NCBI GenBank assembly: GCA_000165345.1
Contig: CM000432.1
Location: forward strand, 256,001-320,000
DNA length: 64,000 nucleotides
Direction of reading: 5' to 3'
Shown: one piece after another, positions 1-64,000 of the stretch
How the letters are laid out: every line of letters begins with the position of its first letter
How positions within the stretch are numbered: position 1 is the first letter of the stretch
The notes under the pieces: generated by a model
What the model was told of the DNA's origin: nothing
Database searches by the model: none
The model's input: the letters and a program-made list of their open reading frames with translations, nothing else
Made by a program: the position numbers and the translations under genes

Positions 1-1890
1 ATTTGAAATAATATTTGGGGTCTTTAAAGGTAGAACTTTAAGCTTTTTGCTAATATTATTGAGTTCATTATCACAATGAGTATCTGTCTGGATACTATTA
101 TTAACATCACTTTTCAAATCATTTCCAACATTATTTAATTGACTTTTATTATTATTATTTAAACTCAAATCTCTTGTAATAGTATTATTTAGTTCATCCT
201 CATTTCTAGCTCTTTTGTTAGAAGAACTTGTTGATTGTTGCGAAGAAATAAAGTTTGAAGTGGCCTCCTTAACTGAATTATGTACATTATTATTTATTGA
301 AGCTTTAATAGCTTTAGCATTAATTCTAGATTGTTCTCTAAGATGTTTGGGAAGATCTTTGGCTCTCAAATGTCTAACTTTTAAATCGATCGAATCTTTA
401 TAATTCTCGACTTCACTCCAATTCATAATAAAACCAACAAAATCTAATATTGCTCCTCTTAAATCTACAACTGGAGCAGTCCCTGAAGAATTTGAAACCC
501 CTGTAACTCCTGTTGAACTTGAACCATTATTGCTATTACTATTATTTAAAACTAAACCAATATACATACTTTGAGCAAAAATAAATCCATCTTTAGCTTC
601 ATCCTGTTCTTGAATAGCTTTTGGCCAAGGCCTAACTTGAAGACCCTTAAATGTTTCAAGTTTTCTGACCAAAAATCTTAATTTACTTTCAATCCATCCA
701 ATCCATTTATGAAAAGCTTGTTCATTATTTGATAACATTTTTACCTGTATAAAATGTTTATGCTTTTCAAAAAATAAAAATGGTGACCAAACATCATGCC
801 AAGTTGCTTTGTCATTTTCAATATCTTGAATTATACGATAAGCTCTTTGAAGTTCATCTGTTATTACTCCTAAAGTTGTATGTGTAACATTATGTGTTGA
901 ATTCATTGAAGGAAATGCTGGTGTAATTATAGGCATTACATGTGCTCTATCTTGTGGATTTAAATTAGGATTCCATACTCTGAAACCCATTAATCCTGGT
1001 GTATTCTTAGGTACTTCTTTAATTTCACAGAGTATTACAGGATTTTTCCACTGCCATGTTTTATATATATAAAAGAATCGATTAATTATTTGACTTGGAG
1101 CAGCATTTGGATATAATTGACAAATTCTTGCTGTTAGTATTGCCCATGATATTCCACCTAAATAACCAAGTACATTACTATATATTCCTCTTGCCTTACT
1201 CCAATGTTTTACAAATCTTAAAGCTGTTCTAAATGATTCTTTATTTGGTACAAGTTGTAAAATCATATCATTTACTCTACAACCATTCAATGATCTTGCT
1301 GTTTTATCATCCACATTTTTAAGTAAATCATCATCCAGGGTATTTAAATCATTTGGAATTCTTGATAGATTTAAACATGCAAATAATAAATCCATTTCCA
1401 TTCCATGATAAACCATCTTAATAATTGGTGTATAAGCATCAGGTACCGGTTGTACTTTTGTTACATTAATATCTTGTTGTAATTTTGCTAAAAAGAATGA
1501 AAAAAATGATTCTCTTGAAATATGTCTTGGTGCTATACATAAAGTATCAATATCAGATCCTGCTGCTACAACTCCTAATCTGTATGATCCAAATGTAAAT
1601 ATTCCTCCACCAGCAGAAAGAGCTTCTTCTTCATTCATACTATGTTCTAGACTTGCTTCATATATCCATTCTCTAACTAATTTATTTAAAGAAGCTAATA
1701 CATATTCTCTTTTTTTCATACCTTCTACACTTTCATATAAATTCTCTTGTCTCATTGCAATTATTAAGTTTTCTGTTAATTTATAATCTTGAGGAGTTGC
1801 CATAGCTTCTGATATTGGTGGAGTCACACCATATTGCTTTTTAGGTACCGAAGTTAAACCTTTAGATAATTCCAAATTTACTAGATCCAT
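1..1890 (-). CDS. Poly(A) polymerase (canonical nuclear PAP), 3' end truncated by window start
   Basis: Manual reverse-strand translation from ATG at complement(1888..1890) gives MDLVNLELSKGLTSVPKKQYGVTPPISEAMATPQDYKLT...GGGIFTFGSYRLGVVAAGSDIDTLCIAPRH...LNGCRVNDMILQLVPN. This aligns along its length with the eukaryotic PAP nucleotidyltransferase and central domains (FGSYRLGV / DIDxLC motifs). The frame runs open to position 1, so there is no stop in the window, which explains why it is absent from the ORF track. Confidence 0.85.
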   Translation of the reverse strand, partial: MDLVNLELSKGLTSVPKKQYGVTPPISEAMATPQDYKLTENLIIAMRQENLYESVEGMKKREYVLASLNKLVREWIYEASLEHSMNEEEALSAGGGIFTFGSYRLGVVAAGSDIDTLCIAPRHISRESFFSFFLAKLQQDINVTKVQPVPDAYTPIIKMVYHGMEMDLLFACLNLSRIPNDLNTLDDDLLKNVDDKTARSLNGCRVNDMILQLVPNKESFRTALRFVKHWSKARGIYSNVLGYLGGISWAILTARICQLYPNAAPSQIINRFFYIYKTWQWKNPVILCEIKEVPKNTPGLMGFRVWNPNLNPQDRAHVMPIITPAFPSMNSTHNVTHTTLGVITDELQRAYRIIQDIENDKATWHDVWSPFLFFEKHKHFIQVKMLSNNEQAFHKWIGWIESKLRFLVRKLETFKGLQVRPWPKAIQEQDEAKDGFIFAQSMYIGLVLNNSNSNNGSSSTGVTGVSNSSGTAPVVDLRGAILDFVGFIMNWSEVENYKDSIDLKVRHLRAKDLPKHLREQSRINAKAIKASINNNVHNSVKEATSNFISSQQSTSSSNKRARNEDELNNTITRDLSLNNNNKSQLNNVGNDLKSDVNNSIQTDTHCDNELNNISKKLKVLPLKTPNIISN

Positions 1891-2306
1891 TTTTAATCTA
1901 ATAATAATTAATTAATAGAATATTTATTATATATTGATTTCAATAATTTAGTTATTATAGTATTCTTTTAATACTTTGTAATATACTACTTTCTCACTCT
2001 TTTTCTTTCCCCTTTTAAATCGAGAATAATGCCAGAGATGTAACTAAATAATCCAATAATATCTTTCAAGAACAAATTTTCTTAGATTCTTTTTTCTTCT
2101 CTTGTAAAATTCTCTATATATAATAATTATACCAACTTAATTTCCTATTTTTAAAATATGAGCTTTATATTTAAATTTACTCAGTCACAATTTTAGTTTA
2201 TTATAATAATTAAAATGTTAAAATAATAATATATTATTGATATATGTATACACGAATACTATTTAATCAATGTATACTAATTATATAGAAATATTAATAT
2301 AATTAA

Positions 2307-2340
<34 letters not shown>

Positions 2341-2888
2341 ACACAAATAAGTATATAAATACAAATATAAATATATATATAAATACATATATGTATTTAT
2401 ATTTATGAATTCATATATATAAACATGTAAGAATCTATTTATTATTAAGCTTATTTTCTACTTGCTCTCAAAAATTCATCAATAGAGCCATCACGTTCTT
2501 TGTTTTGTTTTGATTAGAGTATATTATTATAAGACTATATAATGATTATGCACTTTTTCAAAGGGCCAGGATTAATTATTTATGATAAATTTAAACAAGA
2601 ATTCACTTTTATTTCTACTCTATATTAGGCTTTAAACAGCTCTTGAAAAGAAAAATCACAATTTTGATATGTTTAAACTCTTAATTTCTTTGAATTATAT
2701 CGATCACTCCTTCTTTTAATGTGAATTATCTTAATACTTTAATATTAGTAAGATATTCTTATTTAAATATAAAAAAATAAACTTCTCACAATTTTAAGTA
2801 ATTTATATTTCTTTTCGGTAATTGCATTAATTAATTATTCAACTTGTATATTGAATATATTGAATATGAACATTTTTGTCCAGAGTTA

Positions 2889-2910
2889 CCGCCAAATATT
2901 TGGCGCCAAA
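2889..2910. promoter_or_regulatory. E2F-like palindromic site CCGCCAAATATTTGGCGCCAAA
   Basis: GC-rich inverted repeat (GCCAAATATTTGGC core) in an otherwise AT-rich intergenic region, about 85 bp upstream of the ATG at 2992. It belongs to a recurring TTTGGCGCC / GGCGGGAA family seen throughout the window. Confidence 0.5.
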
Positions 2911-2991
2911 GTCAATAATTCTGTATTTATTTGACAATAAAAAAACAAATCAGGAAAAAAAAAAAAAAAAAGAAAAGTAAATAAGGGACAA

Positions 2992-3873
2992 ATGAGTAAG
3001 TTAAATGAGTTCTTTGAAAAGAAGAAACAAAAGTCGAAAGGTTTGGGTGACTTGAGTAGTACAAAGAAACCAATAATAGGAGGATTGAAAGGTGCAACAG
3101 GTGATCCAAATATATCATCAGTAATATCAGAAGGCAATATAGACGATTGGTCAATTAATACTGATGTAAAAGATACTTCAGACTTTTTAATTTCTAGTAA
3201 GAATTTATCGGTAGATGGTTTGAGAAAACCATCAAATTCTCATATGGTTGTTGCAGTAAAGACATCAAAACCTGATTTTGATTCTAATATATGGAAATCA
3301 AAGACAGGTGATTCTTCGGGAATGAATGGATTATCTTTATCAAAAAAGAATGCCGGAGAAGATGAGGATGGGAAGAATATGAATGATGAGGAGAAGGAAA
3401 AACCTAAAGAAACTTTAAAGTATAATGTAAGAGCAAGGTTAGCAGCAAGAGGACAAAAAGTTGATTTTTTGAATGCAAAGGATGCAATTAGTTCAATGCC
3501 TACGTTAGCAGCAGCAGTAGCCACTACAAACAAGCCAAGAGGTTCAAATTTGACTCCATTAAATCCTGTTGGTACATCAGGAAATGATTCAGATGCATTA
3601 GGTGTTGCAACTTCTACTAATACATTTACAGAGAAACAAGCTACTAGCACAGCTTCAGCAACAATAGTTGAACAAAAGGATAATTCATGTGAAAGTACTG
3701 ATATGAAAAATGAAGAAAAGCATTCAGAAAATGATGAGAAGAGTGATTTGGAAGTTATTAAGCAGTTGAGAAACTGTAATTTATTATATTTTAATAAGGA
3801 GGTTGTATTTAATTGTATTGTAGATATTGAACAAAGCAAATTAAAGTATTCAAATATTGTTAAAGATTTTTAA
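2992..3873 (+). CDS. Hypothetical Ser/Thr/Lys-rich low-complexity protein (293 aa)
   Basis: Intact ATG-to-TAA ORF. An A17 tract lies 20 bp upstream of the ATG, and a promoter E2F-like site is upstream. No recognisable domain. Confidence 0.5.
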   Translation: MSKLNEFFEKKKQKSKGLGDLSSTKKPIIGGLKGATGDPNISSVISEGNIDDWSINTDVKDTSDFLISSKNLSVDGLRKPSNSHMVVAVKTSKPDFDSNIWKSKTGDSSGMNGLSLSKKNAGEDEDGKNMNDEEKEKPKETLKYNVRARLAARGQKVDFLNAKDAISSMPTLAAAVATTNKPRGSNLTPLNPVGTSGNDSDALGVATSTNTFTEKQATSTASATIVEQKDNSCESTDMKNEEKHSENDEKSDLEVIKQLRNCNLLYFNKEVVFNCIVDIEQSKLKYSNIVKDF

Positions 3874-4136
3874 ATGAAATTTAAATTAGTTTAGATTATT
3901 TTTAATTTTATTCAAACAATTATTTATCAATTAATATTTTAGTGTATTTATTCGAATTTTTTTTTTAAATTTATTTCAATGATTTATATATCCGGTACCT
4001 TTATTTAGATCTTGTATACCGGCATTTACGTGGTAATAAAAAAAAAAAAAAATATTCTTTTTTTATTATTGGAAAAAAGTAGATTTTAAAAAAAGAGAAT
4101 TAATGCAAAGAATGATATGAGTAGATTATTACAAGA

Positions 4137-5792
4137 ATGAATCTCGGATCTAAGTACGAGAATTTGGAGATCCCAGAAAATATATATTCTCTTTTTGGAA
4201 GGAAGAAGTTAAAGACTAATAAAAATAGGCAAGTGGGGACCTTTGATACAGCAATTTTTAAGAATAAAAGAATACACCCTGTTTTGCAGAAAGACCATTT
4301 TAAGGCAGGCTTACTTTTTTATAAGAAAAAATATCATGAAGTGGTAACTCCAAGTCTACTTAAGAATGTATCCTTTAATAATAAAAAAAATTCTTCAATG
4401 ATAACTTCAATCTCAAGTCACAAAGGTTTGTTAGCAATAAGTAACACAAAAGGTTCTATTGGGATTTATAACATCAGTGAAGTTCTGAAATACAGAGACC
4501 TGAACAATGGTAAAGGCCCAGAATTAAAATTCCCATTAGGATATGTATTAACAGAAAAAGAACAAAACAGGGTAAAAAGAGGTCGAAGTTTTAAGCTGGA
4601 ACCTGTCAATTACTTAAACCCTGGAGAAAATGAAAATCATAGAGGGGTGATTTCTACTATTCATTTAAGTCCTTTTGATGGACAATTATTTATAACAAGT
4701 GGTTGGGATGGAAATATTAAAATATGGGATACTTTTGATGGAACCTGTGTATTTACTTTAAAATCTCGTAGTAAAATTAACTATTCGGTCATCAATCAAA
4801 CAAATCCAAATATTGTAGGCTCAGCTCTACAGAATGGAAATGTTGGGATTCTAGACTTGAGAATTGGAGGAGAATTCTCTCAGACATTATTTTTGGACAA
4901 AAAAACTACAAATCTCAATTTAGACAGACCAGATTCACCTGTTCTAAGCATAGCTTGGAGAACAGATTCTGAACACATTTTAGCCAGTACATCCCAGAAT
5001 GGTTTTATTCGACTTTGGGATCTCAGATTTGCACAACAACCTTTTCTATATATGAATAGTAATCTAACAGATTGGGAATTTGTACAAGAAACTAATAGTA
5101 TAACCCCTTTATTGATTAGACAACAAATGATCTTGGAGGAAGGGAAAGATATCCATACCAAACAAATTAATCAAGAAAGAGAACAAAAACAAATTTGGAA
5201 ACATCAAAATATGAAAATAGAGCTAAATGAAGACGAAAAGAAATTTCTCAAAATTGGTAAGGAAAGCAATTGTGAGGAAAAAAGTACCCCTAAAGAAAGT
5301 TCTAATGACTTCTTTAATTCTTATCAAAGCCATTTTGGAATTAGTGCACCCAAAACTATTGGCTATGCTCATGAAAGTGGAGTAGGGTTTTGTCAATTCC
5401 TTAAGAATGGTAGATACCTAATCTCCTCAGCTCATGATGGAACCATTAAACTTTGGAATTCTTTAAATGGAAAGAATTGTTATATTAATTATGATAATTT
5501 TGAATCTCAAACTTTCTGGGAGGGAGACGGACTAGTTGAACCAGGAATTGATGACCAAATTCAAAAATACTTTAAAAGGTTTTCAGTAGATTCTGGAGAT
5601 CAAGATACCTTATTTCATCCAAATGGAAATGATATAGGTATTTGGAATATTAGAACAGGTAAATGCTTAAAAAGACTTTCTGCACATATTAATGCTAAAT
5701 CTGTATCTGTAATTCACTTAAGTCACTACTCTAATTTAATGTTTTCGGGAGACCAAAGTGGATTTGTACATATATGGAATACCAGCTATTAG
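4137..5792 (+). CDS. WD40-repeat protein, CSA/ERCC8-like (DCAF family) candidate
   Basis: Continuous 551-aa ORF with WD repeats: HLSPFDGQLFITSGWDGNIKIWDT, ILASTSQNGFIRLWDLR, LISSAHDGTIKLWNSLNG, MFSGDQSGFVHIWNT. The order and spacing resemble human ERCC8 (…SGGSDGVIVLYDL…, [37 protein letters not shown]). The WD40 call is firm. The CSA assignment is tentative. Confidence 0.7.
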   Translation: MNLGSKYENLEIPENIYSLFGRKKLKTNKNRQVGTFDTAIFKNKRIHPVLQKDHFKAGLLFYKKKYHEVVTPSLLKNVSFNNKKNSSMITSISSHKGLLAISNTKGSIGIYNISEVLKYRDLNNGKGPELKFPLGYVLTEKEQNRVKRGRSFKLEPVNYLNPGENENHRGVISTIHLSPFDGQLFITSGWDGNIKIWDTFDGTCVFTLKSRSKINYSVINQTNPNIVGSALQNGNVGILDLRIGGEFSQTLFLDKKTTNLNLDRPDSPVLSIAWRTDSEHILASTSQNGFIRLWDLRFAQQPFLYMNSNLTDWEFVQETNSITPLLIRQQMILEEGKDIHTKQINQEREQKQIWKHQNMKIELNEDEKKFLKIGKESNCEEKSTPKESSNDFFNSYQSHFGISAPKTIGYAHESGVGFCQFLKNGRYLISSAHDGTIKLWNSLNGKNCYINYDNFESQTFWEGDGLVEPGIDDQIQKYFKRFSVDSGDQDTLFHPNGNDIGIWNIRTGKCLKRLSAHINAKSVSVIHLSHYSNLMFSGDQSGFVHIWNTSY

Positions 5793-5815
5793 TACTATTG
5801 TTGAGTAGTTTCTAG

Positions 5816-6691
5816 TCATATTAATCTACTTAGCTGTTGAATTGTATCATTTGGATTTATTACATTATGTCCAATAACTCTTTTATCATTATAGATTTCG
5901 TGATCATTTCCACCAGGGTATGTTTTATCCCCAAAGAAGTGGATTTCATCAAACTTATTCTCAACATGTCTTAAACAATATCTTTTGTCCCATCCCTAAA
6001 TGAAGAAGAAAGTTAAAAACAAATAAAATATCACTAAATTTGAATTCTAGAAATTTCTCGACTTACCTGTGGGAATACATCTATTGATATCTGCCCTCCA
6101 ATAGAATATTGAAGATCAAGATCTGAAAACTCTTTTGATAAATCCTGAATAAACTTTTCTCTGATTCCATTCTTTTTGTCAAGCTCAAAGAATTCTAATC
6201 TCTCATCATAGGAACAATTTCTTCCAATTGGGGAAATATTCAACATTCCTGTTCTATATTCAATAAATGTACCTCTTTTGATTGGAATATCTAGATCTGC
6301 AATGTATCTTAAACAGAAATTGACAAATCTCTTGATGTTATCTTCTCCCAAATGTTTTGAAATGCTTTCTGAACTCACTTTTACTCCTTCATCGTGAAAT
6401 ACAACTCCATTTTCACTAAATATATAGTGACTACAAGCTAGCTCTAAAGATCAATATTAAATAAATTCCATTATAGAATAAAAAAAAAGAAAAAGGAAAT
6501 AAATATACAGTAAACTTACCATTATTCTGTAATTGCTCACATATTTTACTATAATCTGACCCACTAACTACTCCTATCTTAACTTTGCTCTTCGCATTTT
6601 TAAGAGTCATTACCATGTCCTCCATTATTGGTTTTCGTGGTAAAGTGAGGGTCCCATCTAAATCAAACAAAAATAACTTTTTTGAATCCAT
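5816..6691 (-). CDS. Phosphomannomutase (PMM), 3 exons: complement(join(5816..5995,6067..6443,6520..6691))
   Basis: Exon 1 encodes [20 protein letters not shown]...[20 protein letters not shown] (HAD DxDGT motif). Exon 2 encodes ...[30 protein letters not shown]...[70 protein letters not shown]. Exon 3 encodes [59 protein letters not shown]. The whole is collinear with human PMM2. Introns are 71 and 76 nt with GTAAGT donors and tttag acceptors, and phases are consistent. Confidence 0.8.
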
Positions 6692-6824
6692 TTGATTATT
6701 TTTTGTGTGTAAACTCAATTTCTATTGAACATTTATCTTAAAAAATAATAATAATAATAAATATTAAGCTAAATTCAAGCTTATTTATTTTTGCAATTAA
6801 AAATAGTTACCATTTATTTTGATG

Positions 6825-6838
6825 CTTGGCGCCAAAAC
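6825..6838. promoter_or_regulatory. E2F-like site CTTGGCGCCAAAAC in the divergent PMM / MCM7 promoter
   Basis: GGCGCC palindrome flanked by T/A runs, about 225 bp upstream of the MCM7 ATG. MCM genes are classic E2F targets in other eukaryotes. The adjacent CATGCCGGTAT (6838-6850) is a reverse-orientation copy of the ATACCGG motif. Confidence 0.55.
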
Positions 6839-7064
6839 ATGCCGGTATGTAGGCTATTAAGCAAAAAAAGGCCGACCCCACACTACGATTAATATTATTA
6901 AGTAATGAGGATTTGAAATTAAGATAAAGTTGGTGAAAAATTATTAAAAGAAATTGCATTCAAGAGGTAATAAAATCAAAAAAAAGCAACGCTTAGAGAT
7001 CAGTCAGAACAATTGAATTACCCTTAGAAAGCGTATTTTAAAGTCCAAGTTGGAAAGTACTAAC

Positions 7065-9638
7065 ATGGCAATAGGAGTGGATAATGCTCACGAAAAAGTG
7101 AGAGCATACAATGATCACATTAAAGATATTCAGAATTTTTTGGAGAATTTTGAAGAATATAATGAGAATGAAAATTCAGGAGAAGATGTAGTAATGTCAA
7201 ATGCTAGGGAAGAAACGGAAAAGGAAGGATCTATTTGGAAACATAAAAAGTATATGAAATCCTTACAGAGTATATCTAATAGGGAAAAAAATGTTTTATA
7301 TATTGAAGTTGACGATATATTGAGTTTTGGAAAATACGAAAATAAAGTAACAGAGTACAATAATTTGGTTCATTCAATTTTGTCAAATACTAAGAGATAT
7401 GTACAATTGATTTATATAGCAGCAGATAATTGTTTACCGGTACCTACTCGTACAAATATGATTGATTTTAAATTAGAAGAGATGAATAATACTAAAAGAT
7501 CTGAATCAATGAAGACATGTAATGTTCCAGCTTATTTGAGATCCAATTTTGAAGTTTACATTAAAGCAAGTAAGAGAATGCCTATTACGCCTTTAAGAGA
7601 AGTTAGAGCAGAGTATGTTGGGGGTTATGTACAGGTAAATTGTATAGTTACCCGTGTTTCTAATGTGAAGCCAAGAATACAAGTAGTTAATTATACATGT
7701 GAAGTTTGTGGTTCTTCAATTTGGCAATCTGTAGAAGGTACTAATTATATGCCTTTGTCTGATTGTGAATCAAGCCAATGCAAGAATAACAAAAGAACTG
7801 GAAATTTGAAGTGTAATATTAAAGAAAGTAAATTTACTAAGTTCCAGGAGATTCGAATCCAGGAGCCTGCTGATCAAGTACCGACAGGTAATGTACCTAG
7901 AACAATGAAAGTTATAGCAATGGGAGAGAATACAAGAAAATTACTACCTGGTATGTATGTTACTATTTCAGGAGTATTTCTTCCAGTAGTAAAGGAAGGA
8001 TTCCAAGCATTCAGATCAGGTTTAACGGCAGAAACGTATTTTGAAGTTCATAATGTTCATAGTTATATTTCTAACAAAGAGGTTTCCTTGACAGATTATG
8101 AGAAGAAGCTGGTAAAGCAGATGGAAGCTGATGAGGAAAAGAAGAATAGAGAGGAAGCCCTTAACAGTTCAGGAGGTGGAGCCTATGAAGTTCTTCATTC
8201 ACAATTTTATGATAAACTAGCAAATAGTATTGCTCCTGAAATTTTCGGAATGCTGGATGTAAAGAAAGGTCTCCTTTTGCAGTTAATTGGAGGGGTTACA
8301 AATCAAATGAATGATGGGATGAAAATTAGAGGAAATATCCACATACTACTAATGGGAGATCCTGGAGTTGCAAAGAGCCAGCTCTTGAATCAAATCACAA
8401 AAATTGCTCCAAGATCAATTTATGCTACAGGAAAAGGTAGTAGTGGAGTAGGTTTAACAGCTTCCGTAGTTAGAGATCAGAACACCTCAGAAGTAACTCT
8501 GGAGGGAGGAGCCTTAGTTCTGGCAGATAACGGGATCTGTTGTATTGATGAGTTTGATAAAATGGATGAATCCGATAGAACAGCAATTCATGAAGTTATG
8601 GAGCAGCAAACAGTTTCTATTGCAAAAGCTGGAATTACTACAACTTTGAATGCAAGATCATCAGTCTTGGCAGCAGCAAACCCTGTTTCAGGAAGATACG
8701 ATCCCAGGAAATCCCCTGTGGCCAATATGAACCTCCCAGATTCTCTTCTTTCTCGTTTTGATCTTCAATTCTTACTTTTAGATATTCCTGATAAGGAGAA
8801 GGATCTTAAACTTGCTCGTCATGTACTTTACGTACATAAGAATGAAAAGGCTCCAAGCGGTGATTTTGAGCTTGATAGATCCTTATCTTCTATTCAGAGG
8901 CCTGGAATGGGAGTAAATCAAACAAGGAGCTCAGCAAAAAAAGTAAGAAGACGAAGAAACAATGATGATAGAGAAGAAGATGCTGAGAGTGAGAATCAAG
9001 ATAAATCCAAATCTGATCAAGAACAGAGGGTTTTTTCCACAGTATTTATGAGATACTTTATTGAAAAGGCTCAAACTTATACCCCATTGGTTCCAAAAGA
9101 ACTAGTTTCTGAGATTGTTGAACATTATGTTGAGCTCAGAAGAAGGGAAAAGATTGAACAGACTAGGGAAGATTGGAGAAAGACTTATACAACTCCAAGA
9201 ACTTTGTTAGGTATTTTGAGACTCTCTCAAGCCCTAGCTAGGCTCAGATTCAGTAATATAGTAGAAAGAGCTGATTTTGAGGAGGCAACCAGATTAATGA
9301 TTGAAAGCAAGAAGAGTGTTACAAAGCCAGGAAATACGAGTGGATTTTCAAATCCTGGAGCAAAGAATAAGAAGCACGATTTTAGAGACCAAATTATTGA
9401 GATTATTAAGGATTTACATAATAGACAAGCTGAGAGAACTACAAGAGGAGGTGAAGATGACGAATCAATGACTGATGGAATGATTGAGATTTCAATTTCT
9501 GAGATTGAAACAAGAATAGCTCATAGAGGGCTGCTTAAGCAGCAACTTGAGTTAGTTATTGATGAATACATAGAATTGGGAGTATTGTCCAAAAGTAAAG
9601 ATGGACAATTTATTTCATTTATCACAGATTTTTCGTAG
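7065..9638 (+). CDS. MCM7: DNA replication licensing factor MCM7
   Basis: Zinc finger CEVCGSS...CESSQC. Walker A GDPGVAKSQLL. Arginine finger region SRFDL. MCM7-specific stretches VRDQNTSEVTLEGGALVLADNGICCIDEFDKMDESDRTAIHEVMEQQTVSIAKAGITTTLNARSSVLAAANPVSGRYDPRKS, TPRTLLGILRLSQALARLRF and C-terminal ...DEYIELGVL align best with human MCM7 rather than MCM2-6. The ORF-track start at 7050 is TTG. The first ATG is at 7065 (MAIGVDN...). Confidence 0.9.
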   Translation: MAIGVDNAHEKVRAYNDHIKDIQNFLENFEEYNENENSGEDVVMSNAREETEKEGSIWKHKKYMKSLQSISNREKNVLYIEVDDILSFGKYENKVTEYNNLVHSILSNTKRYVQLIYIAADNCLPVPTRTNMIDFKLEEMNNTKRSESMKTCNVPAYLRSNFEVYIKASKRMPITPLREVRAEYVGGYVQVNCIVTRVSNVKPRIQVVNYTCEVCGSSIWQSVEGTNYMPLSDCESSQCKNNKRTGNLKCNIKESKFTKFQEIRIQEPADQVPTGNVPRTMKVIAMGENTRKLLPGMYVTISGVFLPVVKEGFQAFRSGLTAETYFEVHNVHSYISNKEVSLTDYEKKLVKQMEADEEKKNREEALNSSGGGAYEVLHSQFYDKLANSIAPEIFGMLDVKKGLLLQLIGGVTNQMNDGMKIRGNIHILLMGDPGVAKSQLLNQITKIAPRSIYATGKGSSGVGLTASVVRDQNTSEVTLEGGALVLADNGICCIDEFDKMDESDRTAIHEVMEQQTVSIAKAGITTTLNARSSVLAAANPVSGRYDPRKSPVANMNLPDSLLSRFDLQFLLLDIPDKEKDLKLARHVLYVHKNEKAPSGDFELDRSLSSIQRPGMGVNQTRSSAKKVRRRRNNDDREEDAESENQDKSKSDQEQRVFSTVFMRYFIEKAQTYTPLVPKELVSEIVEHYVELRRREKIEQTREDWRKTYTTPRTLLGILRLSQALARLRFSNIVERADFEEATRLMIESKKSVTKPGNTSGFSNPGAKNKKHDFRDQIIEIIKDLHNRQAERTTRGGEDDESMTDGMIEISISEIETRIAHRGLLKQQLELVIDEYIELGVLSKSKDGQFISFITDFS

Positions 9639-9692
9639 ATTAAAGAATAACAGAAGCTGAGATAACTAGAATAGGGAGTAAAAGTATTAGAA

Positions 9693-10892
9693 TTAGTAGA
9701 TTCGTGTATAGCATCTAAAATTATCTTGTACATTATTATTATGTTGGTTATAACTTTTATCAATTGTATCACCTAAGAATGAGTTCTTACTACTCCAAAA
9801 TCCGTATATTAAAGCTATGGACGGAATTGTCTCGGCAAAAAACGTATATAATGCAGTCCATACAGTGTTTAAAAGGATTTCTGGGTTAGAATTAACAATA
9901 CCAAATCCTCTAAGTAGGTAGTATAGACTAGAGATTAGTAATGAAATTGGGCATACTAGAGTAAGAACTTGAATCTTGAACCTGAGTTTATTAATAGAGG
10001 AACTATAGGCTTTATTATAAATAAATAATCCTGAGAGTATTGAACTATTAGAATTATTTGACGATGAAGCAGTATTAACAGTATTTGCTGTATTTGCAGA
10101 TGAATCCTGATTAAATTGTATAATAGATACCTGACCACTGTTCAACATTCCATATTGAAGGCAATTTGTACCTCTAACTTGATTAAAACCAGAATTAATA
10201 ATATTAGAGTTTGTATTCCATGTAAAATTGGCATTTTTCGAAATTAAATCTTTTTGCAAGTCCTTATGCATGGCTTGGCGCCTATTGATTTGTGTAAATA
10301 AAGATGATCCATAATGTACCCAAAAATAGGAAAATAATAAATGTAAAAGACCCATTAGAATATATAGAACATTAAAAAGTACGGGGAACTTTTGAGTAAT
10401 TAAAAGAGTAATGACTATTATTCCTCCACCAGTTAAGTATAATGCAAAATTGAGTAATGTGATGATTGTAAATTCAAAGCTTCTGGAATGTGTGAAAATT
10501 GAGCTCCATAATGCTATTACTATAGAGTAGGATGCAAGAAATACAATATTGATTAAATAATCAAACATTCTTAATATATTAAGTTTATTAATCAGTCCAT
10601 TTTCAATAAATTTGGGTAAAATATTTATTGCCAAATAAACAATAATATAAAGTAATCTGAAAATAATTCCAATAGAGAATGTACTTAGAAAATAAGGCCT
10701 AATTTTTATTCCATTGGTTTCAAATACATTTTCTGTTGTATTTGACTCTAATGCTGATAAAGATTGAAATACAGAAAGTGCACCAAGCACAAAGTAGATT
10801 AAAACCAACAAGGTATTTAAAAGCAATCCAAAAAAAGATGAGTGCCCGAATAATGAATCATCGAGTTGTGATTTGATAGGAGAGAAGTCCAT
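9693..10892 (-). CDS. Multi-pass (about 7 TM) membrane protein, family unassigned
   Basis: 399-aa ORF with real ATG. Several hydrophobic 20-residue segments (LLLNTLLVLIYFVLGALSVF, FSIGIIFRLLYIIVYLAINIL, IVFLASYSIVIALWSSIF, GGGIIVITLLITQKF, LYILMGLLHLLFSYFWV) are followed by an Asn/Ser-rich tail. It is convergent with MCM7, with stops 54 bp apart. Confidence 0.6.
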   Translation of the reverse strand: MDFSPIKSQLDDSLFGHSSFFGLLLNTLLVLIYFVLGALSVFQSLSALESNTTENVFETNGIKIRPYFLSTFSIGIIFRLLYIIVYLAINILPKFIENGLINKLNILRMFDYLINIVFLASYSIVIALWSSIFTHSRSFEFTIITLLNFALYLTGGGIIVITLLITQKFPVLFNVLYILMGLLHLLFSYFWVHYGSSLFTQINRRQAMHKDLQKDLISKNANFTWNTNSNIINSGFNQVRGTNCLQYGMLNSGQVSIIQFNQDSSANTANTVNTASSSNNSNSSILSGLFIYNKAYSSSINKLRFKIQVLTLVCPISLLISSLYYLLRGFGIVNSNPEILLNTVWTALYTFFAETIPSIALIYGFWSSKNSFLGDTIDKSYNQHNNNVQDNFRCYTRIY

Positions 10893-10916
10893 TTTTTTGT
10901 TATAATATTAGTGGAT

Positions 10917-10930
10917 GCATGTGCAATGAA
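10917..10930. promoter_or_regulatory. GATGCATGTGCAATG (TGCATG-type) motif just upstream of the membrane-protein ATG
   Basis: GCATG/TGCA palindromic core, recurring in several promoters in this window (see 40082, 27341, 31615, 43967). Confidence 0.3.
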
Positions 10931-11342
10931 ATCTTTATTTCCTGTTCATTCCAATCTTTAGTATATTTAAAATGGCTTAATAATTGTACATAAAATTTGA
11001 AAACTCATTCGTTAAATATTAAAGAGTAATAAGATATTTCTCTTAATATATTTAAATTTGAATTGATTTATCCAATTATTTTATTTTAAATAGTTTTGTA
11101 TCATTAATTTAAAATTGTGTGTGCAAATAAATAAGTGGTTTATACAAATAATATACCCATTAATTTCATTCCATTAAATATTTTTCTTCATTCAAAAAGT
11201 GGAATAATTGGAAAATAATTACTTAATAAAAGTAATTAAATCCCTAAAATTATTGGGTTGCACAAATACTTTCAATCATTATTTCATTCCACTTAATGTT
11301 TATATTAACATGAAAATATTAGAAAATAACTCGACTAAAATA

Positions 11343-11366
11343 TGGCGCCAAAGCGCTTTGGCGCCA
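11343..11366. promoter_or_regulatory. Perfect 24-bp palindrome TGGCGCCAAAGCGCTTTGGCGCCA (double E2F-like site)
   Basis: Its reverse complement is identical to itself. Two TTTGGCGCCA half-sites around a central AGCGCT. Sits in the divergent promoter between the membrane-protein gene (start 10892) and the kinase gene (start 11836). The 70-aa ORF 11208..11420 in the track simply reads through it. Confidence 0.6.
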
Positions 11367-11835
11367 AAACGAGCGGTATCTAAAAAAGAAAATGCATGCA
11401 ATATTAAAGAAAAAAAATAATGTATGGCAAAATTTGAGGAAACAAAAATTAAATAGAATTAATAAGTATTAAAGAAGTAATAGTTGTTTTAGATATTTAA
11501 TTATTATTTATTATTAAATCAAAATTTTTATAATTGAAGAGGAAATAAGTATAAAATATTTGACTAATAATGAATAAGATTTGAAAGAAAAGGGAAATAT
11601 AGATCAAGTTTCTAATAAATCTGGCCTTATTTATTTCAGATTTTTACATTCTTTGTTATAAAATAATTCTTAATTAGTATTACATATTACTATTGCAAAA
11701 TTAATTAATTAATAATTAATTAAAGTTATAAATATTAGTAGAAACGACTTCTGGAATATATTAAAAGTAAGGGAGTGGTTTTCTTTTTTCTTTTTTTTTT
11801 GAAATAACTAAATTATTATTGGAATATTAGAAGTT

Positions 11836-12789
11836 ATGGAACTAAGTGAAACAAAATTGGAAGATATAAATCACAATTCTGAGTTTAATAAAGATAATTA
11901 TTATAATGAAAAAAATAATTTGAATCATAATTTGGAGGTAAACAATTTAGATATTCAAGAAGTAAATAATAGAAGAAGTTCTACAAGATGTAGCATTAAA
12001 ATGAGAACATCTTTGGTAGATGACCTTCATCAATTAATGCCAAGAGTAGTAACATTAGAAAGAAATGATCAAGGTCAAATTAAATATAATTTAAAAGTTC
12101 CTGCTGGAGAATTAATAAACTCAAGTCAATTTGAATTTGTTAATTTAATTAGTTCAGGAGGATTTGGTGTTGTTAATCTTTGTAAAAGTAATAATCTGGG
12201 AAATTTACCCAATGGAAGAGAAATTGCAGTAAAATTATTTACAAGAGGAGGTAAAGAAGGTGGGAGTAATCAACTTTCAGATGAAAGACTAAAATCAATA
12301 GAATCTGAGTTAAATTATGTTCGTATGTTTAAGCATCCAAATATTATAGAATATTATGGTATTTTAAATCCATCAACTGGTCAAATAGGATTTGCAATGG
12401 AATATTTGGATGGTGGAACAGTTTTTGAAGTTTTATATTCTAAAATTAATATTATTCCTTTAGAAATTAGGAAGATGTGGTGTGTACAATTAGTTAAAGC
12501 TGTGGCTTATTTACATGAAGGATGCGCTCCTTATAGATTTATACATAGAGATATTAAAACAATTAATATGTTAATCAATAGAAAGGATCTTAGCATTCGA
12601 TTATGCGACTTTGGTAATGTTAGAGAGAGAACTTTTTCGTATTACAGACTAAATTATATGGGGACAGTAAGATATCTCCCCAGATCAGCAAAGTGGTTCA
12701 TTATTATGAAAAACAGAGTATGGCAATGGTCTGGAGATGAGATTTTGAAGTGGGATCCCTTATCAAAATTTAATGATGATAATCTTTAA
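11836..12789 (+). CDS. Ser/Thr protein kinase (STE/MAP3K-like catalytic domain), C-lobe apparently interrupted
   Basis: Gly-loop GGFGVVNLCK, VAIK-type lysine REIAVKLF, HRDIKTINML catalytic loop, DFG. After subdomain VIII/IX (GTVRYLP...VWQWSGDEIL) the frame stops at 12789. However 12791-12907 encodes, in the +1 frame, ...LIFSTCLKKCVKMSTTDPNMRPNSQHY* (subdomain XI-like DPxxRP). Another frame gives PPEIPSFF across a T6 run at 12826-12833. See the finding on this region. Confidence 0.7.
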   Translation: MELSETKLEDINHNSEFNKDNYYNEKNNLNHNLEVNNLDIQEVNNRRSSTRCSIKMRTSLVDDLHQLMPRVVTLERNDQGQIKYNLKVPAGELINSSQFEFVNLISSGGFGVVNLCKSNNLGNLPNGREIAVKLFTRGGKEGGSNQLSDERLKSIESELNYVRMFKHPNIIEYYGILNPSTGQIGFAMEYLDGGTVFEVLYSKINIIPLEIRKMWCVQLVKAVAYLHEGCAPYRFIHRDIKTINMLINRKDLSIRLCDFGNVRERTFSYYRLNYMGTVRYLPRSAKWFIIMKNRVWQWSGDEILKWDPLSKFNDDNL

Positions 12790-13036
12790 TTAGTTGATAG
12801 AGAAGGAGTCCTCCAGAAATACCCTCATTTTTTCCACGTGTTTAAAAAAGTGTGTCAAAATGTCTACAACTGACCCTAATATGAGACCAAATAGTCAGCA
12901 TTACTAAGAGATGTTATTACACTTGACATGAAGTATTAGAAATCTAAAGCTTGGTAGGCTTGATAAGTACCCAAAAGTCTGATAAAATGTTGCTAATATT
13001 TGAACCAAGTATTTGATAATAGCACAAGTAAGCAAG

Positions 13037-13498
13037 TCATCTCTTTTTCGTTCCTCGCATACTTATACTGATACTAATACTACTGTTACTACAACAACAA
13101 CTACCACTACAACAACAACTACAACAACAACTACTACTACCACTACAGCAACTACTTCTACCACTACTACCACTGTTACCATTGCTATCACTGCTACCGC
13201 TGCTACTGCTACCACTGCTACTGCTACCACTGCTACTGCTACCATTGCTACTGCTACCATTGCTACTGCTACCATTGCTACTGCTACCATTGCTACTGCT
13301 ACCATTGCTACTGCTACCATTGCTACTGCTACCACTGCTACTGCTACCACTGCTGCCACTATCATATTTGCCTCTCGCTCTTCCCATTCTCCTCCTCATC
13401 TTCCTCCTTTTCATCCTCCTTTTCATCCTCCCCCTCCCCTCTTTTGCTCCCCTTTCCTCTCTTCCAGGATTGTTAATAACTAAAATCATTTCAAGCAT
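13037..13498 (-). CDS. Candidate small basic/Ser-rich repeat protein (153 aa); coding strand uncertain
   Basis: The minus strand has a genuine ATG (complement 13496..13498), an Arg/Lys-rich N-terminus (RMKRRMKRRKMRRRMGRARGK), then (SSSNG)n and Cys/Ser runs, and it fits the convergent gene layout. The plus-strand alternative (poly-Thr, Pro-rich tail) has no ATG (the track start is TTG) and an upstream in-frame stop. Confidence 0.3.
   Translation of the reverse strand: MLEMILVINNPGREERGAKEGRGRMKRRMKRRKMRRRMGRARGKYDSGSSGSSSSGSSSNGSSSNGSSSNGSSSNGSSSNGSSSNGSSSSGSSSSGSSSSGSSDSNGNSGSSGRSSCCSGSSSCCCSCCCSGSCCCSNSSISISISMRGTKKR
13196..13360. repeat. 15-bp tandem repeat ACC(A/C)(T/C)TGCTACTGCT x about 11, with 6 perfect consecutive copies at 13241-13330
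   Basis: Read directly from the sequence. Embedded in a broader ACT/ACC/ACA/GCT triplet-repeat tract (about 13040-13370). Confidence 0.9.
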
Positions 13499-13753
13499 TT
13501 TAATTTGGCTATTATTAATTATAATTGATCCAATATTTCGATATGGTATTTAACTATTTATTTTGAAAAGAAGAAAAAATATTAACTTTTCAATCTGTTG
13601 GATTCAATTTCTCATTACTTAATATATTTCTAATTATATTAATAATATTAACAATTTTAGGGTCAGAAATTTATACCATAAATTGAAATTATTTTTGCAT
13701 GTACTAATAAATTATTACGCTTATTATTTACAATGTCAAAAAAAAAAAGCGAA

Positions 13754-13766
13754 GTAGCGCCAAACC
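13754..13766. promoter_or_regulatory. E2F-like half-site GTAGCGCCAAACC
   Basis: GC island in the AT-rich intergenic region between the 13498 (-) start and the 14169 (+) start. Confidence 0.35.
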
Positions 13767-14168
13767 TGTTTTAATAGTTATTTTTTGACACGTAATAAAA
13801 AATTATTAAAACAATAATCGATTAAAATAGTATTTGACTTACAAAGTTAGGCAGCGAACAAGAAAAGCTATAATTCAGACATTTGAATATTAAAGTTTAG
13901 TTTTCTTCATATTCTCTTTCTTTTTAATAATTGTTTGGATTAATCGATCAACAATAAAAGTTGAAATGAATTGATAAAGGTTTATAAGATTTTTATTGAA
14001 TAAAGGAGGAATATTTGAATTTTATCAACTTTGAGGGAAGACAAATTTTCTTTATATATTTTGCCTTTAGATTTAAACAATTTTAAATTAATAAAGCTGA
14101 TTATTTGAATAAAGTGGAAGAAAGTTTTCTTTCTTTTATTTAATTAATTTAGTGGAATATAACTTAAA

Positions 14169-22476
<8,308 letters not shown>

Positions 22477-22803
22477 TTCTAAAACTAATTATTAATTTAC
22501 TTATTCAACATTTTTTTGAAAATTATAAATTAACATATCATTAATAATTATAGATATTTGTAGAAATCTTATATTAAGAAATTAAGCTTATTCTCTATAT
22601 TTTACTATTCATTTACTTACTTATGTTTACTAAATTTGATTTTCCTAATAAAAGATGATTAGAAACTTACTTAACTAAAATATTCTTAAAAAAAAAAGAA
22701 TCAAAGAAATAATCTAATAATAATCAAAAATGACTTGTAACATGTAATATTTATTTTTATTATTATTATTATTTGCACAATTAAAATTAATTATTTTTGA
22801 GAC

Positions 22804-22816
22804 AGCCCGCCAATTT
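22804..22816. promoter_or_regulatory. E2F-like site AGCCCGCCAATTT upstream of eIF3g
   Basis: A GGCGGG-type GC island about 440 bp upstream of the eIF3g ATG. Confidence 0.35.
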
Positions 22817-23256
22817 AATATAATTTAATATATTATTTAATTAATATTATTAAGTACCTTGAATAGTGTCTGGAAGAAGAGAAGTAAAGGAAAAGGAGAA
22901 ATTTTTTTTTTTACATTAAAAATAGGTAAAAAGGATCATATCAGTAAAAAACTTCCTTGAAATTAAACAGATATACAGATATATATATATATATATATAT
23001 ATAGAAGAATCTAAATACAAATAGTTTATTGTAACATATAATTTACAATCGACTATTTTGAAGAAAATTAGAAAGAAAAGGAATAAGAAGAAAAGAAAAA
23101 CAAGGTCTTGAATTTTCTTTTTAGTAATCTCAAGTCAAGGAAGAACTTAGTAAATTACTAATAACTGATACAATCCCAAGTAAAATAAGAAGAGAAGTCT
23201 ATTTAAAAAAAAAAAAAAAAGAATATTATTTTAAAAAATTTGTAATTCTTGTGATC

Positions 23257-24315
23257 ATGAGTACCGACTTTATGAATGTAAGAAGAAGTGCTTGGGCTGA
23301 TGAGGATATTGACGACTTTGAACCATCATTTGATGAACCATTAAAAGGTTTTGAATCAAAACCTGATAAAGATGGTATTAAACATGTAATTAGTTATATT
23401 AAAGATAGTAAAGGTTCTACTATTAAAATCACAAAAAAAATTAAAGAAGTTAGAAATATTATAAAAATTAATAAGAATGTTGTGAATAGAAGATTAATTA
23501 TGGAAAGAAATCTTGCAGATAGATTCAATTCTGATACAGATGTTCCAAAACTTGGAGATGAAATATCTATTGATATTCCAAAGAATACAGATTCAATGAA
23601 CTTTCAAGATAAAGATAATGATGATGATTATTATTTCATGGATTTACCCACATCTAATAATAATAAACTATCAATGTTTAAAAAATCTGGAAATAATTAT
23701 CCATTCATTCTTGGTGATGAACAGATTGAAAAAATTACTTATGGACAACAAAATAACTCTATGAATGATATGAATTCATCTTTTACTGGTGGATTTGGAT
23801 CTAATGCTTCCTCTTCTAATGGACTAAATCTTGGATTTGGTACATCACTTACAAACAAAGGTGGAATGAGTGATGTTAAAACAACAGTTGGAAGTGGTAT
23901 AATCACTTCAAATATTAACTCCAGTAACAATACTGGAATTAATACTATTGGTACAAGCATTGCTAGTAATAATGCTAACAGATATCAACCTCCATTCCTT
24001 AGAACCACTTCCAGTAGTGCATTTGAAAGAGGATCAAATTTACAATCATCACATAGAGATGATTGTACAGTCAGAGTTGCAAATCTTTCTGAAGATGCAA
24101 CTGAAGAAGATCTACAAGAACTCTTTAAAACTGCTGGAAGAGTTGTAAAAGTCTTTCTTGCTAAGAATAAAAATAATTCCAAGAATACTAAAGGTTTTGC
24201 ATTTATTACTTATTCTAAGAGAGAAGAGGCCCAAAATGCTATTAGAAAACTTAATCGTCATGGATATGATAACTTGCTACTTAATGTAGAATGGGCAAAA
24301 ACTAAAGAAAAGTGA
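23257..24315 (+). CDS. EIF3G: Translation initiation factor eIF3 subunit G (eIF3g/TIF35)
   Basis: N-terminal eIF3g domain (KHVISYIKDSKGSTIKITKKIKEV resembles human KTVTEYKIDEDGKKFKIVRTFRIE). C-terminal RRM RDDCTVRVANLSEDATEEDLQELF...KGFAFITYSKREEAQNAIRKLNRHGYDNLLLNVEWAK is nearly identical in pattern to human ...TIRVTNLSEDTRETDLQELF...KGFAFISFHRRED...GFGYDHLILNVEWAK. The track start at 23251 is GTG. The first ATG is 23257. Confidence 0.9.
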   Translation: MSTDFMNVRRSAWADEDIDDFEPSFDEPLKGFESKPDKDGIKHVISYIKDSKGSTIKITKKIKEVRNIIKINKNVVNRRLIMERNLADRFNSDTDVPKLGDEISIDIPKNTDSMNFQDKDNDDDYYFMDLPTSNNNKLSMFKKSGNNYPFILGDEQIEKITYGQQNNSMNDMNSSFTGGFGSNASSSNGLNLGFGTSLTNKGGMSDVKTTVGSGIITSNINSSNNTGINTIGTSIASNNANRYQPPFLRTTSSSAFERGSNLQSSHRDDCTVRVANLSEDATEEDLQELFKTAGRVVKVFLAKNKNNSKNTKGFAFITYSKREEAQNAIRKLNRHGYDNLLLNVEWAKTKEK

Positions 24316-24699
24316 ATTAAGGCAGGATAGAGACTCATGTCTGAGCCCGCCATTTATCAAGTTTTAATATAATGATCAATTTTATATTTATTATTATAGT
24401 TATTTTCGATACGAAAAATTATCACAAATTCATTAATTTACTATAATTTTAGAAAAAAATCGACTATTTGTTTAATTAATTAATTACATATACTTATTAC
24501 CTCTAGATTCTACAATTTTCTATATTATTATTCATAATGTTAATAATAAGCATGCTCGCTTTTGCGTAAACATTTGTTTACATGTCAGCTCTACACCTAA
24601 TTATCATTCGCTCTCTTTTATTCTTTTCTTCTTTTTTTATTCTTCTTTTCTCTATCGATTTATACTTATACTTGTACTATAGTTTTTTATCATATTAAA

Positions 24700-26742
24700 T
24701 TATCCAAATATGTGTTTATATCTCCTTAATAGACCATAATTTGTACCACATGCAATTTCCATTCCATCACTATCGTAATGTAATAAAACTACATCCTCAG
24801 AATCATCATTAATGTCATCACAAAAAATTGTACCTAAATTAGATCCATCATACAGTGAATGTATATATATTGCTTTTCTTAAAGAATTTTTATTTTTGGA
24901 AAAAAAAGCATTTTCATCGTCAATTATAGGACAGAATGGCGCCAATTGTCCATCATGTTGATTTAAATAGCAACTTGTATCTAATTCAAAATCAATAATC
25001 TGATTTTGACTTTGATTTTGGCAAGAATAATTCGTATTATTTATTGAATTATTATTAGTAATAGTTATAATTTCTTGTTCATTCTCAGATATTGTTTCAC
25101 CAGTAATAGTTGTTGTCAATGACATATTATGATTAGATCTATTAACTAAAGAAGAATTTTCAATATTATTTGATCCATAGAAACATGTGAAATATTTTGA
25201 TGCTTGAATAAATTGAGGTATAAAACCACTCATACTCATATAGCTACTATTTTCATGATTATTGTAATTTTCATTCAAATGTTGTATATTATTTGTATCT
25301 TCATTTTCTTGTTCGTATTCATTTAATATTAATCCATTGCAGTAAGTCATAATTATTCCTTTACTAAAACAAACATTTACACAATCAGCAGTTTGTATTC
25401 CTGGTAATGAAATTCTGAATTTAATTTCTACTTCACCCAAATTATTACATGTCCATACATTAATTTCATCAGTAGAAACTGTTAAAAAATTAGTAAAGTT
25501 ATTAATTTCAGTAATTTGATCAAAAAAGATGAATGCTTTAGGATGAAAGTCTCTAGTTCTTGAAATCTTTTTGCTTGAATTTGTTAGTAAATTCCATACT
25601 CTAATTGAACAACTTTCTTGTTTTAATAGTAAATACTCTCTGTGTAATTCTAAAAATTGTATATCTAATGATGATCTTAATTTTACTATAGTTTTTTCCT
25701 ATAAATATTAATTTTTTTTAATATTCATTTTATTTTTGTTTTGAATAAAAAATCAACTTACAAGGTATTCCCCATTTGATATATTACATAAATGTGCTTC
25801 TATTGTTGAATATGATGGTTGTCTAATAAAAAATAGTAATTAATAAGAAAAAAAAAATCGCATATCATTGATAAAACTTACCTAAAAAACACAACAGTAC
25901 CATCAGATATTCTCATTTCCAAAAAATTTTGGCCTTTAATTTGATATAGTTTATTATAATTACTCATATCCCAAAAAGTAAAATAATCATTTTGCGGATC
26001 TGCTACTACTATTCTTCCATTCCCATCTAAAGGAAAAAGTTTATTTTTTTTTTTATTATTTTTTAAACTCACCATCGAATTCAATAAATCCTGGATTCCC
26101 TACTTTAATTTGTTGAAATTCCTTTCCAATATTACTTGAGATATTTCTTTTTAACATTACATCTTCTATATTAAAAATAGTACAATTCAACATTGATGGA
26201 TCATGATGAAATGCTATTACTATTGTATTATTCAACTTGTTGTAAAATAAAGATCTTATTGCTTTATTTAATAAATATTATGATTTATCTTTTAATTGAA
26301 TTCATTTAATTTTCAAACTTACTTTCTGATGGAGATCTATTTAAAATACATAATATTTTATTATTATGCCTATTATATGCTGTTCCTAAACCAGAATCAT
26401 TTCTTTTTATTGATTTTTAATTAATAAATTTAATTTGATTTAATTATTTAAAACTTACAATACAAAAAGTATCTCTTTACTAAATACAACCTCAATAATC
26501 TTAGATGGTTTACTTAATTTACAATGCCCACGTATTATTTGCGGTAAATCATTTGTTATATTAAGAATACTACTCAATTTCATTCTTTTGAATTCCAATG
26601 TTTGTGATAGTGTTGGGGGTATTCTAAACTCATTGCTTTGTGCTCCTCCATAGTATTTATTTTGTATAATATTTTTCACTATTGATAAATTAACCCTTTT
26701 GTTTGTAACATTGTAATTTCTTATACTTTTCTTCTTTGTCAT
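24700..26742 (-). CDS. Six-exon gene (about 585 aa), beta-propeller/WD-like hypothetical protein: complement(join(24700..25698,25762..25822,25882..26026,26073..26261,26323..26402,26459..26742))
   Basis: Three track ORFs (26455..26742, 25878..26084, 24700..25440) link in frame through five short introns (57, 62, 46, 59 and 63 nt). Every donor is GTAAGT or GTGAGT and every acceptor is tttag/ttag/tatag, with matching phases. Stops lie in all frames immediately outside the exons. WD-like strands are present (YFTFWDM, SIRVWNL). No family assigned. Confidence 0.6.
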
Positions 26743-27579
26743 TTATTTAATTTTTTTAAAAATAATTCCTCTTTTAATTTATAACGAAAAAAAAAAAAAT
26801 TAGAAGTAAATGTTAATTCTAATAAAAAACCTCTTTGACCCTTAATTTTAATTCAATGCTTTATACTTAATTAATTTATTATCATTAATTTCACTATTGA
26901 CATATAATTTTTTTCAAAGTATTAGAACAAAATATTTATTTTATTTTATTTTATTTTTTTCAATTGATCAACTCTTTCTGTAATTAATTAATCAAAATAT
27001 TTTTTTTTTTAATAAAATAGTTGTAAAAAAAAGATATTTATATTTATTACACTGATCCCTTCTATATTAACGCATTTACTTCACATATTAAATATATTTC
27101 TTTGTCTTATTATTATTCTAATTTTTTTATTCCTATCTATTTAAAATTAATTAAAAAAAAAAATCTTTAGTGGTCAAAAAATGACGTGGCAATATTAAAT
27201 ATTTTTTTAAAAATTAATTTAAATAATTTTATGTGGACGAAGATTCTCCAATAAAATATTTTTTTTAATTCAAGATGGATTATATGGACATATTAATTAA
27301 CAAGTTGCAATAGTTCCTATACCGGTGTTTGACAATTTACATGCAGATTTGCATGCACACCACAACAAAAAAATTGACCTAAAAAAATATCTAAAATATA
27401 AAAGTTAAAGAGGAAAAAGGAAAGCTTTCCAATTTTTTCTTCAAGAAGAAGGAATTAATTTGAACTAATTTTGGTAAGTAAAAATTTTTTTTAAAAATTA
27501 ATATTACTTTATTTTTTAATTCGCAAATGTATATAATCATGTGCAATTTATATCAATTAAAAAAAAAAAAATTAAACTT

Positions 27580-27592
27580 AAATGGCGGTAAC
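27580..27592. promoter_or_regulatory. E2F-like half-site AAATGGCGGTAAC
   Basis: About 105 bp upstream of the MYND-gene ATG. The divergent promoter region also carries CCTATACCGGTGTTTGAC (27316-27333) and ATGCAGATTTGCATGCAC (27341-27358). Confidence 0.35.
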
Positions 27593-27698
27593 ACGAGTTT
27601 CAATGATTTAATTAAAATTTATTATTAGAATTTTTTTTTTTACTGAAATAATATCATCGTTATAGTTTATATAATAAGAAGTTAATTAAACAAATAAG

Positions 27699-28403
27699 AT
27701 GGATTCTTTAGATGAAGTGATTCACGAGAAATTTACATATGTTTTTATTCCATACCATGACTCTGACAAAATAGAAGTTAGAGAATTTTCTGGTAAGGAA
27801 GTCAACTTCAAGAATTTAATGCGCTCACATTTTTCCAGTAAATTAAGGAGTAGTGAAGTTTCTAAACTCCAAGAAACATTTAACAAGGAATCAAAAGCTT
27901 CAGACCAACTTGTTGAACAAGCAATCTTAAATAGTCAAAATTATGAAATTATTAGTCTTGTATTACCAAACAAAAGTAATAATTTTACAGCAACAAATGC
28001 ATATATTGATTCAATTGGAAGAATTAAAGAAATGCCTATTAATCCAAGAGCATCCAAAATTTGTTCAACTGATGTAAGAGGGGATTGCTTTATTTCATCT
28101 TCATTTGACGATGAATATGTATTTAAGAGAGTCAGTTTTGGTGAGGAAGAATATAATAAGCTTTGCAAAAATCCTCCATCTGCAGAAAATAGGTGGGATG
28201 CTTCAAAGATTTCAACAATGTTAAATAATCCAACAGATTTACTAAAAAGTAAAGAAGAAGATAAGATTTTAAATAGATGTGAGAGTTGTAGAAAAGAATC
28301 TGAAAAGACTTTACTAATTTGTAGTAGGTGTAAGAAAGTAGCATACTGCAATGTTGATTGCCAAAGAAAAGATTGGAGTTATCACAAACAATTTTGCAAA
28401 TAA
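27699..28403 (+). CDS. MYND-type zinc-finger protein
   Basis: C-terminal CESCRKESEKTLLICSRCKKVAYCNVDCQRKDWSYHKQFC matches the MYND C-x2-C...C-x2-C...C-x3-C...H-x3-C pattern. Real ATG. Confidence 0.8.
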   Translation: MDSLDEVIHEKFTYVFIPYHDSDKIEVREFSGKEVNFKNLMRSHFSSKLRSSEVSKLQETFNKESKASDQLVEQAILNSQNYEIISLVLPNKSNNFTATNAYIDSIGRIKEMPINPRASKICSTDVRGDCFISSSFDDEYVFKRVSFGEEEYNKLCKNPPSAENRWDASKISTMLNNPTDLLKSKEEDKILNRCESCRKESEKTLLICSRCKKVAYCNVDCQRKDWSYHKQFCK

Positions 28404-28543
28404 TCTAATTAAAAAATGAAAAAGTAAGAAAAATCCATAAATTAATTTATAAAAATAGTTATTAATAAATACTAGAAAAAAAAACTAAATTAAATATAGA
28501 ACAATATACTTGTAATTATTATTATTACAAATTAATAATAAAT

Positions 28544-30583
28544 CTAAAGCTCATCACGAGCAGTATGTATCCAAATAAAGTCTAAAATAGAATTAACTTC
28601 TCTTTCTCCATCAAAATCTATTGGATTTGCCTTTTCTCTCTTCTTGTACAATTTTATTGTTGGAAATCTAAAGATTTTTCGACCAATTTGATCGTCTGGA
28701 ATAAAATTTGCTGACATGTCAATCTTTGCAACAAGAACATTAGTCTTTGATGTTACAATGTTAGCAACTTCATTATATATTGGGTCAAAGGTCTTACAAT
28801 GTCCGCACCATGGAGTATAAAATAACACTAATACATCTCTAGTAGAATCATAAACTATTTCTTTGAATGTGTTACCAACCAGAATAAAAACTGGTCCATT
28901 TTGTTTTGAAGGAGTTACTTGGGAATGATAAGTAATGTTCACCATTCCTGATCTTACTTCATCTATAAAATCACTAATAATGTTTGGTGAAAAATTAATT
29001 GAAGTATGGTTATTTAAAATAATCCAGTTTGATTCATTTGGTTTTCCTATTGATAAAATCTCTGCATTATTATTACTACTAGTAATACCACCAATACCTG
29101 TATTGCTTTCTAAATTATTTAAGTAAATCTTTGGTAAATCTAAATGATATTTCTTTGGAGGTGATACATTAAGGTCATTAATCATAATTATTGATGGAAG
29201 TAAGTCATCATCAATATGTAGAAAGTCCATAAATCTTCGATTAATTGGACCTTCATTTCCAGACATTACAAATAATGGTCTTTCTTCAAGATATTTATTA
29301 GATTTATCAGCTTTTTCGTTTCTAATAGCAATCACTCTCTGTAAAATATTATAAAATTGATGAATAATTGAAGATTCTTTATTAAGTTCTTCAATATAAT
29401 TTTCACTATTTCCACTAAAAATTAATAATAATATTGTGCCACCATTATCAATCAAATTACCTATAGTGTCTTTATTTAAAAATATAATATTTTCTTGTTT
29501 ATAATAATCAATAGTATTTAAAATTAATGCTTCTTCTTTAAAAGGGCCATTAATTGTTTTTACATGTTTTCCAGAATTAAATAAAAGTATTTTGGATTTT
29601 TTTTCATGATTTTCTATTATATCCGTAATATTAAATTGAAATTCATTTTTATCAAGAATATCTTTGTTAATTAATAAACTCTTTTTAAGGTCATTATAAT
29701 TAGCTTCACCAAATATAACATCATCATATATTTTACAAATATCAACAACTAATAAGTATTCTGTATTATTATATTTTTTTTGAGATTCAAATTCATGTAA
29801 ATATATTACTGAATATCCACTAATTTCCAAAAAGAATTTAATATTATCTATAGTAGAAAGTTGAATTAATTGTGATTTTGGGTTATTTTCTAATCTAGAA
29901 ATTTGTTGTATAATCCAAGAAATAACTTTCTTATGATATATATTCCCATAAAAATCAATAATTTTTAATTTTTGATTTTCTTCTTTTTTAACTAATTTAA
30001 TAGTTGGATAATCTAAAACATTAAGCTTCATTGATAAATTTGGGAATTCTGGAACATTTACTAAACCTATTAATAACTTTTTTGAATAGAAAAATCGATT
30101 AGGATGTTCTATAGAAAAATCATTAGAATGCTCAAAATACTTTACCATTTCATGTATTTGATTAATAGCTCTTTTGCTCATTCCACACCATGGTGCTGTA
30201 AATAGAATGATTAGATAGTCATTATTAGCTAATAAGTTTTCAAAAGATTCATCTGTTTGTATGGTAACAATTTCAAATATTTTATTAGTAATATTTTCAT
30301 TTACATGACTATTATCATCGATAACTTCTTCAAGGTCAATTCCTTTAGCTGATGTAAAATGCGATTCAATAAACGGAATAAGATCTTCTGTATTATCTTT
30401 ATTTGATTTATTACTACTTAGATTTATAAACTTTGTATTTGAATTTAATGTATCATTTAGTTCAGAAGTATTATCTGAAACTACATGTTTAGTTTCAAAT
30501 AAAAGCAATAAAAAAAGTAGTGAAGTTATATATATTAGTATAAATGAAGTGGTTGAACGATTTATATTATTTAATCCCCACAT
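28544..30583 (-). CDS. Protein disulfide isomerase family protein, ER-resident (signal peptide, CGMS and CGHC thioredoxin sites, RDEL)
   Basis: Hydrophobic N-terminus SFILIYITSLLFLLLLF. First thioredoxin-like site FTAPWCGMSK (a CxxS variant). C-terminal canonical VLVLFYTPWCGHCKTF. Terminal ...HTARDEL* is a KDEL-type retrieval signal. Confidence 0.85.
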   Translation of the reverse strand: MWGLNNINRSTTSFILIYITSLLFLLLLFETKHVVSDNTSELNDTLNSNTKFINLSSNKSNKDNTEDLIPFIESHFTSAKGIDLEEVIDDNSHVNENITNKIFEIVTIQTDESFENLLANNDYLIILFTAPWCGMSKRAINQIHEMVKYFEHSNDFSIEHPNRFFYSKKLLIGLVNVPEFPNLSMKLNVLDYPTIKLVKKEENQKLKIIDFYGNIYHKKVISWIIQQISRLENNPKSQLIQLSTIDNIKFFLEISGYSVIYLHEFESQKKYNNTEYLLVVDICKIYDDVIFGEANYNDLKKSLLINKDILDKNEFQFNITDIIENHEKKSKILLFNSGKHVKTINGPFKEEALILNTIDYYKQENIIFLNKDTIGNLIDNGGTILLLIFSGNSENYIEELNKESSIIHQFYNILQRVIAIRNEKADKSNKYLEERPLFVMSGNEGPINRRFMDFLHIDDDLLPSIIMINDLNVSPPKKYHLDLPKIYLNNLESNTGIGGITSSNNNAEILSIGKPNESNWIILNNHTSINFSPNIISDFIDEVRSGMVNITYHSQVTPSKQNGPVFILVGNTFKEIVYDSTRDVLVLFYTPWCGHCKTFDPIYNEVANIVTSKTNVLVAKIDMSANFIPDDQIGRKIFRFPTIKLYKKREKANPIDFDGEREVNSILDFIWIHTARDEL

Positions 30584-30816
30584 AATTTTTCAACAGGAAT
30601 TGCCATAAGCTTTGAATTGATAAATTAGAATTGGCATAAATTCAATGCTGAGATTTAAGAATAAATAAGTGCAATTCACTCAGATCAATTACACTTTTCT
30701 TCTCTTATCTATAAATATACATATATAATTTATACATTCACTTTTTTTTTAGTAGTGAAATAATTTAATTTTTTTTTATCCTTATTTTGGTCAAATTACA
30801 TAATTATTAAATGAGT

Positions 30817-30843
30817 TTTGGCGGTACTTGCGCCGCCACATGC
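30817..30843. promoter_or_regulatory. Tandem E2F-like sites TTTTGGCGGTACTTGCGCCGCCACATG
   Basis: GC island in the divergent promoter between the PDI gene (start 30583, -) and BUD13 (start 30946, +). Confidence 0.5.
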
Positions 30844-30945
30844 TGATTTTGAATATATGTAAAATTTAATAAGGATAAAAAAAATGCGGAGATTGGGTCA
30901 TTACACTAAATATTCATATTCCAAAAGTTGTTTCCTTAGATAAGA

Positions 30946-31479
30946 ATGAAAGGAAGTGTAGTATATAGAGATGAAGAAGGAAGAATTATTGATAAGGAGT
31001 TATGGTACGAGAAGAAAATAAATGAAAAAAGGAAATCGAAGAAAAGAAGTATTAAAAACGAAAATAAGTTCACAAAAGATCCAGAATTCGTTAAATATAG
31101 TGGTGGTATTATTCAATATGAGGAAGCCAAGAAAAAATATGCGGGTGAGAACAATCCGGTAATTCAGGATGAAATAATAGATGGAGGGCGTTATTACTTG
31201 AGTAAAAGTTATGATGATGAATTAAAGAAAAAAGATATTTGGGATGACCCGATTAAACTAATAAATGCGCAGGATAACAATATAAATAATTCTGGTTTGA
31301 GGAGTGATTTTGTTGATTTGGAAGCTAAAAGGCTTAAGTGCAAATTTATTACTCCTCAAAATAGATTTTCCATTGAAAGCGGTTATCGTTGGGATGGAGT
31401 GATTAGAGGTAATGGTTTTGAAGAAAATTATCTTATTAAAAAAAATGAAAAAAATAATACTATTTATAATATCGACTGA
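30946..31479 (+). CDS. BUD13: Pre-mRNA splicing factor BUD13/CWC26 (RES complex) homolog, minimal 177-aa form
   Basis: VVYRDEEGRIIDKE resembles human VFRDKSGRKRNL. The C-terminal signature QNRFSIESGYRWDGVIRGNGFEENYL matches BUD13 [26 protein letters not shown]. Confidence 0.75.
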   Translation: MKGSVVYRDEEGRIIDKELWYEKKINEKRKSKKRSIKNENKFTKDPEFVKYSGGIIQYEEAKKKYAGENNPVIQDEIIDGGRYYLSKSYDDELKKKDIWDDPIKLINAQDNNINNSGLRSDFVDLEAKRLKCKFITPQNRFSIESGYRWDGVIRGNGFEENYLIKKNEKNNTIYNID

Positions 31480-32102
31480 TTTCATTTAAGTTAAAAACTA
31501 TTTTATTTTATTTTATTTTTTAATCATTAATCCATTATAATTAACATAAATTTATAATTTTTTCTTGTCCACATGAAAAAATAAATATGAATTCCGGACA
31601 CGTAATTTAATTACTTGCATTTGCATGTTGCATGCAAATTTTGGAAAAAATGGTCCACATAAAAAATATAGCAAATAAATAATTCGTTTTTTAAAGAACA
31701 AAATACAAATTAAAACTCTATTAAGAATTTTTTTAATATCTATTTTTTTTTTATTATTTTTTTTTTGAGTTAATATTAAATCAATACTATTTAAGCCAAG
31801 TAAAACTATTAATGTGAAATTATTGGGTAAAAGGTAATAATAAAAAAAAATTGATACTATTTAAACAAATTAAGTGCTGAAGAAATACAACTATACATAA
31901 AATAATTTAATATTAATAGTGATAAAAATAGTAAATACTGTCAAAATATTTCAATTGAAAGTATAATGCACATTTATTTATAAATTATTAATTAATATAT
32001 GTATATATGCATATATAAATATATTAACATATATATATCTATATATATATATATTAATATGTATACAACAGGAAATAATTTAATTTGGAAGACTAGTTAA
32101 AA

Positions 32103-33770
32103 ATGAGGCTATTTAAATGGAGGAAAGAATCAAAAAAAATAGTATTTCAAAATAAGAGAAGAAATACGATCAATTATGTAATTGAAAATTTGGAAAAAAA
32201 TGAGAAGAATATTCAAAAGGAATATCATGAGAACTGTTTTGAAAAAAGTATTAAAGAAAGCTTGGCAAATAATCATTCTACAGATGATTTAATGTTAAAA
32301 AAAGAGCAGATTGAAATGGGAAAAGTTGATGATAATGGTGATTTTTTTCCACTAGAAAATAATTTTTTATGTTTAAAAGAATACATGGTGAATTTGAATA
32401 ATGAAAAAAATTATAATGAATATATGAATTTATTACCAAATGATTCAGGCAGGCATAATTATTTAAGTTCAAACAATTCAGAAGATTACAAATTTTATTC
32501 ACTTGATTATAATATAGAGGAAAATAAAGATTTTTCAAATATGGAATCAGAATATGCAAGTAGCCACGAATTTTCTAAATTAATGATGAAAAATTCTAAA
32601 TTTAAAAATATTATTGTTGATTTTCCATCAAAATTTAAATCTGTTGGTGAAAATAATTCAAAATCAACTTTATCAAAAAGATCTGAAAAATTATCGAAAT
32701 CGTTTTCATTGAATAATATTGACATACCTAAAATAAATAATGGAAAAAATGATAAAGAATTGGAATTATTATTTCAAAAGATAAAAAAATTCATGAGAGA
32801 AAAATATGGTGAATATAAAAGATTATTAGAAGAAGTTAGTTTATGGGAAGAAAATGGATATAAAAATGGAATCAAATTTTATAAAAAGAAAGAAAATAAT
32901 AATGATTCTTATACAGTAATTAGAGGTATAATTGATACAGATATTAGCAAAGAAAATGAATCAATTTATGAAAGCTTACGTAAGAAAAAAATTACAAATA
33001 TAAAAAATAATTGCCATTTAAATGATATAATATCATCAAAAGAATTGATTAATTATGTTTGGGAGACTGATCCACTTTCATATGATAATACTGTTGATAG
33101 AAGTAATAGAGTATATACATGGGATGATGGGAATCCAGGATTTTGTATATATTATCATTCATATAAGGGAGCTTTTGGAGTTCAGGGCAGAGATTTTATG
33201 TTAATTGGATATAAAGATGTAATTAATAATAAAGATCAATTTTCATCATGTGAGATTTCTAACTTGGCAACTTTATCATCTAGTTCACCAAGTAGAGCAA
33301 ATTCTCCAAGTTCCAATTTTCATAATAATAAAAGGATGATCATAAATAATATATCACCAAGTAGATTAAAGATATGGTCAAAAAAGAATAAAAAAAATTG
33401 TAATAATAATATTAAAACTCAGCTACAAGGAATTAAGTCAAATATTAATGATTCAGCATTCTTTATATCATCTGATTTATCAAAGGAATTAAGTGATGAT
33501 AAAAAATTTCATTCATTAATACAAAATATATATAATCCATCTTTTGTTAAAGCAAAATGTTATTTGAATGGAGTAAAAGTTGAAAAATTAACAATAAATA
33601 ACAATATTATTTTGAGGATGGATATATTGTGGATTGGAGATTTAAATGGTAAACTTCCTGAATTTTTGAAAAGAACAGTGCTTTCATCATCTTTAAGTAC
33701 TATTAAAGTACTAAAGGATAAATATATTGAAAAGAAAAAGAATGAATTGTTAAGTATAATCACAAATTAA
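32103..33770 (+). CDS. START (StAR-related lipid-transfer)-like domain protein (555 aa)
   Basis: Central region YTVIRGIIDTD...INYVWETDPL...GRDFMLIGYKD...KCYLNGVKVEKLTINNNIILRMDILWIGDLNGKLPEFLKRTV follows the START/Bet v1-like motif order (RDF motif, then the C-terminal Dl.G.lP..l helix). The N-terminal about 250 aa is low complexity. Confidence 0.55.
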   Translation: MRLFKWRKESKKIVFQNKRRNTINYVIENLEKNEKNIQKEYHENCFEKSIKESLANNHSTDDLMLKKEQIEMGKVDDNGDFFPLENNFLCLKEYMVNLNNEKNYNEYMNLLPNDSGRHNYLSSNNSEDYKFYSLDYNIEENKDFSNMESEYASSHEFSKLMMKNSKFKNIIVDFPSKFKSVGENNSKSTLSKRSEKLSKSFSLNNIDIPKINNGKNDKELELLFQKIKKFMREKYGEYKRLLEEVSLWEENGYKNGIKFYKKKENNNDSYTVIRGIIDTDISKENESIYESLRKKKITNIKNNCHLNDIISSKELINYVWETDPLSYDNTVDRSNRVYTWDDGNPGFCIYYHSYKGAFGVQGRDFMLIGYKDVINNKDQFSSCEISNLATLSSSSPSRANSPSSNFHNNKRMIINNISPSRLKIWSKKNKKNCNNNIKTQLQGIKSNINDSAFFISSDLSKELSDDKKFHSLIQNIYNPSFVKAKCYLNGVKVEKLTINNNIILRMDILWIGDLNGKLPEFLKRTVLSSSLSTIKVLKDKYIEKKKNELLSIITN

Positions 33771-33966
33771 TGGCAAAAAAAAAATTCAATTCATTTCTTT
33801 AAATGAATACAACTTTAAAATGTTATAATATGAAAATGATATGTTTAAATGTATTAATAATGAATACAATGGGAGAATATTTAGTAGTAATAGTCCAAAA
33901 TCATCAAATTAATTAATACAATTTCATTTTCATCATAATTTCAATATTAATATTATATACTTATGT

Positions 33967-34471
33967 TCAAAGCATAAAACCTAACATCATACCAAATCCA
34001 AATAACGAAATACTATTTCTGTTTGTTTCAAAGAATTTCTTCATTTTCTTTTTGAGTTTTTGGTAGTCAAAATGATCATTTTTATAATCAAAAATAGATT
34101 TCTTAATATTTGAATTTAAAAGACCTTCTTTAAGCGGATTAATAAGTTCATCATTTACTTTTTCTTTGCCATATTTCTGTCTCTAAATTAGTAATAGTTT
34201 ATTATCTCAAGTCAAGGAAAAAAAAAAATCAACTTACCAAAAAAATATATATAATAGTACCAGTGCCAGTAATAATGAGAGTTGTTTTAATCATTTTTCT
34301 GCAGAATACTGAAAACATTAGTCCGCCATAAATAGGACAAAAATATCTCAAAACTAAAGTAACTTTTTCTCCAAACGTTTCTATACTAAGTCTATTAATC
34401 TCTTCAAAGCTTGAAGCTTGGATGATTTCCTTGATCATTTCTTCAATTTTGTTGTATTTTCTTTCCATCAT
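33967..34471 (-). CDS. Small 2-exon membrane protein (about 149 aa), complement(join(33967..34182,34238..34471))
   Basis: Exon 1 is the 80-aa track ORF, ending ...ATA TAT ATT TTT TTG|GTAAGT. A 55-nt intron ends in tttag. Exon 2 RQKYGKEKVNDELINPLKEGLL...NSISLFGFGMMLGFML* is open in frame to a TGA. Two predicted TM helices lie in exon 1, with a hydrophobic C-terminal tail. Confidence 0.5.
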
Positions 34472-34922
34472 ATATTTACTTATCTTTTTAGTTCAATGAT
34501 AATAATAACAATGACAATATTAAATAAATAATATTAATAATAATACTCTTAATTACCAATTCCTATTAGAAAATTGATTTGAATTTCAAATGACTTTTCC
34601 GTGTATATTGTTTATATATTAATATTAAGATTAAAATTTTTAAAAAAGTTATATATGTTGATTTTATTTTTTAAAATAGTCCCAGTTTATTTCATATTAA
34701 TTATTTAAATATATAATTTTTTCCACATGCAAAAAAAAAAAAATTATCAACAACGGTATAGGGAAAAAAATAATTTTTTTTTTGTCATGCAGTTATCTGG
34801 TATTAAAAAAAAAAAAGAAAAATTCGAAAATAACAATTAATTAATAAATTAACATTTAAAGAAGTATTCAAGAATAGAATTTGATTATATATCAAGTCTA
34901 GGAGAAGAACTAATCAATTAAG

Positions 34923-35844
34923 ATGAAGAATTTAATTGATATGAAAGATAAAGATGGAGATTTAATTAAAGGTAATTTTATCAGGAACAAATGTTGAATA
35001 AAATTTCATTAAAATATATTAAAAATAATAAAACAAAAACTTTAAACTACCTCCCACTATCTATTTTCTAAAATTATTTTTATTAATGCTTAAAACTCAA
35101 AAATAATAATAATAATATAATTAAATTACACAGCCAACAAAGATTCATTCATACAAGTAATTGTGGAAATGCACCAAAAACTAGGCGAAACTTTTGAATC
35201 AAACTTTAATAAAATAAGGTAAGTCTTAAATTCTTTAAAATAAAAGAAGAATTTTCTTCCTTTATTTTTTTTTAACTTTTATACACGTCATTAATTTATT
35301 GCATGCAATGACTACATGTACTTTCCCGCTCTTAGAGAAATTAATTACAAAATTAATCAAGATATTGAACAAATACAAGTAAGTTTTTTTTTATTTAAAA
35401 CAAACCTATTTAGTTAAAAAGGAGTTTGTTTTAAATAAAATGTTGATGGTAATGAATAGTATATTGATATAGAAAATTCTAAAAGGAAAGGAAGAAACAA
35501 AAAGAACTACTCCAGTAATATCTTCAACATAACTATAAGTATTAATGGCATTTGTGAGCCTTTATAACTTTATTATGTAAAAAAAACAGTTTTCTATATC
35601 AATATATTACCGCCTTACAACTATTACTCGAACAAATCTTATTCACTTACCATTTTCTTCCCTTAAACATTTTATTAAATTACTTGAAACTATAAATTAT
35701 TTATCTAAATTAAAGAACCTAATCACTAATGAAGAAAAAATCCAGAAAGATCTTCAAGAAAGAAACTCGGTCATTAATAATGTACTGAATGACTTTATGA
35801 ACACTATGCAGGCTACCATTAATGATGGGCCATCCAATAAATAG
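34923..35844 (+). CDS. Tentative small 4-exon coiled-coil protein (about 101 aa), join(34923..34971,35134..35218,35336..35378,35716..35844); absent from the ORF track
   Basis: ATG exon MKNLIDMKDKDGDLIK ends in G|GTAATT. The next exon follows ACACAG and ends AATAAAATAAG|GTAAGT. The next follows CTCTTAG and ends ACAAG|TAAGTT. The last follows AATTAAAG and runs open to a TAG: NLITNEEKIQKDLQERNSVINNVLNDFMNTMQATINDGPSNK*. Summed exon length is 306 nt, a multiple of 3. The 337-nt last intron and a possible missing internal exon are uncertain. Confidence 0.35.
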
Positions 35845-35937
35845 AAAATTCTTATAAATAACTATTTTCAATATTGTTATCAATTCTATTGCTACAACAA
35901 TTAGACTTTAGAATTTTTTTTATGTATCAAAATATAT

Positions 35938-38900
35938 CTACTTTTCACTTGTTACAATATTTATATTAACATTAGTATTCAAGACTTCATCTTCCACATT
36001 TTTACTACTCTCAACTTCCCCATTGATGATTGGGGATATACTTTGATTTGAAGTATTGAGACAATCTCCTCCGTCTTCCATTCTTTCCTCTCTTTCTTCT
36101 TTTCTTATATTCACATTTAAATTTGTATTACTTCCATCTTTAACTTTTGAACTTAAATTTGCAACAATAATACTATTTGCATTACGTCCAGAAATGCTCA
36201 TATTATTATTTGTATTGTTTCCTCCTCCTCCACTCCTTAATACTGCCTCTCCACTATTCACAGCGTTTAGTCTACACTGAATAGCCAATTTCTTTGCCTC
36301 ATTGAACCCATATTTTTTCACATAAAAATGTCTTGAGTGTCTTTTTCTATTCTGATCATACCATTCTGCTACCCATTCTTGATCTCTAGTCTTCCAATAT
36401 ACACCTGGAATTCCTGATTTATAACTAATTCCTCCCATATTCTTCTTTTTTGGAGATGTTATAGCTTTAATCTTTGAACTTGATGAAGAAGCTGGAGTGG
36501 AAGAAACTGTTGGAGCAGTAGATTCTGAAATTTCCAAAATATTGGCTGAATCTTTTATCATTGAAAAACTTGTTGAGTTTGAAGAAATCGAAGAATCTAC
36601 TGATGATGATGTTACTGATCTTGAAATCTTCTTCTCCTCCATTAAATTATCTGTTATATCTCCATTACTTGTACAATTATTTCCAATAATATTAATATTT
36701 CCATCACTTATACTACCACTGATATTGCTTCCACTATTTTTTAAAAAATTTTCATTAGCTATATTCATATTGTTTTCAATATTAATATTAATATTATTAT
36801 TATTGCTACTATTATTATTATTACTATTATTGCTAAAACTCGAATTTCCAGAAATTAAAGGCTCAAAAGATGTCAATAAGTTACTTATTCCTTGGTTATA
36901 ATTCATCATTTCTTCTCTTAATGGGTCAATTTTTTCCAGATTAATGGCTTCAACCATATTTGTATCGCTTCTAGGAACTAATATTCCATTTTCTTGTGAT
37001 ATTATCTTTTTAATCATTCCATTAATATCCATATTAGTATTATTACCATTATTGTTTTGTTGGCACTGAGACTGAATTTGAAATTGGCTTTGATTCTGAG
37101 ATTGATTTTGAGTTTGGTTCAAATGATTCAGTAATATGTTTTCTGTTAGATTTCCTGGAATATTCTGAAATTGATCTAAATTATTCAAGGATAATGATCC
37201 AAAATTATTATTACTACTTGTCGGTACCGATTTATTAGATCCCATTAAATTCTGTAATATGTTATACATATATTGGCTCTGGTGATTGCTTAGATGATTA
37301 ATATGATTATTTCCAGAATTGAATGTATTATTAATCGTTCCATTAGCTCCACTTGCTTGATTTATTCCAAGCATATTTGCCAAATTCGTATTCAAACTTG
37401 AATAGTTACTAAAATACCCTCCAACTCCATTATTAACTCCATTACCCAGTAATAAACTATTCATCATTTTACTTTTTGTCATTCCTTCAAGAGTAGAATC
37501 ATTTAACATTTGCAAAGGAGATAGATAATTAAAATCAATAGAATTCAACATATTTAAAGATGGTGAATTATTATAATTTCCATTGATATTATTGGTGTTG
37601 TTGTTCTTAGTAGTAAACCCTTCAGAATTATCACCAAAAAATTGATGCTTTAACATATTACCATAATAACTATTCAAATAATTGGAAATCATAGAATTGA
37701 GATTAACATTCATGTTATTAGCGTTATTTATATTACTTGGGCTTGAGCCACTTAATGCTCCATTCAAAAGTAACATATTTGATAGAATCATATTATTGTA
37801 ATCAGTTACCATATTATTGGTACCAACATTTCCGGTATTAGCTCCAAAATTACTGTTATTTGTACCTATAAGTCCATTATAACTGCTGTTATTAGTGCCA
37901 GTATTACTATTATTAGTATTGTTATTATTGCTATTATTATTGTTGCCACCATATAAATATTGCATTAATTGACTTAATAATAGCTGATAACTATTATTTT
38001 GAACAAGTATTGGTTGGCTCCCTTCAGTAGAATTATTATTATTATTATTACTTAAGCCATTTAAAGCAGAGAAGCTAGAACCATTCAAATTAATTAATGA
38101 AGAACTACTATTGCCGTTATTGTTATTATTACTATTACCATCGGCATTCAAGGGATTTATAATTCCAGAATTACCATAATTGTTGAAAATATTAAAACAA
38201 GAATTTGTAATTCCTGAAGAACCAGAGTAATTATTATGATATTTAAATTCTTTATTATTAACATACTCTACTACATTATCTCTCAATTTTTTTTCATTGA
38301 TTAACTTTACCCTCCATTCTATTGCTTTTAATCTTGAAATATCAATTCCATCCTCGCCAATCTCATAAGCAAAAGATTGAGTACATGTTTCATGTGTTAT
38401 TGAATCTAGCCAAACTCCTATCCAGACTTTATTTATTGGATGCCAAAATATTCCCTCATATTCGGCATCTTCTTTTAAATGTTTCATTTCTTCCATAAGT
38501 AACCCAATACCTTCATCACTCATATTATTCATAATTTTTTGTATATTCTTTTTCTCCATCAAATTCATAACAATTGATCTATCATCCTTTAATAAGTATT
38601 CAGGCCTTTCATATTCTGCTGTTCCATACTTTGCAATTCTCATTCCTTTTATACCTCCAATATAATTATGAGAGCCTATTGATGCACCTACTCCAGTCTC
38701 ACCCTGATGGCCACCACCTATATAGCAACTTTTATTCATATTTAAATACATCTTCCCTGTAAGACTAGTTTCATGTAACTTTCTTGCTGTTGCTTTTCCA
38801 TTTTCAATTGCATCAACCCTTGATTTTATTGCCATTTGCTTTGCATCTTCAAAACCATATACTCTTGCTGAAAAGCCGTGAGTAATTCTTCTTCCTGAAA

Positions 38901-39417
38901 TAGAATCACTCCACTGAGCAATCCATCTTTGACTACTTTCTTGCCAATAAACTCCAGGAACCCCACTTTGATGTTCTGCTCTTCTTAATCTAGTTCCAGT
39001 TCCTTTTCTAGTAGACACTATAGAACTATTAAAATCTTTTCTGCCAACTTCCACAGTTGTAACACCCTCCTCGCTGTTCTTTTCCTCATCTGATTTAGAA
39101 TCTTCATCATTAATAGCTTCGTCTTTATTAATAAAACTATCCTCTTGGTTCTGAACTTCTATATAATTCTGCTCCATAGTAACATCATCAATGATATTTT
39201 TAGAATTTTCGTCTGGTGTTTCAACATGATTTTCAATTTGAGATTGGACTTGTTGAATTTTACTATTACCAACTTCAACTTCGTTAGATTTATCAAAATT
39301 TTCACCAATTCCACATGTTGGTGTATCTTCTTGTGTAGAGTCCATAGTAGTATACTGACTCCAGTCTACAACTTCTTTATCAATAAAAACCTTTCCAGTT
39401 TCTAATTTTTCCTCCAT
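35938..39417 (-). CDS. ApiAP2 transcription factor with three AP2 domains (1159 aa)
   Basis: AP2 domains are SGVPGVYWQESSQRWIAQWSDSISGRRITHGFSARVYGFEDAKQMAIKSRVDAIENG, GIFWHPINKVWIGVWLDSITHETCTQSFAYEIGEDGIDISRLKAIEWRVK and SGIPGVYWKTRDQEWVAEWYDQNRKRHSRHFYVKKYGFNEAKKLAIQCRLNAVNSG. All three show the apicomplexan AP2 GVxW...W.A.W....R..F.....G...A...A core. They are separated by a very long Asn/Ser/Gln low-complexity region. Confidence 0.9.
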   Translation of the reverse strand: MEEKLETGKVFIDKEVVDWSQYTTMDSTQEDTPTCGIGENFDKSNEVEVGNSKIQQVQSQIENHVETPDENSKNIIDDVTMEQNYIEVQNQEDSFINKDEAINDEDSKSDEEKNSEEGVTTVEVGRKDFNSSIVSTRKGTGTRLRRAEHQSGVPGVYWQESSQRWIAQWSDSISGRRITHGFSARVYGFEDAKQMAIKSRVDAIENGKATARKLHETSLTGKMYLNMNKSCYIGGGHQGETGVGASIGSHNYIGGIKGMRIAKYGTAEYERPEYLLKDDRSIVMNLMEKKNIQKIMNNMSDEGIGLLMEEMKHLKEDAEYEGIFWHPINKVWIGVWLDSITHETCTQSFAYEIGEDGIDISRLKAIEWRVKLINEKKLRDNVVEYVNNKEFKYHNNYSGSSGITNSCFNIFNNYGNSGIINPLNADGNSNNNNNGNSSSSLINLNGSSFSALNGLSNNNNNNSTEGSQPILVQNNSYQLLLSQLMQYLYGGNNNNSNNNNTNNSNTGTNNSSYNGLIGTNNSNFGANTGNVGTNNMVTDYNNMILSNMLLLNGALSGSSPSNINNANNMNVNLNSMISNYLNSYYGNMLKHQFFGDNSEGFTTKNNNTNNINGNYNNSPSLNMLNSIDFNYLSPLQMLNDSTLEGMTKSKMMNSLLLGNGVNNGVGGYFSNYSSLNTNLANMLGINQASGANGTINNTFNSGNNHINHLSNHQSQYMYNILQNLMGSNKSVPTSSNNNFGSLSLNNLDQFQNIPGNLTENILLNHLNQTQNQSQNQSQFQIQSQCQQNNNGNNTNMDINGMIKKIISQENGILVPRSDTNMVEAINLEKIDPLREEMMNYNQGISNLLTSFEPLISGNSSFSNNSNNNNSSNNNNININIENNMNIANENFLKNSGSNISGSISDGNINIIGNNCTSNGDITDNLMEEKKISRSVTSSSVDSSISSNSTSFSMIKDSANILEISESTAPTVSSTPASSSSSKIKAITSPKKKNMGGISYKSGIPGVYWKTRDQEWVAEWYDQNRKRHSRHFYVKKYGFNEAKKLAIQCRLNAVNSGEAVLRSGGGGNNTNNNMSISGRNANSIIVANLSSKVKDGSNTNLNVNIRKEEREERMEDGGDCLNTSNQSISPIINGEVESSKNVEDEVLNTNVNINIVTSEK

Positions 39418-40081
39418 TTTGAGAATTCACTCAAAAAAATTGCCTTATTTAAATATCAAAATGACTATCTTATATAATAATAGAATAATCTATCAGCTTC
39501 TTAAATATTCCGTATTTTAACTTGCAAATCCAATAGCTTAATAACTAATTTTTGCCAGATTGCTTCTTTAAATTTGAAATTAATCTTGTTTTCAAAATAA
39601 TTCTTCACAAACTCTGCTCTTTTATAAAATTACCTTAATATATTTACATATGTATATATATAAGCATATATATATATATATATATATATGTACATTTATA
39701 CATATATACTTTTTTTTAGTTTTAATCTTTACTTCATATTAATTCAATTAGCTTGTATTATTTATATCTCTAAGACTTTATCCTTCTCTTGTTATAACAC
39801 AACTTAAGAATAAAGAAAAGTCTTAATTATTGCTTCCCAATACTGCTTTGTTTTATTTTGGAAAACTTCTTTAAATATATATTTATATTTTTTGAATATA
39901 AATCAATATTTAGTCATTTAATGACGAACTGCACTTTTATCCACGATTTACTTGTATGTTAACATTTTTTTAAACATTTCTGCATACCTCGTGCCATGTA
40001 AACATATCAATATTATTACTCTTTCCTACATTTACTGCTATTTTAGTATTATTTTCTTTTTTTTTCAGCAATCTATCCTCA

Positions 40082-40105
40082 CATGCGCATGCAAATGCAT
40101 GCAAT
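40082..40105. promoter_or_regulatory. Clustered CATGCGCATGCAAATGCATGCAAT (overlapping GCATGC / TGCATGCA palindromes)
   Basis: Lies about 670 bp upstream of the ApiAP2 ATG, in the only intergenic region serving it. TGCATGCA is the core bound by several apicomplexan AP2 domains (established knowledge). A GGCGGGAA-type site TATGGCGGGAACC (40136-40148) lies 30 bp away. Confidence 0.45.
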
Positions 40106-40291
40106 ACCTACAATGTGGGCAAAAATAATTCCACGTATGGCGGGAACCTGACAAAATTATAAATATTTAAAACAAGGTGCTTGTTTAATTGAAAATAGAC
40201 TAAAGGAAGAGAAAATAATACAGGAAAAAGCTGAAAATCCCCGTGATAATAGTTAAAATTTTAACAATTTGCGATTCTAAGCTAGAATTTA

Positions 40292-41632
40292 TTAAAGCTC
40301 AGTGGATTGATCCCCGTCTCTAATGGATGATTGTATATTAACTCCAATCTCAATCGAATAGTTAATAAAAGTAGTGATAAACATGATGATAAATATAGTT
40401 AGTAAAGTATATTTAATAATGTTTAGGCCAAAGCCAAACATTCCACCATTTTGATTGCTTTTAGCTATATTCATTTGTTTATTATTAGACTTCGCAGAAT
40501 TTTTTCTAGATTTAATTTCTAATACAGAAATGGAATAGTCAGCTCCAGCTGAAATAATATATTCATTAGAATTAAAAAATTGTAGGCCAGTAACTGGGAG
40601 CTCATGAAAAATCCCTTCTTTAAGTAAAGTTAGCTCAGTCAGATTATTTTTGAATATTTTAATTAAGCCAGTGTTAGTACCAACAGCCAAAAGTTTATAA
40701 TCGTCAGAAACAACTAGCACAGAAGATGGTTTATCACAAATCAAATTAGAGGCAATTTGGGCAAATAATATGCGATTATTTGGATTTTCATTTGAATTTT
40801 CTTTAGATATCTTCATATTCCAAACTGTCATAAAGGATGAGCCTCTGATTTCATGTAATAACATTGAAACAATATACTGTTGTCTATCATTATTTTTCTG
40901 TCTTCTAGGGCTATTTAACCTTCCATTCTCAATAAAACGGCATTGCCTCACTAAATAATTCCCATTCTTCATCGGTATCGTGAATTTTTTAAAAATATCT
41001 CCAGAATTATACTCATGTACGATAATTGTACCATTTCTATTTGTTGAAATGATAAATTTATTATCTGGAGATATATCCAAATCCAAAATTTCATTTTCAT
41101 GTCCATGAAGCTCCTTCATTTCTAATGGAATGATTTCTCGTGGATTTTCTGAATCAATATTTAATTTCCAAACACGGACAATATTGTCAGTTCCACCAGT
41201 AATTAGGAATTCTCCATTTTTTGAAAACCTACAAACATTTTGTTTACCTTTCTTATTTCCATCCCAGACTGTTTGAAACTGAAGATACATTCTAATTGAC
41301 TTCCCTTGCTTTTCTTCTTCTATATAAAATAATATACAACAATCTCTTATTCCACCTGCTACTAAATTTAATTTGTTATTAAAGCACATACTATCTAATA
41401 CTCCATTTTGTTTAGTTGTATTATAAATATATTTTAACATTAAAGAACTTTCAGCAGAAATTTTATCATTTGCATTTAATTTCTGACACTCTACCTCACA
41501 ATCTTTCAATTCATATAGTTCTATTTGGTCTTCTATTCCATAATCTTTTCCTCCACCTCCTCCACTTAAAATAATGGAATCTCTTGTACAGCATAGCCCA
41601 AAAATGGGATAATCCGCATAATATATTGGCAT
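40292..41632 (-). CDS. Sec12/PREB-like Sar1 guanine-nucleotide exchange factor (WD40, type II membrane anchor)
   Basis: The N-terminal ILSGGGGGKDYGI matches the PREB AAGGGGAAKTGI loop. SKNGEFLITGGTDNIVRVWKL matches human PREB [21 protein letters not shown]. There is a single C-terminal TM helix YTLLTIFIIMFITTFINYSI followed by a short lumenal tail. Confidence 0.75.
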   Translation of the reverse strand: MPIYYADYPIFGLCCTRDSIILSGGGGGKDYGIEDQIELYELKDCEVECQKLNANDKISAESSLMLKYIYNTTKQNGVLDSMCFNNKLNLVAGGIRDCCILFYIEEEKQGKSIRMYLQFQTVWDGNKKGKQNVCRFSKNGEFLITGGTDNIVRVWKLNIDSENPREIIPLEMKELHGHENEILDLDISPDNKFIISTNRNGTIIVHEYNSGDIFKKFTIPMKNGNYLVRQCRFIENGRLNSPRRQKNNDRQQYIVSMLLHEIRGSSFMTVWNMKISKENSNENPNNRILFAQIASNLICDKPSSVLVVSDDYKLLAVGTNTGLIKIFKNNLTELTLLKEGIFHELPVTGLQFFNSNEYIISAGADYSISVLEIKSRKNSAKSNNKQMNIAKSNQNGGMFGFGLNIIKYTLLTIFIIMFITTFINYSIEIGVNIQSSIRDGDQSTEL

Positions 41633-41829
41633 TATGTTGGATTAATTCGTATATTCTATTTAATTTCAAACCTTAATTACTAATACATAGGAATGTTAGC
41701 TTACGTTATTTATGATCAATTTTCCACTCCAAATCTTTCCTATTATTAAATATCAGATATAAGTAAAAAAGTAAATAAAAAGTCTTTATGCTTATATTTT
41801 TATTTATTCAGCCTTTTAAATAAATTTAT

Positions 41830-41862
<33 letters not shown>

Positions 41863-41957
41863 TTTATTTATTTATATTGCCAATGTTTAATTTAGTTTTC
41901 TTTTTTTCCACTAGTTTTCCTCACACCACTTTGGATTCTTTCGTTATTAGTATTGCT

Positions 41958-41977
41958 GTTTTGGCGGGCTCATGCAC
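41958..41977. promoter_or_regulatory. E2F-like site GTTTTGGCGGGCTCATGCAC
   Basis: Divergent promoter between Sec12 (start 41632, -) and MBL-fold gene 1 (start 42153, +). Confidence 0.45.
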
Positions 41978-42152
41978 ATCATCTTATTAATAAAATTAAA
42001 TTATTTTATAAACGAATGTATTTATAAATAAATTCATTTCTTAATTAAATGACTAATAATATTTTTATTATCAATAAAAAACGTAATTTGATCTGAATAT
42101 CTACTTATTCTCTCAGAATAGTACAACTCTATAATAATTTTTGAACAAGTAA

Positions 42153-43217
42153 ATGAAGTTACCATGTGGGATATTATTTGTTGGAACAGGTGTTTCGAGT
42201 TCGGTACCTTTATTACATCATGCATTAAATTCAGAAAATTATAAATGCTTATGTAGCTATGTTGGGAAAAAAGAGGGCCCATATGATATGACAAAGAATA
42301 CTAGAAATAACGTTTCAATTTTAGTTAGAATTCCAAATATAAAAGAAAAAGAGAATGGGGATGATGATTGTTATAATATATTAATTGATTTAGGGAAATC
42401 ATTCAGAGAAGCAGCAATTTCAGTGTTTCCAAATTATAGCATTTCAAAAATAGATTCAGTTATTTTGACACATTTTCATAACGATGCAGTTGCAGGATTT
42501 AGTTCTATATTACATTTTCAACAGAAAAAAGAAACTCTAGTTCCAATTTATTTAAATGCAGAAACTTTGGATCTAGTGAATAAAAGGCATAACAAAATTA
42601 TTAATAACTATGCATTTGAGGACAATTTGGTTAATTCAAAAGATTTGAAACGTAGATATGAATTAAACGTCTTTGATATTTACAATGGTAAAATCGAAAA
42701 ATGTTTGAATTCCAATAAACTATACAATATATTGGATAGCTTTAATAAAGAATCAAAATTCAAAAATAATAAAGAATTTAAGAAAATCGAATTTTCTATT
42801 AATAATATTAAAATAACAGCATTTCCAATGAATCATGGTAATTGTATATGTATGGGGTATTGCTTTCATTTTGAAGAACAAAATGTTATTTATATATCTG
42901 ACTATACATTTCCAATGTTAGATAGTTCTATTGAATTTTTAAATTCTATCAAAGATGAAAAGAGGTCTACACTCATTTTGGATTCCATTTCATATAATAA
43001 AATAAGTAATGCTCATGCAAACATCTCTCAATCTTTGAAATTTATACAAGAATTTTCACCAGATTATGTTTATTTTATTGGTATGTCATGTTCTGTTGAA
43101 CATGATGAGACAAATAAAATTTTAAATAATGAATTAATCAATCTAAAGAATGATGGGAAATGTATCAACACAATTTCTATTGAATTGGCATATGATGGTT
43201 TATTCTTACCTATATAA
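42153..43217 (+). CDS. Metallo-beta-lactamase-fold protein with degenerate metal-binding motif (paralog 1)
   Basis: N-terminal ILFVGTGVSSSVP resembles the l.fLGtG..g.P start of MBL-fold hydrolases (RNase Z/PhnP-like). ILIDLGKSF...IDSVILTHFHNDAVAG gives T-H-F-H-N-D-A where HxHxDH is expected, so the last His is replaced by Ala. Confidence 0.65.
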   Translation: MKLPCGILFVGTGVSSSVPLLHHALNSENYKCLCSYVGKKEGPYDMTKNTRNNVSILVRIPNIKEKENGDDDCYNILIDLGKSFREAAISVFPNYSISKIDSVILTHFHNDAVAGFSSILHFQQKKETLVPIYLNAETLDLVNKRHNKIINNYAFEDNLVNSKDLKRRYELNVFDIYNGKIEKCLNSNKLYNILDSFNKESKFKNNKEFKKIEFSINNIKITAFPMNHGNCICMGYCFHFEEQNVIYISDYTFPMLDSSIEFLNSIKDEKRSTLILDSISYNKISNAHANISQSLKFIQEFSPDYVYFIGMSCSVEHDETNKILNNELINLKNDGKCINTISIELAYDGLFLPI

Positions 43218-43311
43218 TAAATTAATATTTTATAATTACTTTGATAATTTTTTATAATTAAATATTGGAAAATTCTACAAATATAAAATTCAAAATTAAT
43301 ACTGATTTTAT

Positions 43312-43745
43312 TTACTTTGATGGAATAATTTGAAGAATTTCCTTTGTTTCTTCTTTTGAAACTTCTTTAAGTGCTTTGATAATCAATAAGAATTCAGTTG
43401 CCAGTTTTTGTATTTCAGAATCTTCTGCACTCTGTGGTGGTAGAAACTCAATCTTTGCTTTTCTAGTTTGAACTTCTTGAGCTGCTTGACTGTGGGCTGA
43501 GATATTTTCTATCACTTGATCAGTATTCTAAAATAAATAATTATTCATTAAATTCTAATTAAAAAAAAAAGAAGTTTTTTTTAATTAAACTTTACCTCAG
43601 AAATATCCTCATTTAATTTATCGTGTGCTTCTTTTACCAATGCCATTGGATCAAAAGCTGCAAGAAACATTGTGGTAATTGGTCTTGCATTTGTAACTCC
43701 AAAGAATGCAACTATAATTAAGAACAATATATTGAAAATCTTCAT
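43312..43745 (-). CDS. Small secreted protein, 2 exons (about 121 aa): complement(join(43312..43527,43596..43745))
   Basis: Exon 1 (not in the track) is MKIFNILFLIIVAFFGVTNA|RPITTMFLAAFDPMALVKEAHDKLNEDISE, a classic signal peptide with AxA-like cleavage after TNA. Donor is CTGAG|GTAAAG, a 68-nt intron ends ttttag, and exon 2 NTDQVIENISAHSQAAQEVQ...ILQIIPSK* follows in phase. The track lists only exon 2 with a GTG-type false start. Confidence 0.55.
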
Positions 43746-43887
43746 AATTTTTTTAATATAGAAAAAAAAATAATAAATTAATAATAAATGTTATTAAATA
43801 AATTGTAAATATTTATTTAATTAATTTTTTTTAGTCACACATTACTATTTTCTCCACTAAACTACTAACATTTTTTTTGCTTGAATT

Positions 43888-43903
43888 TCTATACCGGTAT
43901 CAC
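43888..43903. promoter_or_regulatory. TCTATACCGGTATCAC (ATACCGG motif) about 150 bp upstream of the secreted-protein ATG
   Basis: Member of the recurring TATACCGG(C/T) family (4014, 27316, 53418, reverse at 6841). GTGCATGCGCATATGCATG (43967-43985) lies 65 bp further upstream. Confidence 0.4.
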
Positions 43904-44412
43904 TTGTCCACATTAAAAATAATAATAACGATTACGTGTGCAATTAAATTCAATATTTAAATCAAGTGCATGCGCATATGCATGTTATTGGACAATTTTT
44001 TTCATGCACAAAAAAAAAAAAAAAATGCAATTTTTTAAAAAATTAGTTAAGAATTAAGTTATTTTTAGGAATGGAGAAATCAGTTGAAGATTTTATTATG
44101 AAAAATTTCTTGATAAAATTGAAAAAAAGAAATGAATAAAGAATATACAAATGTATTGGAATAATTAAATTTTAAGTCAAATGTAATTGAAAGAAAACCA
44201 ATTATTAGCTAATAATTGGAATTATTTGAGAGTCGAAAGATATCGTAAATTTTAACTTGGGAAATTCAATACTATTTTTATCAACGATCTCTTGAACAAA
44301 ATCATGTGAATACTTACAATCAATACTATAAAAGAATATATTCTCAGTATTTATTATATTTGCGCAAAAATTTATTGAATCTTTGATTGATTTTGAATTA
44401 ATCGAAATTGAT

Positions 44413-45342
44413 TCATTTGGGACAATTGGGAAAGATGAGTATATTAATAAGTTGAATCGTTTTTAAAAATGCTAAAGTTTCTTTTGGAATAATAGAATAT
44501 CTTGGAATAATGCAAATCAATTTTTTATCACTTGCATATTCAATACAATATCCAGAAGAAAGTTTATTATCTGAATCAATAAAAAATAATGATGTAATTT
44601 TTATTTCATTGGAATATTGAATAATCACTGGATTCAAAGTTAAGTTTTTATCAATTTCATCACTTATCTCAATATCATTATTCAAGCTAATATAATCATT
44701 AAATTTGGATATTGAATCAATTTTAGTAACATCTGGAGAATTTCTTGGATCAAGTATGTTAAGTTGAACACAACCAACTTTTGTTTTTGATTTTAAATCA
44801 TCTTTTAAAGAATAATTAATTATGTAACTATACCAGTCATTAAATTTGTTTAATGCAGAAGATGTAAAATATATTGGTACTCTAATTTTTGGCTCATAAA
44901 ATACTATTCCATCGTTTCCCACAGGTCTTTCATATTTTTGAACTTCTCTTGTTTCATCTATTCCATTAAAAGATGATTCATCCGAACCCATACAAAAAAT
45001 GGCATCCAATCTATTAATATTTGCAGGTATTGCATATTCTAGCATTGATATTCTAAATGTTGAGCCAATTTCAAAAAGAAATGTATCATGGCGTTCACTT
45101 TCAGAACTATTTAAATTACTAACTGGATTCTTAATTAAAATAGAAAATGGATTACGTACATTTTTATTCTTCATCTTAATTGACTCTTGACATATACCAC
45201 AAAATGGGTCGTTTCCTTTATTAACATTATCTATATTTTTAAATACATGCTCAAGATTTGGCGTACCTTGTTCGGTACCAGAACCTAAGAAAAGAATAAA
45301 GCTACTCATATCTCTTGTTGGCTTATGAGAATGTGCATGCAT
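44413..45342 (-). CDS. MBL-fold-like pseudoenzyme (paralog 2 of 42153..43217), metal-binding histidines lost
   Basis: MSSFILFLGSGTEQGTPN parallels paralog 1 KLPCGILFVGTGVSSSVP. FLFEIGSTFRISML...LDAIFCMGSDESSFNG aligns with ILIDLGKSFREAAI...IDSVILTHFHNDAVAG, so the HxHxDH position reads MGSDES. Two candidate ATGs (45342 or 45309). Confidence 0.6.
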   Translation of the reverse strand: MHAHSHKPTRDMSSFILFLGSGTEQGTPNLEHVFKNIDNVNKGNDPFCGICQESIKMKNKNVRNPFSILIKNPVSNLNSSESERHDTFLFEIGSTFRISMLEYAIPANINRLDAIFCMGSDESSFNGIDETREVQKYERPVGNDGIVFYEPKIRVPIYFTSSALNKFNDWYSYIINYSLKDDLKSKTKVGCVQLNILDPRNSPDVTKIDSISKFNDYISLNNDIEISDEIDKNLTLNPVIIQYSNEIKITSLFFIDSDNKLSSGYCIEYASDKKLICIIPRYSIIPKETLAFLKTIQLINILIFPNCPK

Positions 45343-45461
45343 GTGGGGAGGATATTCGTATTTAAATCTTCCCTTTTTTTTAAATCTCCAGAATCAAAAA
45401 CTTAGCATTCCATCTGTATTACGACTTAATTGGATTAACTTATAGGTTAAAATCAGTTGAA

Positions 45462-45476
45462 ATGCGCGCCAAATTT
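45462..45476. promoter_or_regulatory. E2F-like site ATGCGCGCCAAATTT
   Basis: Divergent promoter between MBL paralog 2 (-) and the 45687 (+) gene. Confidence 0.4.
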
Positions 45477-45686
45477 TTACTATTTCAGTGAAAATTATAT
45501 TGCAGCAAAAGTAATATTCTCTAATTGACATATTTCAGAATTTATAATTTAATATTATACAAAAGTTGATAATTTAAGAATTTTCCGAGTGAAGTGGAGT
45601 TTTTGTTACACTCATTTAATAACTTAATAGCAATACAAAAATTCTTGGATCTTAAACAAGTAATTAGTGAGCATAACACATTTAAA

Positions 45687-46403
45687 ATGTCTAGGAAGAA
45701 AGAAAAATTGAATGCTGCAAAAACTAATTCCAGTCAGAATTTGCAATTATTAATAGTTTGGACGATATTCTTGGGTATTATTGTATTATTTTTCCACTTA
45801 ATTTATAAATATTTGATTAAAAACATATTTAATTATATATTAAATTTTATTAGTAAAAAAGATTCCAGCTTTAATGAAAATGCTAATAATATTAGCACTA
45901 ATAATAATAATCGAGATATCAATACTAGCTCAAGTGCATTTGATAGGGGTGAAATTGATGCAAATCTACAAAGTGGAAATTTTACTTCTGATAATTCAAT
46001 ATTTAGAGTTTCAATCGGATTTTGCTACAGTAAAGAAGCTGAGAATCTTAAGAAGCTAAAGGTAAAAGAGTCTCTGATCAAGCTTTCTGGTTTTACTGAT
46101 CTTTTTCTATTTATTCAGGTTGATACTGAGCAAGATGAACTGGTTATATTGAATTATATGCAAGAATTTGGAATATTTGAAGCTGGATTAAAGAAACATA
46201 GACTTGTTTTTTGTGAAAAACCTGAATCTATTCCAAATATGGCAAGACAACTACAAGCTAATATGCATATTGATACAAATCAAGATAATGCACAGAAACT
46301 TTTAAATAAGGTTCCAAATATTTCTATTCTAACTTTCGACGATGACGGAGATTCATTATATGAATTGGTTGAAACAATTGAAAATGTTGTAAACTCAAAA
46401 TAA
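45687..46403 (+). CDS. Hypothetical signal-anchored membrane protein (about 238 aa from first ATG)
   Basis: The track start at 45594 is GTG. The first ATG at 45687 gives MSRKKEKL...LLIVWTIFLGIIVLFFHLIYKYL (TM), then an Asn-rich linker and a C-terminal alpha/beta-like domain. An in-frame 57-nt GTAAAA...TTCAG segment (46063-46119) could be an optional intron. Confidence 0.45.
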   Translation: MSRKKEKLNAAKTNSSQNLQLLIVWTIFLGIIVLFFHLIYKYLIKNIFNYILNFISKKDSSFNENANNISTNNNNRDINTSSSAFDRGEIDANLQSGNFTSDNSIFRVSIGFCYSKEAENLKKLKVKESLIKLSGFTDLFLFIQVDTEQDELVILNYMQEFGIFEAGLKKHRLVFCEKPESIPNMARQLQANMHIDTNQDNAQKLLNKVPNISILTFDDDGDSLYELVETIENVVNSK

Positions 46404-46504
46404 TAATGATAAAGTTCATCAAATAATACGATTAAAAAAATTACTATAATATATCTAATTTATAATATGTGAATAAATTTTAATTGGAATTATATTTATA
46501 TATA

Positions 46505-48304
46505 TTAAAGCAATCTTTTATTTCTTCTAAAAAAGTAATGAATATAAAGACCAGACCCAACCAGTAAAAAAATGGATGTTTTATTATTTAATATAAAGCT
46601 TTTGCATACATTATAATATGATAAGAAGATTCTTGAAAATACATTTGAGATTTTGAAGTTATCATTAAACTTTTTTTGAATGGTAAATAATGAATTGGCA
46701 CTTAAATTTACTGCCTTTGTTGAATTATTACTATTATTAACAGGCTTTGTCATTGCTTCAAGCTCAGAATCTTCAATTTCAGATGAATTCATAAATAACT
46801 CATCATCAATAAAATCTTCATCAGAATTATCTTCATCATCAGAAACTTTTAATTGTTGATTTACATCTTCAATATTATAATTTTTTGCTTGTTTTAATGC
46901 AAGCTGACCACACGCACCGAAAATTCCATCCCCCATTTTTCTTCTAACAGTTACAAATATATTCAAATCAATAAGTACCTTGGCAAATTTGGTAATAATT
47001 TCTTTAGATGGAGTGGAAAAACGAGTACTTGTATTGGTTTTATTGTATGGAATGAGATTAACAATAGCAAAATTGGTTCTATTAAAGTCTTTAGATAATT
47101 CTTTAAAGATGGTACTCGCAATATGGCTTTTAAAGTTTTTATTAATTATTTTGTTATCAGACATATAATTAATATTCATTTTAACACTATCATCTCTATT
47201 GTCTATTATTTCCTCAATAATATTTTTTGAAATTGGAGTATTTTTCAGCAAATTTGCAAGTTCAACTGCATGATCTTCAGAGTCATTCACATCCTTAAGC
47301 ATTGTATATTCAATAATTATCATTTTATGTCCATATAATAATTTATTCGAGATTAAAATATCATCATAATTCATATTGTCTTTAATGTGATCTTTATTTC
47401 TATCATCTAATAAATTTTTATAACATTTATTAATTATCGTCTTGAAAATAAAAATATCCAAAGATCTCATTAAATCAGAAATTTTATATAATCTTGCAAT
47501 TGGAATAATTCTCTCTCTAAGTGATTGATTTGGTGCATGTAAGCTTAAACAAAGTCCAACTCCAGGTAAATCATCTGCAAGATTAATAATATTTGAAGGT
47601 ATACCAACAGTACTAACCAGAATATGTCCAGAAGATAACGAGAATATTCTAGGGTCAACCATTAATCTAATTGAATCAATAACTTCATCATAATTTTCCA
47701 ACGGTTCTCCCATTCCCATAAAAACAACATTTCTCACAGGTTCTTTGAGTATATTTTTTATATAATATAATTGCTGTAAAATTTCTCCTGATAAAAGTGA
47801 ACCTCTAAGACCCATAGATCCTGTTGCACAAAACATACAACCCATTCTACATCCAATTTGCGATGATACACATATTGAGATTCTCTTATACTTGGATGAA
47901 GTACTTATTTCTTGTTGATTACTATCATTGTTTTTATTATTACTATTACTGTTACAAATGTTTGTATTTTCATTAACCTGATCATCACCGTATCTCATAA
48001 TTACAGCTTCAATTTCATGAGAATCTTGTAATCTGAAGATAATTTTGGTTGTATTACCATCTTTGGATGTTTGTGAATTAATTAATTGTATATTTAAGAT
48101 AGAAAATTGTTCATTTATAATTTTATAGGCAGCTTTTGGTATATCCTTAATTTCTGACATATTCTTAATGCCTTTTTGTACAATATTCCTCCAAATTGTA
48201 TATGCATGAATTCTTTTGACACCTGCATCGTCTAATGCTTTTGTAAGAGACTTATAATCAAAAATTGAATGTTTTTTTATATCTGTTCTTCTCTTATTCT
48301 CCAT
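46505..48304 (-). CDS. RlmN/Cfr-family radical SAM RNA methyltransferase homolog with long insertions and a hydrophobic C-terminal tail
   Basis: N-terminal RlmN domain (KRIHAYTIWRNIVQKGIKNMSEIKDIP...SKDGNTTKIIFRLQDSHEIEAVIM). Radical SAM cluster ISICVSSQIGCRMGCMFCATGSMGLRGSLLSGEILQQ (CxxxCxxC). VFMGMGEPLENYDEV, LSSGHILVSTVGIP and LCLSLHAPNQSLRERIIPIARLY are all collinear with bacterial RlmN/Cfr. Long Asn-rich insertions. C-terminal TSIFLLVGSGLYIHYFF hydrophobic segment. Confidence 0.8.
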   Translation of the reverse strand: MENKRRTDIKKHSIFDYKSLTKALDDAGVKRIHAYTIWRNIVQKGIKNMSEIKDIPKAAYKIINEQFSILNIQLINSQTSKDGNTTKIIFRLQDSHEIEAVIMRYGDDQVNENTNICNSNSNNKNNDSNQQEISTSSKYKRISICVSSQIGCRMGCMFCATGSMGLRGSLLSGEILQQLYYIKNILKEPVRNVVFMGMGEPLENYDEVIDSIRLMVDPRIFSLSSGHILVSTVGIPSNIINLADDLPGVGLCLSLHAPNQSLRERIIPIARLYKISDLMRSLDIFIFKTIINKCYKNLLDDRNKDHIKDNMNYDDILISNKLLYGHKMIIIEYTMLKDVNDSEDHAVELANLLKNTPISKNIIEEIIDNRDDSVKMNINYMSDNKIINKNFKSHIASTIFKELSKDFNRTNFAIVNLIPYNKTNTSTRFSTPSKEIITKFAKVLIDLNIFVTVRRKMGDGIFGACGQLALKQAKNYNIEDVNQQLKVSDDEDNSDEDFIDDELFMNSSEIEDSELEAMTKPVNNSNNSTKAVNLSANSLFTIQKKFNDNFKISNVFSRIFLSYYNVCKSFILNNKTSIFLLVGSGLYIHYFFRRNKRLL

Positions 48305-48581
48305 GATTATTAATTATTGATAATCACATGAATTAAGTTTGATTTAATTAATATTATTGGTTTGACAAGTCTTATTTTTTTCTTATAATTGGAAAAAAGT
48401 CTTAATAAATTCTCAGTTTAAAGAATGAAGAGGATAAATACTTGATACTTGTTACCTAATTTAAAATAATATTACTAACTTATTAGAGTTAGAAAAAGAA
48501 ATTGATTAGGTTGCAGCTAAAATTTGTACCTTTTTCTAATTAATAATCAATTCTAAATATAATCAAAAAATAAGAAATGCA

Positions 48582-48600
48582 CCTGGCGCTGGCGCCAGAG
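48582..48600. promoter_or_regulatory. E2F-like direct repeat CCTGGCGCTGGCGCCAGAG
   Basis: RlmN / RPT2 divergent promoter. Further sites are TATGCGCGCCAAATG (48810-48824) and GAGGGGGCGGGCAAATTTT (48855-48873). Confidence 0.45.
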
Positions 48601-49144
48601 CTATGAATACCAATATATTTACTATATTAAACTTGACTATAGATATTTTCAGCTTTGCTATTTACATGAAAGCACCTATTATTAATATTTAAGAACAAAG
48701 AAACTTTCAAAGTTCCAAAAAATTTATTTGATTATCTTTTTAATATTTTTTCATGCAATAATTATTAATAATAGTGATTGTTTAGGGCTTTTTAAAATTT
48801 AAGAGCAATTATGCGCGCCAAATGTTTGATCCATTAAATTATTGGGTATAAGAATGAGGGGGCGGGCAAATTTTAAGGGGGTATATTATATAAATAATTT
48901 ATTGGGGCAAAAGTAATAATAATAAATAAATGCGTTAAATTTTAACTGTATTGTTATAATAGCATTAATAAAGTACAAGAAGATTTCTAAGGTACAAATT
49001 TCAATAAGGTAATAATTTTGAGGAGAAGAGTAATAAAAGGAATCTTTTGGAGAGACTGGCAATTCAAATTAAGGCAGATTTGAATATAATACACACACAA
49101 TAAAATATATGCTCAAGTAAGGTAAAGGTAGGTTAGAGAAAAGT

Positions 49145-50482
49145 ATGGGAAATTCACATGGTGTACTTGGGGAGGGGGGGATGAAAAATAATAGGAAGTC
49201 AAAGAACAATGGTAAAGATGAGAAAAAGAAATTAGAATCCGCCCCACCTCCAATGGAAATGAAAAGGAAAAGAAAGCAAAAAGGCCCACCACAATATGCT
49301 AGATTGCCGGCAGTAGTTCCAAATGCCAAATGTAGACTAAGATTATTAAAGTATGAGAGAATTAAAGACTATTTAATGATGGAACAAGAATTTATTACAA
49401 GTATGGAAAGTGTAAAGCCATCAGCAGAGACAGCAGAAGAAGAACACAATAAAGTGGATGATTTAAGAGGGTCACCAATGAATATTGGAACTTTAGAGGA
49501 AATTATAGATGAGAATCATGCAATAGTTTCATCATCAGTAGGGTCTGAGTATTATGTAAATATTTTATCGTTTGTAGACAAGAACCAACTTGAACCTGGA
49601 AGTTCAGTATTATTACATAATAAAGTATATTCTGTTGTTGGAATAATGAATGATGAGGTGGATCCTTTAGTTTCTGTAATGAAAGTTGATAAAGCTCCTT
49701 TGGAAAGCTATGCAGATATTGGTGGTTTAGAACAGCAGATCCAAGAAATAAAGGAGGCTGTAGAAATTCCTTTAACACATCCTGAATTATATGATGACAT
49801 TGGTATTAAACCTCCAAAAGGAGTAATTTTGTATGGTCCTCCAGGAACTGGTAAAACTCTTTTAGCTAAAGCTGTTGCAAATGAAACTTCAGCAACCTTT
49901 TTAAGGGTAGTTGGAAGTGAACTAATTCAAAAGTATTTAGGAGATGGACCAAAACTTGTACGTGAGTTATTCAGAGTTGCTGAGGAAAATGCTCCAAGTA
50001 TTGTTTTTATTGATGAAATTGATGCTGTTGGTACTAAGAGACATGACTCTCAAAGTGGAGGTGAGAGAGATATTCAAAGAACTATGCTTGAATTACTTAA
50101 TCAATTGGATGGATTTGAGGCAAGAGGGGATGTTAAAGTTATTATGGCAACTAATAAAATTGAAAGTCTAGATCCAGCTCTTATTAGACCTGGAAGAATT
50201 GATAGAAAGATTGAACTTCCCAATCCAGACTGTAAAACTAAAAGAAGAATCTTTCAAATTCACACAAGCAAAATGACTCTATCTGATGATGTTGACTTGG
50301 AGGAATTTATTATGGCAAAAGATGATATTAGTGGGGCAGATATTAAAGCAATTTGTACCGAAGCTGGTCTTCTGGCTCTTAGAGAAAGAAGGATGAGAGT
50401 TACACAAGAAGATCTCAGGAAAGCTAAAGAAAAGGCTTTATATAGAAAGAAGGGTGGAATACCTGAAGGCTTATATCTCTAG
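49145..50482 (+). CDS. RPT2: 26S proteasome regulatory subunit 4 (RPT2/PSMC1)
   Basis: N-terminal MGNSHG (Gly2 myristoylation context, as in MGQSQS of PSMC1). [97 protein letters not shown]-terminal PEGLYL* is identical to human PSMC1. Confidence 0.95.
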
Positions 50483-50500
50483 GCAACTTTTTCATAGACA

Positions 50501-50514
50501 TTTTCCCGCCTTTG
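50501..50514. promoter_or_regulatory. Canonical E2F consensus TTTTCCCGCCTTTG in a 3' convergent intergenic region
   Basis: Matches TTTSSCGC. Located 20 bp after the RPT2 stop. A second site GTTTTGGCGCCAAC is at 50866-50879. Both lie between the 3' ends of two convergent genes, which is unusual placement. Confidence 0.35.
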
Positions 50515-50913
50515 TCACTTCTAACTTTTATTATCAATTTAAGTAAAATAATGAATCGGGATATGTAACAATGAATAAGTAGGTCTAATATATATCTGTT
50601 AGTTTTATTTTGAGAAAGGATATATTTGTAGAATTTTTATTTTCTATTAAAATCTCTGGAAATTTTATTGGAATATGATTTTGTCTTAGTATAGTCACTC
50701 TAACTATTTCTCCCTCCTCACGCTTAAACAAGCATGAATTATATACTTAAAATAATTGTAATGAAGTGACGATAATAAGTAAATTCCCCTAACTTAAGAT
50801 GCCAGTTTTGATTCTAATCATTTTATTTGCACGAGTGTGTGGGGCCAGTGGAAATGAAAACGCATGTTTTGGCGCCAACTGATATTTTATTTTATTCTAA
50901 TATTGCATTTTAA

Positions 50914-51246
50914 TTAAGTCAGCTTGGTAAATTTTTTTCTGGAAAATTTACTAAAAATATCACCAAATAAATTATAAGCTCTGTAGTTAGGATCTTTGTT
51001 TGCTCGTTTTTTATAAATCTTTGTATAATAGTAGTAACCTAATCCAGTAGAGAAGAATAAAAAAGAAAATAAGAGAAATCTGTTAAATAATTTAGAAACA
51101 TGCTTTTTTTTAATATTTTTACTTAATATTTGTGCCGATTTTATATCAATATTTTCAAGTATCTTATCTTTAAGTGTATCAATTGATTTATTGGAGAATA
51201 GCTCTTTTAAAAGAAGAGAAAAGCTTGTACTTATAAAAGCGCTCAT
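50914..51246 (-). CDS. Hypothetical small tail-anchored membrane protein (110 aa)
   Basis: Real ATG. Single hydrophobic segment FLLFSFLFFSTGLGYYYY near the C-terminus with a basic tail. Confidence 0.4.
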   Translation of the reverse strand: MSAFISTSFSLLLKELFSNKSIDTLKDKILENIDIKSAQILSKNIKKKHVSKLFNRFLLFSFLFFSTGLGYYYYTKIYKKRANKDPNYRAYNLFGDIFSKFSRKKFTKLT

Positions 51247-51475
51247 ATTCTTAACTTTTTTATATAGAAATTGTTCTTAAAAGTATAGCTTTCTTATAAC
51301 GAAATAAAAAGGTAAATTATTGACAGAATATTGTTACTCTTTCTACAGACTTTTCTTTTTTTATATTCTGAATAATCTTACTTCCTTATATCCTCTTTTT
51401 TTAATCTACAAATCCAATCCTTCAAAAGTTTAAATAATAATATAACAATTTATTAAATGAAAAAAAAATTCATGC

Positions 51476-51495
51476 AGAGTTTGGCGGGCTTTTCC
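51476..51495. promoter_or_regulatory. E2F-like site AGAGTTTGGCGGGCTTTTCC
   Basis: Divergent promoter between the 51246 (-) start and the 51629 (+) start. Confidence 0.45.
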
Positions 51496-51628
51496 AAATA
51501 GTTATTAAAAAATTTGAAAAAGGTTTAATATTTTAATTATTCATTAAGATGAAAAATAACTAAATTTTTTTATTAAATAAAAATAATTAATTAATTAAAA
51601 TTAAGTAAACTGATTTTTGAGTTAAAAT

Positions 51629-52036
51629 ATGGCAAAATGCCGTGGGTTTAAGCCAGGAGGAGTTGACAACCCATATTATTATAATAAGAGAAAGATTGTC
51701 AAACAAGAAGGATCTACAATCAAGGAAAGACTTCAGAGATCAACAAGGCCAACATGGGAGGAATTAAGAAAAATGGCAAATAAAACATCAGAGGGATTCT
51801 GTAATATTGACGATAATACTATAAGAAATGATGAATATAAAAGAAAGCTCGACAGAACAAGAGAAGAAAAGCTATCATCAATGATGAATTACAATTCAAA
51901 TAATCAAAATAAATATTATAAAAATAATGATAACAATGAAAACAGTTGTAATTCTGGAAAATATAATAAAGTTTGTGTGGAAAAAAAAAGATCTCGTTCA
52001 TTTGATAGATCATCGCCAAATAATGATAATTTATAA
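51629..52036 (+). CDS. Hypothetical small basic Asn-rich protein (135 aa), possibly nuclear
   Basis: MAKCRGFKPGGVDNPYYYNKRKIVKQEGS...RSTRPTWEELRKMANK. The RPTWE motif faintly recalls the Cwc15 N-terminus, but this is not assignable. Its stop lies 21 bp from the UFD1 stop on the other strand. Confidence 0.4.
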   Translation: MAKCRGFKPGGVDNPYYYNKRKIVKQEGSTIKERLQRSTRPTWEELRKMANKTSEGFCNIDDNTIRNDEYKRKLDRTREEKLSSMMNYNSNNQNKYYKNNDNNENSCNSGKYNKVCVEKKRSRSFDRSSPNNDNL

Positions 52037-52057
52037 AGGATCCAGTCTGGTCTGATA

Positions 52058-53026
52058 TCATTTCTTAACAACACCAACAATTCCTGGAATTCTTCCGCTC
52101 TTAATTAGTTCCTGATATTTCTCGTTATATGTCCTAACACCTCCAGGTATTCTGTCAGTTTTCCATGGTTCAGGATTCGAATTATTTGTTTGACCACTTT
52201 TATTGCTATATAGACTACTACTGCTGTTAAGTTTTATGGGTTTGCCATCCAATCTTTCGCAGTGGCCAGAAAATATTGAGTCAGTATTACTCATTGAATA
52301 TTCTGAAGTAACAGATGCTGTCAAATTAGTATCAGTCATTGTTCTACTTTCACTCTTGTTATAATCTTCAACATAATCAGGCGGTGGCGCAAAATCGACT
52401 TGAATATCAGTTTCTATGATTGAAATTGCATTATTTGGCTTAGTTTCAAGAACATTTATCCTATATGAATTGTTATTGTAATGAATAGTTATAATATCAC
52501 CAACTGTTAAAGTTGCAAAGTTTCTCAAAGTTGTTTCCAAAACTGCCTTAGGATTAGATATATCCAAGAAATCCATTGATAAGGGCATAAACTTAACATA
52601 AGTACCTTTGCTTAATGATGTATTCATGATTGAAGTAATGTCTCCTTCTTGTAATTCAAGATTCTGCATCATCCAATAAGGCATATAGCATGTGCCTTCT
52701 TCAGCAACAAATTCCAAAACACCAGAATGCGTAAATTTATTCTTTGCAGGGTTGCTAATTTGGAACAACATTGGCCAAGTAATGTTTCTTCTAGCCAATT
52801 GATTTAAAGCTGATGGAGGTAGTAGTATTTTGTTTCCACCTTCAAGCTCATCTCTTCCTGCAAAACTTACTGGATAACAAGAGTATTCATTGATAAATAG
52901 ATTAGAACTTGAGCTTCTAAAGTTAGATCCACCCCTGTTAATTTGTTCAAAATCATCATGTATATTGTCATTTTCAAATCCTCCTGAGAAAAAATTACCA
53001 GATGTAAATCTACTAAAACCAAACAT
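52058..53026 (-). CDS. UFD1: Ubiquitin fusion degradation protein 1 (UFD1), Cdc48/p97 cofactor
   Basis: YSCYPVSFAGRDELEGGNKILLPPSALNQLARRNITWPMLFQISNPAKNKFTHSGVLEFVAEEGTCYMPYWMMQNLELQEGD...NPKAVLETTLRNFATLTVGDIITIHYNNNSYRINVLETKP is collinear with the UFD1 double-psi beta-barrel. The C-terminal FSGHCERLDGK resembles the SHP box FSGSGNRLDGK. Confidence 0.9.
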   Translation of the reverse strand: MFGFSRFTSGNFFSGGFENDNIHDDFEQINRGGSNFRSSSSNLFINEYSCYPVSFAGRDELEGGNKILLPPSALNQLARRNITWPMLFQISNPAKNKFTHSGVLEFVAEEGTCYMPYWMMQNLELQEGDITSIMNTSLSKGTYVKFMPLSMDFLDISNPKAVLETTLRNFATLTVGDIITIHYNNNSYRINVLETKPNNAISIIETDIQVDFAPPPDYVEDYNKSESRTMTDTNLTASVTSEYSMSNTDSIFSGHCERLDGKPIKLNSSSSLYSNKSGQTNNSNPEPWKTDRIPGGVRTYNEKYQELIKSGRIPGIVGVVKK

Positions 53027-53389
53027 TCTTCGATTTTTCTATAAATGACTTCTTACAATAAAGGCATAAGATTTCTTTAACTTGATAAAGAATATTTCAA
53101 ACAATAATAGTTTCTTGATTTCTTTTTATAGATTTTTTCAAATATATTATTAATATTTTATAACCCCCTTTCCCTACTTGGACGATTCAATCATTTAACT
53201 GATAAAAAGAAAATAGAAAAAAAGTAAAATTCCAGTTTCTGAATTAATTAATATCAAATTCCTTTATGAATTTACCGTAAAAAATGCAACAATTTATTCA
53301 GCTTGATATCTTTTCTTTCTAATAAATTATTATCATTCTTTATTCCCTAAATAAAGTTAAAACTCGTAAAAATAATACCATCTCTATCG

Positions 53390-53407
53390 TTAAGGCGGGA
53401 AAACCCC
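53390..53407. promoter_or_regulatory. E2F-like site TTAAGGCGGGAAAACCCC
   Basis: GGCGGGAAAA is the classic E2F core. It lies about 370 bp upstream of the UFD1 ATG. The adjacent TCTATACCGGCATTTC (53418-53433) is another ATACCGG motif copy. Confidence 0.5.
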
Positions 53408-53667
53408 ACATGTCATTCTATACCGGCATTTCTTGCAATACGTATATGTTCACATGCAATATAATATTTATGTGGAAAGAAATACAAAAGAACATAGTTT
53501 AGCAAATAAATCAAATAAAATTTATTATTAATATTTTCAACAAACTATTGTTTTTGTTTTTTTTAAATATTAATTAGTAAAAAAAATTAGTATAAAGATT
53601 TTTATCTATTTTAGAATTAACTTTTATATTATTTATATAATAAAAATAGTAATATTTACCAAATAAA

Positions 53668-55083
53668 TTAATCTGATTCGTCCATATTATCATCGTCATC
53701 ATCATTGTTGTTACTACTATTCAATTGATTGTGAATACTACCATTATTCAACATTATATTATTATAAATACTGCTTTGGTAAGTTTGATAAGCAAAATTA
53801 GTACTATCATTATTCATTTCAGTTTGGTATTCGTAGTTTTGTTGATCGTAGCCATTTTGGTAGTAACTCTGGCCATCATTATTAGAATAAAGACTTTCAT
53901 AATAATCACCATTTGGATTGTACTCACTGCTAGAATGTTCAATGACATTATTAGTTGCTTCTGTATTATAATTTACTTCATGGCCAAGTTCAATCATCAT
54001 TTTCTTAAATTCTTCTTCGACATTATTGTTAGGAACATATTGTTTGCAATCTTTTGTAATATGACCTTTGTCACCACAAATGCTACACTTAATATCAGGT
54101 CTTTTAAATGAATTGAGTGAATTAACGTCTGGACAGGCGTAAGTAGGATGTTGCGTAGAGCCGCAATGTAAGCACCCTTTTGTCAAAGTTATAGCAGTAT
54201 TTCCACTTGAAAATGTATTAATAAGGCTACTAGAGTTATTCAAATTTGTATTCAATGTACCATTGATAATAGCAAGTTGTTGCAATCCATCCCTCTTATA
54301 TTCTTCATGTAAAGGGTGAAAAGGATCCAAAAGCGGCTGAATCATACTTACAGCTTTATCCAGTTTGTATTGAGACTCTGCAGTAATATGAATGTGCATT
54401 GGCATCGCCAATTCTTCTTCAGTTTGATGATCACATTTTTTTCCTTCTTTAGTAGTTCCTTTTCCACGTATTGAAATCTGAGTGCCACTTTCTGCTTCTA
54501 GTCTTCTATGATTATATCCTCTTGGGCCTATAATTAAGCCCATAAAATTATAGTCAGGATACTTATCTAAAGGTATTATCAACTTTTTGGTCTTTTTTAA
54601 TGGTTTATAATCTTTTGGTACAACATAGCCTTCCACATTTTTTGACATATATTCTATTAAATTTGATAATTCTTCCTCCATATTCTTTCTTACTCTTACT
54701 TCCCTTGTATTTATTCTTGAGCCATTCTTATCGTAAATTGGAGGCGGACTAGGCTCTCTAATATCTGGACTACCATACTCTATTTCTCCCATTTGCAGTT
54801 TGTAAATTAATTCGTCCAATCTTTGCTCTCTTAAAAACTGATCAATTTCATAGTTACTCATTCCTGGAGGAAAGTCTGAGTAAGCTGGAGGGATATACTC
54901 TTTTTCATATACACTTTTCCATCTACTTGTAGATCCATCACTCACTTTTGACCATCTACTTTCTCTTTTAGATATATTATCATTACTAATCTCAGCAATT
55001 GATATCTGGCCTGGGTTATTACCTTTGAAATAGATATTATTACCACCAGTACTATTCCCAATGGGCGTAATATCCGCTTCCAT
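53668..55083 (-). CDS. SF1: Splicing factor 1 / branchpoint-binding protein (SF1/BBP): KH domain plus two CCHC zinc knuckles
   Basis: N-terminal RESRWSK. KH-QUA2 region LIIPLDKYPDYNFMGLIIGPRGYNHRRLEAESGTQISIRGKGTTKEGK. Two knuckles CLHCGSTQHPTYAC and CSICGDKGHITKDC. Confidence 0.9.
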   Translation of the reverse strand: MEADITPIGNSTGGNNIYFKGNNPGQISIAEISNDNISKRESRWSKVSDGSTSRWKSVYEKEYIPPAYSDFPPGMSNYEIDQFLREQRLDELIYKLQMGEIEYGSPDIREPSPPPIYDKNGSRINTREVRVRKNMEEELSNLIEYMSKNVEGYVVPKDYKPLKKTKKLIIPLDKYPDYNFMGLIIGPRGYNHRRLEAESGTQISIRGKGTTKEGKKCDHQTEEELAMPMHIHITAESQYKLDKAVSMIQPLLDPFHPLHEEYKRDGLQQLAIINGTLNTNLNNSSSLINTFSSGNTAITLTKGCLHCGSTQHPTYACPDVNSLNSFKRPDIKCSICGDKGHITKDCKQYVPNNNVEEEFKKMMIELGHEVNYNTEATNNVIEHSSSEYNPNGDYYESLYSNNDGQSYYQNGYDQQNYEYQTEMNNDSTNFAYQTYQSSIYNNIMLNNGSIHNQLNSSNNNDDDDDNMDESD

Positions 55084-55301
55084 TATAATAGTATTTGAAA
55101 TACTACTTATTTTAGTTAATGATCATAACAAGAAAATAATTATATAATTCCTTATTTTAATAAAAAGCTTTACTGTTTCAGGCCTCTGATTTTAAAAATT
55201 TGGTTATTTAATATTTAAAAAAAAAAATCAATTATTTAATTATATTTCTATTATAAATAAATCTTTTTGCACATTCTAATGTAAAATATTACTTATTTTT
55301 T

Positions 55302-55319
55302 TTTTTGGCGGGCAAATTT
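55302..55319. promoter_or_regulatory. E2F-like site TTTTTGGCGGGCAAATTT
   Basis: About 220 bp upstream of the SF1 ATG (55083). Confidence 0.45.
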
Positions 55320-55571
55320 GTGTCATATATTTGAAGCTTTTAGAAAGTACAGCAAAATATACATATTGATAATTTTTGTCCATCTCAAGGATTTATCTAA
55401 AGTAAAAGTATCGCAGTTGTGCAGAAAGCATAGATAATAGCTATTAGATTGATCTGGTTAGTATAAATTTTGAATCTAGTTACTCTTTCTAAATAATTTT
55501 TAAATTAATGTAATCTTTTCACTTAGAACTATGTTGTTAAAAGCGAGCTAGCTATACAAAATGAGTGATTC

Positions 55572-56363
55572 CTAGAGATTGGAGTTTTGTTTAAGAATTT
55601 TACTATAAATACTTTTATACTTTTCATTTTCATTTTTAGTATCGAGAATTTTCTTAACTTTCTTTACTTTATTAGTTGTACGATCTTCATCTGGAAGTGC
55701 TTTATCTCTTCTTCCATAGGATGCAGTTGATAAAGAAACTCTATCAAAGAGTTCCTTTACTTGGGTCTTACTTCTTTTAACGTTAGTATCTTTCAAGTTT
55801 CCAATACCTAATGCAAACTCATCAGATTTTTGGTTATTTATATTTTTAGAAGAATTCATTTTATTTTTTAACTCTCTAAGTCTCTGCTTATTAATCATCA
55901 TATCTCTCTTTAAGTTAATAGCTTCTCTTGGATCTTTGTTTTCATCCATATTACCCTTAATTTCAATAATAGCTTCATTATGTTTCTTTTGTATCTTCTT
56001 AATAGAGTTTCTACCCCATCTTGGAACAAAGTCATCAGTAATAGGATCATAAACCATTCTTGATCTTTTTCTCTTTTTAATACCTTTAAGTTCAGCAAAT
56101 TTTTCCCATCTAGTCTTTTCCTTTTTTGTTGGAAGAGGATAAGCTCTAGGAAGCAAAATTTCCTGGTTACTTGGGAGACTTACAACAGTTCCATCTTTTG
56201 TATTTTCCTTGCTGAGATCTGACCAAATTGAATTCAACATTAACTGCAAATTATTTGCCCCAGATTTATTTATTTCAGTTTCATTTATACTGCTAATATC
56301 AATTCCAATCAAATTACTAAGACATACTTCTAATGGAGATGTTTCCAGCTGTGCTCCCTCCAT
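55572..56363 (-). CDS. RRS1: Ribosome biogenesis regulatory protein RRS1
   Basis: LLPRAYPLPTKKEKTRWEKFAELKGIKKRKRSRMVYDPITDDFVPRWG matches the RRS1 signature (LPRekPlPk.K.lTKWEkFA..KGI...k...vyDe.tgeW.p.wG). Confidence 0.85.
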   Translation of the reverse strand: MEGAQLETSPLEVCLSNLIGIDISSINETEINKSGANNLQLMLNSIWSDLSKENTKDGTVVSLPSNQEILLPRAYPLPTKKEKTRWEKFAELKGIKKRKRSRMVYDPITDDFVPRWGRNSIKKIQKKHNEAIIEIKGNMDENKDPREAINLKRDMMINKQRLRELKNKMNSSKNINNQKSDEFALGIGNLKDTNVKRSKTQVKELFDRVSLSTASYGRRDKALPDEDRTTNKVKKVKKILDTKNENEKYKSIYSKILKQNSNL

Positions 56364-56496
56364 TATAACTCCAGAATACTCTCTTCTTCAATTCTTATAG
56401 AAGGAATGAAAGCTTAATAATAACTTTATTTGAAAAAATAAAAATAAAATAAAAAGTTACTTTCAATTTGACATTTTGAATATAGAGATTAATTAA

Positions 56497-56528
56497 TTGG
56501 GCGCCACATGTTTGTTGCCGCCAATTTT
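56497..56528. promoter_or_regulatory. Paired E2F-like sites TTGGGCGCCACATGTTTGTTGCCGCCAATTTT
   Basis: About 135-165 bp upstream of the RRS1 ATG (56363). Confidence 0.45.
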
Positions 56529-56997
56529 TTTATATAGAATATATATTTTTGCATGTTTATGGCTAAATGGAACAAAAAGCAAAGCCAGAATTTACAATAA
56601 TATTTGCTAATGATATTAAATAATGCTTATAGAAAATAGTTTAATGCTCACGAAAATTTGGAGTCAATTGTTTATTTAAACTTTACTAGAATAGAGAAGA
56701 TAAATTCTAGATAGATGAAATATAGGAAATCTACTTTAAAAAGGTAAATAATGTTGAATTGGTTAATTGTTCAATTTTGAACCATTACATGTGAGAAATC
56801 CAAAATAAATCGATTTCAAGCACTAATTTATATTAGGCGATTAATAGAAGGAAAAAGAAACACTAAATTAATAATTAGAAAATTTACTACCTATTTAAGC
56901 TAATGAAACAGTGTTTGTAAGAATTGAATACATATTCATTTCTGTTATGATAAAAATATAGAAAAATATTATTGCATTTTTCTATATTTTCAATATC

Positions 56998-57381
56998 TTA
57001 ACACTTAGCCTTTTGGATCTTTCTATATCTAATGATAGCAACATTCTTCAAATCTGGACGGGATGAGATTTGATTTTTGATTGTCTTCTTTGCTTGTTTA
57101 AAATTATTGGAGAGATTTACCTTAGAAATGAGTTTCTTTGGGCATCTAATAGTACTTGATCCAGTGTTCTTCTTGGTTATCTTGGCATTCTTAACAAGCT
57201 TTCCATTGGAATTTGGAACTAAATCCATGCTAATTGATCTTCTTGCAGCAAGACCTGAGTACTTTAAGGTGTTCAAGTTCATTATGTTGAATGGTTCAGA
57301 GGTAAAAGTGAAGCCATTGTTCTTCTTAATGAAAGAAGTGTTTTTCTTAACACATTGCCATAAAAGTTCAGTTGAAAACAT
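56998..57381 (-). CDS. RPL28: 60S ribosomal protein L28e
   Basis: MFSTELLWQCVKKNTSFIKKNNG...TSEPFNIMNLNTLKYSGL...RPDLKNVAIIRYRKIQKA is collinear with human RPL28 ([43 protein letters not shown]...RPDLRMAAIRRASAILRS). Confidence 0.85.
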   Translation of the reverse strand: MFSTELLWQCVKKNTSFIKKNNGFTFTSEPFNIMNLNTLKYSGLAARRSISMDLVPNSNGKLVKNAKITKKNTGSSTIRCPKKLISKVNLSNNFKQAKKTIKNQISSRPDLKNVAIIRYRKIQKAKC

Positions 57382-57772
57382 TTTTAACTATTAAATATAA
57401 TATAATATTACAGATATTTATTCAGAAGAATGTGTTAAAAAATAAGGAAATACTTTTTTTTTTAACTTAATATGACCTTAATTGTTTTTTTAATTTTTTT
57501 TCCAGTGACAAGAAAAAAAGCTACTTTTAATCAATTAATTTTTTTATTTTTAATTAAATTATTTACTATTAATCTCAAATATTCAGCTAATTAATTTAAT
57601 ATAATACATTTATAAATTATAAATTATTACTAATACTAATACTTCAATATATTTCTACGTCTCAAGTCAATTCAAAACAATATTATTATAGTTTAATTAT
57701 TTACTTTTTTAAATTGGGTATAGAATGCAAACAAAATATATTAATAATTTATCGACCATTAATAATTACGTA

Positions 57773-57799
57773 AAAGGCGGCAAAAATGACCGCCAAAAG
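57773..57799. promoter_or_regulatory. Inverted E2F-like pair AAAGGCGGCAAAAATGACCGCCAAAAG
   Basis: About 390 bp upstream of the RPL28 ATG, and immediately 3' of the 57823 gene. Confidence 0.4.
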
Positions 57800-57822
57800 T
57801 TTAATTAATATTATTAAATTAG

Positions 57823-60591
57823 TTATTTATATAATGCATGGAAATTATTTGGGAATACAATTTTTTGTTGAACAGCATCAATAGTTATAGGAGTTGGTAC
57901 TGGAGCAACATATTGAAGGTTGTTGTTTGTATTAGTATTTGGTACTATATTGATATTACCATTTAAAAGTGTAGTGTTAGTTGTGTTTTGAGTTGCATTC
58001 ATATTAAAAAAACTGCTATTGCTTCTACTATTAAGTAAGTTTGCCGGGTAGTACTGGTTGTTATTATTATTACTGGTATTATTCAATAGAGGTGTTGTGT
58101 TACTCCTTATTAAATTCGTATCAGTTGTTTTTAAATTATTAGCTTCTATATAGTTTGTAGGTTGCAAGTCTAAAAGTTTGACTTCAGGAGAATAAATTAA
58201 ATATGAATCTGTTTCATTGCTAGCCACATTCTTATTGATTGTGTTTATGTTCTTTTCTGTATTGCTACTCGCTTGAAATTCATTTATTGAATTAATTGTT
58301 TGAATTGTTGCTTTATAAGCTCTTACAATTGGGGCATTAGTTCCGTAATTGGGCTGATTATTTGATTCAATTATATTAGAATGTTCTATTTTTTGATCAT
58401 TTAAATATTTATCCACTGTACTGCTTTTGTTGCTAATGATAAAGGTTGAATTATTCACTAAATTTGTTGTTTTAACTTTAGGTACAATAGTTTCTAAATC
58501 ACTATTCATTTTTCTTAGATTTCTTTTGCTAAGAATATCAGCAGATATAATTGACTCATTATTCATGTATGAATCATCAAAAATACCCCCTTTTAAATTA
58601 CTCATTGAAATCAAATTTGTTTTTGAGTTGGTTCTATAAAAACTATTCGAGTTTGAATTATTATAATCATCAACTAATCTTTCTTTTGATTTTGTCCTTT
58701 TTTTTGATAGGCTATTAACTGTTGGTTTAGTAAAGTTAGATAATTGATCATTAACTTTGATATGCTCCTTTGAACTGGTTTTTGAATTATTAAAATCTGT
58801 ACCTTTGCCAGATTTAACTAAGTTCTTTCCATTTATTCTTTCGTTTTCTTGAACATTCTTCTGATCAGAAATTGTTTTATTTACTTTTTTTTCTGTTGTT
58901 TTATAATTTTGTAGTGATAAATTTGGTCTAGTATTACTCTTCTTAATCTTTTCTAATTCAGAAACATTCTTACTGATATTAGATTCATTTTTATGACAAT
59001 CATCTTTGTTATTTACGCATTTATCGTCTTCAATTTCTTCAGTAATTTTTTTAATATCATTGGTTGGTTTAGCAGTTTTCGTTATATCTTTATGGTCATC
59101 CTCGCTTTTATTATCGCTTTGTTTTTGAATAATAGCTAGTTCGTTATCATTTATCCGTTCATCAAAACTAGTTTCATATTGAGTTTTACTTTCATCCTTT
59201 TCAATCAATTCACATTCCGCATCTACTGGAGTAATAACCAAATGATGGTTATTAATTTGCTCCACTGGGTCTCGTGGAGTTGATATTGCGCTTTTAATAT
59301 GCTTACATTGAGAAAGGATATTCAATTTTGAAGGAATAGATGACCTCAACTCATGGAATCTTTTCTCTATTCCTGAAATAACTGAATTTTTCGGAACTTC
59401 TGTCTGATCGTTGTTGATTCTAAGTAATTCGGCACCACCTTTTAATATATTATTATTAATATTATAATCATGGCGCCTGATGTGTGCATGCATATTTAAA
59501 TAATTATTTTGATTATCGATTTCTTTATTAATAAATAATACTCGATTATCTTGTGATAATTCTTTAATATTTAATAGATTGGTATTGATTTGATCGTCTG
59601 TTAAAGCATTGTTATTTGGAAGTTCGCCACTATTCATTGAATCAAAAGTGTTATCTTCTTGATGAATAAGATTACCATATTTGCTTTTTAACTTCATTCT
59701 AAGATTAATAATTGAGTTATCTAATTGATCTTGTAATGAAAATAAAGTAAAGCTTAGTTTGTTGATTTCTTGATCTTTCTTATTAATTAAAAAAAAATCT
59801 CTATTAATTTGTTCCTTTAATTGTAAATTCTCCATATGTATGAGATTTACTTTCTTTCTTAATACAGATTCTAAATAGAAAGAATCTTCATCTTTTTTAT
59901 TAAGTGTATCAACATCTTCGATATGTCTTTGTAACAAATCATTCATTCTAAGAGTAAAGAAATGAACTCTATTTCTATTAAGCATATCAGTAATCATTTC
60001 TTTTTCCAATAAGAATTCATTATTTAAACTAACTCCTTTCTTTAATATCCTTAAATCCAATAATAACAATTTCAAGTAATCGTTACTTTTAAATATTCCA
60101 GAATTATTATCAGAACTAATCAATTGATTATTCAATAAACTTGAATCCAATAATTTCTTATCATTTTGCCTTATTCTCTCGATAAGAATATGTTTGTTTT
60201 CTTCATTACAATTCAATTCATTAAATAAATGTGTTAATTCACTATAATTTCTTTTAATTTCTAGCAAACTTTCATAGTTTTCCTTCTGAGTTTCATTTTT
60301 TGTTAGCTCTTCATTCAAAATTTTCAAAGTCTCTTTTTCGTTGTTTATATCATATTTCTCTAAAAGAGCTATAAAATTACTATTGTTAAATAATTCATAT
60401 ATTTTGCCATTAATTTTATCCTCCAACTGAATATATTTATCTGTCAGATTCATTCTACTTTCATTTTTATCATTAGCTTTCATTTCTTCCATTTTTGTGA
60501 TTTCTGAATCTTCTTGATTCTTTTTTTTAATCTTTGGTGTATCATATTCAATGATATCTTCTTCGTGAACTATTAATTTCTCTGTATTCAT
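57823..60591 (-). CDS. Hypothetical coiled-coil / low-complexity protein (922 aa)
   Basis: Real ATG. The N-terminal 350 aa are heptad-rich (KE/LN repeats), followed by an Asn/Ser/Thr-rich tail. No domain recognised. Confidence 0.6.
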   Translation of the reverse strand: MNTEKLIVHEEDIIEYDTPKIKKKNQEDSEITKMEEMKANDKNESRMNLTDKYIQLEDKINGKIYELFNNSNFIALLEKYDINNEKETLKILNEELTKNETQKENYESLLEIKRNYSELTHLFNELNCNEENKHILIERIRQNDKKLLDSSLLNNQLISSDNNSGIFKSNDYLKLLLLDLRILKKGVSLNNEFLLEKEMITDMLNRNRVHFFTLRMNDLLQRHIEDVDTLNKKDEDSFYLESVLRKKVNLIHMENLQLKEQINRDFFLINKKDQEINKLSFTLFSLQDQLDNSIINLRMKLKSKYGNLIHQEDNTFDSMNSGELPNNNALTDDQINTNLLNIKELSQDNRVLFINKEIDNQNNYLNMHAHIRRHDYNINNNILKGGAELLRINNDQTEVPKNSVISGIEKRFHELRSSIPSKLNILSQCKHIKSAISTPRDPVEQINNHHLVITPVDAECELIEKDESKTQYETSFDERINDNELAIIQKQSDNKSEDDHKDITKTAKPTNDIKKITEEIEDDKCVNNKDDCHKNESNISKNVSELEKIKKSNTRPNLSLQNYKTTEKKVNKTISDQKNVQENERINGKNLVKSGKGTDFNNSKTSSKEHIKVNDQLSNFTKPTVNSLSKKRTKSKERLVDDYNNSNSNSFYRTNSKTNLISMSNLKGGIFDDSYMNNESIISADILSKRNLRKMNSDLETIVPKVKTTNLVNNSTFIISNKSSTVDKYLNDQKIEHSNIIESNNQPNYGTNAPIVRAYKATIQTINSINEFQASSNTEKNINTINKNVASNETDSYLIYSPEVKLLDLQPTNYIEANNLKTTDTNLIRSNTTPLLNNTSNNNNNQYYPANLLNSRSNSSFFNMNATQNTTNTTLLNGNINIVPNTNTNNNLQYVAPVPTPITIDAVQQKIVFPNNFHALYK

Positions 60592-61140
60592 TTATTCTCG
60601 AACTTAATACTAGTATTCAAGCAAATAGACTCATATAGATCAATATAAATATAAATACATATACATGTATATATCTGCTACATATATATGTGTATATTTA
60701 AGATTATTATCTACTTATTTACCAGTTATTTATCAAATTGTATGTATATTGTTGGCTTAATTATACATTTAAAAAAAAATAGAAATTTTAATATTCTCTT
60801 TAGTCTTCTGTTTAAAAAAGTAAGCCAATTTCACGCATTAATGAGCTAAATAACTGTAAAACTTTTCTCTTGTCTTGTGGATCTATTCTTCCTGCAAATA
60901 TGAATATAAATTCTATGGATTTACTTATTTACCAATTATTTTAACTTAAATATAAATATCTCCCCACTTATATTGAGTTGTGCTTCTAAATAACAATTAT
61001 ACTATTAATGTATAGATCTTTTCTAAAAGATCGAAAGATAATAATAAGAAATAATTACAGTTAACTCTTTATCTTTAAATAAGATTTTATTACATAAATT
61101 AATCCTCACATAATATAAATGCAATTCTCCTCTCTAAATA

Positions 61141-61172
61141 CCGCCAAATGTGAGTTGTTTGCCCGCCAAATG
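61141..61172. promoter_or_regulatory. Tandem direct repeat CCGCCAAATG x2 (E2F-like) in a long divergent promoter
   Basis: CCGCCAAATGTGAGTTGTTTGCCCGCCAAATG. Another site CATTTGGCGCCACTAA is at 61541-61556. These serve the 60591 (-) and 61805 (+) genes. Confidence 0.45.
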
Positions 61173-61804
61173 TCCATTTTGAAATTCAATTCATCTAATA
61201 TAACAAAAATTAAAAATAAAGAAAAGCACTAATAATTAGATTATAATTGTTTTTCTTAAATTAATGTAAAGTAGATCAATTAGTGAAAAATAAAATACAT
61301 TTATACTACTCGACAAAATAATTATTTTTTTCTTGAATTTTTTTTTTTTTTTTTTTTGTAAAAATACTAATTATTTAAAAAAAAAGAAAAAAAAACAATA
61401 TTTTTAAACTTTATTTTAGTTATTTATTATTTAATTCTAGTACTATACATGAAAATAAACTTTAAATGTTAAATAATACTTATCTATTCATGTGGAAATT
61501 ATTCATGTTGTTTCCATATTTTTTATTTTTAGCACACAAACATTTGGCGCCACTAATTATTTAGTTGTATAATTTGAATTTATTACGGAAATATAAGTAG
61601 TCGATACTAATAAAGAAAATGAAAAAAAAAAATCCCATTAGTTTGTTTTGGAATTAATTATTAAATATGAGATTTTAACTTATCTTTTTCTTCTGTTTAA
61701 ATATAATTACTTGAACTGTATATTTTACATATATATATATATATATATATATATCTTCTATTAAAACGAAATATACCATAAGGGATTTGATAAAGTAGGA
61801 AAAA

Positions 61805-62624
61805 ATGAAGAATGAAGATCAATCAATAGAATTCTCCTTTACAAAACCACTCTATTTTGTTCTATATGACGTAATCGCAATTCCAGAAATTAACGAAAAT
61901 TTACATTTAAAATTTATTGAAGATCTATATTTGAAATTTAAATTAGGTCATAAAACAGTAGATGAAGCTCACGAACAAATAAGCTGTCAGTATACATTTA
62001 ATGTATATGAAATCTTATACATAGGAGAAAAATATGGGCATTACGATATCTTTTTTAAAGTGAAAAATTTAGTTGACGATATTAATAATACTTTTAGAAT
62101 TGTAAGTTAAATAATACAACATTATCTTTACTAAAATAAAATAATAATACTATCAGACATATGAAAATATATCTAATATTTACAATAAATTTCAGTTTAA
62201 TCAAGAAAATCTAATTCTCTTAAAGTATATAATATATAAATACTTTAAAGAGAAAAACTATATAGTTAAAGATGGAATGAAATTTGGAGTTGATTATATA
62301 TTATATCATAAAAGTCCATCTCTAGTCCATGGAAAGCATTGTATATTAATTTGTAAATTCACATATGAAGAAAAAGAAAAGAAAAAAGAAAATGGCAATA
62401 ATGATTATTGTTATAATAAAAGTGATCTATCAAAATATGATGGATATGAAGAAATTATTTACAATAATAAAAAATATATGGTAAAATTTCCTATTATTAA
62501 TTATAAAAAAATTATTAATTTATCGAGATTATGTGAGTCTGTTTCAAAAAAGCTTATTCTTGTTGAATATAACTCCAAAAATGATGAAATCCAAAGTCTA
62601 GAAATTTCCAGATTTTCTAGTTAA
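61805..62624 (+). CDS. tRNA-splicing endonuclease catalytic subunit (Sen2/Sen34 family), 2 exons: join(61805..62101,62196..62624)
   Basis: Exon 1 ends ...TTT AGA ATT|GTAAGT. A 94-nt intron ends aatttcag. Exon 2 FNQENLILLKYIIYKYFKEKNYIVKDGMKFGVDYILYHKSPSLVHGKHCILI carries the endonuclease C-terminal catalytic signature (G.KFG.DFLLY..P...H). The two track ORFs (61805..62110, 62277..62624) are in the same frame once the intron is removed. Confidence 0.75.
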
Positions 62625-63461
62625 TTACTTATATTTTTGTTTAAACCTTAAAACATCTTCTTTAGTTAATTTTTTCTTATTATTAATTAATATATCATCC
62701 ATTCTCTCCTTATTCTTCTTCTCTTCTGCTTTAAATTTATCGTGAATCTGTTTATCAGTAAATTCTGGAAAGACTGATTTTACCAGCATTAAATCTGTAC
62801 CAAATAGTGATAAGGCATCATAAAATTTATTGGTTTGTTCTGTTGACCATCTTTTACCCTTTGTTCTTTTATAAGCACCAGAATATGGTTGTAGGGATGT
62901 ACCAGCCATATTCTCATTAATATATACTCTTCCCTCCATTAGTCCAAGCCAATCCATTTGTTTTCCAGAACTATTGTTTAATAAATTTTCTTCTAAAATG
63001 ATATCTCCTTTACAATCTATTGATAATTTTGAATTACTATCACCATTCAATTTATCCATTGAAAATAACTCACTCAAAAAACTATTATTTGAATTATTTT
63101 CACCATTAATTCCTTCAAATAAATTTGAAGTTTTATTCTTATCCTCCAACTTTTTGTTTTCTTGTCCCGAATTTCCATCCAATAAGTAATTTAATAAGTC
63201 ACTTCCATTATTCTTAGTATCTGAAATTCCTAAACCTGATTGATTACTTGAAAAAAAAGTATTATCATTTGAATACCTGTCGCCAAAGCTATCATTTTCT
63301 GTTATACTGGTACTATTATTACTACCATCCAAATTTAATCCATCTTTTTCGCTATTCTGTTCATTTTGTTTTCTTTTTGATCTCCTCTTTCTATAAGCTG
63401 TTTTGATTACAATACTCCATAAAGTAGCATTATCTCCTCTTGTTGAATCATTTCCTGCCAT
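62625..63461 (-). CDS. SANT/Myb-like domain protein, probable TFIIIB B-double-prime (Bdp1)-like
   Basis: C-terminal KRWSTEQTNKFYDALSLFGTDLMLVKSVFPEFTDKQIHDKFKAEEKKN matches the Bdp1 extended SANT (kWs.eEte.Fy.AL..fGtDF.li..lFp.Rt..QIk.Kfk.Eek). The stop codon directly abuts the stop of the tRNA endonuclease gene on the other strand. Confidence 0.55.
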   Translation of the reverse strand: MAGNDSTRGDNATLWSIVIKTAYRKRRSKRKQNEQNSEKDGLNLDGSNNSTSITENDSFGDRYSNDNTFFSSNQSGLGISDTKNNGSDLLNYLLDGNSGQENKKLEDKNKTSNLFEGINGENNSNNSFLSELFSMDKLNGDSNSKLSIDCKGDIILEENLLNNSSGKQMDWLGLMEGRVYINENMAGTSLQPYSGAYKRTKGKRWSTEQTNKFYDALSLFGTDLMLVKSVFPEFTDKQIHDKFKAEEKKNKERMDDILINNKKKLTKEDVLRFKQKYK

Positions 63462-63844
63462 CTAATTACAATAATAACAATAATATTCGTAATATTAATA
63501 AACTTTTTTTTAATAATAATAAATAAACAATAAAATAAAACGACTAAACTTATTTTATTTACAATTCAATGTTAAATTAACTTTCTATAAACAACTTGAA
63601 AATCTTAACCTCATCTATATATTAGTGTTTAGCCGTATATTTAGCTTCAAATACACTTCAATTTTCGTCCTTAATCTTCTTATTATAGCTAAAATCCTAT
63701 ATTATTTAATAAATTTCATCTTTTTTCCTGCTTTTGATTTTTACTTTTTTCTTTCTCCTTATTTTAATTTATTATTCCCCAATTTATTTAATAATACTGA
63801 TATTAATAAATAATAATTATTTATATATTAATTACACTTCGAGA

Positions 63845-63861
63845 CTTTTGGCGCCATTTCC
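63845..63861. promoter_or_regulatory. E2F-like site CTTTTGGCGCCATTTCC
   Basis: About 385 bp upstream of the 63461 (-) ATG. Confidence 0.4.
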
Positions 63862-64000
63862 AAATGGTAAATATAGATTATTGCACAATTTATTTGAAAT
63901 TAAAATAGCGAAGAGAAGATAACAATATATAAAGAAAGGGACATTTTTAAGGGCTTTTGATCAATTATCCTATAAATTTGTTCACTTGTTTAAGCTATAT

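Follow-up and report, generated by a model that had tools for sequence, protein, structure and literature searches.

An E2F-like promoter box recurs throughout a 64-kb segment of Cryptosporidium parvum chromosome 4

Genes and boxes in the window

The 64-kb stretch of DNA analysed here (the window) belongs to chromosome 4 of C. parvum. It is 100% identical over 7.3 kb and 99.99% identical over 20.7 kb to C. parvum GCA_031892065.1 (CP029783.1) and 97.3% identical to C. hominis, and the exact proteins of the window are named C. parvum Iowa II and carry tags such as CPHLJ_4g1110. The original prediction, made from the letters alone, had proposed Cryptosporidium as the source on account of a GC-rich, E2F-like palindrome family at almost every promoter. 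Both a genuine regulatory signal and the source organism were therefore recoverable from raw sequence by a reader without tools.

The gene map used below is the annotation transferred from identical C. parvum assemblies, and the boxes are listed in Table 1. As judged by Pfam, the genes served span many housekeeping classes, including proteasome, splicing, ribosome biogenesis, ribosomal protein, PDI-like and Myb genes, which agrees with the predicted use of the box far beyond S-phase genes and with the same conclusion reached in PMC3734150. No Rfam family and no tRNA was detected anywhere in the window, and the large spacers are thus not explained by a known RNA family.

Table 1. Boxes in the window, with strand where assigned and the genes that they adjoin.
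Position	Box	Context	Distance or remark
2889-2893; 2899-2910	CCGCC; perfect TTTGGCGCCAAA	divergent, poly(A) polymerase (-) / 293-aa gene (+)	
6825-6836	CTTGGCGCCAAA	divergent, phosphomannomutase (-) / MCM7 (+)	139 nt and 234 nt to ATGs
11343-11366	TGGCGCCAAAGCGCTTTGGCGCCA	divergent, 399-aa gene (-) / kinase (+)	24-bp perfect palindrome, two GGCGCC boxes
13757-13761 (-)	GCGCCAAA	upstream of URB1/Npa1	410 nt
22806-22811 (-)	CCCGCCAA	upstream of eIF3g	448 nt
24346-24351 (-)	CCCGCC, orphan	convergent spacer	34 nt downstream of eIF3g stop; function uncertain
27584-27588 (+)	ATGGCGGTAA	divergent, DUF7899 (-) / zf-MYND (+)	
30820-30837	TTTGGCGG and GCGCCGCC, pair	divergent, PDI-like thioredoxin gene (-) / Bud13 (+)	
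35610-35614 (-)	CCGCC, weak, isolated	upstream of 136-aa gene	1174 nt; doubtful member
40085-40103	TGCATGCA cluster		adjoins GGCGGGAAC box at 40139
40139-40144 (+)	GGCGGGAAC	upstream of ApiAP2 gene (4g1110)	724 nt
41963-41968 (+)	TTTTGGCGGGC	divergent, WD40 (-) / metallo-beta-lactamase (+)	
45465-45470 (-)	GCGCGCCAAA	divergent, 367-aa gene (-) / Pex22-like gene (+)	
48585-48866	four boxes: 48585-48596 GGCGCTGGCGCC; 48814-48819; 48861-48866 GGGGGCGGGC	divergent, radical-SAM (-) / proteasome Rpt ATPase (+)	
50505-50510 (-)	GGCGGGAAAA, minus-strand reading	convergent, downstream of Rpt	24 nt past Rpt stop
50868-50879	TTTGGCGCCAAC, orphan	one end of geneless 431-bp spacer	
51483-51488 (+)	TTTGGCGGGC	divergent, 110-aa gene (-) / 135-aa gene (+)	
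53394-53399 (+)	GGCGGGAAAA; gene strand TTTCCCGCC	upstream of UFD1	370 nt
55307-55312 (+)	TTTTTGGCGGGCAAA	upstream of splicing factor SF1	226 nt
56500-56522	GGCGCC and GCCGCC, pair	upstream of RRS1 (4g1220)	139-157 nt
57776-57794	GGCGGC ... CCGCC, inverted pair	upstream of ribosomal protein L28e	about 400 nt
61141-61145; 61162-61167; 61546-61551	three boxes	divergent, 922-aa gene (-) / 101-aa gene (+)	
63850-63855	TTTGGCGCCATT	divergent, Myb (-) / Rtf2 (+)	Rtf2 start just beyond window end

The prediction of at least 25 core sites was borne out. A GGCG(C/G)-core site is present at every position that it named (2889/2902, 6828, 11344/11360, 13757, 22807, 27584, 30820-30837, 41963, 45466, 48585-48596/48815/48861, 51483, 53394, 55307, 56500/56518, 57776/57790, 61141/61163/61546 and 63850), and the perfect 24-bp palindrome that it placed at 11343 is directly readable. 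When both strands are counted, the window contains 39 matches to GGCGSS, equivalent to 27 distinct sites.

Clusters of the shorter core GGCG[C/G] number 40, with 32 in the 17 kb of intergenic DNA (21.6% GC) and eight in the 47 kb of genes (27.4% GC). Promoter-bearing intergenic regions account for 29 clusters (19 in divergent and 10 in tandem regions) and convergent spacers for three. Although the GC content of genes is higher, the density is only 0.17 sites/kb in genes versus 1.9/kb in all intergenic DNA, reaching 1.25/kb in tandem and 2.5/kb in divergent regions. At least one site is found in 11/11 divergent and 8/12 tandem regions, and 30 of the 34 genes are preceded by an intergenic site on their 5' side, as expected from the claims that almost every promoter is marked and that divergent regions are marked most often. 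Location of virtually all sites in 5' intergenic DNA was mildly overstated, given that 11/40 clusters fall in genes or convergent spacers, and the mean AT content of intergenic DNA, 78.4%, confirms its AT-richness but lies slightly under the claimed 80%.

In this compact genome, most promoter-bearing intergenic regions carry the box once to four times. The median distance from box to nearest ATG is 282 nt, and the spacing is not fixed. By a hand count of a small sample, palindromic GGCGCC intergenic sites lie in divergent regions in 7/9 cases versus 12/23 for asymmetric sites, which is a trend only. In single-site tandem promoters, asymmetric boxes are C-rich on the gene strand in 5/6 cases, a sample too small for a claim.

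Enrichment and consensus of the box

The box is strongly enriched in the window. Against the 39 matches observed, 100 dinucleotide-preserving shuffles gave 1.75 +/- 1.40 matches to GGCGSS with a maximum of 5, and GGCGS was found 53 times versus 5.9 times in the shuffled window. With up to two mismatches allowed, TTTGGCGCCAAA occurs eight times versus 1.45 expected. Using expectations from a second-order Markov model, the top intergenic k-mer families that are not of low complexity were TGGCGCC (17 observed versus 0.28 expected) and TGCATGC, with TGGCGCCA also found eight times versus 0.06 expected. TGCATGC, the other strongly enriched intergenic palindrome (14 observed versus 0.52 expected), corresponds to the ApiAP2 AP2_1 motif TGCATGCA. 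Enriched k-mers of the ACTGCTACC type were considered as relatives of the motif and rejected, as they derive from a 15-nt tandem repeat at 13172-13354.

In a positional matrix of 42 oriented half-sites, T occupies positions -3, -2 and -1 in 28/42, 25/42 and 35/42 cases, respectively, and A predominates at +6 to +8. The resulting sequence, TTTGGCGSSAAA, is equivalent to the E2F site TTTSSCGC. The CG core is thus flanked by a 5' T-run and a 3' A-run as in an E2F/DP site, and the logo, TTT-GGCG-S-S-AAA, is the classic E2F/DP consensus. Half of the sites are of the GGCGGG type. Beyond about 8 nt the flanks carry no information, hence the boxes are not part of an extended repeat.

Conservation of the box among Cryptosporidium species

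Sites recur in promoter regions at syntenic loci of C. ubiquitum (7/9), C. felis (9/11), C. xiaoi (8/10) and C. andersoni (7/12), whereas the Markov null for the same regions is 0.6-1.9. At individual orthologous promoters, SF1 has a box in 5/5 species, the four boxes of the radical-SAM/Rpt promoter and the inverted pair upstream of L28e are also found in C. ubiquitum and C. felis, and the 367-aa gene/Pex22-like promoter has boxes in C. ubiquitum and C. xiaoi. The WD40/metallo-beta-lactamase promoter has a box also in C. felis and C. xiaoi, and the GGCGCC box of the Myb/Rtf2 promoter is shared with C. felis. In a four-species alignment of the SF1-UFD1 spacer, TTTCCCGCCT upstream of UFD1 is the longest fully invariant run. 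The box is under purifying selection at orthologous promoters across five species. No sites were found at the UFD1 locus of Plasmodium gallinaceum, which served as a negative control, though with intergenic GC of only 9% it is a weak one.

Not every instance is retained. Positions 50505-50510 read GGTAGG in C. hominis, and this box is probably non-functional. Together with the sites in genes and convergent spacers, its loss even in so close a relative suggests that part of the family probably has no function. C. hominis and C. ubiquitum share the orphan box at 50868-50879, and the slot equivalent to its spacer is filled in C. andersoni by a Yippee gene with boxes upstream. A search for a Yippee remnant found neither an ORF nor a tblastn match, whether in the 431-bp spacer of C. 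parvum or in C. ubiquitum, C. felis or C. xiaoi. Conserved orphan boxes in geneless spacers such as this one may mark unannotated transcripts or the promoter relic of a lost gene, here Yippee.

The published E2F-like motif and the candidate binding factor

The boxes of the window represent a pattern that is already published, and the observation, although correct, is not a new one. Motifs 3 and 4 of Oberstaller et al. (2013, BMC Genomics 14:516; PMC3734150) were described as [C/G]GCGC[G/C], GGCGGG and TGGCGCCA, and this family is present in the window. In C. parvum the E2F-like motif outnumbers all other upstream motifs, and it is found beyond cell-cycle genes and upstream of 163/200 expression clusters comprising 2,379 genes (PMC3734150). 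According to the same authors, it had been noted by Bankier et al. (2003), and earlier also at subsets of DNA-replication and glycolysis genes (ref. 22 of PMC3734150). The organism, sequences, upstream location and breadth of targets, including ribosomal-protein and ribosome-biogenesis genes, are the same here and nothing essential differs, so that the window is a local 64-kb sample of the published family; RRS1 (cgd4_1220) itself is listed in the cluster table of Oberstaller et al. (PMC3734150). More recently, E2F-like motifs were reported to dominate the ATAC-seq peaks of sporozoites, with bidirectional promoters as the annotation of over half of these peaks (2025 preprint, bioRxiv 10.1101/2025.01.17.633476). 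The cross-species footprinting described above is a small extension of this genome-wide pattern.

Two E2F genes (cgd1_1560 and cgd6_1430) and two DP genes (cgd7_3650 and cgd8_1850) are annotated (10.1101/2025.01.17.633476; PMC12246861), and among the apicomplexans studied E2F/DP is kept only in Cryptosporidium, as the original prediction had held (PMC3734150; 10.1101/2025.01.17.633476; PMC12246861). None of the proteins of the window has an E2F_TDP domain (Pfam). The likeness to the canonical animal and plant site TTTSSCGC (for the structure, Zheng et al. 1999, cited by PMC3734150) extends to the 12-bp length, the symmetric CG core and the T/A-run flanks, and MCM7 is among the targets here too. 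However, canonical E2F targets mainly G1/S genes, whereas the C. parvum box is found at most promoters and in every functional class, so that the restriction of the canonical E2F-Rb regulon to G1/S and DNA-replication genes is not seen. Canonical E2F is further gated by Rb pocket proteins, but no Rb homologue is reported for the parasite and no pRb orthologue for apicomplexans (PMC3734150). Regulation cannot follow the canonical pathway, since the parasite has no known Rb-type pocket protein. Clusters with the E2F motif share no common expression profile (PMC3734150), which fits a general factor and not a specific regulator.

The predicted E2F/DP-type factor is therefore supported by the match to consensus, the restriction to promoters and the literature, and the boxes are very probably the published Cryptosporidium E2F-like cis-element TTT-GGCG-(C/G)(C/G)-AAA, presumably bound by E2F/DP, which would act as a general activator or chromatin opener. 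It is unlikely that they are genuine promoter elements bound by something else, for instance a C2H2 zinc finger, an ApiAP2 domain outside those tested or a Myb-type protein, with a coincidental resemblance to E2F sites. No EMSA, PBM, ChIP or CUT&RUN experiment on binding by Cryptosporidium E2F/DP was found in the published literature, and a 2025 review notes that functional validation is missing for most regulatory components. In addition, the genes of the window include one for an ApiAP2 protein and one for a Myb-like protein, and GGCGGG-type sites superficially resemble Sp1 GC boxes. However, only the box at 48861 fits the Sp1-type sequence GGGGCGGGG, in which a G-run lies on both sides of CG, most sites having T- and A-runs as flanks, and the full consensus with T-/A-run flanks and palindromic GGCGCC fits E2F/DP rather than Sp1. 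The AP2_1 motif TGCATGCA, bound by AP2 domains, is a different sequence, and C. parvum AP2 domains tested by PBM bind TGCAT, CACACA and G-box motifs, the E2F motif being listed there for proteins other than AP2 (PMC4117751). Moreover, overrepresentation of the motif and E2F/DP genes are reported together only in Cryptosporidium among apicomplexans (PMC3734150; PMC12246861), and the Plasmodium control locus, weak as it is, had no sites.

A mainly structural or boundary role, in which the boxes would be nucleosome-excluding GC islands, insulators or terminators with no sequence-specific activator, is very improbable. The variable distance to the ATG would be in keeping with it, as would the sites 57776/57790, 24346, 50505 and 50871, each near the stop of the preceding gene, but eight of the ten short convergent spacers, the place where a terminator or boundary would be needed, have no site. 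A specific 10-mer kept base by base across species and the sharply defined consensus also argue for sequence-specific recognition. Beyond the small size of the core, nothing favours chance, a compositional artefact or remains of a dispersed repeat, and this explanation is already refuted, since the observed counts were reached in 0/100 shuffles, the flanks show no extended repeat, and orthologous positions carry sites in five species.

Under the E2F/DP reading, the CG core would be bound by a winged-helix heterodimer that pairs either of the two E2F proteins with either of the two DP proteins. The heterodimer would be a general activator in promoter-proximal position, or a chromatin opener, at housekeeping and early-asexual genes, and would often serve the two members of a divergent pair. 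Stage-specific factors, for example ApiAP2 proteins on TGCATGCA or G-box motifs, would add specificity, or would replace it at the few promoters that lack a box. Among apicomplexans, only Cryptosporidium seems to rely on an E2F-type box for most of its promoters. Well-conserved test sites are supplied by TTTCCCGCC upstream of UFD1 and the double palindrome at 11343. A broader proposal, put forward tentatively and judged slightly less probable than its converse, is that the box was the default promoter element already in the ancestor of all Cryptosporidium and has been kept at orthologous promoters, in C. parvum as in the gastric C. andersoni, where it would be recognised by an Rb-independent, chromatin-opening activator, with a small complementary class of promoters using TGCATGCA only. 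Two promoters without a box, Bud13>hyp555 and hyp367>hyp121, are marked by TGCATGCA, and its core GCATG/CATGC is found in the hyp367>hyp121 spacer of 5/5 species.

E2F-like boxes in intergenic DNA

Matches to GGCGSS, the core of the E2F-like GC-rich promoter box TTT-GGCG-(C/G)(C/G)-AAA, numbered 39 on both strands (27 distinct sites), as compared with 1.75 ± 1.40 (maximum 5) in dinucleotide-preserving shuffles. In the window, GGCGS was found 53 times (5.9 expected) and TTTGGCGCCAAA with up to two mismatches 8 times (1.45 expected), and merging of overlapping matches left 40 GGCG[C/G] clusters. A GGCG[C/G] site was present at every coordinate listed in the original prediction, which had E2F-like palindromes marking almost every promoter, and the 24-bp perfect palindrome was read as described. 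A positional matrix built from 42 oriented half-sites gave T-T-T-G-G-C-G-S-S-A-A-A, which is the E2F/DP consensus TTTSSCGC whichever side it is read from. As the matrix holds no information past ~8 nt, the boxes do not belong to a dispersed repeat.

All intergenic 6- to 8-mers, excluding poly-A/T and (AT)n, were further assessed against a second-order Markov expectation. The E2F-like k-mers TGGCGCC (17 observed, 0.28 expected), TTTGGCG (20 and 1.17) and TGGCGCCA (8 and 0.06) were enriched, as was TGCATGC (14 and 0.52). Another enriched family, ACTGCTACC, was traced to a 15-nt tandem repeat. None of these three families was seen in the coding DNA of the window.

Annotated gene calls of matching assemblies, carried over to window coordinates, defined 33 intergenic regions. 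The 40 clusters are distributed over divergent (19) and tandem (10) regions, convergent spacers (3) and genes (8), and box density falls from 2.5 per kb in divergent and 1.25 in tandem regions to 0.17 in genes, despite the higher GC content of the latter. At least one box occurs in 11/11 divergent and 8/12 tandem regions; hence, 30 of 34 genes have a 5' intergenic box. The distance to the closest annotated ATG is not fixed (87-1174 nt, median 282).

Conservation and the candidate binding factor

Syntenic 21-kb loci of C. ubiquitum, C. felis, C. xiaoi and C. andersoni, the last a gastric and the others intestinal species, were retrieved via UFD1 orthologues, and gene order is kept across them. 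At least one box was found in 7/9, 9/11, 8/10 and 7/12 promoter-bearing regions, respectively, against 0.6-1.9 occupied regions expected from first-order Markov simulation of each region; the same test in C. parvum gave 8/9 against 0.75. The UFD1 upstream box TTTCCCGCC is present in all four intestinal species, with CCGCC in its place in C. andersoni. Three species share an inverted GGCGG...CCGCC pair ahead of RPL28e, and the divergent Rpt/radical-SAM promoter carries four boxes in each of three species. When the SF1-UFD1 spacers of four species are aligned (mean identity 57%), the longest fully invariant run of columns is TTTCCCGCCT, directly preceded by a conserved ACATGTGGGG. The UFD1 locus of Plasmodium gallinaceum has no sites, though with an intergenic GC content of only 9% it is a weak control.

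The box is sequence-specific and promoter-restricted, fits the E2F/DP consensus and evolves under purifying selection. These properties support its predicted E2F-type character, and both the observation and its interpretation are already published for C. parvum. Oberstaller et al. (2013) identified exactly these sequences (TGGCGCCA, [C/G]GCGC[G/C] and GGCGGG) at genes for DNA replication, translation (including ribosomal-protein genes), RNA processing, secretion and glycolysis, acknowledging that Bankier et al. (2003) and a de novo motif study of 2007 had seen them before (PMC3734150). A 2025 preprint, with two E2F and two DP genes in its listing, puts E2F first among the motifs of sporozoite ATAC-seq regulatory peaks, over half of these peaks being annotated as bidirectional promoters (10.1101/2025.01.17.633476). 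Modest additions only are made here, namely a genus-wide footprint at orthologous promoters, complementary promoters with TGCATGCA only, and one conserved orphan box.

Judging from the literature and the known E2F-DP/DNA structure, an E2F/DP heterodimer would bind the CG core and, without Rb, would activate transcription or open chromatin at a broad range of promoters, often serving both genes of a divergent pair. Reading of the box by a different protein is the main alternative, and an improbable one. For the AP2 domains tested by Oberstaller et al. (2014), the bound motifs are TGCAT, CACACA and the G-box; E2F was placed among the motifs of non-AP2 proteins (PMC4117751). According to a 2025 review, Cryptosporidium is the only apicomplexan genus to retain E2F/DP, and functional validation is lacking for most regulatory components (PMC12246861); our literature search found no later data on E2F/DP binding to the boxes.

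Box-free promoters, possible composite sites and orphan boxes

The four tandem regions without a box are hyp293>WD40, Bud13>hyp555, hyp367>hyp121 and hyp101>tRNA endonuclease (hyp denotes a hypothetical gene, with protein length in aa). Clusters of TGCATGCA (ApiAP2 'AP2_1'), the second enriched intergenic motif of the window, replace the E2F-like box in Bud13>hyp555 and hyp367>hyp121, and the latter spacer has a GCATG/CATGC core in all five species. This suggests two promoter classes, one with the E2F-like box and one with TGCATGCA only. The 101-aa and 115-aa (tRNA-intron-endonuclease) ORFs are two genes in the C. parvum annotation but one annotated gene of 237-263 aa in C. ubiquitum, C. felis and C. 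xiaoi; the spacer between them is therefore probably no promoter; an intron, or a single gene split in annotation, may account for it.

Of the 32 intergenic E2F-like sites, 8 have a CATG no more than 12 nt away (2.1 expected, P ~5e-4), and the ACATGTGGGG + TTTCCCGCC arrangement upstream of UFD1 is conserved in four species. A CATG/G-box joined to an E2F-like box may form a composite element.

One convergent-spacer site, replaced by GGTAGG in C. hominis, is probably fortuitous. Another site, a good E2F box at one end of an unusually long convergent spacer without an ORF, is kept in C. hominis and C. ubiquitum, 38-47 nt beyond the stop of the neighbouring gene. The equivalent slot in C. andersoni (12122-12469 of its locus) holds a 115-aa Yippee/Mis18-family gene with boxes upstream, of which no remnant was detectable in the slot of the intestinal species. 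This box may mark a relic promoter or the point at which an unannotated non-coding transcript begins. E2F-like motifs have been reported upstream of antisense and other lncRNAs of C. parvum (PMC7840661), a plausible account of the orphan convergent-spacer boxes. Within the 922-aa gene, a GGCGCC followed 8 nt further by TGCATGCA is a possible internal or antisense promoter.

Coordinates of features in the window
Position	Feature	Detail
6828, 30830, 41963, 50871, 51483, 56500	CATG-adjoining E2F-like sites	
11343-11366	24-bp perfect palindrome	TGGCGCCAAAGCGCTTTGGCGCCA
12652-13041	Deletions and substitutions	relative to CP029783.1
13088-13354	Tandem repeats	
13172-13354	15-nt tandem repeat	source of ACTGCTACC k-mers
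14169-19757, 19729-22476	Overlapping URB1/Npa1 ORFs	
19712	Additional T	relative to CP029783.1
27340-27357, 31622-31636, 35300-35307, 40085-40103, 43967-44008, 45334-45343	TGCATGCA clusters	
50483-50913	Convergent spacer	431 bp
50505-50510	Convergent-spacer site	GGTAGG in C. hominis
50868-50879	Conserved orphan box	
53394-53420	CATG-adjoining E2F-like site	minus strand, ACATGTGGGGTTTTCCCGCC
59472-59492	GGCGCC and TGCATGCA	within 922-aa gene
61805-62624	101-aa and 115-aa ORFs	
62111-62276	Spacer between these ORFs	166 bp

Source and assembly of the window

Across most of its length the window is 99.99-100% identical in DNA to CP029783.1 (GCA_031892065.1), as compared with 97.3% for a C. hominis contig, and exact protein matches carry C. 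parvum Iowa II names and chromosome-4 locus tags (ApiAP2, 4g1110; RRS1, 4g1220), bearing out Cryptosporidium as the source. The Pfam scan of the ORFs indicated a housekeeping region of the typical apicomplexan kind, encoding MCM7, an ApiAP2 protein, a proteasome Rpt ATPase, UFD1, SF1, RRS1, RPL28e, Bud13, eIF3g, a PDI-like thioredoxin protein and URB1/Npa1, among others. GC content averages 25.8% (intergenic DNA 21.6%, genes 27.4%).

Against the otherwise identical CP029783.1, one stretch of the window shows some 35 single-base deletions and some 8 substitutions, which cut the kinase ORF to 317 aa (392 aa annotated); this stretch, which adjoins a tandem repeat, looks like a low-quality part of the source assembly. 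The tandem repeats have periods in multiples of three, one consisting of 12 copies of the 15-nt unit ACTGCTACCATTGCT, and their copy number differs in CP029783.1, which has ~200 bp more. A 298-aa minus-strand gene is annotated over them in one assembly and absent from the annotation of another. The additional T splits URB1/Npa1, which is a single annotated product of ~2,768 aa in other assemblies.

What the first reader, a model, noticed from the sequence alone, without database searches (positions are those of the whole stretch)
3987..53433. A second recurring promoter motif: TATACCGG(C/T)RTTT
GTATACCGGCATTTACG (4014-4030, with TATATCCGGTACC just upstream), CCTATACCGGTGTTTGAC (27316-27333), TCTATACCGGTATCAC (43888-43903), TCTATACCGGCATTTC (53418-53433), and the reverse copy CATGCCGGTAT (6838-6848). 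All five are intergenic and 100-400 bp upstream of an ATG. In a genome of about 75% AT, a specific 8-mer with four G/C is expected roughly 0.6 times in 64 kb on both strands, so 5 intergenic copies is a clear excess. I do not recognise this as a described apicomplexan cis-element.
Basis: seen in the sequence. Interest (0 to 1): 0.55.

Follow-up and report, generated by a model that had tools for sequence, protein, structure and literature searches.

The report
Conserved CCGGTATA promoter element in Cryptosporidium
A short DNA word (about ATRCCGGTATAGA) recurs between genes in this Cryptosporidium parvum chromosome segment and stays unchanged at the same places in four to five other Cryptosporidium species, so it is very probably a binding site for a still unknown regulatory protein, and it is missing from published motif lists for this parasite.

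Summary
The window is Cryptosporidium parvum. In detail: TATACCGG occurs 4 times (0.2 expected), plus the reverse copy at 6839. All copies are intergenic.

Counting alone is weak. The word ranks 131st among window 8-mers (P=1e-4). Within intergenic DNA it is 4 copies versus 0.08 expected, and only 2% of simulations produce any 8-mer as extreme.

Conservation decides it. At all five sites the element sits in invariant islands in C. parvum, chipmunk genotype I, C. ubiquitum and C. canis, although only 3% of intergenic 6-mers are invariant. In C. bovis it is present at 3 of 4 orthologous regions tested, twice with the perfect half-site on the other strand.

The consensus should be redefined as AYRCCGGTATAGRA, with partial dyad ATRCCGGYAT. 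Two weaker copies exist (34754, 11374).

Orientation relative to genes is mixed, and flanking genes are functionally unrelated. About 7 of 21 promoter regions carry it. Three copies lie 13-25 bp from an E2F site.

Best reading: an orientation-independent binding site for an unidentified, probably constitutive factor. It matches none of the six published C. parvum motif families or the listed AP2 specificities. Genome-wide counts, start-site mapping and protein binding were not testable.

The parts
4013..4025 (-). Site 1. TGTATACCGGCAT on the + strand, which reads ATGCCGGTATACA on the - strand. It lies about 115 bp upstream of the WD-repeat gene (ATG 4137, +), in a 263-bp tandem intergenic region.
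   Evidence: TACCGGC is invariant in 4 species. C. bovis has CCGGTATAT about 100 bp upstream of the orthologous ATG, with the perfect half-site on the opposite strand.
3992..4012 (+). Site 1b. An inverted partner CCGGTACC followed by the invariant 20-bp block CGGTACCTTTATTTAGATCT (3993-4012). Together with site 1 it forms an inverted pair CCGGTA...TACCGG.
6839..6851 (+). Site 2. ATGCCGGTATGTA in the divergent PMM (-, ATG about 6691) / MCM7 (+, ATG about 7065) promoter. It starts 3 bp after the E2F palindrome TTGGCGCCAA (6826-6835).
   Evidence: ACATGCCGGTATGTA is invariant in 4 species. C. bovis has TATACCGGCTTA at the equivalent place upstream of the conserved ACCCCACACT.
11374..11387 (+). 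Site 7 (weak variant). CGGTATCTAAAAAA follows a TTGGCGCCAAAAC E2F site, 8 bp after its core against 6 bp at site 2. It lies in the divergent promoter between the 399-aa gene (ATG 10892, -) and a kinase gene (ATG 11836, +).
   Evidence: GGTATCTAAAAAA is invariant in 4 species. The 5' part is CCGG only in chipmunk genotype I, GCGG in C. parvum, and AAGG or GAGG in the other two.
27316..27328 (-). Site 3. CCTATACCGGTGT on the + strand, which reads ACACCGGTATAGG on the - strand. It lies in the divergent region between the DUF7899 gene (ATG 26742, -) and the zf-MYND gene (ATG 27699, +).
   Evidence: CTATACCG is invariant in 3 species. C. canis reads AACGGTATAGAAA.
34750..34762 (+). Site 6 (variant). 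ACAACGGTATAGG lies about 283 bp upstream of a 149-aa gene on the - strand. It is 18 bp downstream of the end of an invariant TTCCACATGCAAAAA block.
   Evidence: The C. canis ortholog is a full ACCGGTATAGGG. C. ubiquitum has the degraded form ACGTTATAGGG.
43888..43900 (-). Site 4. TCTATACCGGTAT, containing the perfect 10-bp palindrome ATACCGGTAT. It lies about 145 bp upstream of a small secreted-protein gene (ATG 43745, -). A conserved GTCCACAT follows 6 bp after it.
   Evidence: The 13 bp are invariant in 4 species. C. bovis keeps ATGTGGA-N8-CCGGTATAG 111 bp upstream of the orthologous ATG.
53417..53429 (-). Site 5. TCTATACCGGCAT on the + strand, which reads ATGCCGGTATAGA on the - strand. It lies about 393 bp upstream of UFD1 (ATG 53026, -). 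A conserved G-box (CCCCACATGTCA) and an E2F-like AGGCGGGAAA are adjacent.
   Evidence: TCTATACCGGCA is invariant in 4 species. The element is absent from the orthologous C. bovis region, although the G-box and E2F are kept there.

Best explanation
The element, about 13 bp with consensus AYRCCGGTATAGRA and core CCGGTAT (partial dyad ATRCCGGYAT), is a cis-regulatory binding site for a sequence-specific DNA-binding protein of Cryptosporidium that has not yet been matched to a motif.

It sits in the compact promoter regions 100-600 bp upstream of start codons, among or next to E2F, TGCATGCA, G-box and ATGTGGA elements. It works in either orientation. It serves genes of unrelated function: a WD-repeat protein, PMM/MCM7, zf-MYND/DUF7899, a small secreted protein, UFD1 and a kinase. 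That pattern points to a widely used, probably constitutive factor that helps set up or activate promoters, similar to a yeast general regulatory factor, rather than a pathway-specific switch.

The partial dyad suggests a dimer, and so does the way the perfect half-site changes strand between C. parvum and C. bovis. The most plausible candidates are the uncharacterised non-stage-specific Myb-type or C2H2 zinc-finger proteins.

Shown: recurrence, restriction to intergenic DNA, purifying selection, independence from orientation, unrelated flanks.
Inferred: protein binding, the effect on transcription, and the identity and oligomeric state of the factor.
For: Recurrence: TATACCGG occurs 4 times versus 0.2 expected. 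ATRCCGGYAT has 4 exact copies, and with one mismatch allowed 6 matches versus 1.58 expected. CCGGTA occurs 12 times versus 1.9 expected. In intergenic DNA only, P=1.9e-6, and 2% of simulations contain any 8-mer as extreme.

Intergenic bias: CGGTAT has 8 copies in 16 kb of intergenic DNA versus 2 in 40 kb of genic DNA (Fisher P=0.001).

Conservation: local alignments of all five orthologous regions show the element inside invariant islands in 3-4 species. Background invariance of intergenic 6-mers is 3.2%, or 8.5% for GC-rich ones. The core is invariant at 4 of 5 sites (binomial P about 2e-4 on the conservative rate). None of the 5 genic CCGGTA copies is conserved.

Unbiased ranking: among recurring conserved intergenic k-mers the family comes next after ATGTGGA, E2F and TGCATG. 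Its conserved fraction, CCGGTA 4/7 (5/7, which counts the palindromic site once per strand), is higher than for the E2F words (7/17) or TGCATG (7/28).

Deeper conservation: it is present in 3 of 4 orthologous C. bovis regions.

Not a dispersed repeat: the flanks are unrelated beyond about 14 bp.

Not a described element: it is absent from published motif lists and AP2 specificities. Myb and C2H2 binding sites are uncharacterised in Cryptosporidium.
Against: No binding or expression data are available. Only 64 kb of one genome plus its orthologous segments were examined, so the genome-wide excess is untested.

The whole-window count is not significant after correction for multiple 8-mers.

The element is lost upstream of UFD1 in C. 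bovis. It is not clearly present at the two orthologous regions seen in C. muris.

In two weak sites only the GGTAT(A/C) half is invariant. The CCGG part and the TATA-like part could therefore be separable elements.

Dyad symmetry rests partly on A/T positions, which are weak evidence in AT-rich DNA.

A sporozoite ATAC-seq motif analysis reported only E2F and poly-T motifs, but it listed only the top three motifs.
Confidence: 0.62

Rival explanations
1. It is a core-promoter element of the BRE-plus-TATA type. The TATA-like half (TATAGAA; TATATAAA in C. ubiquitum) would be bound by TBP. The abutting GC-rich half (RCCGG) would be read by TFIIB. Together they would fix the transcription start about 30 bp downstream, including starts of antisense or non-coding transcripts where the element points away from the gene.
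For: The element has a GC-rich pentamer directly abutting TATA in nearly every copy. At site 1 in C. ubiquitum it reads CCGGTATATAAAG, which contains a canonical TATA box. Other conserved GGTATAAGAA-type blocks exist without CCGG (48845). The element serves unrelated genes. It is present in 4 of the 6 promoter regions that lack an E2F-like site. C. parvum has abundant antisense transcription (review PMC12246861), which could explain the copies that point away from the gene.
Against: Orientation relative to the served gene is not constant. It is antisense at sites 1 and 6, and the strand carrying the perfect half-site changes in C. bovis at two sites. The distance to the ATG varies from about 110 to about 580 bp. 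Position 5 of the TATA is usually G, which departs from TATAWAWR. Site 2 reads TATGTAG and site 7 reads TATCTAA. The BREu consensus SSRCGCC (my own knowledge) is not matched. No start-site data were available.
Confidence: 0.17
2. It is a roadblock or insulator site rather than an activator site. A tightly bound Myb-like factor, in the manner of yeast Reb1 or mammalian TTF-I, would stop read-through polymerase and fix nucleosome positions between closely packed genes.
For: Four of the 7 copies lie in tandem junctions between the 3' end of one gene and the 5' end of the next (sites 1, 4, 5, 6). It works in either orientation. The word resembles the Reb1 site GTTACCCGGC apart from one C: TACC-GGC. 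The genome is very compact, and read-through or polycistronic transcripts have been reported.
Against: The split of 4 of 11 tandem versus 3 of 10 divergent promoter regions shows no preference (my tally). The sequence is not the Reb1 consensus. No Reb1 or TTF-I orthologue was looked for or could be looked for here. No termination data exist.
Confidence: 0.1
3. The element acts at the RNA level, as a 5'-UTR or non-coding RNA motif, or is part of an unannotated small exon.
For: The copies lie within a few hundred bases of start codons. A possible 5'-UTR intron lies downstream of site 3 (GTAAGT at 27477). Conservation alone does not distinguish DNA-level from RNA-level function.
Against: The element occurs in both orientations relative to the adjacent gene. 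The footprints are only 12-15 bp and are flanked by unconserved sequence. There were no Rfam or tRNA hits in the window. A 10-bp palindrome is too short to form a stable hairpin. The strand carrying the perfect half-site changes in C. bovis.
Confidence: 0.05
4. It is a chance recurrence or compositional artefact, picked out after the fact from about 33,000 possible 8-mers.
For: In the whole window the 8-mer ranks 131st with P=1e-4, which is what multiple testing alone can produce.
Against: In intergenic DNA alone, only 2% of simulations reach its P value. Conservation is independent of how the motif was chosen. All five sites are conserved in 3-4 species against a 3-8% background, and three are retained in C. 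bovis.
Confidence: 0.03

Closest known systems
Cryptosporidium E2F/DP site (TTGGCGCCAA, TTTGGCGGGAA)
   Same: Both are short GC-containing words in AT-rich intergenic DNA. Both recur upstream of functionally unrelated genes, are palindrome-like, work in either orientation and are conserved across species. Three copies of the new element lie 13-25 bp from an E2F site, and two of those both follow TTGGCGCCAAAAC.
   Different: The sequence is different: there is no [C/G]GCGC[G/C] core. It is less frequent here, in about 7 of 21 promoter regions versus 15 of 21 for E2F-like sites. A larger fraction of its copies is conserved. No trans factor is known for it.
AP2_1 (TGCATGCA), G-box (G.GGGG) and the other published C. 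parvum motif families and ApiAP2 specificities
   Same: The same kind of object: an over-represented upstream word, presumed to be a transcription-factor binding site.
   Different: None of the 25 motifs of PMC3734150 contains CCGG or GGTAT, and neither do the 6 families and the AP2 primary motifs tabulated in PMC12246861. The text of the P. falciparum ApiAP2 compendium has no such word either.
Yeast general regulatory factor Reb1 site (GTTACCCGGC)
   Same: Both are words found in many unrelated promoters and in either orientation. They share the core TACC(C)GG(C). Reb1 is a Myb-type protein, and Cryptosporidium has uncharacterised DNA-binding Myb proteins that are not stage-specific.
   Different: There is one C fewer in the core, and the conserved TATAG extension has no counterpart in the Reb1 site. 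No homologous protein was identified. Nucleosome exclusion or roadblock activity is untested. This is a functional analogy only.
BREu + TATA box core promoter (TFIIB/TBP)
   Same: A GC-rich element directly upstream of a TATA-like sequence. It is used by unrelated genes.
   Different: BREu SSRCGCC and TATAWAWR (my own knowledge) are not matched in most copies. The orientation and the distance to the gene are not fixed.
Myb recognition element YAACKG and the Grainyhead palindrome AACCGGTT (both recalled from my own knowledge)
   Same: Natural variants of the element read AACGGTAT, in C. canis at site 3 and in C. parvum at site 6. These contain the Myb core AACGG. ACCGGT is the centre of the Grainyhead site.
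   Different: Most copies have ACCGG or GCCGG rather than AACGG. The conserved flank TATAG is foreign to both. As far as I know, Grainyhead/CP2 proteins are not known in Apicomplexa.

Membership tests
Conserved cis-regulatory element (phylogenetic footprint / transcription-factor binding site) | Occurs more often than chance in non-coding DNA | tested here: met
   There are 4 copies versus 0.2 expected. In intergenic DNA only, 4 versus 0.084 expected, P=1.9e-6, reached by any 8-mer in 2% of simulations. The whole-window rank alone is weak.
Conserved cis-regulatory element (phylogenetic footprint / transcription-factor binding site) | Conserved at orthologous positions while the flanks diverge | tested here: met
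   All five sites are conserved in 3-4 species. The background rate is 3.2-8.5%. C. bovis retains 3 of 4.
Conserved cis-regulatory element (phylogenetic footprint / transcription-factor binding site) | Confined to promoter-containing intergenic regions | tested here: met
   All 7 copies lie in intergenic regions that contain at least one gene start. The density of CGGTAT is about 10-fold higher in intergenic than in genic DNA.
Conserved cis-regulatory element (phylogenetic footprint / transcription-factor binding site) | Bound by a specific protein and affects transcription | not testable with these tools
   This needs EMSA, pull-down, DAP-seq or reporter mutagenesis.
E2F/DP binding site | Core [C/G]GCGC[G/C] flanked by T- and A-runs (PMC3734150) | tested here: not met
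   The core here is CCGG followed by TAT, and no copy contains GCGC.
ApiAP2 sites known in C. parvum (AP2_1 TGCATGCA, AP2_2 GCACAC, G-box, GTGTGT, GCGTGCA) | Match to a specificity determined by protein-binding microarray | tested here: not met
   No listed specificity resembles the element. The words CCGG, GGTA and TACC are absent from the texts searched. Motif logos in figures could not be read.
TATA box with upstream TFIIB recognition element | TATAWAWR preceded by SSRCGCC | tested here: inconclusive
   TATA is present in most copies. The fifth base is usually G, and the upstream part is RCCGG rather than CGCC. One orthologue reads TATATAAA.
TATA box with upstream TFIIB recognition element | Fixed orientation toward the gene and a fixed distance of about 30 bp to the transcription start | tested here: not met
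   Orientation is antisense to the only adjacent gene start at sites 1 and 6, and the strand of the perfect half-site changes in C. bovis. The distance to the start site itself is not testable without RNA 5'-end data.
Reb1-type general regulatory factor site | Core TTACCCG | tested here: not met
   The element reads (A/T)TACCGG, with one C fewer.
Reb1-type general regulatory factor site | Bound by a Myb-type protein; lies in nucleosome-depleted promoter DNA; blocks polymerase | not testable with these tools
   No chromatin, binding or nascent-RNA data could be reached.
Dispersed repeat / mobile-element remnant | Copies share homologous flanks beyond the core | tested here: not met
   An alignment of 71-bp windows around 7 copies shows similarity only over about 14 bp.
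Structured non-coding RNA | Match to a known RNA family, or a conserved helix with covariation | tested here: not met
   There were no Rfam hits at gathering threshold and no tRNAs in the window. The footprints are too short for a helix.

The most novel reading that the evidence does not exclude
CCGGTATA(G) is a major, previously overlooked promoter element of intestinal Cryptosporidium species. It would be present in a fifth to a third of promoters, several hundred sites genome-wide, and bound by a constitutive Myb-like or zinc-finger factor. It would organise promoters, or insulate tightly packed genes, particularly those without an E2F site. That would make it a seventh motif family and the first general regulatory factor site for this parasite.
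Probability: 0.3. Interest if true: 0.65.

Novelty: new member of a known kind. Interest (0 to 1): 0.5.

Why it matters
Gene regulation in Cryptosporidium is poorly understood. A 2025 review lists only six upstream motif families, and no Myb or zinc-finger protein has been assigned a binding site.

This element is better conserved per copy than E2F or TGCATGCA sites in this region, and it sits in about a third of the promoter regions here. That gives a concrete bait for identifying a new regulator by pull-down, DAP-seq or one-hybrid.

It would also help in designing minimal promoters for transgenesis. It would improve promoter annotation in a genome where intergenic regions are only a few hundred bases long.

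The same comparison shows that simple four-species footprinting now works well in Cryptosporidium, and that it reveals other unassigned elements such as ATGTGGA.

Tried and rejected
- Rfam and tRNA scans of the window found nothing, so there is no sign that the copies flank small RNA genes.
- Literature searches for the literal words (CTATACCGG, CCGGTATAG, TATACCGG, CCGGTATA, ACCGGT) together with Cryptosporidium returned only unrelated primer sequences. A search for footprinting studies in Cryptosporidium found nothing relevant.
- Bankier et al. 2003 could not be opened. From memory of its abstract it reports only two abundant repeats.
- No supplementary files were held for the C. parvum AP2 paper, and motif logos in figures cannot be read.
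- Treating the common + strand of the four exact copies as meaningful was rejected. Relative to the genes the orientation is mixed, and the core is palindrome-like.
- A fixed composite with ATGTGGA was rejected. Spacing and orientation differ between sites, although the pair at site 4 is kept in C. bovis.
- A preference for tandem over divergent gene junctions was rejected (4/11 versus 3/10).
- A dispersed-repeat origin was rejected.
- A genome-wide count was not possible.

Full report
**Origin of the window.** The 551-aa protein encoded at 4137-5792 is identical to a WD-repeat protein of Cryptosporidium parvum Iowa II. It is found on 1.1-Mb C. parvum chromosome records CP029783.1 and CP141121.1. 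The window shows the compact, largely intron-poor gene layout expected of this genome.

**The observation.**
- TATACCGG occurs four times, all on the + strand (4015, 27318, 43890, 53419). Dinucleotide shuffles give a mean of 0.20.
- The reverse copy at 6838-6848 and the upstream TATATCCGGTACC at 3987-3999 are as described.
- A palindrome-like ATRCCGGYAT fits four sites exactly and 27319 with one mismatch.
- One coordinate is off by one: the copy is at 53417-53432.

All copies are intergenic, but the gene map corrects the "upstream of an ATG" statement.
- 4015 lies about 115 bp before the WD gene.
- 6839 lies in the divergent PMM/MCM7 promoter.
- 27318 lies in the divergent DUF7899/zf-MYND region.
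- 43890 and 53419 serve minus-strand genes: a small secreted protein with ATG 43745, and UFD1 with ATG 53026.

**Is it more than chance?**

*Counting.* In the whole window the 8-mer ranks 131st by Poisson P under a first-order Markov model (P=1e-4). That is unremarkable among about 33,000 words. I then restricted the count to 15.5 kb of intergenic DNA, defined by projecting the C. ubiquitum gene calls through whole-segment alignments. There it is 4 versus 0.084 expected (P=1.9e-6, rank 43). Most higher-ranked words are poly-A, AT repeats, one tandem repeat, or overlapping E2F and GCATGC words. Only 2% of Markov-1 simulations contain any 8-mer as extreme. CGGTAT is about ten times denser in intergenic than in genic DNA (8 versus 2 copies, Fisher P=0.001).

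*Conservation.* This test is independent of how the motif was chosen. I fetched the syntenic segments of several species:
- C. ubiquitum (L006, L012, L009)
- Cryptosporidium chipmunk genotype I (L007, L010)
- C. canis (L008, L013, L011)
- C. bovis (L016, L014)
- C. muris (L015)

Local alignments of the five orthologous intergenic regions put every copy in an invariant island:
- TACCGGC at site 1, with an adjacent invariant 20-mer CGGTACCTTTATTTAGATCT
- ACATGCCGGTATGTA at site 2
- CTATACCG at site 3
- TCTATACCGGTAT at site 4
- TCTATACCGGCA at site 5

In whole-segment MAFFT alignments covering 56 kb of the window, only 3.2% of intergenic 6-mers are invariant, or 8.5% of GC-rich ones. Runs of at least 8 invariant bases make up 4.7% of intergenic DNA. 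The core is invariant at 4 of 5 sites and changes one base in C. canis at the fifth. None of the five genic CCGGTA copies is conserved.

An unbiased ranking of recurring conserved intergenic k-mers puts this family directly after ATGTGGA/TCCACAT, the E2F words and TGCATG. Its conserved fraction is CCGGTA 4/7 and CGGTATAG 3/4, higher than E2F (7/17) or TGCATG (7/28).

In C. bovis, whose proteins are only about 43-55% identical, the element is present in three of four orthologous regions:
- Upstream of the WD gene: CCCGGTATATG, about 100 bp from the ATG.
- In the PMM/MCM7 region: TATACCGGCTTA, upstream of the conserved ACCCCACACT.
- Upstream of the small secreted gene: ATGTGGA-N8-CCGGTATAG.

It is absent upstream of UFD1 in C. 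bovis, where the neighbouring G-box and E2F survive. In C. muris only a partial TACCGGCA was seen, upstream of the small gene.

**Anatomy.** Oriented as CCGGTAT, the copies read AAATG-CCGG-TATACAAG, ACATG-CCGG-TATGTAGG, AAACA-CCGG-TATAGGAA, TGATA-CCGG-TATAGAAA and AAATG-CCGG-TATAGAAT. The consensus is therefore about AYRCCGGTATAGRA.

Two weaker copies emerged.
- 34754: AACGGTATAGGG. The C. canis orthologue is a full ACCGGTATAGGG, and C. ubiquitum is degraded.
- 11374: CGGTATCTAAAAAA. Here GGTATCTAAAAAA is invariant, and chipmunk genotype I has the full CCGG.

The left flank, ATR, mirrors the right flank, TAT. Site 4 is a perfect 10-bp palindrome. Between C. parvum and C. bovis the perfect half-site changes strand at two sites. 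All of this fits a dimer on a dyad, but the evidence is soft in AT-rich DNA.

Flanks beyond about 14 bp are unrelated, so this is not a dispersed repeat.

Orientation relative to the served gene is mixed. It is sense at sites 4 and 5, antisense at sites 1 and 6, and ambiguous in the three divergent promoters.

The adjacent genes share no obvious function.

About 7 of 21 promoter-containing intergenic regions carry a copy. Three copies lie 13-25 bp from an E2F-like site, and two of those both follow TTGGCGCCAAAAC. Four of the six promoter regions without an E2F-like site carry the element. These numbers are small.

**Mechanism.** The best-supported reading is an orientation-independent binding site for a sequence-specific factor that is used widely rather than by one pathway. 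The analogy is a general regulatory factor that cooperates with, or stands in for, E2F/DP in very short promoters. Recurrence, intergenic restriction, purifying selection and orientation independence are shown. Binding, the effect on transcription and the factor's identity are inferred.

None of the AP2 domains assayed binds anything similar. The binding sites of the 16 Myb-domain proteins and of the C2H2 proteins are unknown, which makes them the natural candidates.

Rivals:
- A BRE-plus-TATA type core promoter element. This is attractive because a GC-rich pentamer abuts TATA, and C. ubiquitum reads TATATAAA at site 1. It is weakened by the variable orientation and distance.
- A Reb1-like roadblock or insulator. 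The word differs from GTTACCCGGC by one C, but there is no preference for tandem junctions.
- An RNA-level element. This is contradicted by the occurrence in both orientations, by the short footprints and by the absence of Rfam hits.
- Pure chance. This is contradicted by conservation.

**Comparison with what is known.** The 25 over-represented motifs of Oberstaller et al. 2013 (PMC3734150) contain no CCGG or GGTAT word. Neither does the text of the C. parvum AP2 study (PMC4117751), Mullapudi et al. 2007 (PMC1779779), an ApiAP2 review (PMC6631176), the P. falciparum ApiAP2 compendium (PMC2965767) or the motif and AP2 tables of the 2025 review (PMC12246861). The 2025 ATAC-seq preprint reports only E2F and poly-T among its top three motifs. 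Bankier et al. 2003 could not be read.

Within the literature I could reach, the element is undescribed. It is a new member of a familiar kind, a promoter cis-element, and not a new kind of system.

**Limits.** There is no genome-wide count, no transcription start data, no chromatin data and no binding data. Conservation was tested at seven loci on one chromosome segment. The gastric species are represented by two orthologous regions only.

**Verdict.** The interpretation as a recurring, undescribed promoter motif is supported by strong phylogenetic footprinting. It is of moderate interest, mainly to people working on Cryptosporidium gene regulation.

Noticed in passing
window 27231, 31568, 31654, 34722, 43907, 53470: ATGTGGA/TCCACAT is the best-conserved recurring intergenic 7-mer here. 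All 6 aligned intergenic copies are invariant in 3-4 species. Three lie 10-90 bp from a CCGGTAT site, and C. bovis keeps ATGTGGA-N8-CCGGTATAG at L014:14051-14073. It may correspond to the unassigned 'A[T/A]G[T/A]GGA.A' motif mentioned for class II COWP genes in PMC3734150. It is not in the 2025 review's motif table.
   Followed up: partly
window 3993-4012: A 20-bp block CGGTACCTTTATTTAGATCT is invariant in four species. It lies between two inverted CCGGTA copies upstream of the WD-repeat gene. This is far longer than a usual single binding site, and its function is unknown.
   Followed up: partly
window 39895-40137: A dense run of invariant blocks lies 480-720 bp upstream of the AP2 gene (35938..39417, minus strand). 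The blocks include AATGACGAACTGCA, TATCCACGATTTA, ATGTTAACATTTT, CTCGTGCCATGTAAACATA and ATAATTCCACGTA. Just outside that run there are also two TGCATGCA copies (40092-40110) and an E2F-like site (40139). It looks like an unusually complex promoter or a conserved 5' leader. There was no Rfam hit.
   Followed up: no
window 6826-6848 and 11357-11379: Two unrelated divergent promoters share the composite TTGGCGCCAAAAC-N3/4-GC(C)GGTAT. The E2F site and the GGTAT element are in the same order and at nearly the same spacing.
   Followed up: partly
window 48845-48884: Conserved blocks GGTATAAGAATGAGGGGGCGGG and AAGGGGGTAT lie about 300 bp upstream of the proteasome ATPase gene. They contain a GGTATA element without the CCGG part, next to a G-rich or E2F-like word.
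   Followed up: no
window 34941-35847: Many short invariant blocks lie in what the projected annotation calls intergenic DNA, downstream of the AP2 gene's stop. This may be an unannotated exon, a conserved 3' UTR or a small gene.
   Followed up: no
window 13172-13354: A 15-bp tandem repeat (ACTGCTACCATTGCT, 12 copies, 94% matches) lies in a region that only one of the two C. parvum annotations calls a gene. It inflates several 8-mer counts in the intergenic statistics.
   Followed up: no
L015:5455-5495 (C. muris): The region upstream of the C. muris UFD1 orthologue carries a tandem CTACTGGTAA repeat (five copies, the last partial) where the intestinal species have the conserved promoter block.
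   Followed up: no

Follow-up and report, generated by a model that had tools for sequence, protein, structure and literature searches.

Is the protein kinase gene near the left end of this DNA really broken in its last third, or was it broken by the sequencing? The window, by which we mean the whole stretch of 64,000 nucleotides analysed here (contig CM000432.1 of assembly GCA_000165345.1), is AT-rich, with a G+C content of 18-36%. Judged by its sequence, it is part of chromosome 4 in the reference that was assembled for Cryptosporidium parvum Iowa II in 2004, in the Sanger era. One of its ORFs encodes the hallmarks of a protein kinase, namely a glycine-rich loop (SSGGFGV), IAVKLF, HRDIKTINML and DFG. 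The initial annotation, made from the letters of the window, had correctly seen this frame end at 12789 with pieces of the C-terminal lobe spread over three frames, which is an accurate description of the window sequence. As possible causes it offered a pseudogene, a sequencing or assembly indel, and an unrecognized micro-intron structure.

Identity and true extent of the gene

The translation of the window ORF equals XP_625700.1 / EAK87640.1, entered in RefSeq and GenBank as 'Ser/Thr protein kinase [C. parvum Iowa II]', at every residue of its 317 aa. The C. parvum kinome paper (Artz et al. 2011, PMC3227725) identifies the gene as cgd4_990 in its supplementary alignment. The truncated kinase sequence is known solely as the 2004 Iowa II model. 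The contig index lists the intact 392-aa protein in 41 blocks and contains no gene with the 317-aa truncated product. Proteins of 392 aa from the newer assemblies of C. parvum and from C. hominis, C. meleagridis and C. tyzzeri share the cluster of the top protein match, together with a version of 395 aa from chipmunk genotype I.

When 33 missing bases are restored to the window and 1 extra base is removed, a 1179-bp CDS is obtained whose protein ends in KLGRLDKYPKV (Table 1). That tail, followed by two stop codons, can be read directly in the window in frame 2. It is also in frame 2 that we found the downstream segment reported by the initial annotation, ...LIFSTCLKKCVKMSTTDPNMRPNSQHY followed by a stop. 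We conclude that cgd4_990 is an intact, intronless protein kinase of 392 aa with a complete C-lobe, conserved throughout the genus.

Table 1 Coordinates of the features discussed, numbered from the first base of the window
Feature	Position	Strand	Remarks
Truncated ORF, cgd4_990 model	11836..12789	+	317 aa; ATG at 11836, TAA at 12787-12789; residues 1-272 correct, rest frame-garbled
True kinase gene, in window coordinates	11836..12981	+	Intronless 1179-bp CDS, 392 aa; TGA at 12979-12981
Low-quality sequence patch	12652..12946		42 differences relative to each of the other C. parvum assemblies
T6 run	12828..12833	+	Not an error site; CCCTCATTTTTTCCA identical in the window and the intact gene
Tandem-repeat array	13088..13354		Found by TRF; 9- to 18-bp ACT/ACA/ACC units, then 12 copies of 15-bp ACTGCTACCATTGCT
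Split large gene, first half	14169-19757		Window ORF, 1862 aa
Split large gene, second half	19729-22476		Window ORF, 915 aa

A dense patch of differences confined to one assembly

The locus was compared with three chromosome-level C. parvum assemblies, GCA_048859185.1 (L003), GCA_031892065.1 (L004) and GCA_035232765.1 (L005). The last of these is CpBGF, the telomere-to-telomere (T2T) assembly of C. parvum IOWA II (PMC12179316), and it is the only one of the three documented as IOWA II. Four more C. parvum assemblies (L006-L009), independent and built from short reads, came from separate public read sets (DRR845829, DRR729225, DRR729234 and SRR5007564), and two assemblies of C. hominis (L001 and L002) were also used. 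All seven of the other C. parvum assemblies carry the gene uninterrupted and translate to the 392-aa protein. Over 360 bp spanning the patch, the remaining six are all identical to GCA_031892065.1, and none of the 42 changes in the patch was found in any of the seven.

Aligned base by base to GCA_031892065.1, the window shows 0 differences in the 10.8 kb upstream (1836-12651) and 42 in the 295 bp from 12652 to 12946, of which 33 are missing bases, 8 are substitutions and 1 is an extra base. With L011 and L017, two more loci of GCA_031892065.1, the comparison reaches window position 60482, and the downstream non-repeat sequence up to that point (~47 kb) contains only 4 more differences, all of them single-base. 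For the patch, the counts per interval are equal against each of L003-L009. Thus 42 of 46 differences fall within 295 of 58,206 bases (binomial P = 6e-92). At 14% difference from its own species, the patch is far more diverged from C. parvum than is the sister species C. hominis, which differs from C. parvum across this segment at 8 of 360 positions and by no indel.

Within the patch, 32 separate indel events contribute 34 of the 42 differences. T accounts for 20 of the 33 dropped bases, and in the intact sequence 22 of the 33 have a neighbour of the same base. The onset of errors is abrupt, at 12652, which is codon 273, directly after ...ERTFSYYRL. Their density is highest on the left: 12650-12749 contains 26 errors and 12750-12949 contains 16. 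The true sequence ...RLDNNGGSVRYISPESVRVGSFINDKTDVWSIGCCMIEIFGGGIPY appears in the window as ...RLNYMGTVRYLPRSAKWFIIMKNRVWQWSGDEILKWDPL, a reading in which the frame is carried on by chance across many frame-shifting deletions. The activation segment and subdomains VIII-IX, truly DNNGGSVRYISPESVRVGSFINDKTDVWSIGCCMIEIFGGGIPY, are misread as NYMGTVRYLPRSAKWFIIMKNRVWQWSGDEILKWDPL.

These alignments change the picture of where the damage lies. The domain had been described as intact through subdomain IX, on the strength of VWQWSGDEIL, and the split as beginning at 12690 around a T6 homopolymer. Alignment to the intact gene places the start upstream, at 12652, and subdomains VIII-IX are already garbled. 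The events, 32 indels and 8 substitutions, are distributed over the whole patch, and the intact genes carry the T6 run in the same form, for which reason a single homopolymer indel at that run was rejected. The frame reading PPEIPSFF over the T-run does exist (frame 0, PPEIPSFFP, with six T), although the run does not occupy 12826-12833 as first given (Table 1). Two further statements were borne out: that the coding sequence downstream is too short for a kinase C-lobe, and that no GT...AG combination restores one. Both follow from the window being a net 32 bases short of the continuous CDS, with bases missing and no segment inserted.

Origin of the patch

We conclude that the frame split is almost certainly an artefact of a low-quality patch in the 2004 assembly, which was built from Sanger reads (PMC8744675). 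The changes are absent from independent assemblies of the species and of the strain lineage, including IOWA II T2T. They form a tight cluster, they are mostly single-base indels, and the flank upstream is free of errors. Poor base calls at 12652-12946, mostly dropped single bases, entered the consensus and shift the reading frame about 30 times, so that the last 120 codons of cgd4_990 are scattered over three frames and the model stops early, at 317 aa. The initial annotation was therefore right to list a sequencing or assembly indel as a cause, and misjudged its scale: the patch extends over 295 bp, with 33 bases lost, 1 gained and 8 substituted, and is not one indel.

From the error pattern we infer that the consensus here may come from the poor end of one read that ran leftward and bridged a coverage hole beside a repeat, because errors set in abruptly, are most frequent at the left edge and become sparser rightward, toward a hard-to-assemble tandem repeat. 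The array begins ~140 bp downstream of the patch and is probably the reason for poor read coverage beside it. What small doubt we retain about the artefact concerns only the origin of the bad bases and the remote chance that the 2004 stock held a genuine aberrant allele.

The array itself varies in length. Based on BLAST offsets, it is 396 bp longer than in the window in GCA_031892065.1 and CpBGF and 66 bp shorter in GCA_048859185.1, a spread of up to 462 bp among C. parvum assemblies. ORFs cross it on both strands (13013-13483 on the plus strand, 13037-13498 on the minus strand). The putative peptide of this trinucleotide-based array would be Thr/Ala-rich from the plus strand and Ser/Gly-rich from the minus strand. 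In the newer annotations, a minus-strand ORF is placed at the array with very different lengths: 74, 100, 148 and 298 aa in L001, L002, L003 and L004, respectively.

The intact kinase domain and its conservation

The intact protein has a full catalytic core. Each element of the PF00069 core (Gly-rich loop, VAIK Lys, HRD, DFG, APE-type motif, DxWxxG and subdomain XI Arg) is present, in the form of SSGGFGV, IAVKLF, HRDIKTIN, DFG, SPE, DVWSIG(C) and DPNMRP with the subdomain XI Arg. The Pfam Pkinase profile matches the 392-aa protein over positions 2-259 of 263 (E = 2.3e-42), and matches the truncated 317-aa model over positions 2-164 of 263 only. Protein searches place the family in Cryptosporidium only, where ~12 species have orthologues of 376-474 aa, and the best matches outside the genus are ~30% identical with E around 1e-10. 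The closest solved structures are TKL-group MAP3Ks. The kinase domain of TAK1/MAP3K7 matches with E = 6e-26 and is aligned through DPNMRP in subdomain XI. The kinome paper lists cgd4_990 as an 'other protein kinase' of clade OPK-3 without orthologues beyond the genus (PMC3227725). Family placement (TKL, STE7-like or orphan) is unsettled, and the name of the kinase differs between sources. The cgd4_990 sequence of that paper is identical to the protein described here in the N-lobe and catalytic loop, and the intact protein covers the full Pkinase profile; the study is older than the corrected assemblies.

The initial annotation had suggested that an alignment with orthologous kinases would show whether the C-lobe is conserved. 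It is: 13 orthologues align through the C-lobe without a gap. In the comparison of C. parvum with C. hominis, codons 273-392 have a dN/dS of 0.13 and codons 1-272 one of 0.08. The C-lobe is under purifying selection. Together, the dN/dS of 0.13 and the gap-free C-lobe argue that cgd4_990 is a functional, constrained kinase.

This bears directly on the possibility of a genuine pseudogene or decaying allele, in which the 3' third of the kinase in the 2004 clone had gained dozens of small deletions. Multiple frameshifts and a premature stop in the window, and the adoption of the truncated model into RefSeq, are what such decay would look like. However, disabling mutations should recur in independent sequencing, and they are seen in none of the seven C. 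parvum assemblies, which are intact and mutually identical and include IOWA II T2T. Relaxed selection should bring dN/dS near 1, and the estimate for the C-lobe codons is far from that value. Nor does decay account for 42 changes in 295 bp beside 10.8 kb with zero change, or for a patch more diverged than the C. hominis orthologue. We know of no within-strain mutational process that gives such clustering. We regard the pseudogene reading as effectively refuted and grant it only a slim chance of being correct.

A more restricted form of the same idea is that the 2004 Iowa II stock held a real subpopulation allele of cgd4_990, a genus-specific kinase naturally inactivated by heavy deletion of the C-lobe, and that this allele was later lost from the propagated IOWA lines or was never in them. 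We consider this scarcely credible, and even less likely than the damaged clone discussed below.

Cloning damage, introns and recoding

The bad bases could also have arisen before sequencing, if a plasmid insert was damaged in E. coli and then read accurately. The patch does adjoin an unstable tandem repeat whose length varies between assemblies, and the 2004 project took its Sanger reads from cloned libraries. Errors of replication or recombination in a clone, however, usually yield one larger deletion. Dozens of evenly scattered single-base losses, T-biased and graded in density over 295 bp, are instead typical of a decaying read. The chance that the damage arose in a clone is slimmer still than that of a pseudogene.

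There is a practically negligible probability that the transcript is brought back into frame by unrecognised small introns, by programmed frameshifting or by RNA editing. Parts of the C-lobe can be recognised in each of the three frames, and C. parvum intron numbers were initially underestimated (PMC6742220), yet every other assembly has the gene as a continuous genomic ORF that lines up with orthologues across the genus without gaps. Introns would add sequence, whereas the window is short of bases: a search for extra GT...AG-bounded sequence, as a spliceosomal (micro-)intron would supply, found net 32 bases fewer and no inserted segment. Recoding would require ~30 separate events. The micro-intron structure raised by the initial annotation is accordingly abandoned.

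An alternative genetic code was likewise considered and rejected. In ciliates, TAA and TAG encode Gln. The organism here is Cryptosporidium, the frame also has TGA, and the DNA comparison explains everything.

Other differences and neighbouring genes

Other positions of the window also differ from newer assemblies. A T5 run at 19708-19712 reads T4 in L003, L004 and L005, and the extra T, probably one more single-base mistake in the old assembly, splits a large gene (~2764-2768 aa in L003 and L004) into the two window ORFs listed in Table 1. CpBGF splits the same large gene in a different way, through indels of its own. At 44426-44428 the window has GGG and L017 has GG; the extra G cuts a minus-strand gene, 367 aa in L014-L017, to a 309-aa ORF at 44413-45342. 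There are isolated substitutions at 17594 (C in the window, A in L003, L004 and L005) and at 31558 (T in the window, A in L011 and in the CpBGF locus L012), each of which may be either a base-call error or a true difference between stocks. L012 also carries 18 substitutions against the window in ~200 bp (its positions 4909-5104, window 27011-27206), which are absent from L011 of GCA_031892065.1. This cluster may stem from a local error in polishing, or may be a real variant of CpBGF.

Two neighbours of the kinase are identical to the newer assemblies. The gene at 7050-9638 encodes, according to newer annotations, an MCM7-type replicative helicase subunit of 857 aa with MCM_N, MCM_OB, MCM and WHD_MCM7 domains. 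The gene at 9693-10892 encodes a 399-aa minus-strand protein with no Pfam match in any assembly fetched.

Relation to known defects of the reference and consequences for cgd4_990

Low-quality regions that split ORFs have already been described as a class of defect in the C. parvum Iowa II reference of 2004 (Isaza et al. 2015, PMC4637869; Baptista et al. 2022, PMC8744675; Baptista & Kissinger 2019, PMC6742220). The present case shares with them the genome, the symptom (an ORF split by indels that are absent in later assemblies) and the setting beside a hard-to-assemble repeat. It differs in degree, as 42 errors in 295 bp far exceeds the isolated single-base indels elsewhere in the window. A literature search did not find cgd4_990 named as an example of such defects, only the 2011 kinome paper (PMC3227725) was found to mention the gene, and no publication pointing out this correction came up. 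The corrected 392-aa model is already public, for example in CpBGF T2T.

The locus also bears a superficial likeness to unitary pseudogenes of protein kinases, with its shifted frame, its early stop and the motifs that can still be recognised in other frames. In contrast to such pseudogenes, the disabling changes here are missing from every independent sequencing of the species and are gathered in one short patch with perfect flanks, at a locus that is under purifying selection.

The frame split has no biological significance. Its consequences are practical: users of the 2004 Iowa II sequence, or of the XP_625700.1 / cgd4_990 model, get a wrong activation segment and C-lobe, which affects kinome classification, the design of structural or drug-target constructs, and the design of primers or guides. 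More generally, remnants of motifs in three frames need to be checked against independent assemblies before a pseudogene is called. For cgd4_990, the 392-aa model from the newer assemblies is the one to use.

Follow-up and report, generated by a model that had tools for sequence, protein, structure and literature searches.

Variable short repeats have been described in Cryptosporidium in both coding and non-coding settings. The poly-Ser repeat of gp60 (gp40/15) is triplet-based and length-polymorphic, and lies in a verified, expressed gene for a surface-glycoprotein antigen. The C. parvum MLVA loci, including cgd4_2350_796, cgd8_4440_NC_506, MM19 and MSF, carry repeats of at least 5 bp that vary between isolates (PMC9043402); they are presumed to originate by slippage and unequal exchange, and cgd8_4440_NC_506 is non-coding. 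Published criteria for such loci are perfect, homogeneous repeats without internal variants and fully conserved, unique flanks (PMC9043402). Expandable repeats of the CAG/CTG type and repeats collapsed in first-generation assemblies offer further points of comparison. The array analysed here shares with gp60 its triplet basis, its variable length and a possible Ser-rich reading, and with the MLVA loci its unit size class, its variation and its presumed origin. With CAG/CTG-type repeats it shares a strand (AGC/AGT/GGT) predicted to form an imperfect hairpin with a mismatch at every third base. A literature search by accession, by repeat-unit k-mer and by the gene names cgd4_980 to cgd4_1010 found no paper describing the locus, and the sole k-mer match was a TP14 primer.

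The array lies on C. parvum chromosome 4, between the kinase gene cgd4_990 and a gene for an Npa1/Urb1-like protein. We analysed it in a 64,000-nucleotide stretch of the 2004 Iowa II reference (hereafter the window, to which all feature coordinates refer) and compared this with newer assemblies, including CpBGF (GCA_035232765.1), a telomere-to-telomere assembly of C. parvum IOWA II with an annotation curated using Iso-Seq (PMC12179316). In CpBGF, one of two assemblies with genes identical to that for the WD-repeat protein of the window, the locus sits on chromosome 4 at ~837-839 kb (CP141121.1). Pfam searches identified WDR36/Utp21-like, MCM7, protein kinase, Npa1/Urb1-like and eIF3g genes in the window. 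The identifier cgd4_990 was assigned from the gene order after MCM7, which is cgd4_970 (PMC1779779), and from the kinome paper, according to which this kinase has no orthologues outside Cryptosporidium (PMC3227725). The minus strand at 9693-10892 encodes a genus-restricted 399-aa protein, which gene order identifies as cgd4_980; it lacks any Pfam domain and is kept in every Cryptosporidium species examined. The features relevant to the locus are listed below, with units coded by their variable codon (I, ATT; T, ACT; A, GCT).

11836-12982, plus strand: Ser/Thr kinase gene cgd4_990 (Pfam Pkinase)
12652-13041: low-quality patch of the 2004 assembly beside the repeat, 390 bp, with ~35 single-base indels and 8 substitutions relative to CpBGF
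12983-13068: block A, the unique 3' flank of the kinase gene, 86 nt in the window and 87 nt in other assemblies
13037-13498, minus strand: open reading frame (ORF) of 153 aa, with an Arg/Lys-rich head (from the purine tract), (SSSNG)n and Ser/Cys runs
13069-13358: triplet-periodic compound repeat segment, 290 nt in the window
13196-13360: 15-bp minisatellite, variable codons A T T I I I I I I T followed by a degenerate end unit
13241-13330: perfect core of the 15-bp minisatellite
13378-13466, plus strand: pyrimidine tract, 89 nt
13695-13972, plus strand: conserved upstream region of the Npa1/Urb1-like gene (ATG at 14169)

The 15-bp unit has the form ACC-[ATT/ACT/GCT]-GCTACTGCT, with variation confined to the second codon except in the degenerate last unit, ACCACTGCTGCCACT. 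The original prediction, made from the window alone, had described 11 tandem units that included six identical consecutive copies. Both counts were reproduced: 11 units are in register, and direct reading and a script located six perfect tandem copies of ACCATTGCTACTGCT, starting at 13241, 13256, 13271, 13286, 13301 and 13316 and nowhere else in the 64-kb window. Tandem Repeats Finder (TRF) placed the array at 13172-13354 (period 15, 12.0 copies, 94% matches), and its score of 290 was the highest of any tandem repeat in the window, the runner-up scoring 156. With 11-12 head-to-tail copies of a 15-bp unit, the array falls within the usual definition of a minisatellite or VNTR (roughly 10-100 bp per unit). 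To its left, 13059-13171 consists of degenerate (ACN)n with TRF periods of 3, 6, 12 and 18. The score of 156 belongs to an (AAT)n-rich array at 18982-19122 inside the Npa1/Urb1-like ORF, where it specifies an extended poly-Asn run of a kind unusual among Cryptosporidium proteins; its length, too, could vary.

To the right of the array, pyrimidines make up 83 of the 89 nt of the CT tract (C45 T38 A5 G1), matching the earlier description of an almost G-free stretch of about 90 nt, and a 12-bp repeat, TCCTCCTTTTCA, runs through 3.5 copies within it. This is the only pyrimidine tract in the window at a length of at least 60 nt and a purity of at least 93%; shuffled sequence contained none. Only one more homopurine or homopyrimidine stretch reaches 60 nt, a purine tract at 18020-18089 that is coding and Glu-rich in the Npa1/Urb1-like protein, in contrast to the non-conserved reading of the tract beside the array.

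Array length differs between the four C. parvum assemblies compared. GCA_048859185.1 contains 7 units (order AT-I3-T-end) and the window contains 11 (ATT-I6-T-end), while GCA_031892065.1 and CpBGF each contain 37. The order in GCA_031892065.1 is ATT-(I5 AATT)x3-I5-T-end, a 135-bp higher-order repeat to which TRF assigned 38 copies and a score of 944; in CpBGF, it is ATT-I10-AATT-I18-T-end. The two 37-unit arrays are thus equal in length and different in unit order (both locus extracts, 4370-4942), a difference that could come from true gene conversion or from polishing with short reads that homogenised one array. The earlier claim of a slippage-prone, length-polymorphic array is borne out by these counts. 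An identical repeat number, named at the time as the outcome that would count against it, is contradicted between assemblies by the range of 7-37 units in C. parvum and by differences among C. hominis assemblies. Copy number therefore varies within the species at the level of assemblies, with the proviso that some of the differences may be assembly artefacts. The array is too long for short reads to span, and in ~30 independent short-read (Logan) assemblies every contig stops inside the triplet repeat.

The count of 11 units in the 2004 reference is itself open to doubt. The window shows zero differences from CpBGF at 4137-12650 and at 13361-15370, and all differences cluster at 12652-13041. 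This patch cuts cgd4_990 from 392 to 317 aa: the kinase ORF in the window is frameshifted and ends at 12789, its true stop codon is the TGA at 12980-12982, and newer assemblies encode 392 aa. The 317-aa ORF matches EAK87640.1/XP_625700.1 (C. parvum Iowa II) at 100% identity; neither it nor the 153-aa minus-strand ORF has an exact entry in the gene-position index. Read ends of low quality, entering a repeat that is hard to assemble, would leave such an error pattern. The position of the patch beside the repeat, together with the 37 units of two newer assemblies, makes the 11 copies unreliable, and we infer that the Iowa II array was probably collapsed in the 2004 Sanger assembly, or shortened by clone deletion, and is under-represented there. 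Alternatively, the 11-unit and 7-unit arrays could be genuine shorter alleles.

To compare the locus among species, we proceeded from kinase orthologues through their cluster members to the orthologous kinase-to-Npa1 intervals. Each interval was divided into block A (87 nt), the triplet-periodic segment, block B (from the CT tract to the minus-strand ATG) and block C (~650 nt, to the Npa1 ATG). The repeat segment measures 680 nt in the telomere-to-telomere C. parvum assembly and 290 nt in the window, 395 nt in C. tyzzeri, 175 and 182 nt in two versions in C. hominis, and 14 nt (TACTTCTACCAATG) in C. meleagridis. The amplified unit also differs: it is the 15-bp unit in C. parvum and a 9-bp unit, ACTGCTACC, in C. 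tyzzeri and C. hominis, with an additional 18-bp unit amplified in C. hominis. Block A was found in C. parvum, C. tyzzeri, C. hominis and C. meleagridis, and the CT tract is likewise present in the latter three species, with indels that are not multiples of three. Block A, the repeat and block B have no counterpart in C. ubiquitum, C. canis or one further Cryptosporidium species; the interval spans only ~710-740 bp in C. ubiquitum and C. canis, and the contig of the further species ends inside it.

Within C. hominis, assemblies differ from one another. The 18-bp unit is present in ~3.4 copies in three assemblies (locus extracts 6180-6640) and ~4.4 copies in a fourth (4180-4680), a 5-nt partial unit, ACCAC, occurs in the three, and the CT tract shows a 36-nt difference between assemblies that includes extra CTCCCC repeats.

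Between C. parvum and C. meleagridis, identity is 84% in block A, 88% in block B, 87% in the intergenic block C and 94% in the kinase coding sequence, values at which the flanks diverge like intergenic DNA. On these comparisons, the locus would be a young hotspot that expands independently in each species, apparently seeded beside a polypyrimidine tract already present in the common ancestor with C. meleagridis.

The repeat starts 87 nt past the kinase stop codon, a TGA directly followed by TAA, and the locus lies ~670 bp upstream of the Npa1/Urb1-like start. Four motifs in the region upstream of that gene are invariant across six Cryptosporidium species: TTGCATGT (13695-13702), GCGCCAA (13757-13763), TTTTTTGACA (13781-13790) and TTGAAATGAATT (13961-13972). 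The GCGCCAA motif is E2F-like, and the TTTTTTGACA motif extends as TTTTTTGACA(CGT). All four are likely promoter or 5'UTR elements, and they mark the right-hand edge of the fast-evolving, unstable zone. Downstream, two plus-strand ORFs at 14169-19757 (1862 aa) and 19729-22476 (915 aa) overlap by 29 nt, one with a weak DOCK_N match and the other with a NopRA1 match. Newer assemblies have a single product of 2764-2768 aa in their place, and the split is probably another frameshift error of the 2004 sequence or a split gene model.

Both strands of the repeat can be read as long ORFs. Across the repeat segment, five of the six frames (all three on the plus strand and two of the three on the minus strand) are free of stops, a consequence of the ACN/GCT triplet composition that makes ORF length uninformative. 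The original prediction had called the coding strand ambiguous. It was correct that both strands are open, including a plus-strand Thr/Ala/Ile frame without an ATG (listed from a TTG, 13013-13483) and the 153-aa minus-strand ORF with a real ATG, but the cause is trivial and compositional.

Annotations and homology searches were examined for signs of a product. Annotation pipelines disagree on the minus-strand ORF, giving 298, 148, 175, 100 or 74 aa. The protein-product list of the Iso-Seq-curated CpBGF annotation, in which ncRNA or UTR entries would not appear, has no coding sequence at the locus, and no gene is called here in the annotations of C. meleagridis, C. ubiquitum or C. canis. A homology search with the 298-aa ORF gave zero matches. 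The 153-aa ORF gave 34 phmmer matches, of which the three examined were rejected as homologues, their similarity being limited to a pentapeptide (xxxNG) or to low-complexity Ser-Gly repeats, for example (DDANG)n and (SGSNG)n. The C. parvum ORFs contain no Pfam domain, and a 'Collagen' match of the C. tyzzeri ORF was set aside as an artefact of GSS periodicity, which places Gly at every third residue. An Rfam search found no known structured RNA (best match 22 bits against a threshold of 60, E = 0.75).

We interpret the locus, with a probability of about 0.7, as a compound minisatellite that is lineage-specific and non-coding and occupies the 3' flank of cgd4_990, upstream of the Npa1/Urb1-like promoter; its ORFs are then probably by-products of composition. 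An unlikely alternative is that the minus-strand ORF is a real, very young and possibly de novo gene confined to the C. parvum/C. tyzzeri/C. hominis clade. Its transcription would be divergent from the Npa1/Urb1 promoter region, and changes in repeat number would modulate the protein. The Arg/Lys-rich head of the product would come from the purine tract; a hypervariable body of (SSSNG)n/(GSS)n and a tail of Ser and Cys would follow. Predicted peptides include MTCLLVLLSNTWFKY at the C-terminus and semi-tryptic peptides of the GKYDSGSSGSSSSGSSSNGSSSNG type. Several observations favour such a gene over a non-coding repeat: the same Ser/Gly frame is open from an ATG in C. parvum (148-298 aa), C. 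tyzzeri (175 aa) and one C. hominis isolate (117 aa), repeat-unit lengths within C. parvum and C. tyzzeri are all multiples of three, the 670 bp that separate the ORF from the divergent Npa1 gene would fit a shared promoter region, and several genome annotations, from four pipelines, treat the ORF as a gene. C. meleagridis also has an ATG-initiated minus-strand ORF (61 aa); it uses a different ATG and a different frame, however, lacks the repeat, and turns the purine tract into a Glu/Asp-rich instead of an Arg/Lys-rich sequence. With five of six frames open, openness is uninformative. Neither start, frame nor stop is conserved in sister species; a gp60-like coding repeat would be expected to conserve all three. 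The first ATG of the C. parvum ORF is ATT in C. tyzzeri, C. hominis and C. meleagridis; ATG-CGA in C. parvum corresponds to ATG-TGA in C. tyzzeri and C. hominis, where the last 22 codons are lost; and the ACCAC partial unit shifts three C. hominis assemblies into a Val/Ala product of 100 aa, while the fourth stays in the Ser/Gly frame. The between-species alignment contains indels of 1, 7 and 13 nt. Changes in the head of this lineage-restricted ORF between C. parvum and C. tyzzeri are mostly nonsynonymous (3 nonsynonymous and 1 synonymous, against 6 and 16 in the adjacent kinase; small numbers, but unambiguous in direction), with no sign of purifying selection. Its poly-Cys runs make a real protein implausible, searches found neither a signal peptide nor a domain or homologue, and the curated CpBGF annotation leaves the ORF out.

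Coding on the plus strand is far less probable. Poly-Thr tracts are typical of Cryptosporidium mucin-like proteins, and the Thr frame, open for 159-280 codons, resembles them in content; its poly-Thr/(ATIAT)n and Pro-rich stretch could be an exon belonging to such a glycoprotein, or extend the kinase through splicing. A mucin-like gene would have a start codon and a signal peptide upstream of its Thr-rich domain, and this frame has neither: it lacks an ATG and meets in-frame stops directly upstream, right after the TGA-TAA of the kinase. Candidate donor and acceptor sites for a spliced extension led into frames that hit stops or gave a Leu-rich product. The segment is missing from C. meleagridis, C. 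ubiquitum and C. canis, no annotation considered here has a plus-strand gene at the locus, and kinase length stays within 392-399 aa, also across species without the repeat. The missing ATG, the upstream stops and the constant kinase length effectively exclude a plus-strand coding sequence. It is also doubtful, though less so, that the element is non-coding and functional, as a 3'UTR or terminator of cgd4_990, a lncRNA or structure-forming DNA (hairpin or triplex) affecting transcription termination, replication or recombination. Its proximity to the kinase stop codon (87 nt), the retention of the CT tract in four species and the strong hairpins predicted for the purine-rich strand would be consistent with such a role. 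The locus is also probably transcribed, given that 88.6% of the CpBGF genome lies in annotated transcripts (PMC12179316). Against this, the flanks and the tract diverge at the intergenic rate with indels accumulating freely, and C. ubiquitum, C. canis and one further species do without the element altogether. In addition, no Rfam match was obtained, and the searchable lncRNA supplement has no entry for cgd4_980, cgd4_990 or cgd4_1000.

For a non-coding minisatellite, the data suggest the following history. A short seed rich in ACT/ACC/GCT would have lain beside the older polypyrimidine tract, a state retained in C. meleagridis. Within the C. parvum/C. tyzzeri/C. hominis clade, the seed would then have expanded independently, with each lineage amplifying its own units (9, 18 and 15 bp). 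Expansion may have proceeded by replication slippage, aided by CAG-like hairpins of the purine-rich strand, and by unequal exchange during the obligate sexual cycle; out-of-register exchange would account for the 135-bp higher-order pattern. In fold predictions, the minus strand of the array as single-stranded DNA forms a long, imperfect CAG-like hairpin (-27.2 kcal/mol, z = -5.6) that no shuffled sequence matched, and the plus strand does not fold. Such hairpins would be expected to favour slippage and are a plausible driver of strand-asymmetric slippage. Nothing in the data suggests selection on array length.

The significance of the locus is practical rather than conceptual, and its nature will not surprise a specialist. 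The widely used 2004 Iowa II reference misrepresents it, with 11 instead of 37 units and with cgd4_990 truncated by base errors; mapping, variant calls and gene models in this region should therefore use long-read assemblies. Automated calls of a 'hypothetical protein' of 74-298 aa within the repeat are probably erroneous. The array is a candidate high-resolution marker for long-read typing, assemblies differing in copy number as well as in how the unit variants are ordered, and its growth from 14 nt to 680 nt among very closely related species provides an evolutionary example. Were the minus-strand ORF a newborn gene after all, it would encode a protein whose length varies several-fold between isolates and would illustrate de novo gene birth through repeat expansion in a compact parasite genome.

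Set against the known systems, the array departs from each in particular respects. The analogy to the gp60 Ser repeat drawn in the original prediction does not hold, since no reading frame is conserved in start, frame and stop among C. parvum, C. tyzzeri, C. hominis and C. meleagridis and CpBGF has no coding sequence here; where gp60 is an expressed antigen gene, this locus offers no conserved frame, signal peptide, domain or homologue. Compared with pure trinucleotide CAG/CTG-type repeats, its 15-bp unit is composite, and no expansion threshold or phenotype is known. Like collapsed repeats in first-generation assemblies, it has fewer units in the Sanger assembly (11) than in two long-read assemblies (37) and a cluster of base errors directly beside it; unlike them, it may represent a genuine shorter allele in the 2004 DNA. 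The array is not among the seven loci of the MLVA scheme, and the window contains no sites for the primers of cgd4_2350_796, which represents chromosome 4 in that scheme. In contrast to the MLVA loci, the array mixes unit variants (ATT/ACT/GCT) and is embedded in other variable triplet repeats, and its length of up to 555 bp (690 bp with flanking repeats) is awkward for fragment sizing. Three interspersed unit variants, a variable (ACN)n stretch on the left and an indel-prone CT tract on the right place it outside the MLVA-grade criteria (PMC9043402). Undescribed in the literature searched, the array is most likely an ordinary feature of the same kind as the VNTR loci used for MLVA in C. parvum.

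Follow-up and report, generated by a model that had tools for sequence, protein, structure and literature searches.

A conserved non-coding module with clustered TGCATG sites as a probable promoter or enhancer of the female-gamete ApiAP2 gene AP2-F in Cryptosporidium

Introduction

What turns on a gene whose expression is limited to a single sexual stage? AP2-F (cgd4_1110) is an ApiAP2 gene of Cryptosporidium parvum whose expression is confined to female gametes and which has proved refractory to knockout; oocyst shedding depends on its product, as does the transcription of crystalloid-body and meiosis genes (Tandel 2023). A first-pass annotation of a 64,000-nucleotide stretch of DNA (the window) pointed to a cluster of GCATGC-type palindromes next to an E2F-like site upstream of a gene with three AP2 domains, and suggested that the gene might be auto- or cross-regulated. 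We asked whether this cluster is a real element, which gene it would serve and which protein would be likely to bind it.

The motifs concerned have been described elsewhere in C. parvum. The catalogue of over-represented upstream motifs includes AP2_1 (BGCATGCAH), the E2F-like Motif 4 (TTTGGCGGGAAV) and a G-box (DTGTGGGG) (Oberstaller 2013). The view of TGCATGCA as a core bound by ApiAP2 domains is documented in published binding arrays, and TGCATG(T/C)(G/A), or TGCATGYR, is the most enriched motif in 65 macrogamont-specific promoters (Hasan et al. 2024).

Results

The locus and the single upstream spacer of AP2-F

The source locus lies on C. parvum chromosome 4. The open reading frame at 35938-39417 on the minus strand (Pfam AP2, E=7e-29) translates into an 1159-residue protein that matches exactly the Iowa II entry EAK87634.1 / CPATCC_001594; the gene is therefore cgd4_1110, AP2-F. 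It shares 96% identity with CHM_4g1110 of C. hominis. Pfam finds two AP2 stretches, and the translation shows a third one that is AP2-like but divergent; this agrees with the three domains published for cgd4_1110 and with the three-domain gene proposed earlier. Nearby genes fit the published annotation in order and domains (Bud13, cgd4_1090; thioredoxin, cgd4_1080; metallo-beta-lactamase, cgd4_1130). The upstream neighbour, cgd4_1120 (40292-41632, minus strand), was recognized as a WD40 protein gene by its open reading frame and WD40 Pfam matches, and the order WD40 then AP2-F is kept in 9 of 9 species (C. parvum and eight further). The stop codon of this same-strand gene bounds the sole upstream spacer of AP2-F, 874 bp at 39418-40291, so that the open reading frames bear out the earlier statement that only one intergenic region is available to the gene.

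Motif content of the spacer and of the window

The sequences first reported are exact: on the plus strand, 40082-40105 reads CATGCGCATGCAAATGCATGCAAT and 40136-40148 reads TATGGCGGGAACC. In the sense of AP2-F the TGCATG cluster reads TGCATGCA-tt-TGCATGCG-CATGTGAGG from 40103 down to 40077 on the minus strand, 660-686 bp upstream of the AP2-F ATG. It comprises two TGCATGYR matches 10 bp apart, TGCATGCA at 40096-40103 and TGCATGCG at 40086-40093 (both minus strand, matching BGCATGCAH / TGCATG(T/C)(G/A)), and a third, near-match CGCATGTG.

The E2F-like site is TTCCCGCC at 40139-40146 on the minus strand. It resembles the documented Cryptosporidium E2F-like family (Oberstaller 2013, Motifs 3 and 4) in its GGCGGGAA-type sequence on the plus strand, its upstream location and its excess in the window. 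Unlike that motif, the C. parvum site misses the strict TTTSSCGC by one base (GTTCCCGC, a 7/8 match; TATGGCGGGAAC is an 11/12 match to Motif 4), and the site is absent from the orthologous spacer of C. andersoni. Directly 3' of it lies an ACGTGG element (40131-40136, minus strand), and a G-box-like TGTGGGC occupies 40114-40120 on the plus strand; in gene sense it reads GCCCACA, and it resembles the published G-box Motif 2, DTGTGGGG.

Expected motif counts for the window were obtained from dinucleotide shuffles. TGCATGCA occurs 7 times against 0.58 expected, a count that 0 of 100 shuffles reach. TGCATGYR is found 24 times (3.7 expected), GCATGC 10 times (3.1), TTCCCGCC 3 times (0.08), the E2F consensus TTTSSCGC 16 times (0.64) and TGTGGGS 7 times (1.97). 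The density of TGCATG/CATGCA is 1.16/kb outside open reading frames and 0.34/kb inside them, a 3.4-fold difference, and the related sites that had been pointed out near 10917, 27341, 31615 and 43967 all carry TGCATG-type sites outside open reading frames.

Across the syntenic block, clusters of TGCATG associate with sexual-stage genes. In seven species the sites upstream of the sexual-stage genes number 3, 3, 1, 4, 3, 2 and 3 for cgd4_1133, 2, 2, 2, 3, 3, 3 and 3 for AP2-F, and 2, 2, 1, 2, 2, 2 and 0 for cgd4_1100, as against 0-1 in two 3'-3' spacers and in the promoters of two non-female genes. The association is not strict: a TGCATG cluster is also present at 27340-27357 for cgd4_1070, which is not female-specific.

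A 252-bp footprint across the genus

We aligned the window with the orthologous loci of C. hominis, C. meleagridis, chipmunk genotype I, C. canis, C. felis, C. xiaoi, C. ryanae and C. andersoni; one additional locus was excluded, since its sequence extends no more than 518 bp beyond the start of the gene and falls short of the expected position of the cluster. Conservation was scored by invariant columns and by the identity of the module against its flanks, exact shared 10-mers being too noisy in AT-rich DNA. The multiple alignment delimits a conserved non-coding module of 252 bp at 39905-40156 (minus strand), 488-739 bp from the AP2-F ATG. Between the module and the ATG lies what we presume to be the 5' leader (39418-39904, minus strand): 487 bp with 20% G+C, a (TA)n microsatellite and 5 upstream ATGs, poorly conserved and with conservation lost beyond close relatives.

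Measured against the C. parvum window, identity in the module and in the stretch from the module to the ATG, respectively, is 100% and 98% in C. hominis, 97.6% and 92% in C. meleagridis, 94.5% and 78% in chipmunk genotype I, 86% and 54% in C. canis, 73% and 25% in C. felis, 61% and 27% in C. xiaoi, 61% and 24% in C. ryanae, and 37% and 10% in C. andersoni. In each comparison the module is far better conserved than either flank (Fisher p from 0.004 to 1e-43). It also exceeds most of the AP2-F protein, for which the identities are 59% (C. canis) and 43% (C. felis). When the eight spacers of the syntenic block were compared, columns invariant in five deep lineages made up 17.7% of the AP2-F upstream spacer; the corresponding values were 4.4-7.8% in five of the six other non-coding spacers and 14.9% in the sixth, which is 94 bp long.

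The TGCATG cluster is part of this footprint. Two to three TGCATG/CATGCA sites stand at the homologous place in 9 of 9 species, C. andersoni included, and nowhere else in those spacers. When the spacer of a species is dinucleotide-shuffled, two or more TGCATG sites come to lie within 40 bp in 0.1-1.2% of the shuffles, depending on the species, whereas the cluster is seen in all nine. Most lineages space the sites 10-11 bp apart, about one helical turn; C. canis has 15 bp, and C. andersoni 4 and 37 bp. In the intestinal-clade species the sites are co-oriented, with TGCATGY on the sense strand of AP2-F.

Together with the cluster, Block A (40147-40114, minus strand; GTTCCCGCC-ATACGTGGAA-ttattttt-GCCCACA) spans about 75 bp, in which the E2F-like site, ACGTGG and the G-box-like CCCACA (TGTGGG on the opposite strand) are followed, in gene order, by two to three TGCATGY. 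The E2F-like TTCCCGCC is kept in the window, C. hominis, C. meleagridis, chipmunk genotype I, C. felis and C. ryanae, with TTTGCCGCC in C. canis and TTCCCGCT in C. xiaoi; its core TTCCCGC (TTTGCCGC in C. canis) is present in 8 of 8 intestinal-clade sequences, and an exact TTTSSCGC is found in C. meleagridis (TTTTCCCGCC) and in the C. canis variant. The ACGTGG element, as CCATACGTGGAA, is near-invariant in the 8 intestinal-clade sequences, and CCCACA is invariant in all five deep lineages.

Four further conserved blocks lie downstream in gene order, all on the minus strand. Block C (GTAAATGTAGGAAAGAGTAATAATA, 40011-40035) has TAGGAAAGA invariant in the five deep lineages. In Block D (TGTTTACATGGCACGAGGT, 39986-40004) the invariant part is CACGAG, and the block holds an ACATG and with it a short upstream ATG. 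Block E (AAAAAAATGTTAAC) falls between Blocks D and F. Block F (AAATCGTGGATAAAAGTGCAGTTCGTCATTAAATGAC, 39913-39949), with AAATCG and GTTCGTCA invariant in the deep lineages, ends in a GTCA-N5-TGAC inverted repeat that C. andersoni retains as GTCAGTTGCTGAC. Conservation drops sharply after Block F. The cluster pointed out at the start is a real, selectively maintained element upstream of an ApiAP2 gene, but the roughly 70 bp noted then are part of a 252-bp composite module. That an AT-poor palindrome has merely arisen by chance in a long spacer has the shortness of the motif in its favor and nothing further; the motif excess over shuffles, the conservation of the module against its flanks and the site counts in each species' spacer all speak against it. 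Conservation in nine species refutes this reading, whose probability we put as negligible.

On the other side of AP2-F, between it and the next annotated gene, we observed a conserved multi-exon open reading frame at about 34923-35841 on the plus strand, with exons assembled by eye. It is uncalled in the NCBI annotations examined and matches no Pfam family. Its presence accounts for the high conservation of the AP2-F downstream spacer, which was unusable as a non-coding control. A second pairing of TGCATGCA with an E2F-type motif at 35300-35329 was considered as a regulatory module and rejected, as it belongs to an intron and polypyrimidine tract of this hidden gene: TGCATGCA at 35300 and TTTCCCGC at 35322 both fall in its second intron, and consequently motif matches in apparent spacers are not always regulatory.

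The module is neither coding nor a structured RNA

A coding exon or conserved upstream open reading frame was rejected as the source of the conservation. In tblastn searches, pieces of the spacer translated in six frames matched the orthologous spacers in every frame, nearly all of these matches being to C. canis and C. felis, in contrast to the hidden gene downstream of AP2-F, which gives frame-specific matches. A structured RNA was likewise rejected: the consensus fold reaches -16 kcal/mol over 263 columns, and the covariation term is unfavorable (+1.35, alifold). An Rfam search of the module returned no family, the sub-threshold matches to miRNA models falling on the (TA)n repeat only.

The module might still be transcribed and act at the RNA level, either as a 5' leader element by which translation is repressed in macrogamonts or by way of its upstream ATGs. 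Translational repression does accompany female differentiation (Hasan et al. 2024), the presumed leader is long and contains several ATGs, and Block D carries one within a conserved ACATG(G/A)CACGAG. On the other hand, the module has neither conserved secondary structure nor covariation, the upstream open reading frames vary in length and stop position across species, the ATG is absent in C. andersoni, and what is conserved consists of palindromes or of matches to known DNA-binding motifs. We therefore regard an action through RNA as very improbable.

The gene that the module serves

The module lies closer to the WD40 gene than to AP2-F: it begins just 136 bp past the WD40 stop codon, a distance that we count against the promoter reading. 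It could accordingly belong to cgd4_1120, either as a 3'-end or termination element or as the bidirectional promoter of an antisense lncRNA over that gene. Antisense lncRNAs of C. parvum mostly start at the 3' ends of genes, often from bidirectional promoters, and the top motifs upstream of them are E2F and ApiAP2_1; moreover, WD40 mRNA drops while AP2-F rises. However, the accessible supplements of Li et al. 2021 list no lncRNA for cgd4_1110, cgd4_1120 or cgd4_1100, the motif content of the module is of promoter type, and a bidirectional role would add to the control of AP2-F rather than replace it. The assignment of the module to the WD40 gene in place of AP2-F thus appears improbable.

Expression data point the same way. 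In the tables of Hasan et al. 2024, cgd4_1110 is nearly silent at 18 hpi (0-2.5 TPM), has reached 183-821 TPM by 48 hpi and stands near 500 TPM at 72 hpi. It is enriched in females by log2 6.6, and eight inhibitors of differentiation lower it by log2 changes of -2.1 to -6.5 (S2/S3 tables). The WD40 gene has the opposite profile, constitutive and declining (about 150 TPM at 18 hpi, about 20 TPM at 72 hpi), which argues that the module serves AP2-F. AP2-F is most likely the gene that it controls, and a conserved promoter or enhancer of AP2-F is the best-supported account of the module.

The inducer S-1255 caused no significant change in cgd4_1110 in the same tables. Since a rise with S-1255 was the rule for inclusion in the set of 65 TGCATGYR genes, this explains the absence of cgd4_1110 from that set. 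The promoters of the set combine CCGCC, CCCAC/GTGGG and TGCATG elements (Hasan et al. 2024), the same mix as in the module.

Candidate binding proteins

If the module acts through its TGCATG sites, which ApiAP2 would occupy them? Four TGCAT binders have been identified by protein-binding microarray, cgd8_3230, cgd1_3520, cgd5_4250 and cgd2_3490, and they differ in timing: cgd8_3230 is asexual, and cgd1_3520 binds the G-box too. Female-specific expression and TGCATGCA binding come together in cgd2_3490, which was proposed as the TGCATGYR regulator because its expression tracks the 65-gene set (Hasan et al. 2024). In the clusters of the single-cell atlas, as given in a 2025 review, cgd2_3490 is assigned to 15-18 and AP2-F to 16-17. 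A search for the orthologue of cgd2_3490 with the AP2 domain of PF14_0633 as query returned one unrelated short match. With four ApiAP2s that bind TGCAT, cgd2_3490 is a candidate and not the demonstrated factor.

Positive autoregulation, in which AP2-F would bind the cluster through an AP2 domain of its own and so lock in its expression, was one of the two forms of control first suggested. Domain 3 aligns to the TGCATGCA-binding domain of PF14_0633 (PDB 3IGM) with E=2.3e-5. In our reading of the alignment it keeps three of the four residues that reportedly make base contacts in that domain (Lindner et al. 2010). The module also holds ACATG/CATGT variants of the wider AP2_1-like family, and the table of the 2025 review gives the primary motif of cgd4_1110 as "AP2_1-like". 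This label is loose, however, since the same review applies it to cgd4_3820, a binder of GGTGCACC. The accessible text of the array study names its four TGCAT binders and not cgd4_1110; there, D2 of cgd4_1110 is without a motif, and the specificity of D3 is unlike that of PFE0840c_D2, whose other orthologue, cgd8_3230, binds TGCAT. Finally, parasites in which the native AP2-F promoter was swapped for the COWP1 promoter were viable (Tandel 2023); a loop through the native promoter is therefore not essential. Taken with these points, autoregulation through the cluster is unlikely. Of the original suggestion of auto- or cross-regulation, the cross-regulatory half fits the macrogamont TGCATGYR motif, the candidate cgd2_3490 and the female-specific expression of AP2-F, while the autoregulatory half finds no support in the text of the array study.

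It is equally doubtful that another of the TGCAT binders (cgd1_3520, cgd8_3230 or cgd5_4250) is the main occupant, for example as an asexual-stage repressor of AP2-F, with or without later displacement by cgd2_3490. The differing timing of the four binders would allow for such an exchange, G-box-like elements adjoin the TGCATG sites in the module, and AP2-F is essentially off at 18 hpi. Against this, no Cryptosporidium ApiAP2 is known to act as a repressor, and cgd2_3490 alone tracked the TGCATGYR regulon under both inhibitors and inducer.

Discussion

The explanation to which we give slightly better than even chances, resting on the alignment and motif data, is that the TGCATG cluster would be the core of the 252-bp cis-regulatory module that controls AP2-F transcription in female gametes, with cgd2_3490 as a candidate input. 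The motifs with their excess and conservation, the non-coding and unstructured character of the module and the local association with sexual-stage genes are observed, whereas the bound proteins, the sign of their action and the site at which transcription starts are inferred. The E2F-like site would act as a general promoter-opening element, as such sites appear to do genome-wide. E2F motifs dominate the open chromatin of sporozoites (ATAC-seq peaks) and show no stage bias genome-wide, so that the site probably confers promoter competence and not female specificity; no AP2 motifs were found in that open chromatin, which comes from a stage other than the macrogamont. Stage specificity, or female timing, would be supplied by the TGCATG repeats through a recruited TGCATGCA-binding ApiAP2. 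The best candidate for this recruit is cgd2_3490, which is female-specific, appears in an earlier atlas cluster than AP2-F and is the proposed TGCATGYR regulator. The resulting cascade would run from cgd2_3490 to AP2-F and on to the crystalloid-body and meiosis genes. We favor this cross-regulation of AP2-F by cgd2_3490, for which motif, conservation and order of expression are the grounds.

A broader proposal is also possible, and we hold it more tentatively: the whole 252-bp block may be a genus-wide developmental enhancer that integrates E2F/DP, a G-box-binding ApiAP2 (e.g. the female-specific cgd8_810), cgd2_3490 and up to four further factors. The latter may recognize ACGTGG, TAGGAAAGA, ACATGRCACGAG and GTCA-N5-TGAC.

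The nearest known systems are the AP2_1/TGCATGCA element, bound by PfAP2-EXP/PF14_0633, PbAP2-Sp and cgd2_3490, and the TGCATGYR motif (Hasan et al. 2024). In contrast to the published TGCATGYR set, whose 65 genes do not include cgd4_1110, the sites described here are conserved genus-wide and form part of a larger conserved module. Two arrangements in Plasmodium are also comparable. The ap2-g gene reportedly has clustered AP2-G motifs upstream and is subject to a positive feedback loop. AP2-F resembles it as an ApiAP2 gene with a governing role in sexual development that has clustered ApiAP2 motifs upstream; it differs in that the ap2-g motif is that of its own factor (GTAC-type), whereas the arrays, in their accessible text, assign no TGCAT to AP2-F. 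The wiring consequently resembles a cascade more than a loop. In the Plasmodium female/zygote cascade, AP2-G is followed by AP2-FG and then by AP2-O/AP2-Z. As in such cascades, the motif of an earlier factor would lie upstream of the gene for the next; unlike them, the Cryptosporidium case involves factors that are not one-to-one orthologues of those in Plasmodium, and the link from cgd2_3490 to AP2-F is a deduced one.

Earlier publications already describe AP2-F, the motif families and the TGCATGYR regulon of females. No description of the AP2-F upstream site or module was found in the literature searched. What seems to be new is this site, its conservation throughout the genus including the gastric C. 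andersoni, and the extent and composition of the module, with four conserved blocks that have no assigned factor.

AP2-F is essential for oocyst shedding and hence for the transmission of a major childhood diarrheal pathogen. The module offers a short, bounded and evolutionarily supported target for promoter editing and makes the activation of AP2-F directly testable, with a specific hypothesis for its wiring, from cgd2_3490 to AP2-F through two or three TGCATGY sites, that can be addressed by the conditional genetics of C. parvum. As the analysis shows, comparison of Cryptosporidium genomes by phylogenetic footprinting defines regulatory blocks at the level of single motifs. If the block is indeed a developmental enhancer, it would represent the first cis-regulatory node to be mapped in the female program of Cryptosporidium, and its ACGTGG, TAGGAAAGA, ACATGRCACGAG and GTCA-N5-TGAC elements would point to DNA-binding specificities outside the current motif catalogue.

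A probable unannotated gene 3' of AP2-F

Downstream of AP2-F (cgd4_1110, 35938-39417, minus strand), between its stop codon and a small annotated cgd4_1103-like gene, lies a conserved multi-exon open reading frame of about 143 aa (34923-35841, plus strand). Its four plus-strand exons run roughly from 34923 to 34971, 35129 to 35213, 35337 to 35380 and 35588 to 35841, and its splice donors read GTAAGT/GTAATT. Pieces of this frame match the orthologous spacer in C. canis, C. felis, C. xiaoi, C. ryanae and C. andersoni; for the piece at 35121-35219, amino-acid identity is 93% in C. canis and 63% in C. andersoni. None of the NCBI annotations for the compared loci calls a gene here, and the frame was assigned to no Pfam family. 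We regard it as a probable unannotated gene whose orientation is convergent with that of AP2-F.

Within this stretch, at 35300-35329, another copy of TGCATGCA stands 15 bp from a TTTCCCGC, an arrangement that resembles the TGCATG and E2F-like pair upstream of AP2-F. The pair lies in the second intron of the hidden plus-strand gene and its polypyrimidine tract (TTTCCCGCTCTTAG), and is therefore probably not a promoter element. At the other end of AP2-F, a (TA)n/(TG)n microsatellite occupies 39643-39711, within the presumed leader.

Motif sites near other genes, including sexual-stage genes

Three TGCATG-type sites (43967-44008) lie upstream of a small gene which, on the basis of gene order, we assign to cgd4_1133, whose transcript ranks among the late-female ones with the strongest induction, reaching 5730 TPM under the inducer S-1255 (Hasan et al. 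2024). The spacer lies between a 367-aa gene and a 121-aa gene, and in all seven species checked the orthologous spacer carries one to four TGCATG-type sites. TGCATGTTGCATGCA is present at 31622-31636, 470 bp upstream of the START-like, female-specific gene cgd4_1100, and is kept as one or two sites in six of seven species.

An additional pairing of E2F and AP2_1 (TGCATG/GCATGC-type) motifs was noted at 11345-11400, in a divergent promoter: a palindromic E2F site (11357-11368) reads TTTGGCGC on both strands, another E2F site stands at 11345, and TGCATGCA follows at 11393, 25-50 bp from these E2F sites. Elsewhere, on the plus strand at 14169-22476, two long open reading frames (1862 aa and 915 aa) that lie in different frames share about 30 bases. 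This arrangement suggests a single very large gene, split by a frameshift or a short intron; its product is probably cgd4_1020, the nucleolar pre-ribosomal protein.

In the stretch that separates the cgd4_1140-like gene from the cgd4_1150-like one, TGCATGCATGTGGGG (45334-45348) combines overlapping AP2_1 and G-box (TGTGGG-type) motifs in one composite. Both the AP2-F upstream module of C. canis and the cgd4_1133 spacer of C. felis show the same TGCATGTGGGG arrangement, and the AP2_1 and G-box motifs have been reported as bound by the ApiAP2 protein cgd1_3520.

Follow-up and report, generated by a model that had tools for sequence, protein, structure and literature searches.

A duplicated PhnP-family metallo-β-lactamase gene of Cryptosporidium parvum with one copy retaining its subfamily metal ligands and one conserved copy predicted to be a pseudoenzyme

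The window, a stretch of 64,000 bp, was identified as part of chromosome 4 of Cryptosporidium parvum Iowa II by exact protein matches and primer matches. Two of its genes, cgd4_1130 (paralog 1) and cgd4_1140 (paralog 2), are inverted duplicates of one PhnP-family gene of the metallo-β-lactamase (MBL) fold, with a small two-exon gene located between them. The best explanation of this locus, to which we give a probability of about 0.6, is that the duplication took place in the Cryptosporidium stem lineage, that the two products would serve as a catalytic and a pseudoenzyme subunit, that the small gene is an unrelated neighbour, and that the interrupted frame of cgd4_1140 is due to a single-base frameshift. 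All three genes were annotated in public genomes beforehand. Full-text literature searches by gene identifier or annotation name found no studies of them, and no phenotype or pathway is known to be attached to any of the three. The genes surrounding the MBL pair encode a WD40 protein, a HAD_Pex22-domain protein, a radical SAM protein, a proteasome ATPase, UFD1 and an AP2 factor. There are no phn (C-P lyase) genes among these neighbours, and Cryptosporidium is not known to have a C-P lyase pathway. An Rfam scan of the whole 64-kb window identified no RNA genes.

BLASTP analysis of paralog 1 against paralog 2 showed 25% identity over 290 aa (E 1e-11), and comparison of a profile built only from paralog 2 with the paralog 1 family by hhalign gave a probability of 99.9% (E 8e-35). 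The common N-terminal strand, which had been the basis for proposing that both genes descend from one duplication, is present as ILFVGTGVSSSVP in paralog 1 and ILFLGSGTEQGTP in paralog 2, and this descent is supported by BLASTP, MAFFT and hhalign. Structure prediction, suggested at the outset as a check, was performed for both proteins with AF2. Each model exhibits the alpha-beta/beta-alpha sandwich of the MBL fold and has 6b9v as its best structural match, with a pLDDT of 91.5 and a Foldseek TM-score of 0.86 for paralog 1. The model of paralog 2 (pLDDT 90.3) came from an alignment containing active family members, so an MBL-like model was favoured; the hhalign result is independent of that alignment. 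The fold matches following 6b9v for both paralogs are a Brucella AMP/GMP-bound protein, PhnP, PqqB, tRNase Z and Apyc1. A Pfam scan of paralog 2 with E values up to 1 provided no match, nor did NCBIfam TIGR03307, and this protein was placed in the MBL superfamily by profile-profile comparison and fold. An insertion of approximately 30 aa is common to both Cryptosporidium paralogs and absent in the homologues from Vitrella, Euglena, an ochromonad and a bacterium. Both MBL genes also occur, identically arranged, in C. ubiquitum, C. felis, C. bovis and the gastric species C. andersoni. Because the insertion is common to both paralogs and both genes occur in all four species, the duplication is assigned to the stem lineage, a dating based on shared insertions and deletions and on gene arrangement across species.

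Paralog 1 (cgd4_1130; 42153..43217, forward strand) is an ORF predicted to encode a 354-aa PhnP-family MBL-fold hydrolase with the ligand set of its subfamily intact. It is an exact match to EAK87633.1, annotated as a "PhnP like hydrolase of the metallobetalactamase fold", and its gene identifier was assigned through a primer match (Mauzy 2012). Pfam analysis places it in PF12706 (Lactamase_B_2) with 47.8 bits and an E value of 1.7e-12, the gathering threshold being 27 bits. As originally read, motif II contains T-H-F-H-N-D-A at residues 106-112 (42468..42488, forward strand), so the canonical HxHxDH is present as H-F-H-N-D-A, Ala standing where the last His would be. The original prediction took this protein for a degenerate copy, a view that does not hold, as HxHxDA is usual in its subfamily (55 of 56 members, free-living protists included) and the other catalytic ligands are all present. 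H107, H109 and D111 of motif II occur in 56/56 family members and A112 in 55/56, while D79, H228, D250 and H288 (motifs I, III, IV and V, respectively) are invariant or nearly so in the family alignment; paralog 1 keeps every one of these ligands and is the only one of the two paralogs to do so. The cgd4_1130 product is most likely a metal-dependent phosphodiesterase that acts on a small phosphoester or cyclic phosphate. Counting against catalysis are the missing fourth motif II ligand and the missing DDxR element, which is found in 46 of the 56 family members and is lacking only in the 10 Cryptosporidium paralog 1 orthologues. The hairpin following motif II comprises 20-25 residues in paralog 1. 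Against the TIGR03307 PhnP equivalog model of NCBIfam the protein scores 45.3 bits where the cut-off is 272, and its "PhnP-like" label denotes family resemblance and not orthology.

Paralog 2 (cgd4_1140) is predicted to be a 367-aa MBL-fold pseudoenzyme, its full extent being 44205..45309 on the reverse strand when a 1-nt insertion is disregarded. The residues M-G-S-D-E-S were claimed to stand opposite motif II with all histidines gone, and BLASTP, MAFFT and hhalign agree on this alignment. The former motif II reads M-G-S-D-E-S-S (44971..44991, reverse strand), and its six motif columns hold G-S-D-E-S-S, with HxHxDH absent and 0/4 ligands left. At motifs I, III, IV and V, paralog 2 contains E; D or another residue; R, T, H, D or N; and S or a variable residue, respectively. 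None of the catalytic metal-ligand positions is preserved in any aligned paralog 2 orthologue (seven in one alignment, ten in another), in agreement with the proposal that at least one paralog is a pseudoenzyme. A complete ligand set in both paralogs was looked for and not found, paralog 2 being without any catalytic ligand. The pattern S-[DNT]-E-x-S is common to the orthologues at the former motif II, and the motif III His has become Asp in paralog 2 of the intestinal species. Also retained are a conserved His/Cys3 cluster and the ancestral helix and hairpin after motif II (IDExREVQ.YERP..DG...Y.P), with a hairpin of 35 residues exactly as in Vitrella. The gene is intact in every other Cryptosporidium genome examined, and the orthologues range from 360 to 378 aa. 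Between C. parvum and C. ubiquitum, paralog 2 has a dN/dS of 0.20, and the values for paralog 1, the WD40 neighbour and the small gene are 0.09, 0.14 and 0.13, respectively. By these sequence comparisons, cgd4_1140 is a conserved pseudoenzyme under purifying selection and not a decaying gene.

Transcripts of both paralogs were previously found at similar, very low levels, increasing between 36 and 72 h (Mauzy 2012, PMC3305300). In these data the Spearman correlation of the paralog medians is 0.79, with RT-PCR values near the detection limit, and the genes adjoining the paralogs likewise rise late. Both cgd4_1130 and cgd4_1140 are listed in a table of Matos 2019, which is evidence of detection only, and neither appears in the supplementary tables examined from Tandel 2019 or in those examined from a lncRNA paper.

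These two proteins resemble active/inactive MBL pairs in that one copy has the ligands, the other is without them, and both are conserved. The helix and hairpin after motif II are kept by cgd4_1140 and lost by cgd4_1130, and the reverse is true of the ligands. PhnP, tRNase Z and Apyc1 are dimers. Since the losses are complementary and the MBL relatives are dimeric, the products of cgd4_1130 and cgd4_1140 would most likely associate as a heterodimer. In the proposed mechanism, an ancestral PhnP-family homodimer would have become a heterodimer in which only one subunit is catalytic. The catalytic subunit would be cgd4_1130, with the ligand set D; HxHxD followed by Ala for the last His; H; D; H, and cgd4_1140 would be the non-catalytic subunit, retained under purifying selection. 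A stronger proposal, which we offer only tentatively, is that the heterodimer is obligate, with cgd4_1140 supplying the helix and hairpin lost by cgd4_1130, and, as a separate matter, that the small neighbour, in view of its strongly conserved C-terminus, is perhaps an essential genus-specific secretory protein.

There is some chance, though a rather low one, that cgd4_1140 acts alone as a neofunctional non-catalytic protein for ligand binding or scaffolding and is not the partner of cgd4_1130. The non-random nature of its former active site, with S-[DNT]-E-x-S in all orthologues and the motif III Asp in the intestinal species, agrees with such a role, as does its dN/dS of 0.20. However, the features it has retained are exactly those that cgd4_1130 has lost, the relatives PhnP, tRNase Z and Apyc1 are generally known as dimers, and no species examined lacks either gene. 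An unlikely alternative to the catalytic assignment is that the HxHxDA subfamily, cgd4_1130 included, does not consist of binuclear hydrolases but of mononuclear proteins with other chemistry, such as that of the PqqB oxygenase type, or of non-catalytic proteins. The second-metal His of motif II is indeed Ala in 55/56 members and PqqB structures are among the best fold matches, but invariance extends to all the other ligands at the two metal sites (D111, D250 and H288), which argues that the metal site is used, and the closest structures are phosphoesterases (6b9v, 3md7/3qh8 and PhnP). A heterodimer with cgd4_1130 as its catalytic subunit is the preferred reading.

The two-exon gene originally proposed between the paralogs was confirmed. 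Exon 1 (43596..43745, reverse strand) has 50 codons that encode the signal peptide MKIFNILFLIIVAFFGVTNA and a conserved RPITTMFLAAFDP. The intron (43528..43595, reverse strand) is 68 nt in the splice model, begins GTAAAG and ends TTTTAG (GT-AG), and has a counterpart at the same position in the C. ubiquitum annotation. Exon 2 (43312..43527, reverse strand) has 71 codons and a stop and includes the highly conserved C-terminal 45 aa. Annotated C. parvum proteins, QOY42003.1 among them, have exactly the sequence of its 121-aa product. Nucleotide identity with C. ubiquitum falls from 84-85% in the exons to 59% in the intron, the gene is kept across the genus Cryptosporidium, and on this sequence evidence it is considered real. 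The C. bovis gene model is truncated. In the original numbering the gene has no cgd identifier, the primer table passing directly from cgd4_1130 to cgd4_1140 (Mauzy 2012, PMC3305300).

The small protein was described as having a signal peptide and an acidic mature part of about 100 aa, and both features are found. The N-terminus consists of MK, IFNILFLIIVAFFGV and TNA|RP, a pattern kept in the orthologues, with a short charged start, a hydrophobic core, small residues at -3/-1 and no further transmembrane segment in the protein; it is the sole 19-residue window with a Kyte-Doolittle hydropathy above 1.6. The mature part is 101 aa with a pI of 4.9 and contains 18 acidic and 12 basic residues. 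The protein is predicted to enter the secretory pathway through a cleavable-looking signal peptide. It has a very conserved C-terminal helix, and its C-terminal 45 residues are more conserved than either MBL protein. A profile run against 1.84 billion representative proteins returned Cryptosporidium sequences only, and Pfam and NCBIfam provided only chance-level matches. This gene is best treated as an unrelated neighbour of the MBL pair.

Approximately 150 bp upstream of the small-gene ATG is the palindrome ATACCGGTAT (43891..43900), a probable cis-regulatory element, and the ATACCGG copy predicted in this promoter is part of it at 43891-43897. ATACCGG occurs 7 times in the window where 0.65 occurrences are expected, and the palindrome is kept between -119 and -160 of the small gene in C. 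ubiquitum, C. felis, C. bovis and C. andersoni. A GCATGC/ATGCAT cluster, TGCATGCGCATATGCATG, is found at 43967..43984; it is present as claimed but is not a true palindrome, being made up of overlapping short palindromes (GCATGC, GCATATGC and ATGCAT). TGCATGC occurs 16 times against 2.6 expected, and the GCATGC cluster beside the ACCGG element is kept in five species. The promoter motifs of the three genes differ: the small gene has ACCGG and GCATGC, paralog 1 has an E2F-like GGCGGG, and paralog 2 has TGCATGCA at its start.

The original prediction treated the three genes as one co-regulated module, with catalytically dead MBL-fold proteins that would bind or otherwise handle the small secreted factor, a reading that is now very improbable. 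In its favour are the order paralog 2 – small gene – paralog 1, kept from C. parvum to C. andersoni, the similar expression profiles of the two paralogs, and the strong conservation of the small-gene promoter and C-terminus. The adjacency of the three genes is conserved, but it is uninformative because the whole of the surrounding 17 kb or so is collinear in C. ubiquitum, C. felis and C. bovis, and to a very large extent in C. andersoni too. Against co-regulation are the three separate promoters with different motifs. The small protein has a signal peptide and the MBL proteins, which start directly with the first beta-strand, have none, so different compartments are expected. A role of the MBL proteins as binders of the secreted factor is not supported. 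Judged against its family, paralog 1 is also not a dead copy.

The ORF originally given for paralog 2 (44413..45342, reverse strand) exists, but at 309 aa it is cut off by the 1-nt insertion. The sequence at 44426..44428 is GGG where a 99.6%-identical isolate contig has GG, and beyond this point the last 70 or so codons run on in another frame to a stop at 44205-44207. Among the entries listed, the 309-aa form occurs only in EAK87629.1/XP_625711.1 (Iowa II, 2004), the four other C. parvum-lineage entries being 367 or 378 aa. From these comparisons, the 309-aa protein EAK87629.1 is judged to be a frameshift artefact of this assembly, and the extra G a single-base error, or private mutation, of the 2004 Iowa II assembly. 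A programmed frameshift or tiny intron at 44426-44428 was considered and rejected, the extra base being absent from the 99.6%-identical isolate and from other assemblies. Translation of paralog 2 probably begins at Met12 (45309), the position at which orthologues outside the C. parvum/C. tyzzeri group begin; the upstream ATG sits within the TGCATGCA element. That the frame broken in this assembly marks cgd4_1140 as a decaying pseudogene can be dismissed as extremely improbable, given that the gene is intact at 360-378 aa in the four other C. parvum-lineage entries, C. hominis, C. tyzzeri, C. meleagridis and chipmunk genotype I and also intact in C. ubiquitum, C. canis, C. felis, C. ryanae, C. 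bovis and C. andersoni, that its dN/dS is 0.20, and that its transcripts are detected. The points for annotation are this artefact and the truncated C. bovis small-gene model.

Among known systems, the PhnP-family phosphodiesterases include E. coli PhnP (3g1p), a "new diphosphatase from the PhnP family" (6b9v) and the Brucella AMP/GMP-bound protein (3md7/3qh8). Compared to these, the Cryptosporidium proteins are approximately 100 aa longer and contain a lineage-specific insertion; paralog 1 has HxHxDA in place of HxHxDH and is without the GLDDxR helix signature, and paralog 2 is without any catalytic ligand. The HxHxDA subfamily is unnamed and mainly of protist and metagenomic origin, with members in Vitrella (P0011), Euglena (P0025) and an ochromonad (P0039) and metagenome proteins labelled K06167-like "phosphoribosyl 1,2-cyclic phosphodiesterase"; literature searches by gene identifiers or names found none of its members. 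Paralog 1 has every invariant residue of this subfamily, including the motif II Ala and the H23/C32/C34/C313 cluster, but differs in the absence of DDxR and the following hairpin, in having CxC for CxxC, and in the presence of a second, catalytically dead copy in Cryptosporidium. Among apicomplexans and their chromerid relatives, named matches were found in Cryptosporidium and Vitrella only, which would make the pair a potentially parasite-selective target, only if it is essential. The Apyc1 anti-Pycsar phage nucleases (PF23023) are a further point of comparison, since the precomputed Pfam labels of the orthologues include PF23023 and the fold matches include 7u2r, 7u2s and 7t28. However, sequence similarity to 7u2r is weak (E 0.18), the Apyc1 motif is the canonical HxHxDH, and the Cryptosporidium gene context gives no hint of Apyc1-type cyclic-nucleotide immune signalling.

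The closest parallels to the pair as a whole are CPSF73/CPSF100, INTS11/INTS9 and the two halves of ELAC2, in which the MBL fold is likewise duplicated and one copy is ligand-less yet retained. CPSF100, INTS9 and the N-terminal half of ELAC2 are textbook pseudoenzyme partners that arose by subfunctionalisation after duplication. In ELAC2, the long tRNase Z, the dead N-terminal half keeps a substrate-binding element that is missing from the active C-terminal half, and the complementary loss in cgd4_1130 and cgd4_1140 is analogous. Unlike these systems, the Cryptosporidium copies are not fused, have no beta-CASP domain, and belong to the PhnP branch and not to the RNA-processing branches. Proteins with beta-CASP align over the MBL core only and with lower scores, and CPSF and INTS structures rank far lower among the fold matches. 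If the proposed reading is true, the first active/dead MBL pair to lie outside the RNA-processing branches would be this parasite-specific one; as an independent second example, from the small-molecule PhnP branch, it would show that this route is general, and it would provide a lead to the function of the uncharacterised HxHxDA subfamily.

The window is AT-rich (G+C approximately 25%) and eukaryotic, and gene identifiers were assigned by mapping onto it the primer sequences from the Mauzy et al. 2012 supplement (PMC3305300). This places cgd4_1130 (paralog 1) at 42153..43217 on the plus strand, cgd4_1140 (paralog 2) at 44205-45309 on the minus strand once its coding extent is corrected, and the HAD_Pex22-domain gene cgd4_1150 at 45.7-46.4 kb. 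The cgd4_1130 product exactly matches EAK87633.1 of C. parvum Iowa II ('PhnP like hydrolase of the metallobetalactamase fold'). No identifier in the primer set falls between cgd4_1130 and cgd4_1140, so the small gene located there (43312..43745, minus strand) appears to have been missed by the original annotation. Annotations of later genomes (C. parvum, C. hominis, C. tyzzeri, C. meleagridis, C. ubiquitum, C. canis and C. felis) include it, and its spliced product exactly matches QOY42003.1 and similar C. parvum entries ('putative integral membrane protein'). Public annotations already include all three genes, and a literature search by gene identifiers and names returned no paper on any of them. 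Elsewhere in the window, between 16000 and 22000, two very long plus-strand ORFs (14169-19757 and 19729-22476) show G+C down to 18-21% and GC skew as high as +0.49, suggesting a large purine-biased, low-complexity coding region.

The two MBL genes had been predicted to share an N-terminal strand and a common ancestor. Both ORFs and the strand are present. BLASTP aligns 290 residues of the two proteins at 25% identity (E 1e-11), and a profile restricted to paralog 2 orthologues hits that of the paralog 1 family with a probability of 99.9% (E 8e-35, 305 columns); the homology is well past chance level. Paralog 1 is above the threshold for Pfam PF12706; among NCBIfam models the closest are unnamed MBL hydrolases and PhnP, every one far under the cut-off, and the solved structures nearest to it in sequence are 6b9v, Brucella 3py5 and 3md7, Apyc1 and PhnP. 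The AlphaFold models are both confident (pLDDT 91.5 for paralog 1 and 90.3 for paralog 2) and retrieve the same top structures: 6b9v, titled 'a new diphosphatase from the PhnP family', a Brucella AMP/GMP-bound protein, PhnP, PqqB, tRNase Z/ELAC1 and Apyc1. Both are on this basis PhnP-branch MBL-fold proteins, neither being PhnP itself. The named apicomplexan and chromerid matches in one hit list of this subfamily are Cryptosporidium and Vitrella only, with no Plasmodium, Toxoplasma or Eimeria protein in that list, which suggests loss of the subfamily in other apicomplexan lineages.

Metal ligands were counted in an alignment of 56 family members (ten Cryptosporidium orthologues, sequences from Vitrella, Euglena and an ochromonad, further protist transcriptomes, many metagenome proteins and a single bacterial sequence). 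Residues D79 (motif I), H107, H109 and D111 (motif II), D250 (motif IV) and H288 (motif V) are present in 56/56, and H228 (motif III) in 55/56. The fourth motif-II position, A112, is also shared by 55 of the 56, with His in the bacterial sequence only, so HxHxDA reads as the signature of an old subfamily and not as Cryptosporidium decay. The T-H-F-H-N-D-A of paralog 1 is present as predicted, at residues 106-112, and the protein carries every ligand found in its relatives. In every alignment it lies opposite M-G-S-D-E-S-S of paralog 2, in which all metal ligands are lost: the canonical D of motif I is now E, the H, H and D of motif II are G/S, D/N and variable, the H of motif III is D or other, the D of motif IV is R/T/H/D/N, and the H of motif V is S or variable. 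An S-[DNT]-E-x-S pattern is conserved at the former active site. The description of both paralogs as degenerate therefore holds for paralog 2, a conserved pseudoenzyme, and fails for the apparently competent paralog 1. Both retain H23, C32, C34 and C313; PhnP and PqqB have a Cys-rich structural zinc site, and by analogy these residues probably form a structural metal site.

The paralog 2 ORF first proposed (44413..45342) exists but is truncated. Past ...NILIFP coding shifts to another frame for approximately 70 codons, which align with the paralog 1 C-terminus. The window reads GGG at 44426-44428, compared with GG in a 99.6%-identical 4.7-kb Logan contig, and this one extra G splits cgd4_1140. 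Since all orthologues are 360-378 aa and the gene is intact in four further C. parvum-lineage entries, IOWA-ATCC among them (367 or 378 aa), the sequence comparison identifies the break as an assembly error or private mutation, and the true coding sequence is 44205-45309. The deposited Iowa II protein of the 2004 assembly (EAK87629.1/XP_625711.1), which clusters with the truncated 309-aa paralog 2, is an artefact of the same extra G. The 378-aa models use an upstream ATG, and their eleven extra N-terminal codons start inside a TGCATGCA element (45334-45341) and are missing in orthologues beyond the C. parvum/C. tyzzeri group; the 367-aa models begin at Met12 (45309), the likelier start.

An insertion of approximately 30 residues (paralog 1 residues ~178-208) is common to both paralogs and absent in all outgroups, which dates the duplication to the Cryptosporidium stem. 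The helix following motif II reads G-(L/I)-D-D-x-R in 46/56 members, the ten exceptions being exactly the Cryptosporidium paralog 1 orthologues, whose next hairpin has lost 10-15 residues. Paralog 2 retains IDE(T/V)REVQ.YERP..DG...Y.P, 35 residues long as in Vitrella, and the ancestral CxxC spacing, compared with CxC in paralog 1. One copy thus has the ligands and the other none, both are conserved, and their losses are complementary. Identity to C. ubiquitum is 73% for paralog 2 and 85% for paralog 1, and to C. andersoni 38% and 49%; dN/dS between C. parvum and C. ubiquitum is 0.09 for paralog 1, 0.20 for paralog 2, 0.14 for the WD40 neighbour and 0.13 for the small gene. By these measures paralog 2 evolves faster than paralog 1, yet is clearly constrained. 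In an RT-PCR time course both paralogs are very low, at similar levels, and increase from 36 to 72 h (Mauzy 2012, PMC3305300). Their medians correlate (Spearman 0.79, compared with 0.11-0.54 when either is paired with cgd4_1150 or cgd4_1160), but the values lie near the detection limit and so lend the pairing weak support.

The order HAD_Pex22 gene, paralog 2, small gene, paralog 1, WD40 gene and AP2 gene is kept in C. ubiquitum, C. felis, C. bovis and gastric C. andersoni. Beyond these genes, the ~17-kb neighbourhood is also collinear in all three intestinal species and for the most part in C. andersoni, so the adjacency behind the proposed three-gene module is given no functional weight, and the module itself lacks support.

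The small gene, predicted to have two exons, splices cleanly to 121 aa (exons of 50 and 71 codons; 68-nt intron, GTAAAG...TTTTAG), with the intron after the same codon in the C. ubiquitum annotation. Its product has a single hydrophobic segment, at the N-terminus, where positions -3 and -1 are small residues (TNA|RP), and a mature part of 101 aa (pI 4.9, zero cysteine). A scan for a further membrane-spanning stretch beyond the N-terminus found none, and the 'Integral membrane protein' label probably reflects the signal peptide. Orthologues occur throughout the genus, with (M/V)FLA(A/S)FDP conserved after the signal peptide. Over the last 45 residues C. parvum shares 91-93% identity with C. ubiquitum or C. 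felis, a level of conservation above that of both MBL proteins. A second intron, after EIQ(K/R)L, is present in C. bovis (L003:9454-9940), C. felis (L004:9440-9938) and C. andersoni (L005:9120-9918) and was lost in C. parvum and C. ubiquitum; coding conservation restarts beyond it, which is strong evidence that the gene is real. The C. bovis (91 aa) and C. ryanae (88 aa) annotations appear to end at this intron, without the conserved last exon. When 1.84 billion representative proteins were searched in full with a HMMER profile, six sequences only were returned, of which the named ones and those with MBL orthologues on their Logan contig are Cryptosporidium. As a tentative assignment, the product would be a secretory or ER-lumenal protein peculiar to the genus, with a C-terminal amphipathic helix that may mediate a conserved interaction.

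The small-gene promoter contains ATACCGGTAT at approximately -155 and a GCATGC cluster at approximately -230, in similar positions in 5/5 species compared, and both elements are over-represented in the window. The reported palindrome TGCATGCGCATATGCATG is present, as a cluster of short overlapping palindromes and not a single one. ATACCGG has 7 matches in the window against 0.65 expected (a roughly tenfold excess); five of its six loci (4016, 6842, 27319, 37832, 43891 and 53420) sit 120-400 bp upstream of an ORF start, and it pairs again with TGCATGCA at 27319/27350. It looks like a genuine cis-regulatory motif. An E2F-like TTTGGCGGGC lies at 41960-41969, in the divergent promoter that cgd4_1130 shares with the WD40 gene (40292-41632, minus strand); the motif content of this promoter is unlike that of the small-gene promoter.

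The original prediction was thus largely right in observation and half right in interpretation, and two points merit experiment: the complementary way in which the MBL pair has degenerated, and how extremely conserved the C-terminus of the small protein is. cgd4_1140 may have an independent non-catalytic role; alternatively, the whole HxHxDA subfamily may have a non-hydrolytic, mononuclear chemistry. The most likely reading, with a probability of about 0.3-0.35, is that cgd4_1130 and cgd4_1140 would work as a heterodimer in which cgd4_1130 hydrolyses a phosphoester or cyclic phosphate. The heterodimer is proposed by analogy: PhnP, tRNase Z and Apyc1 act as dimers, and MBL duplicates readily become active/inactive pairs, as in CPSF73/100, INTS11/9 and the two ELAC2 halves, which are taken here as analogues of the Cryptosporidium pair.
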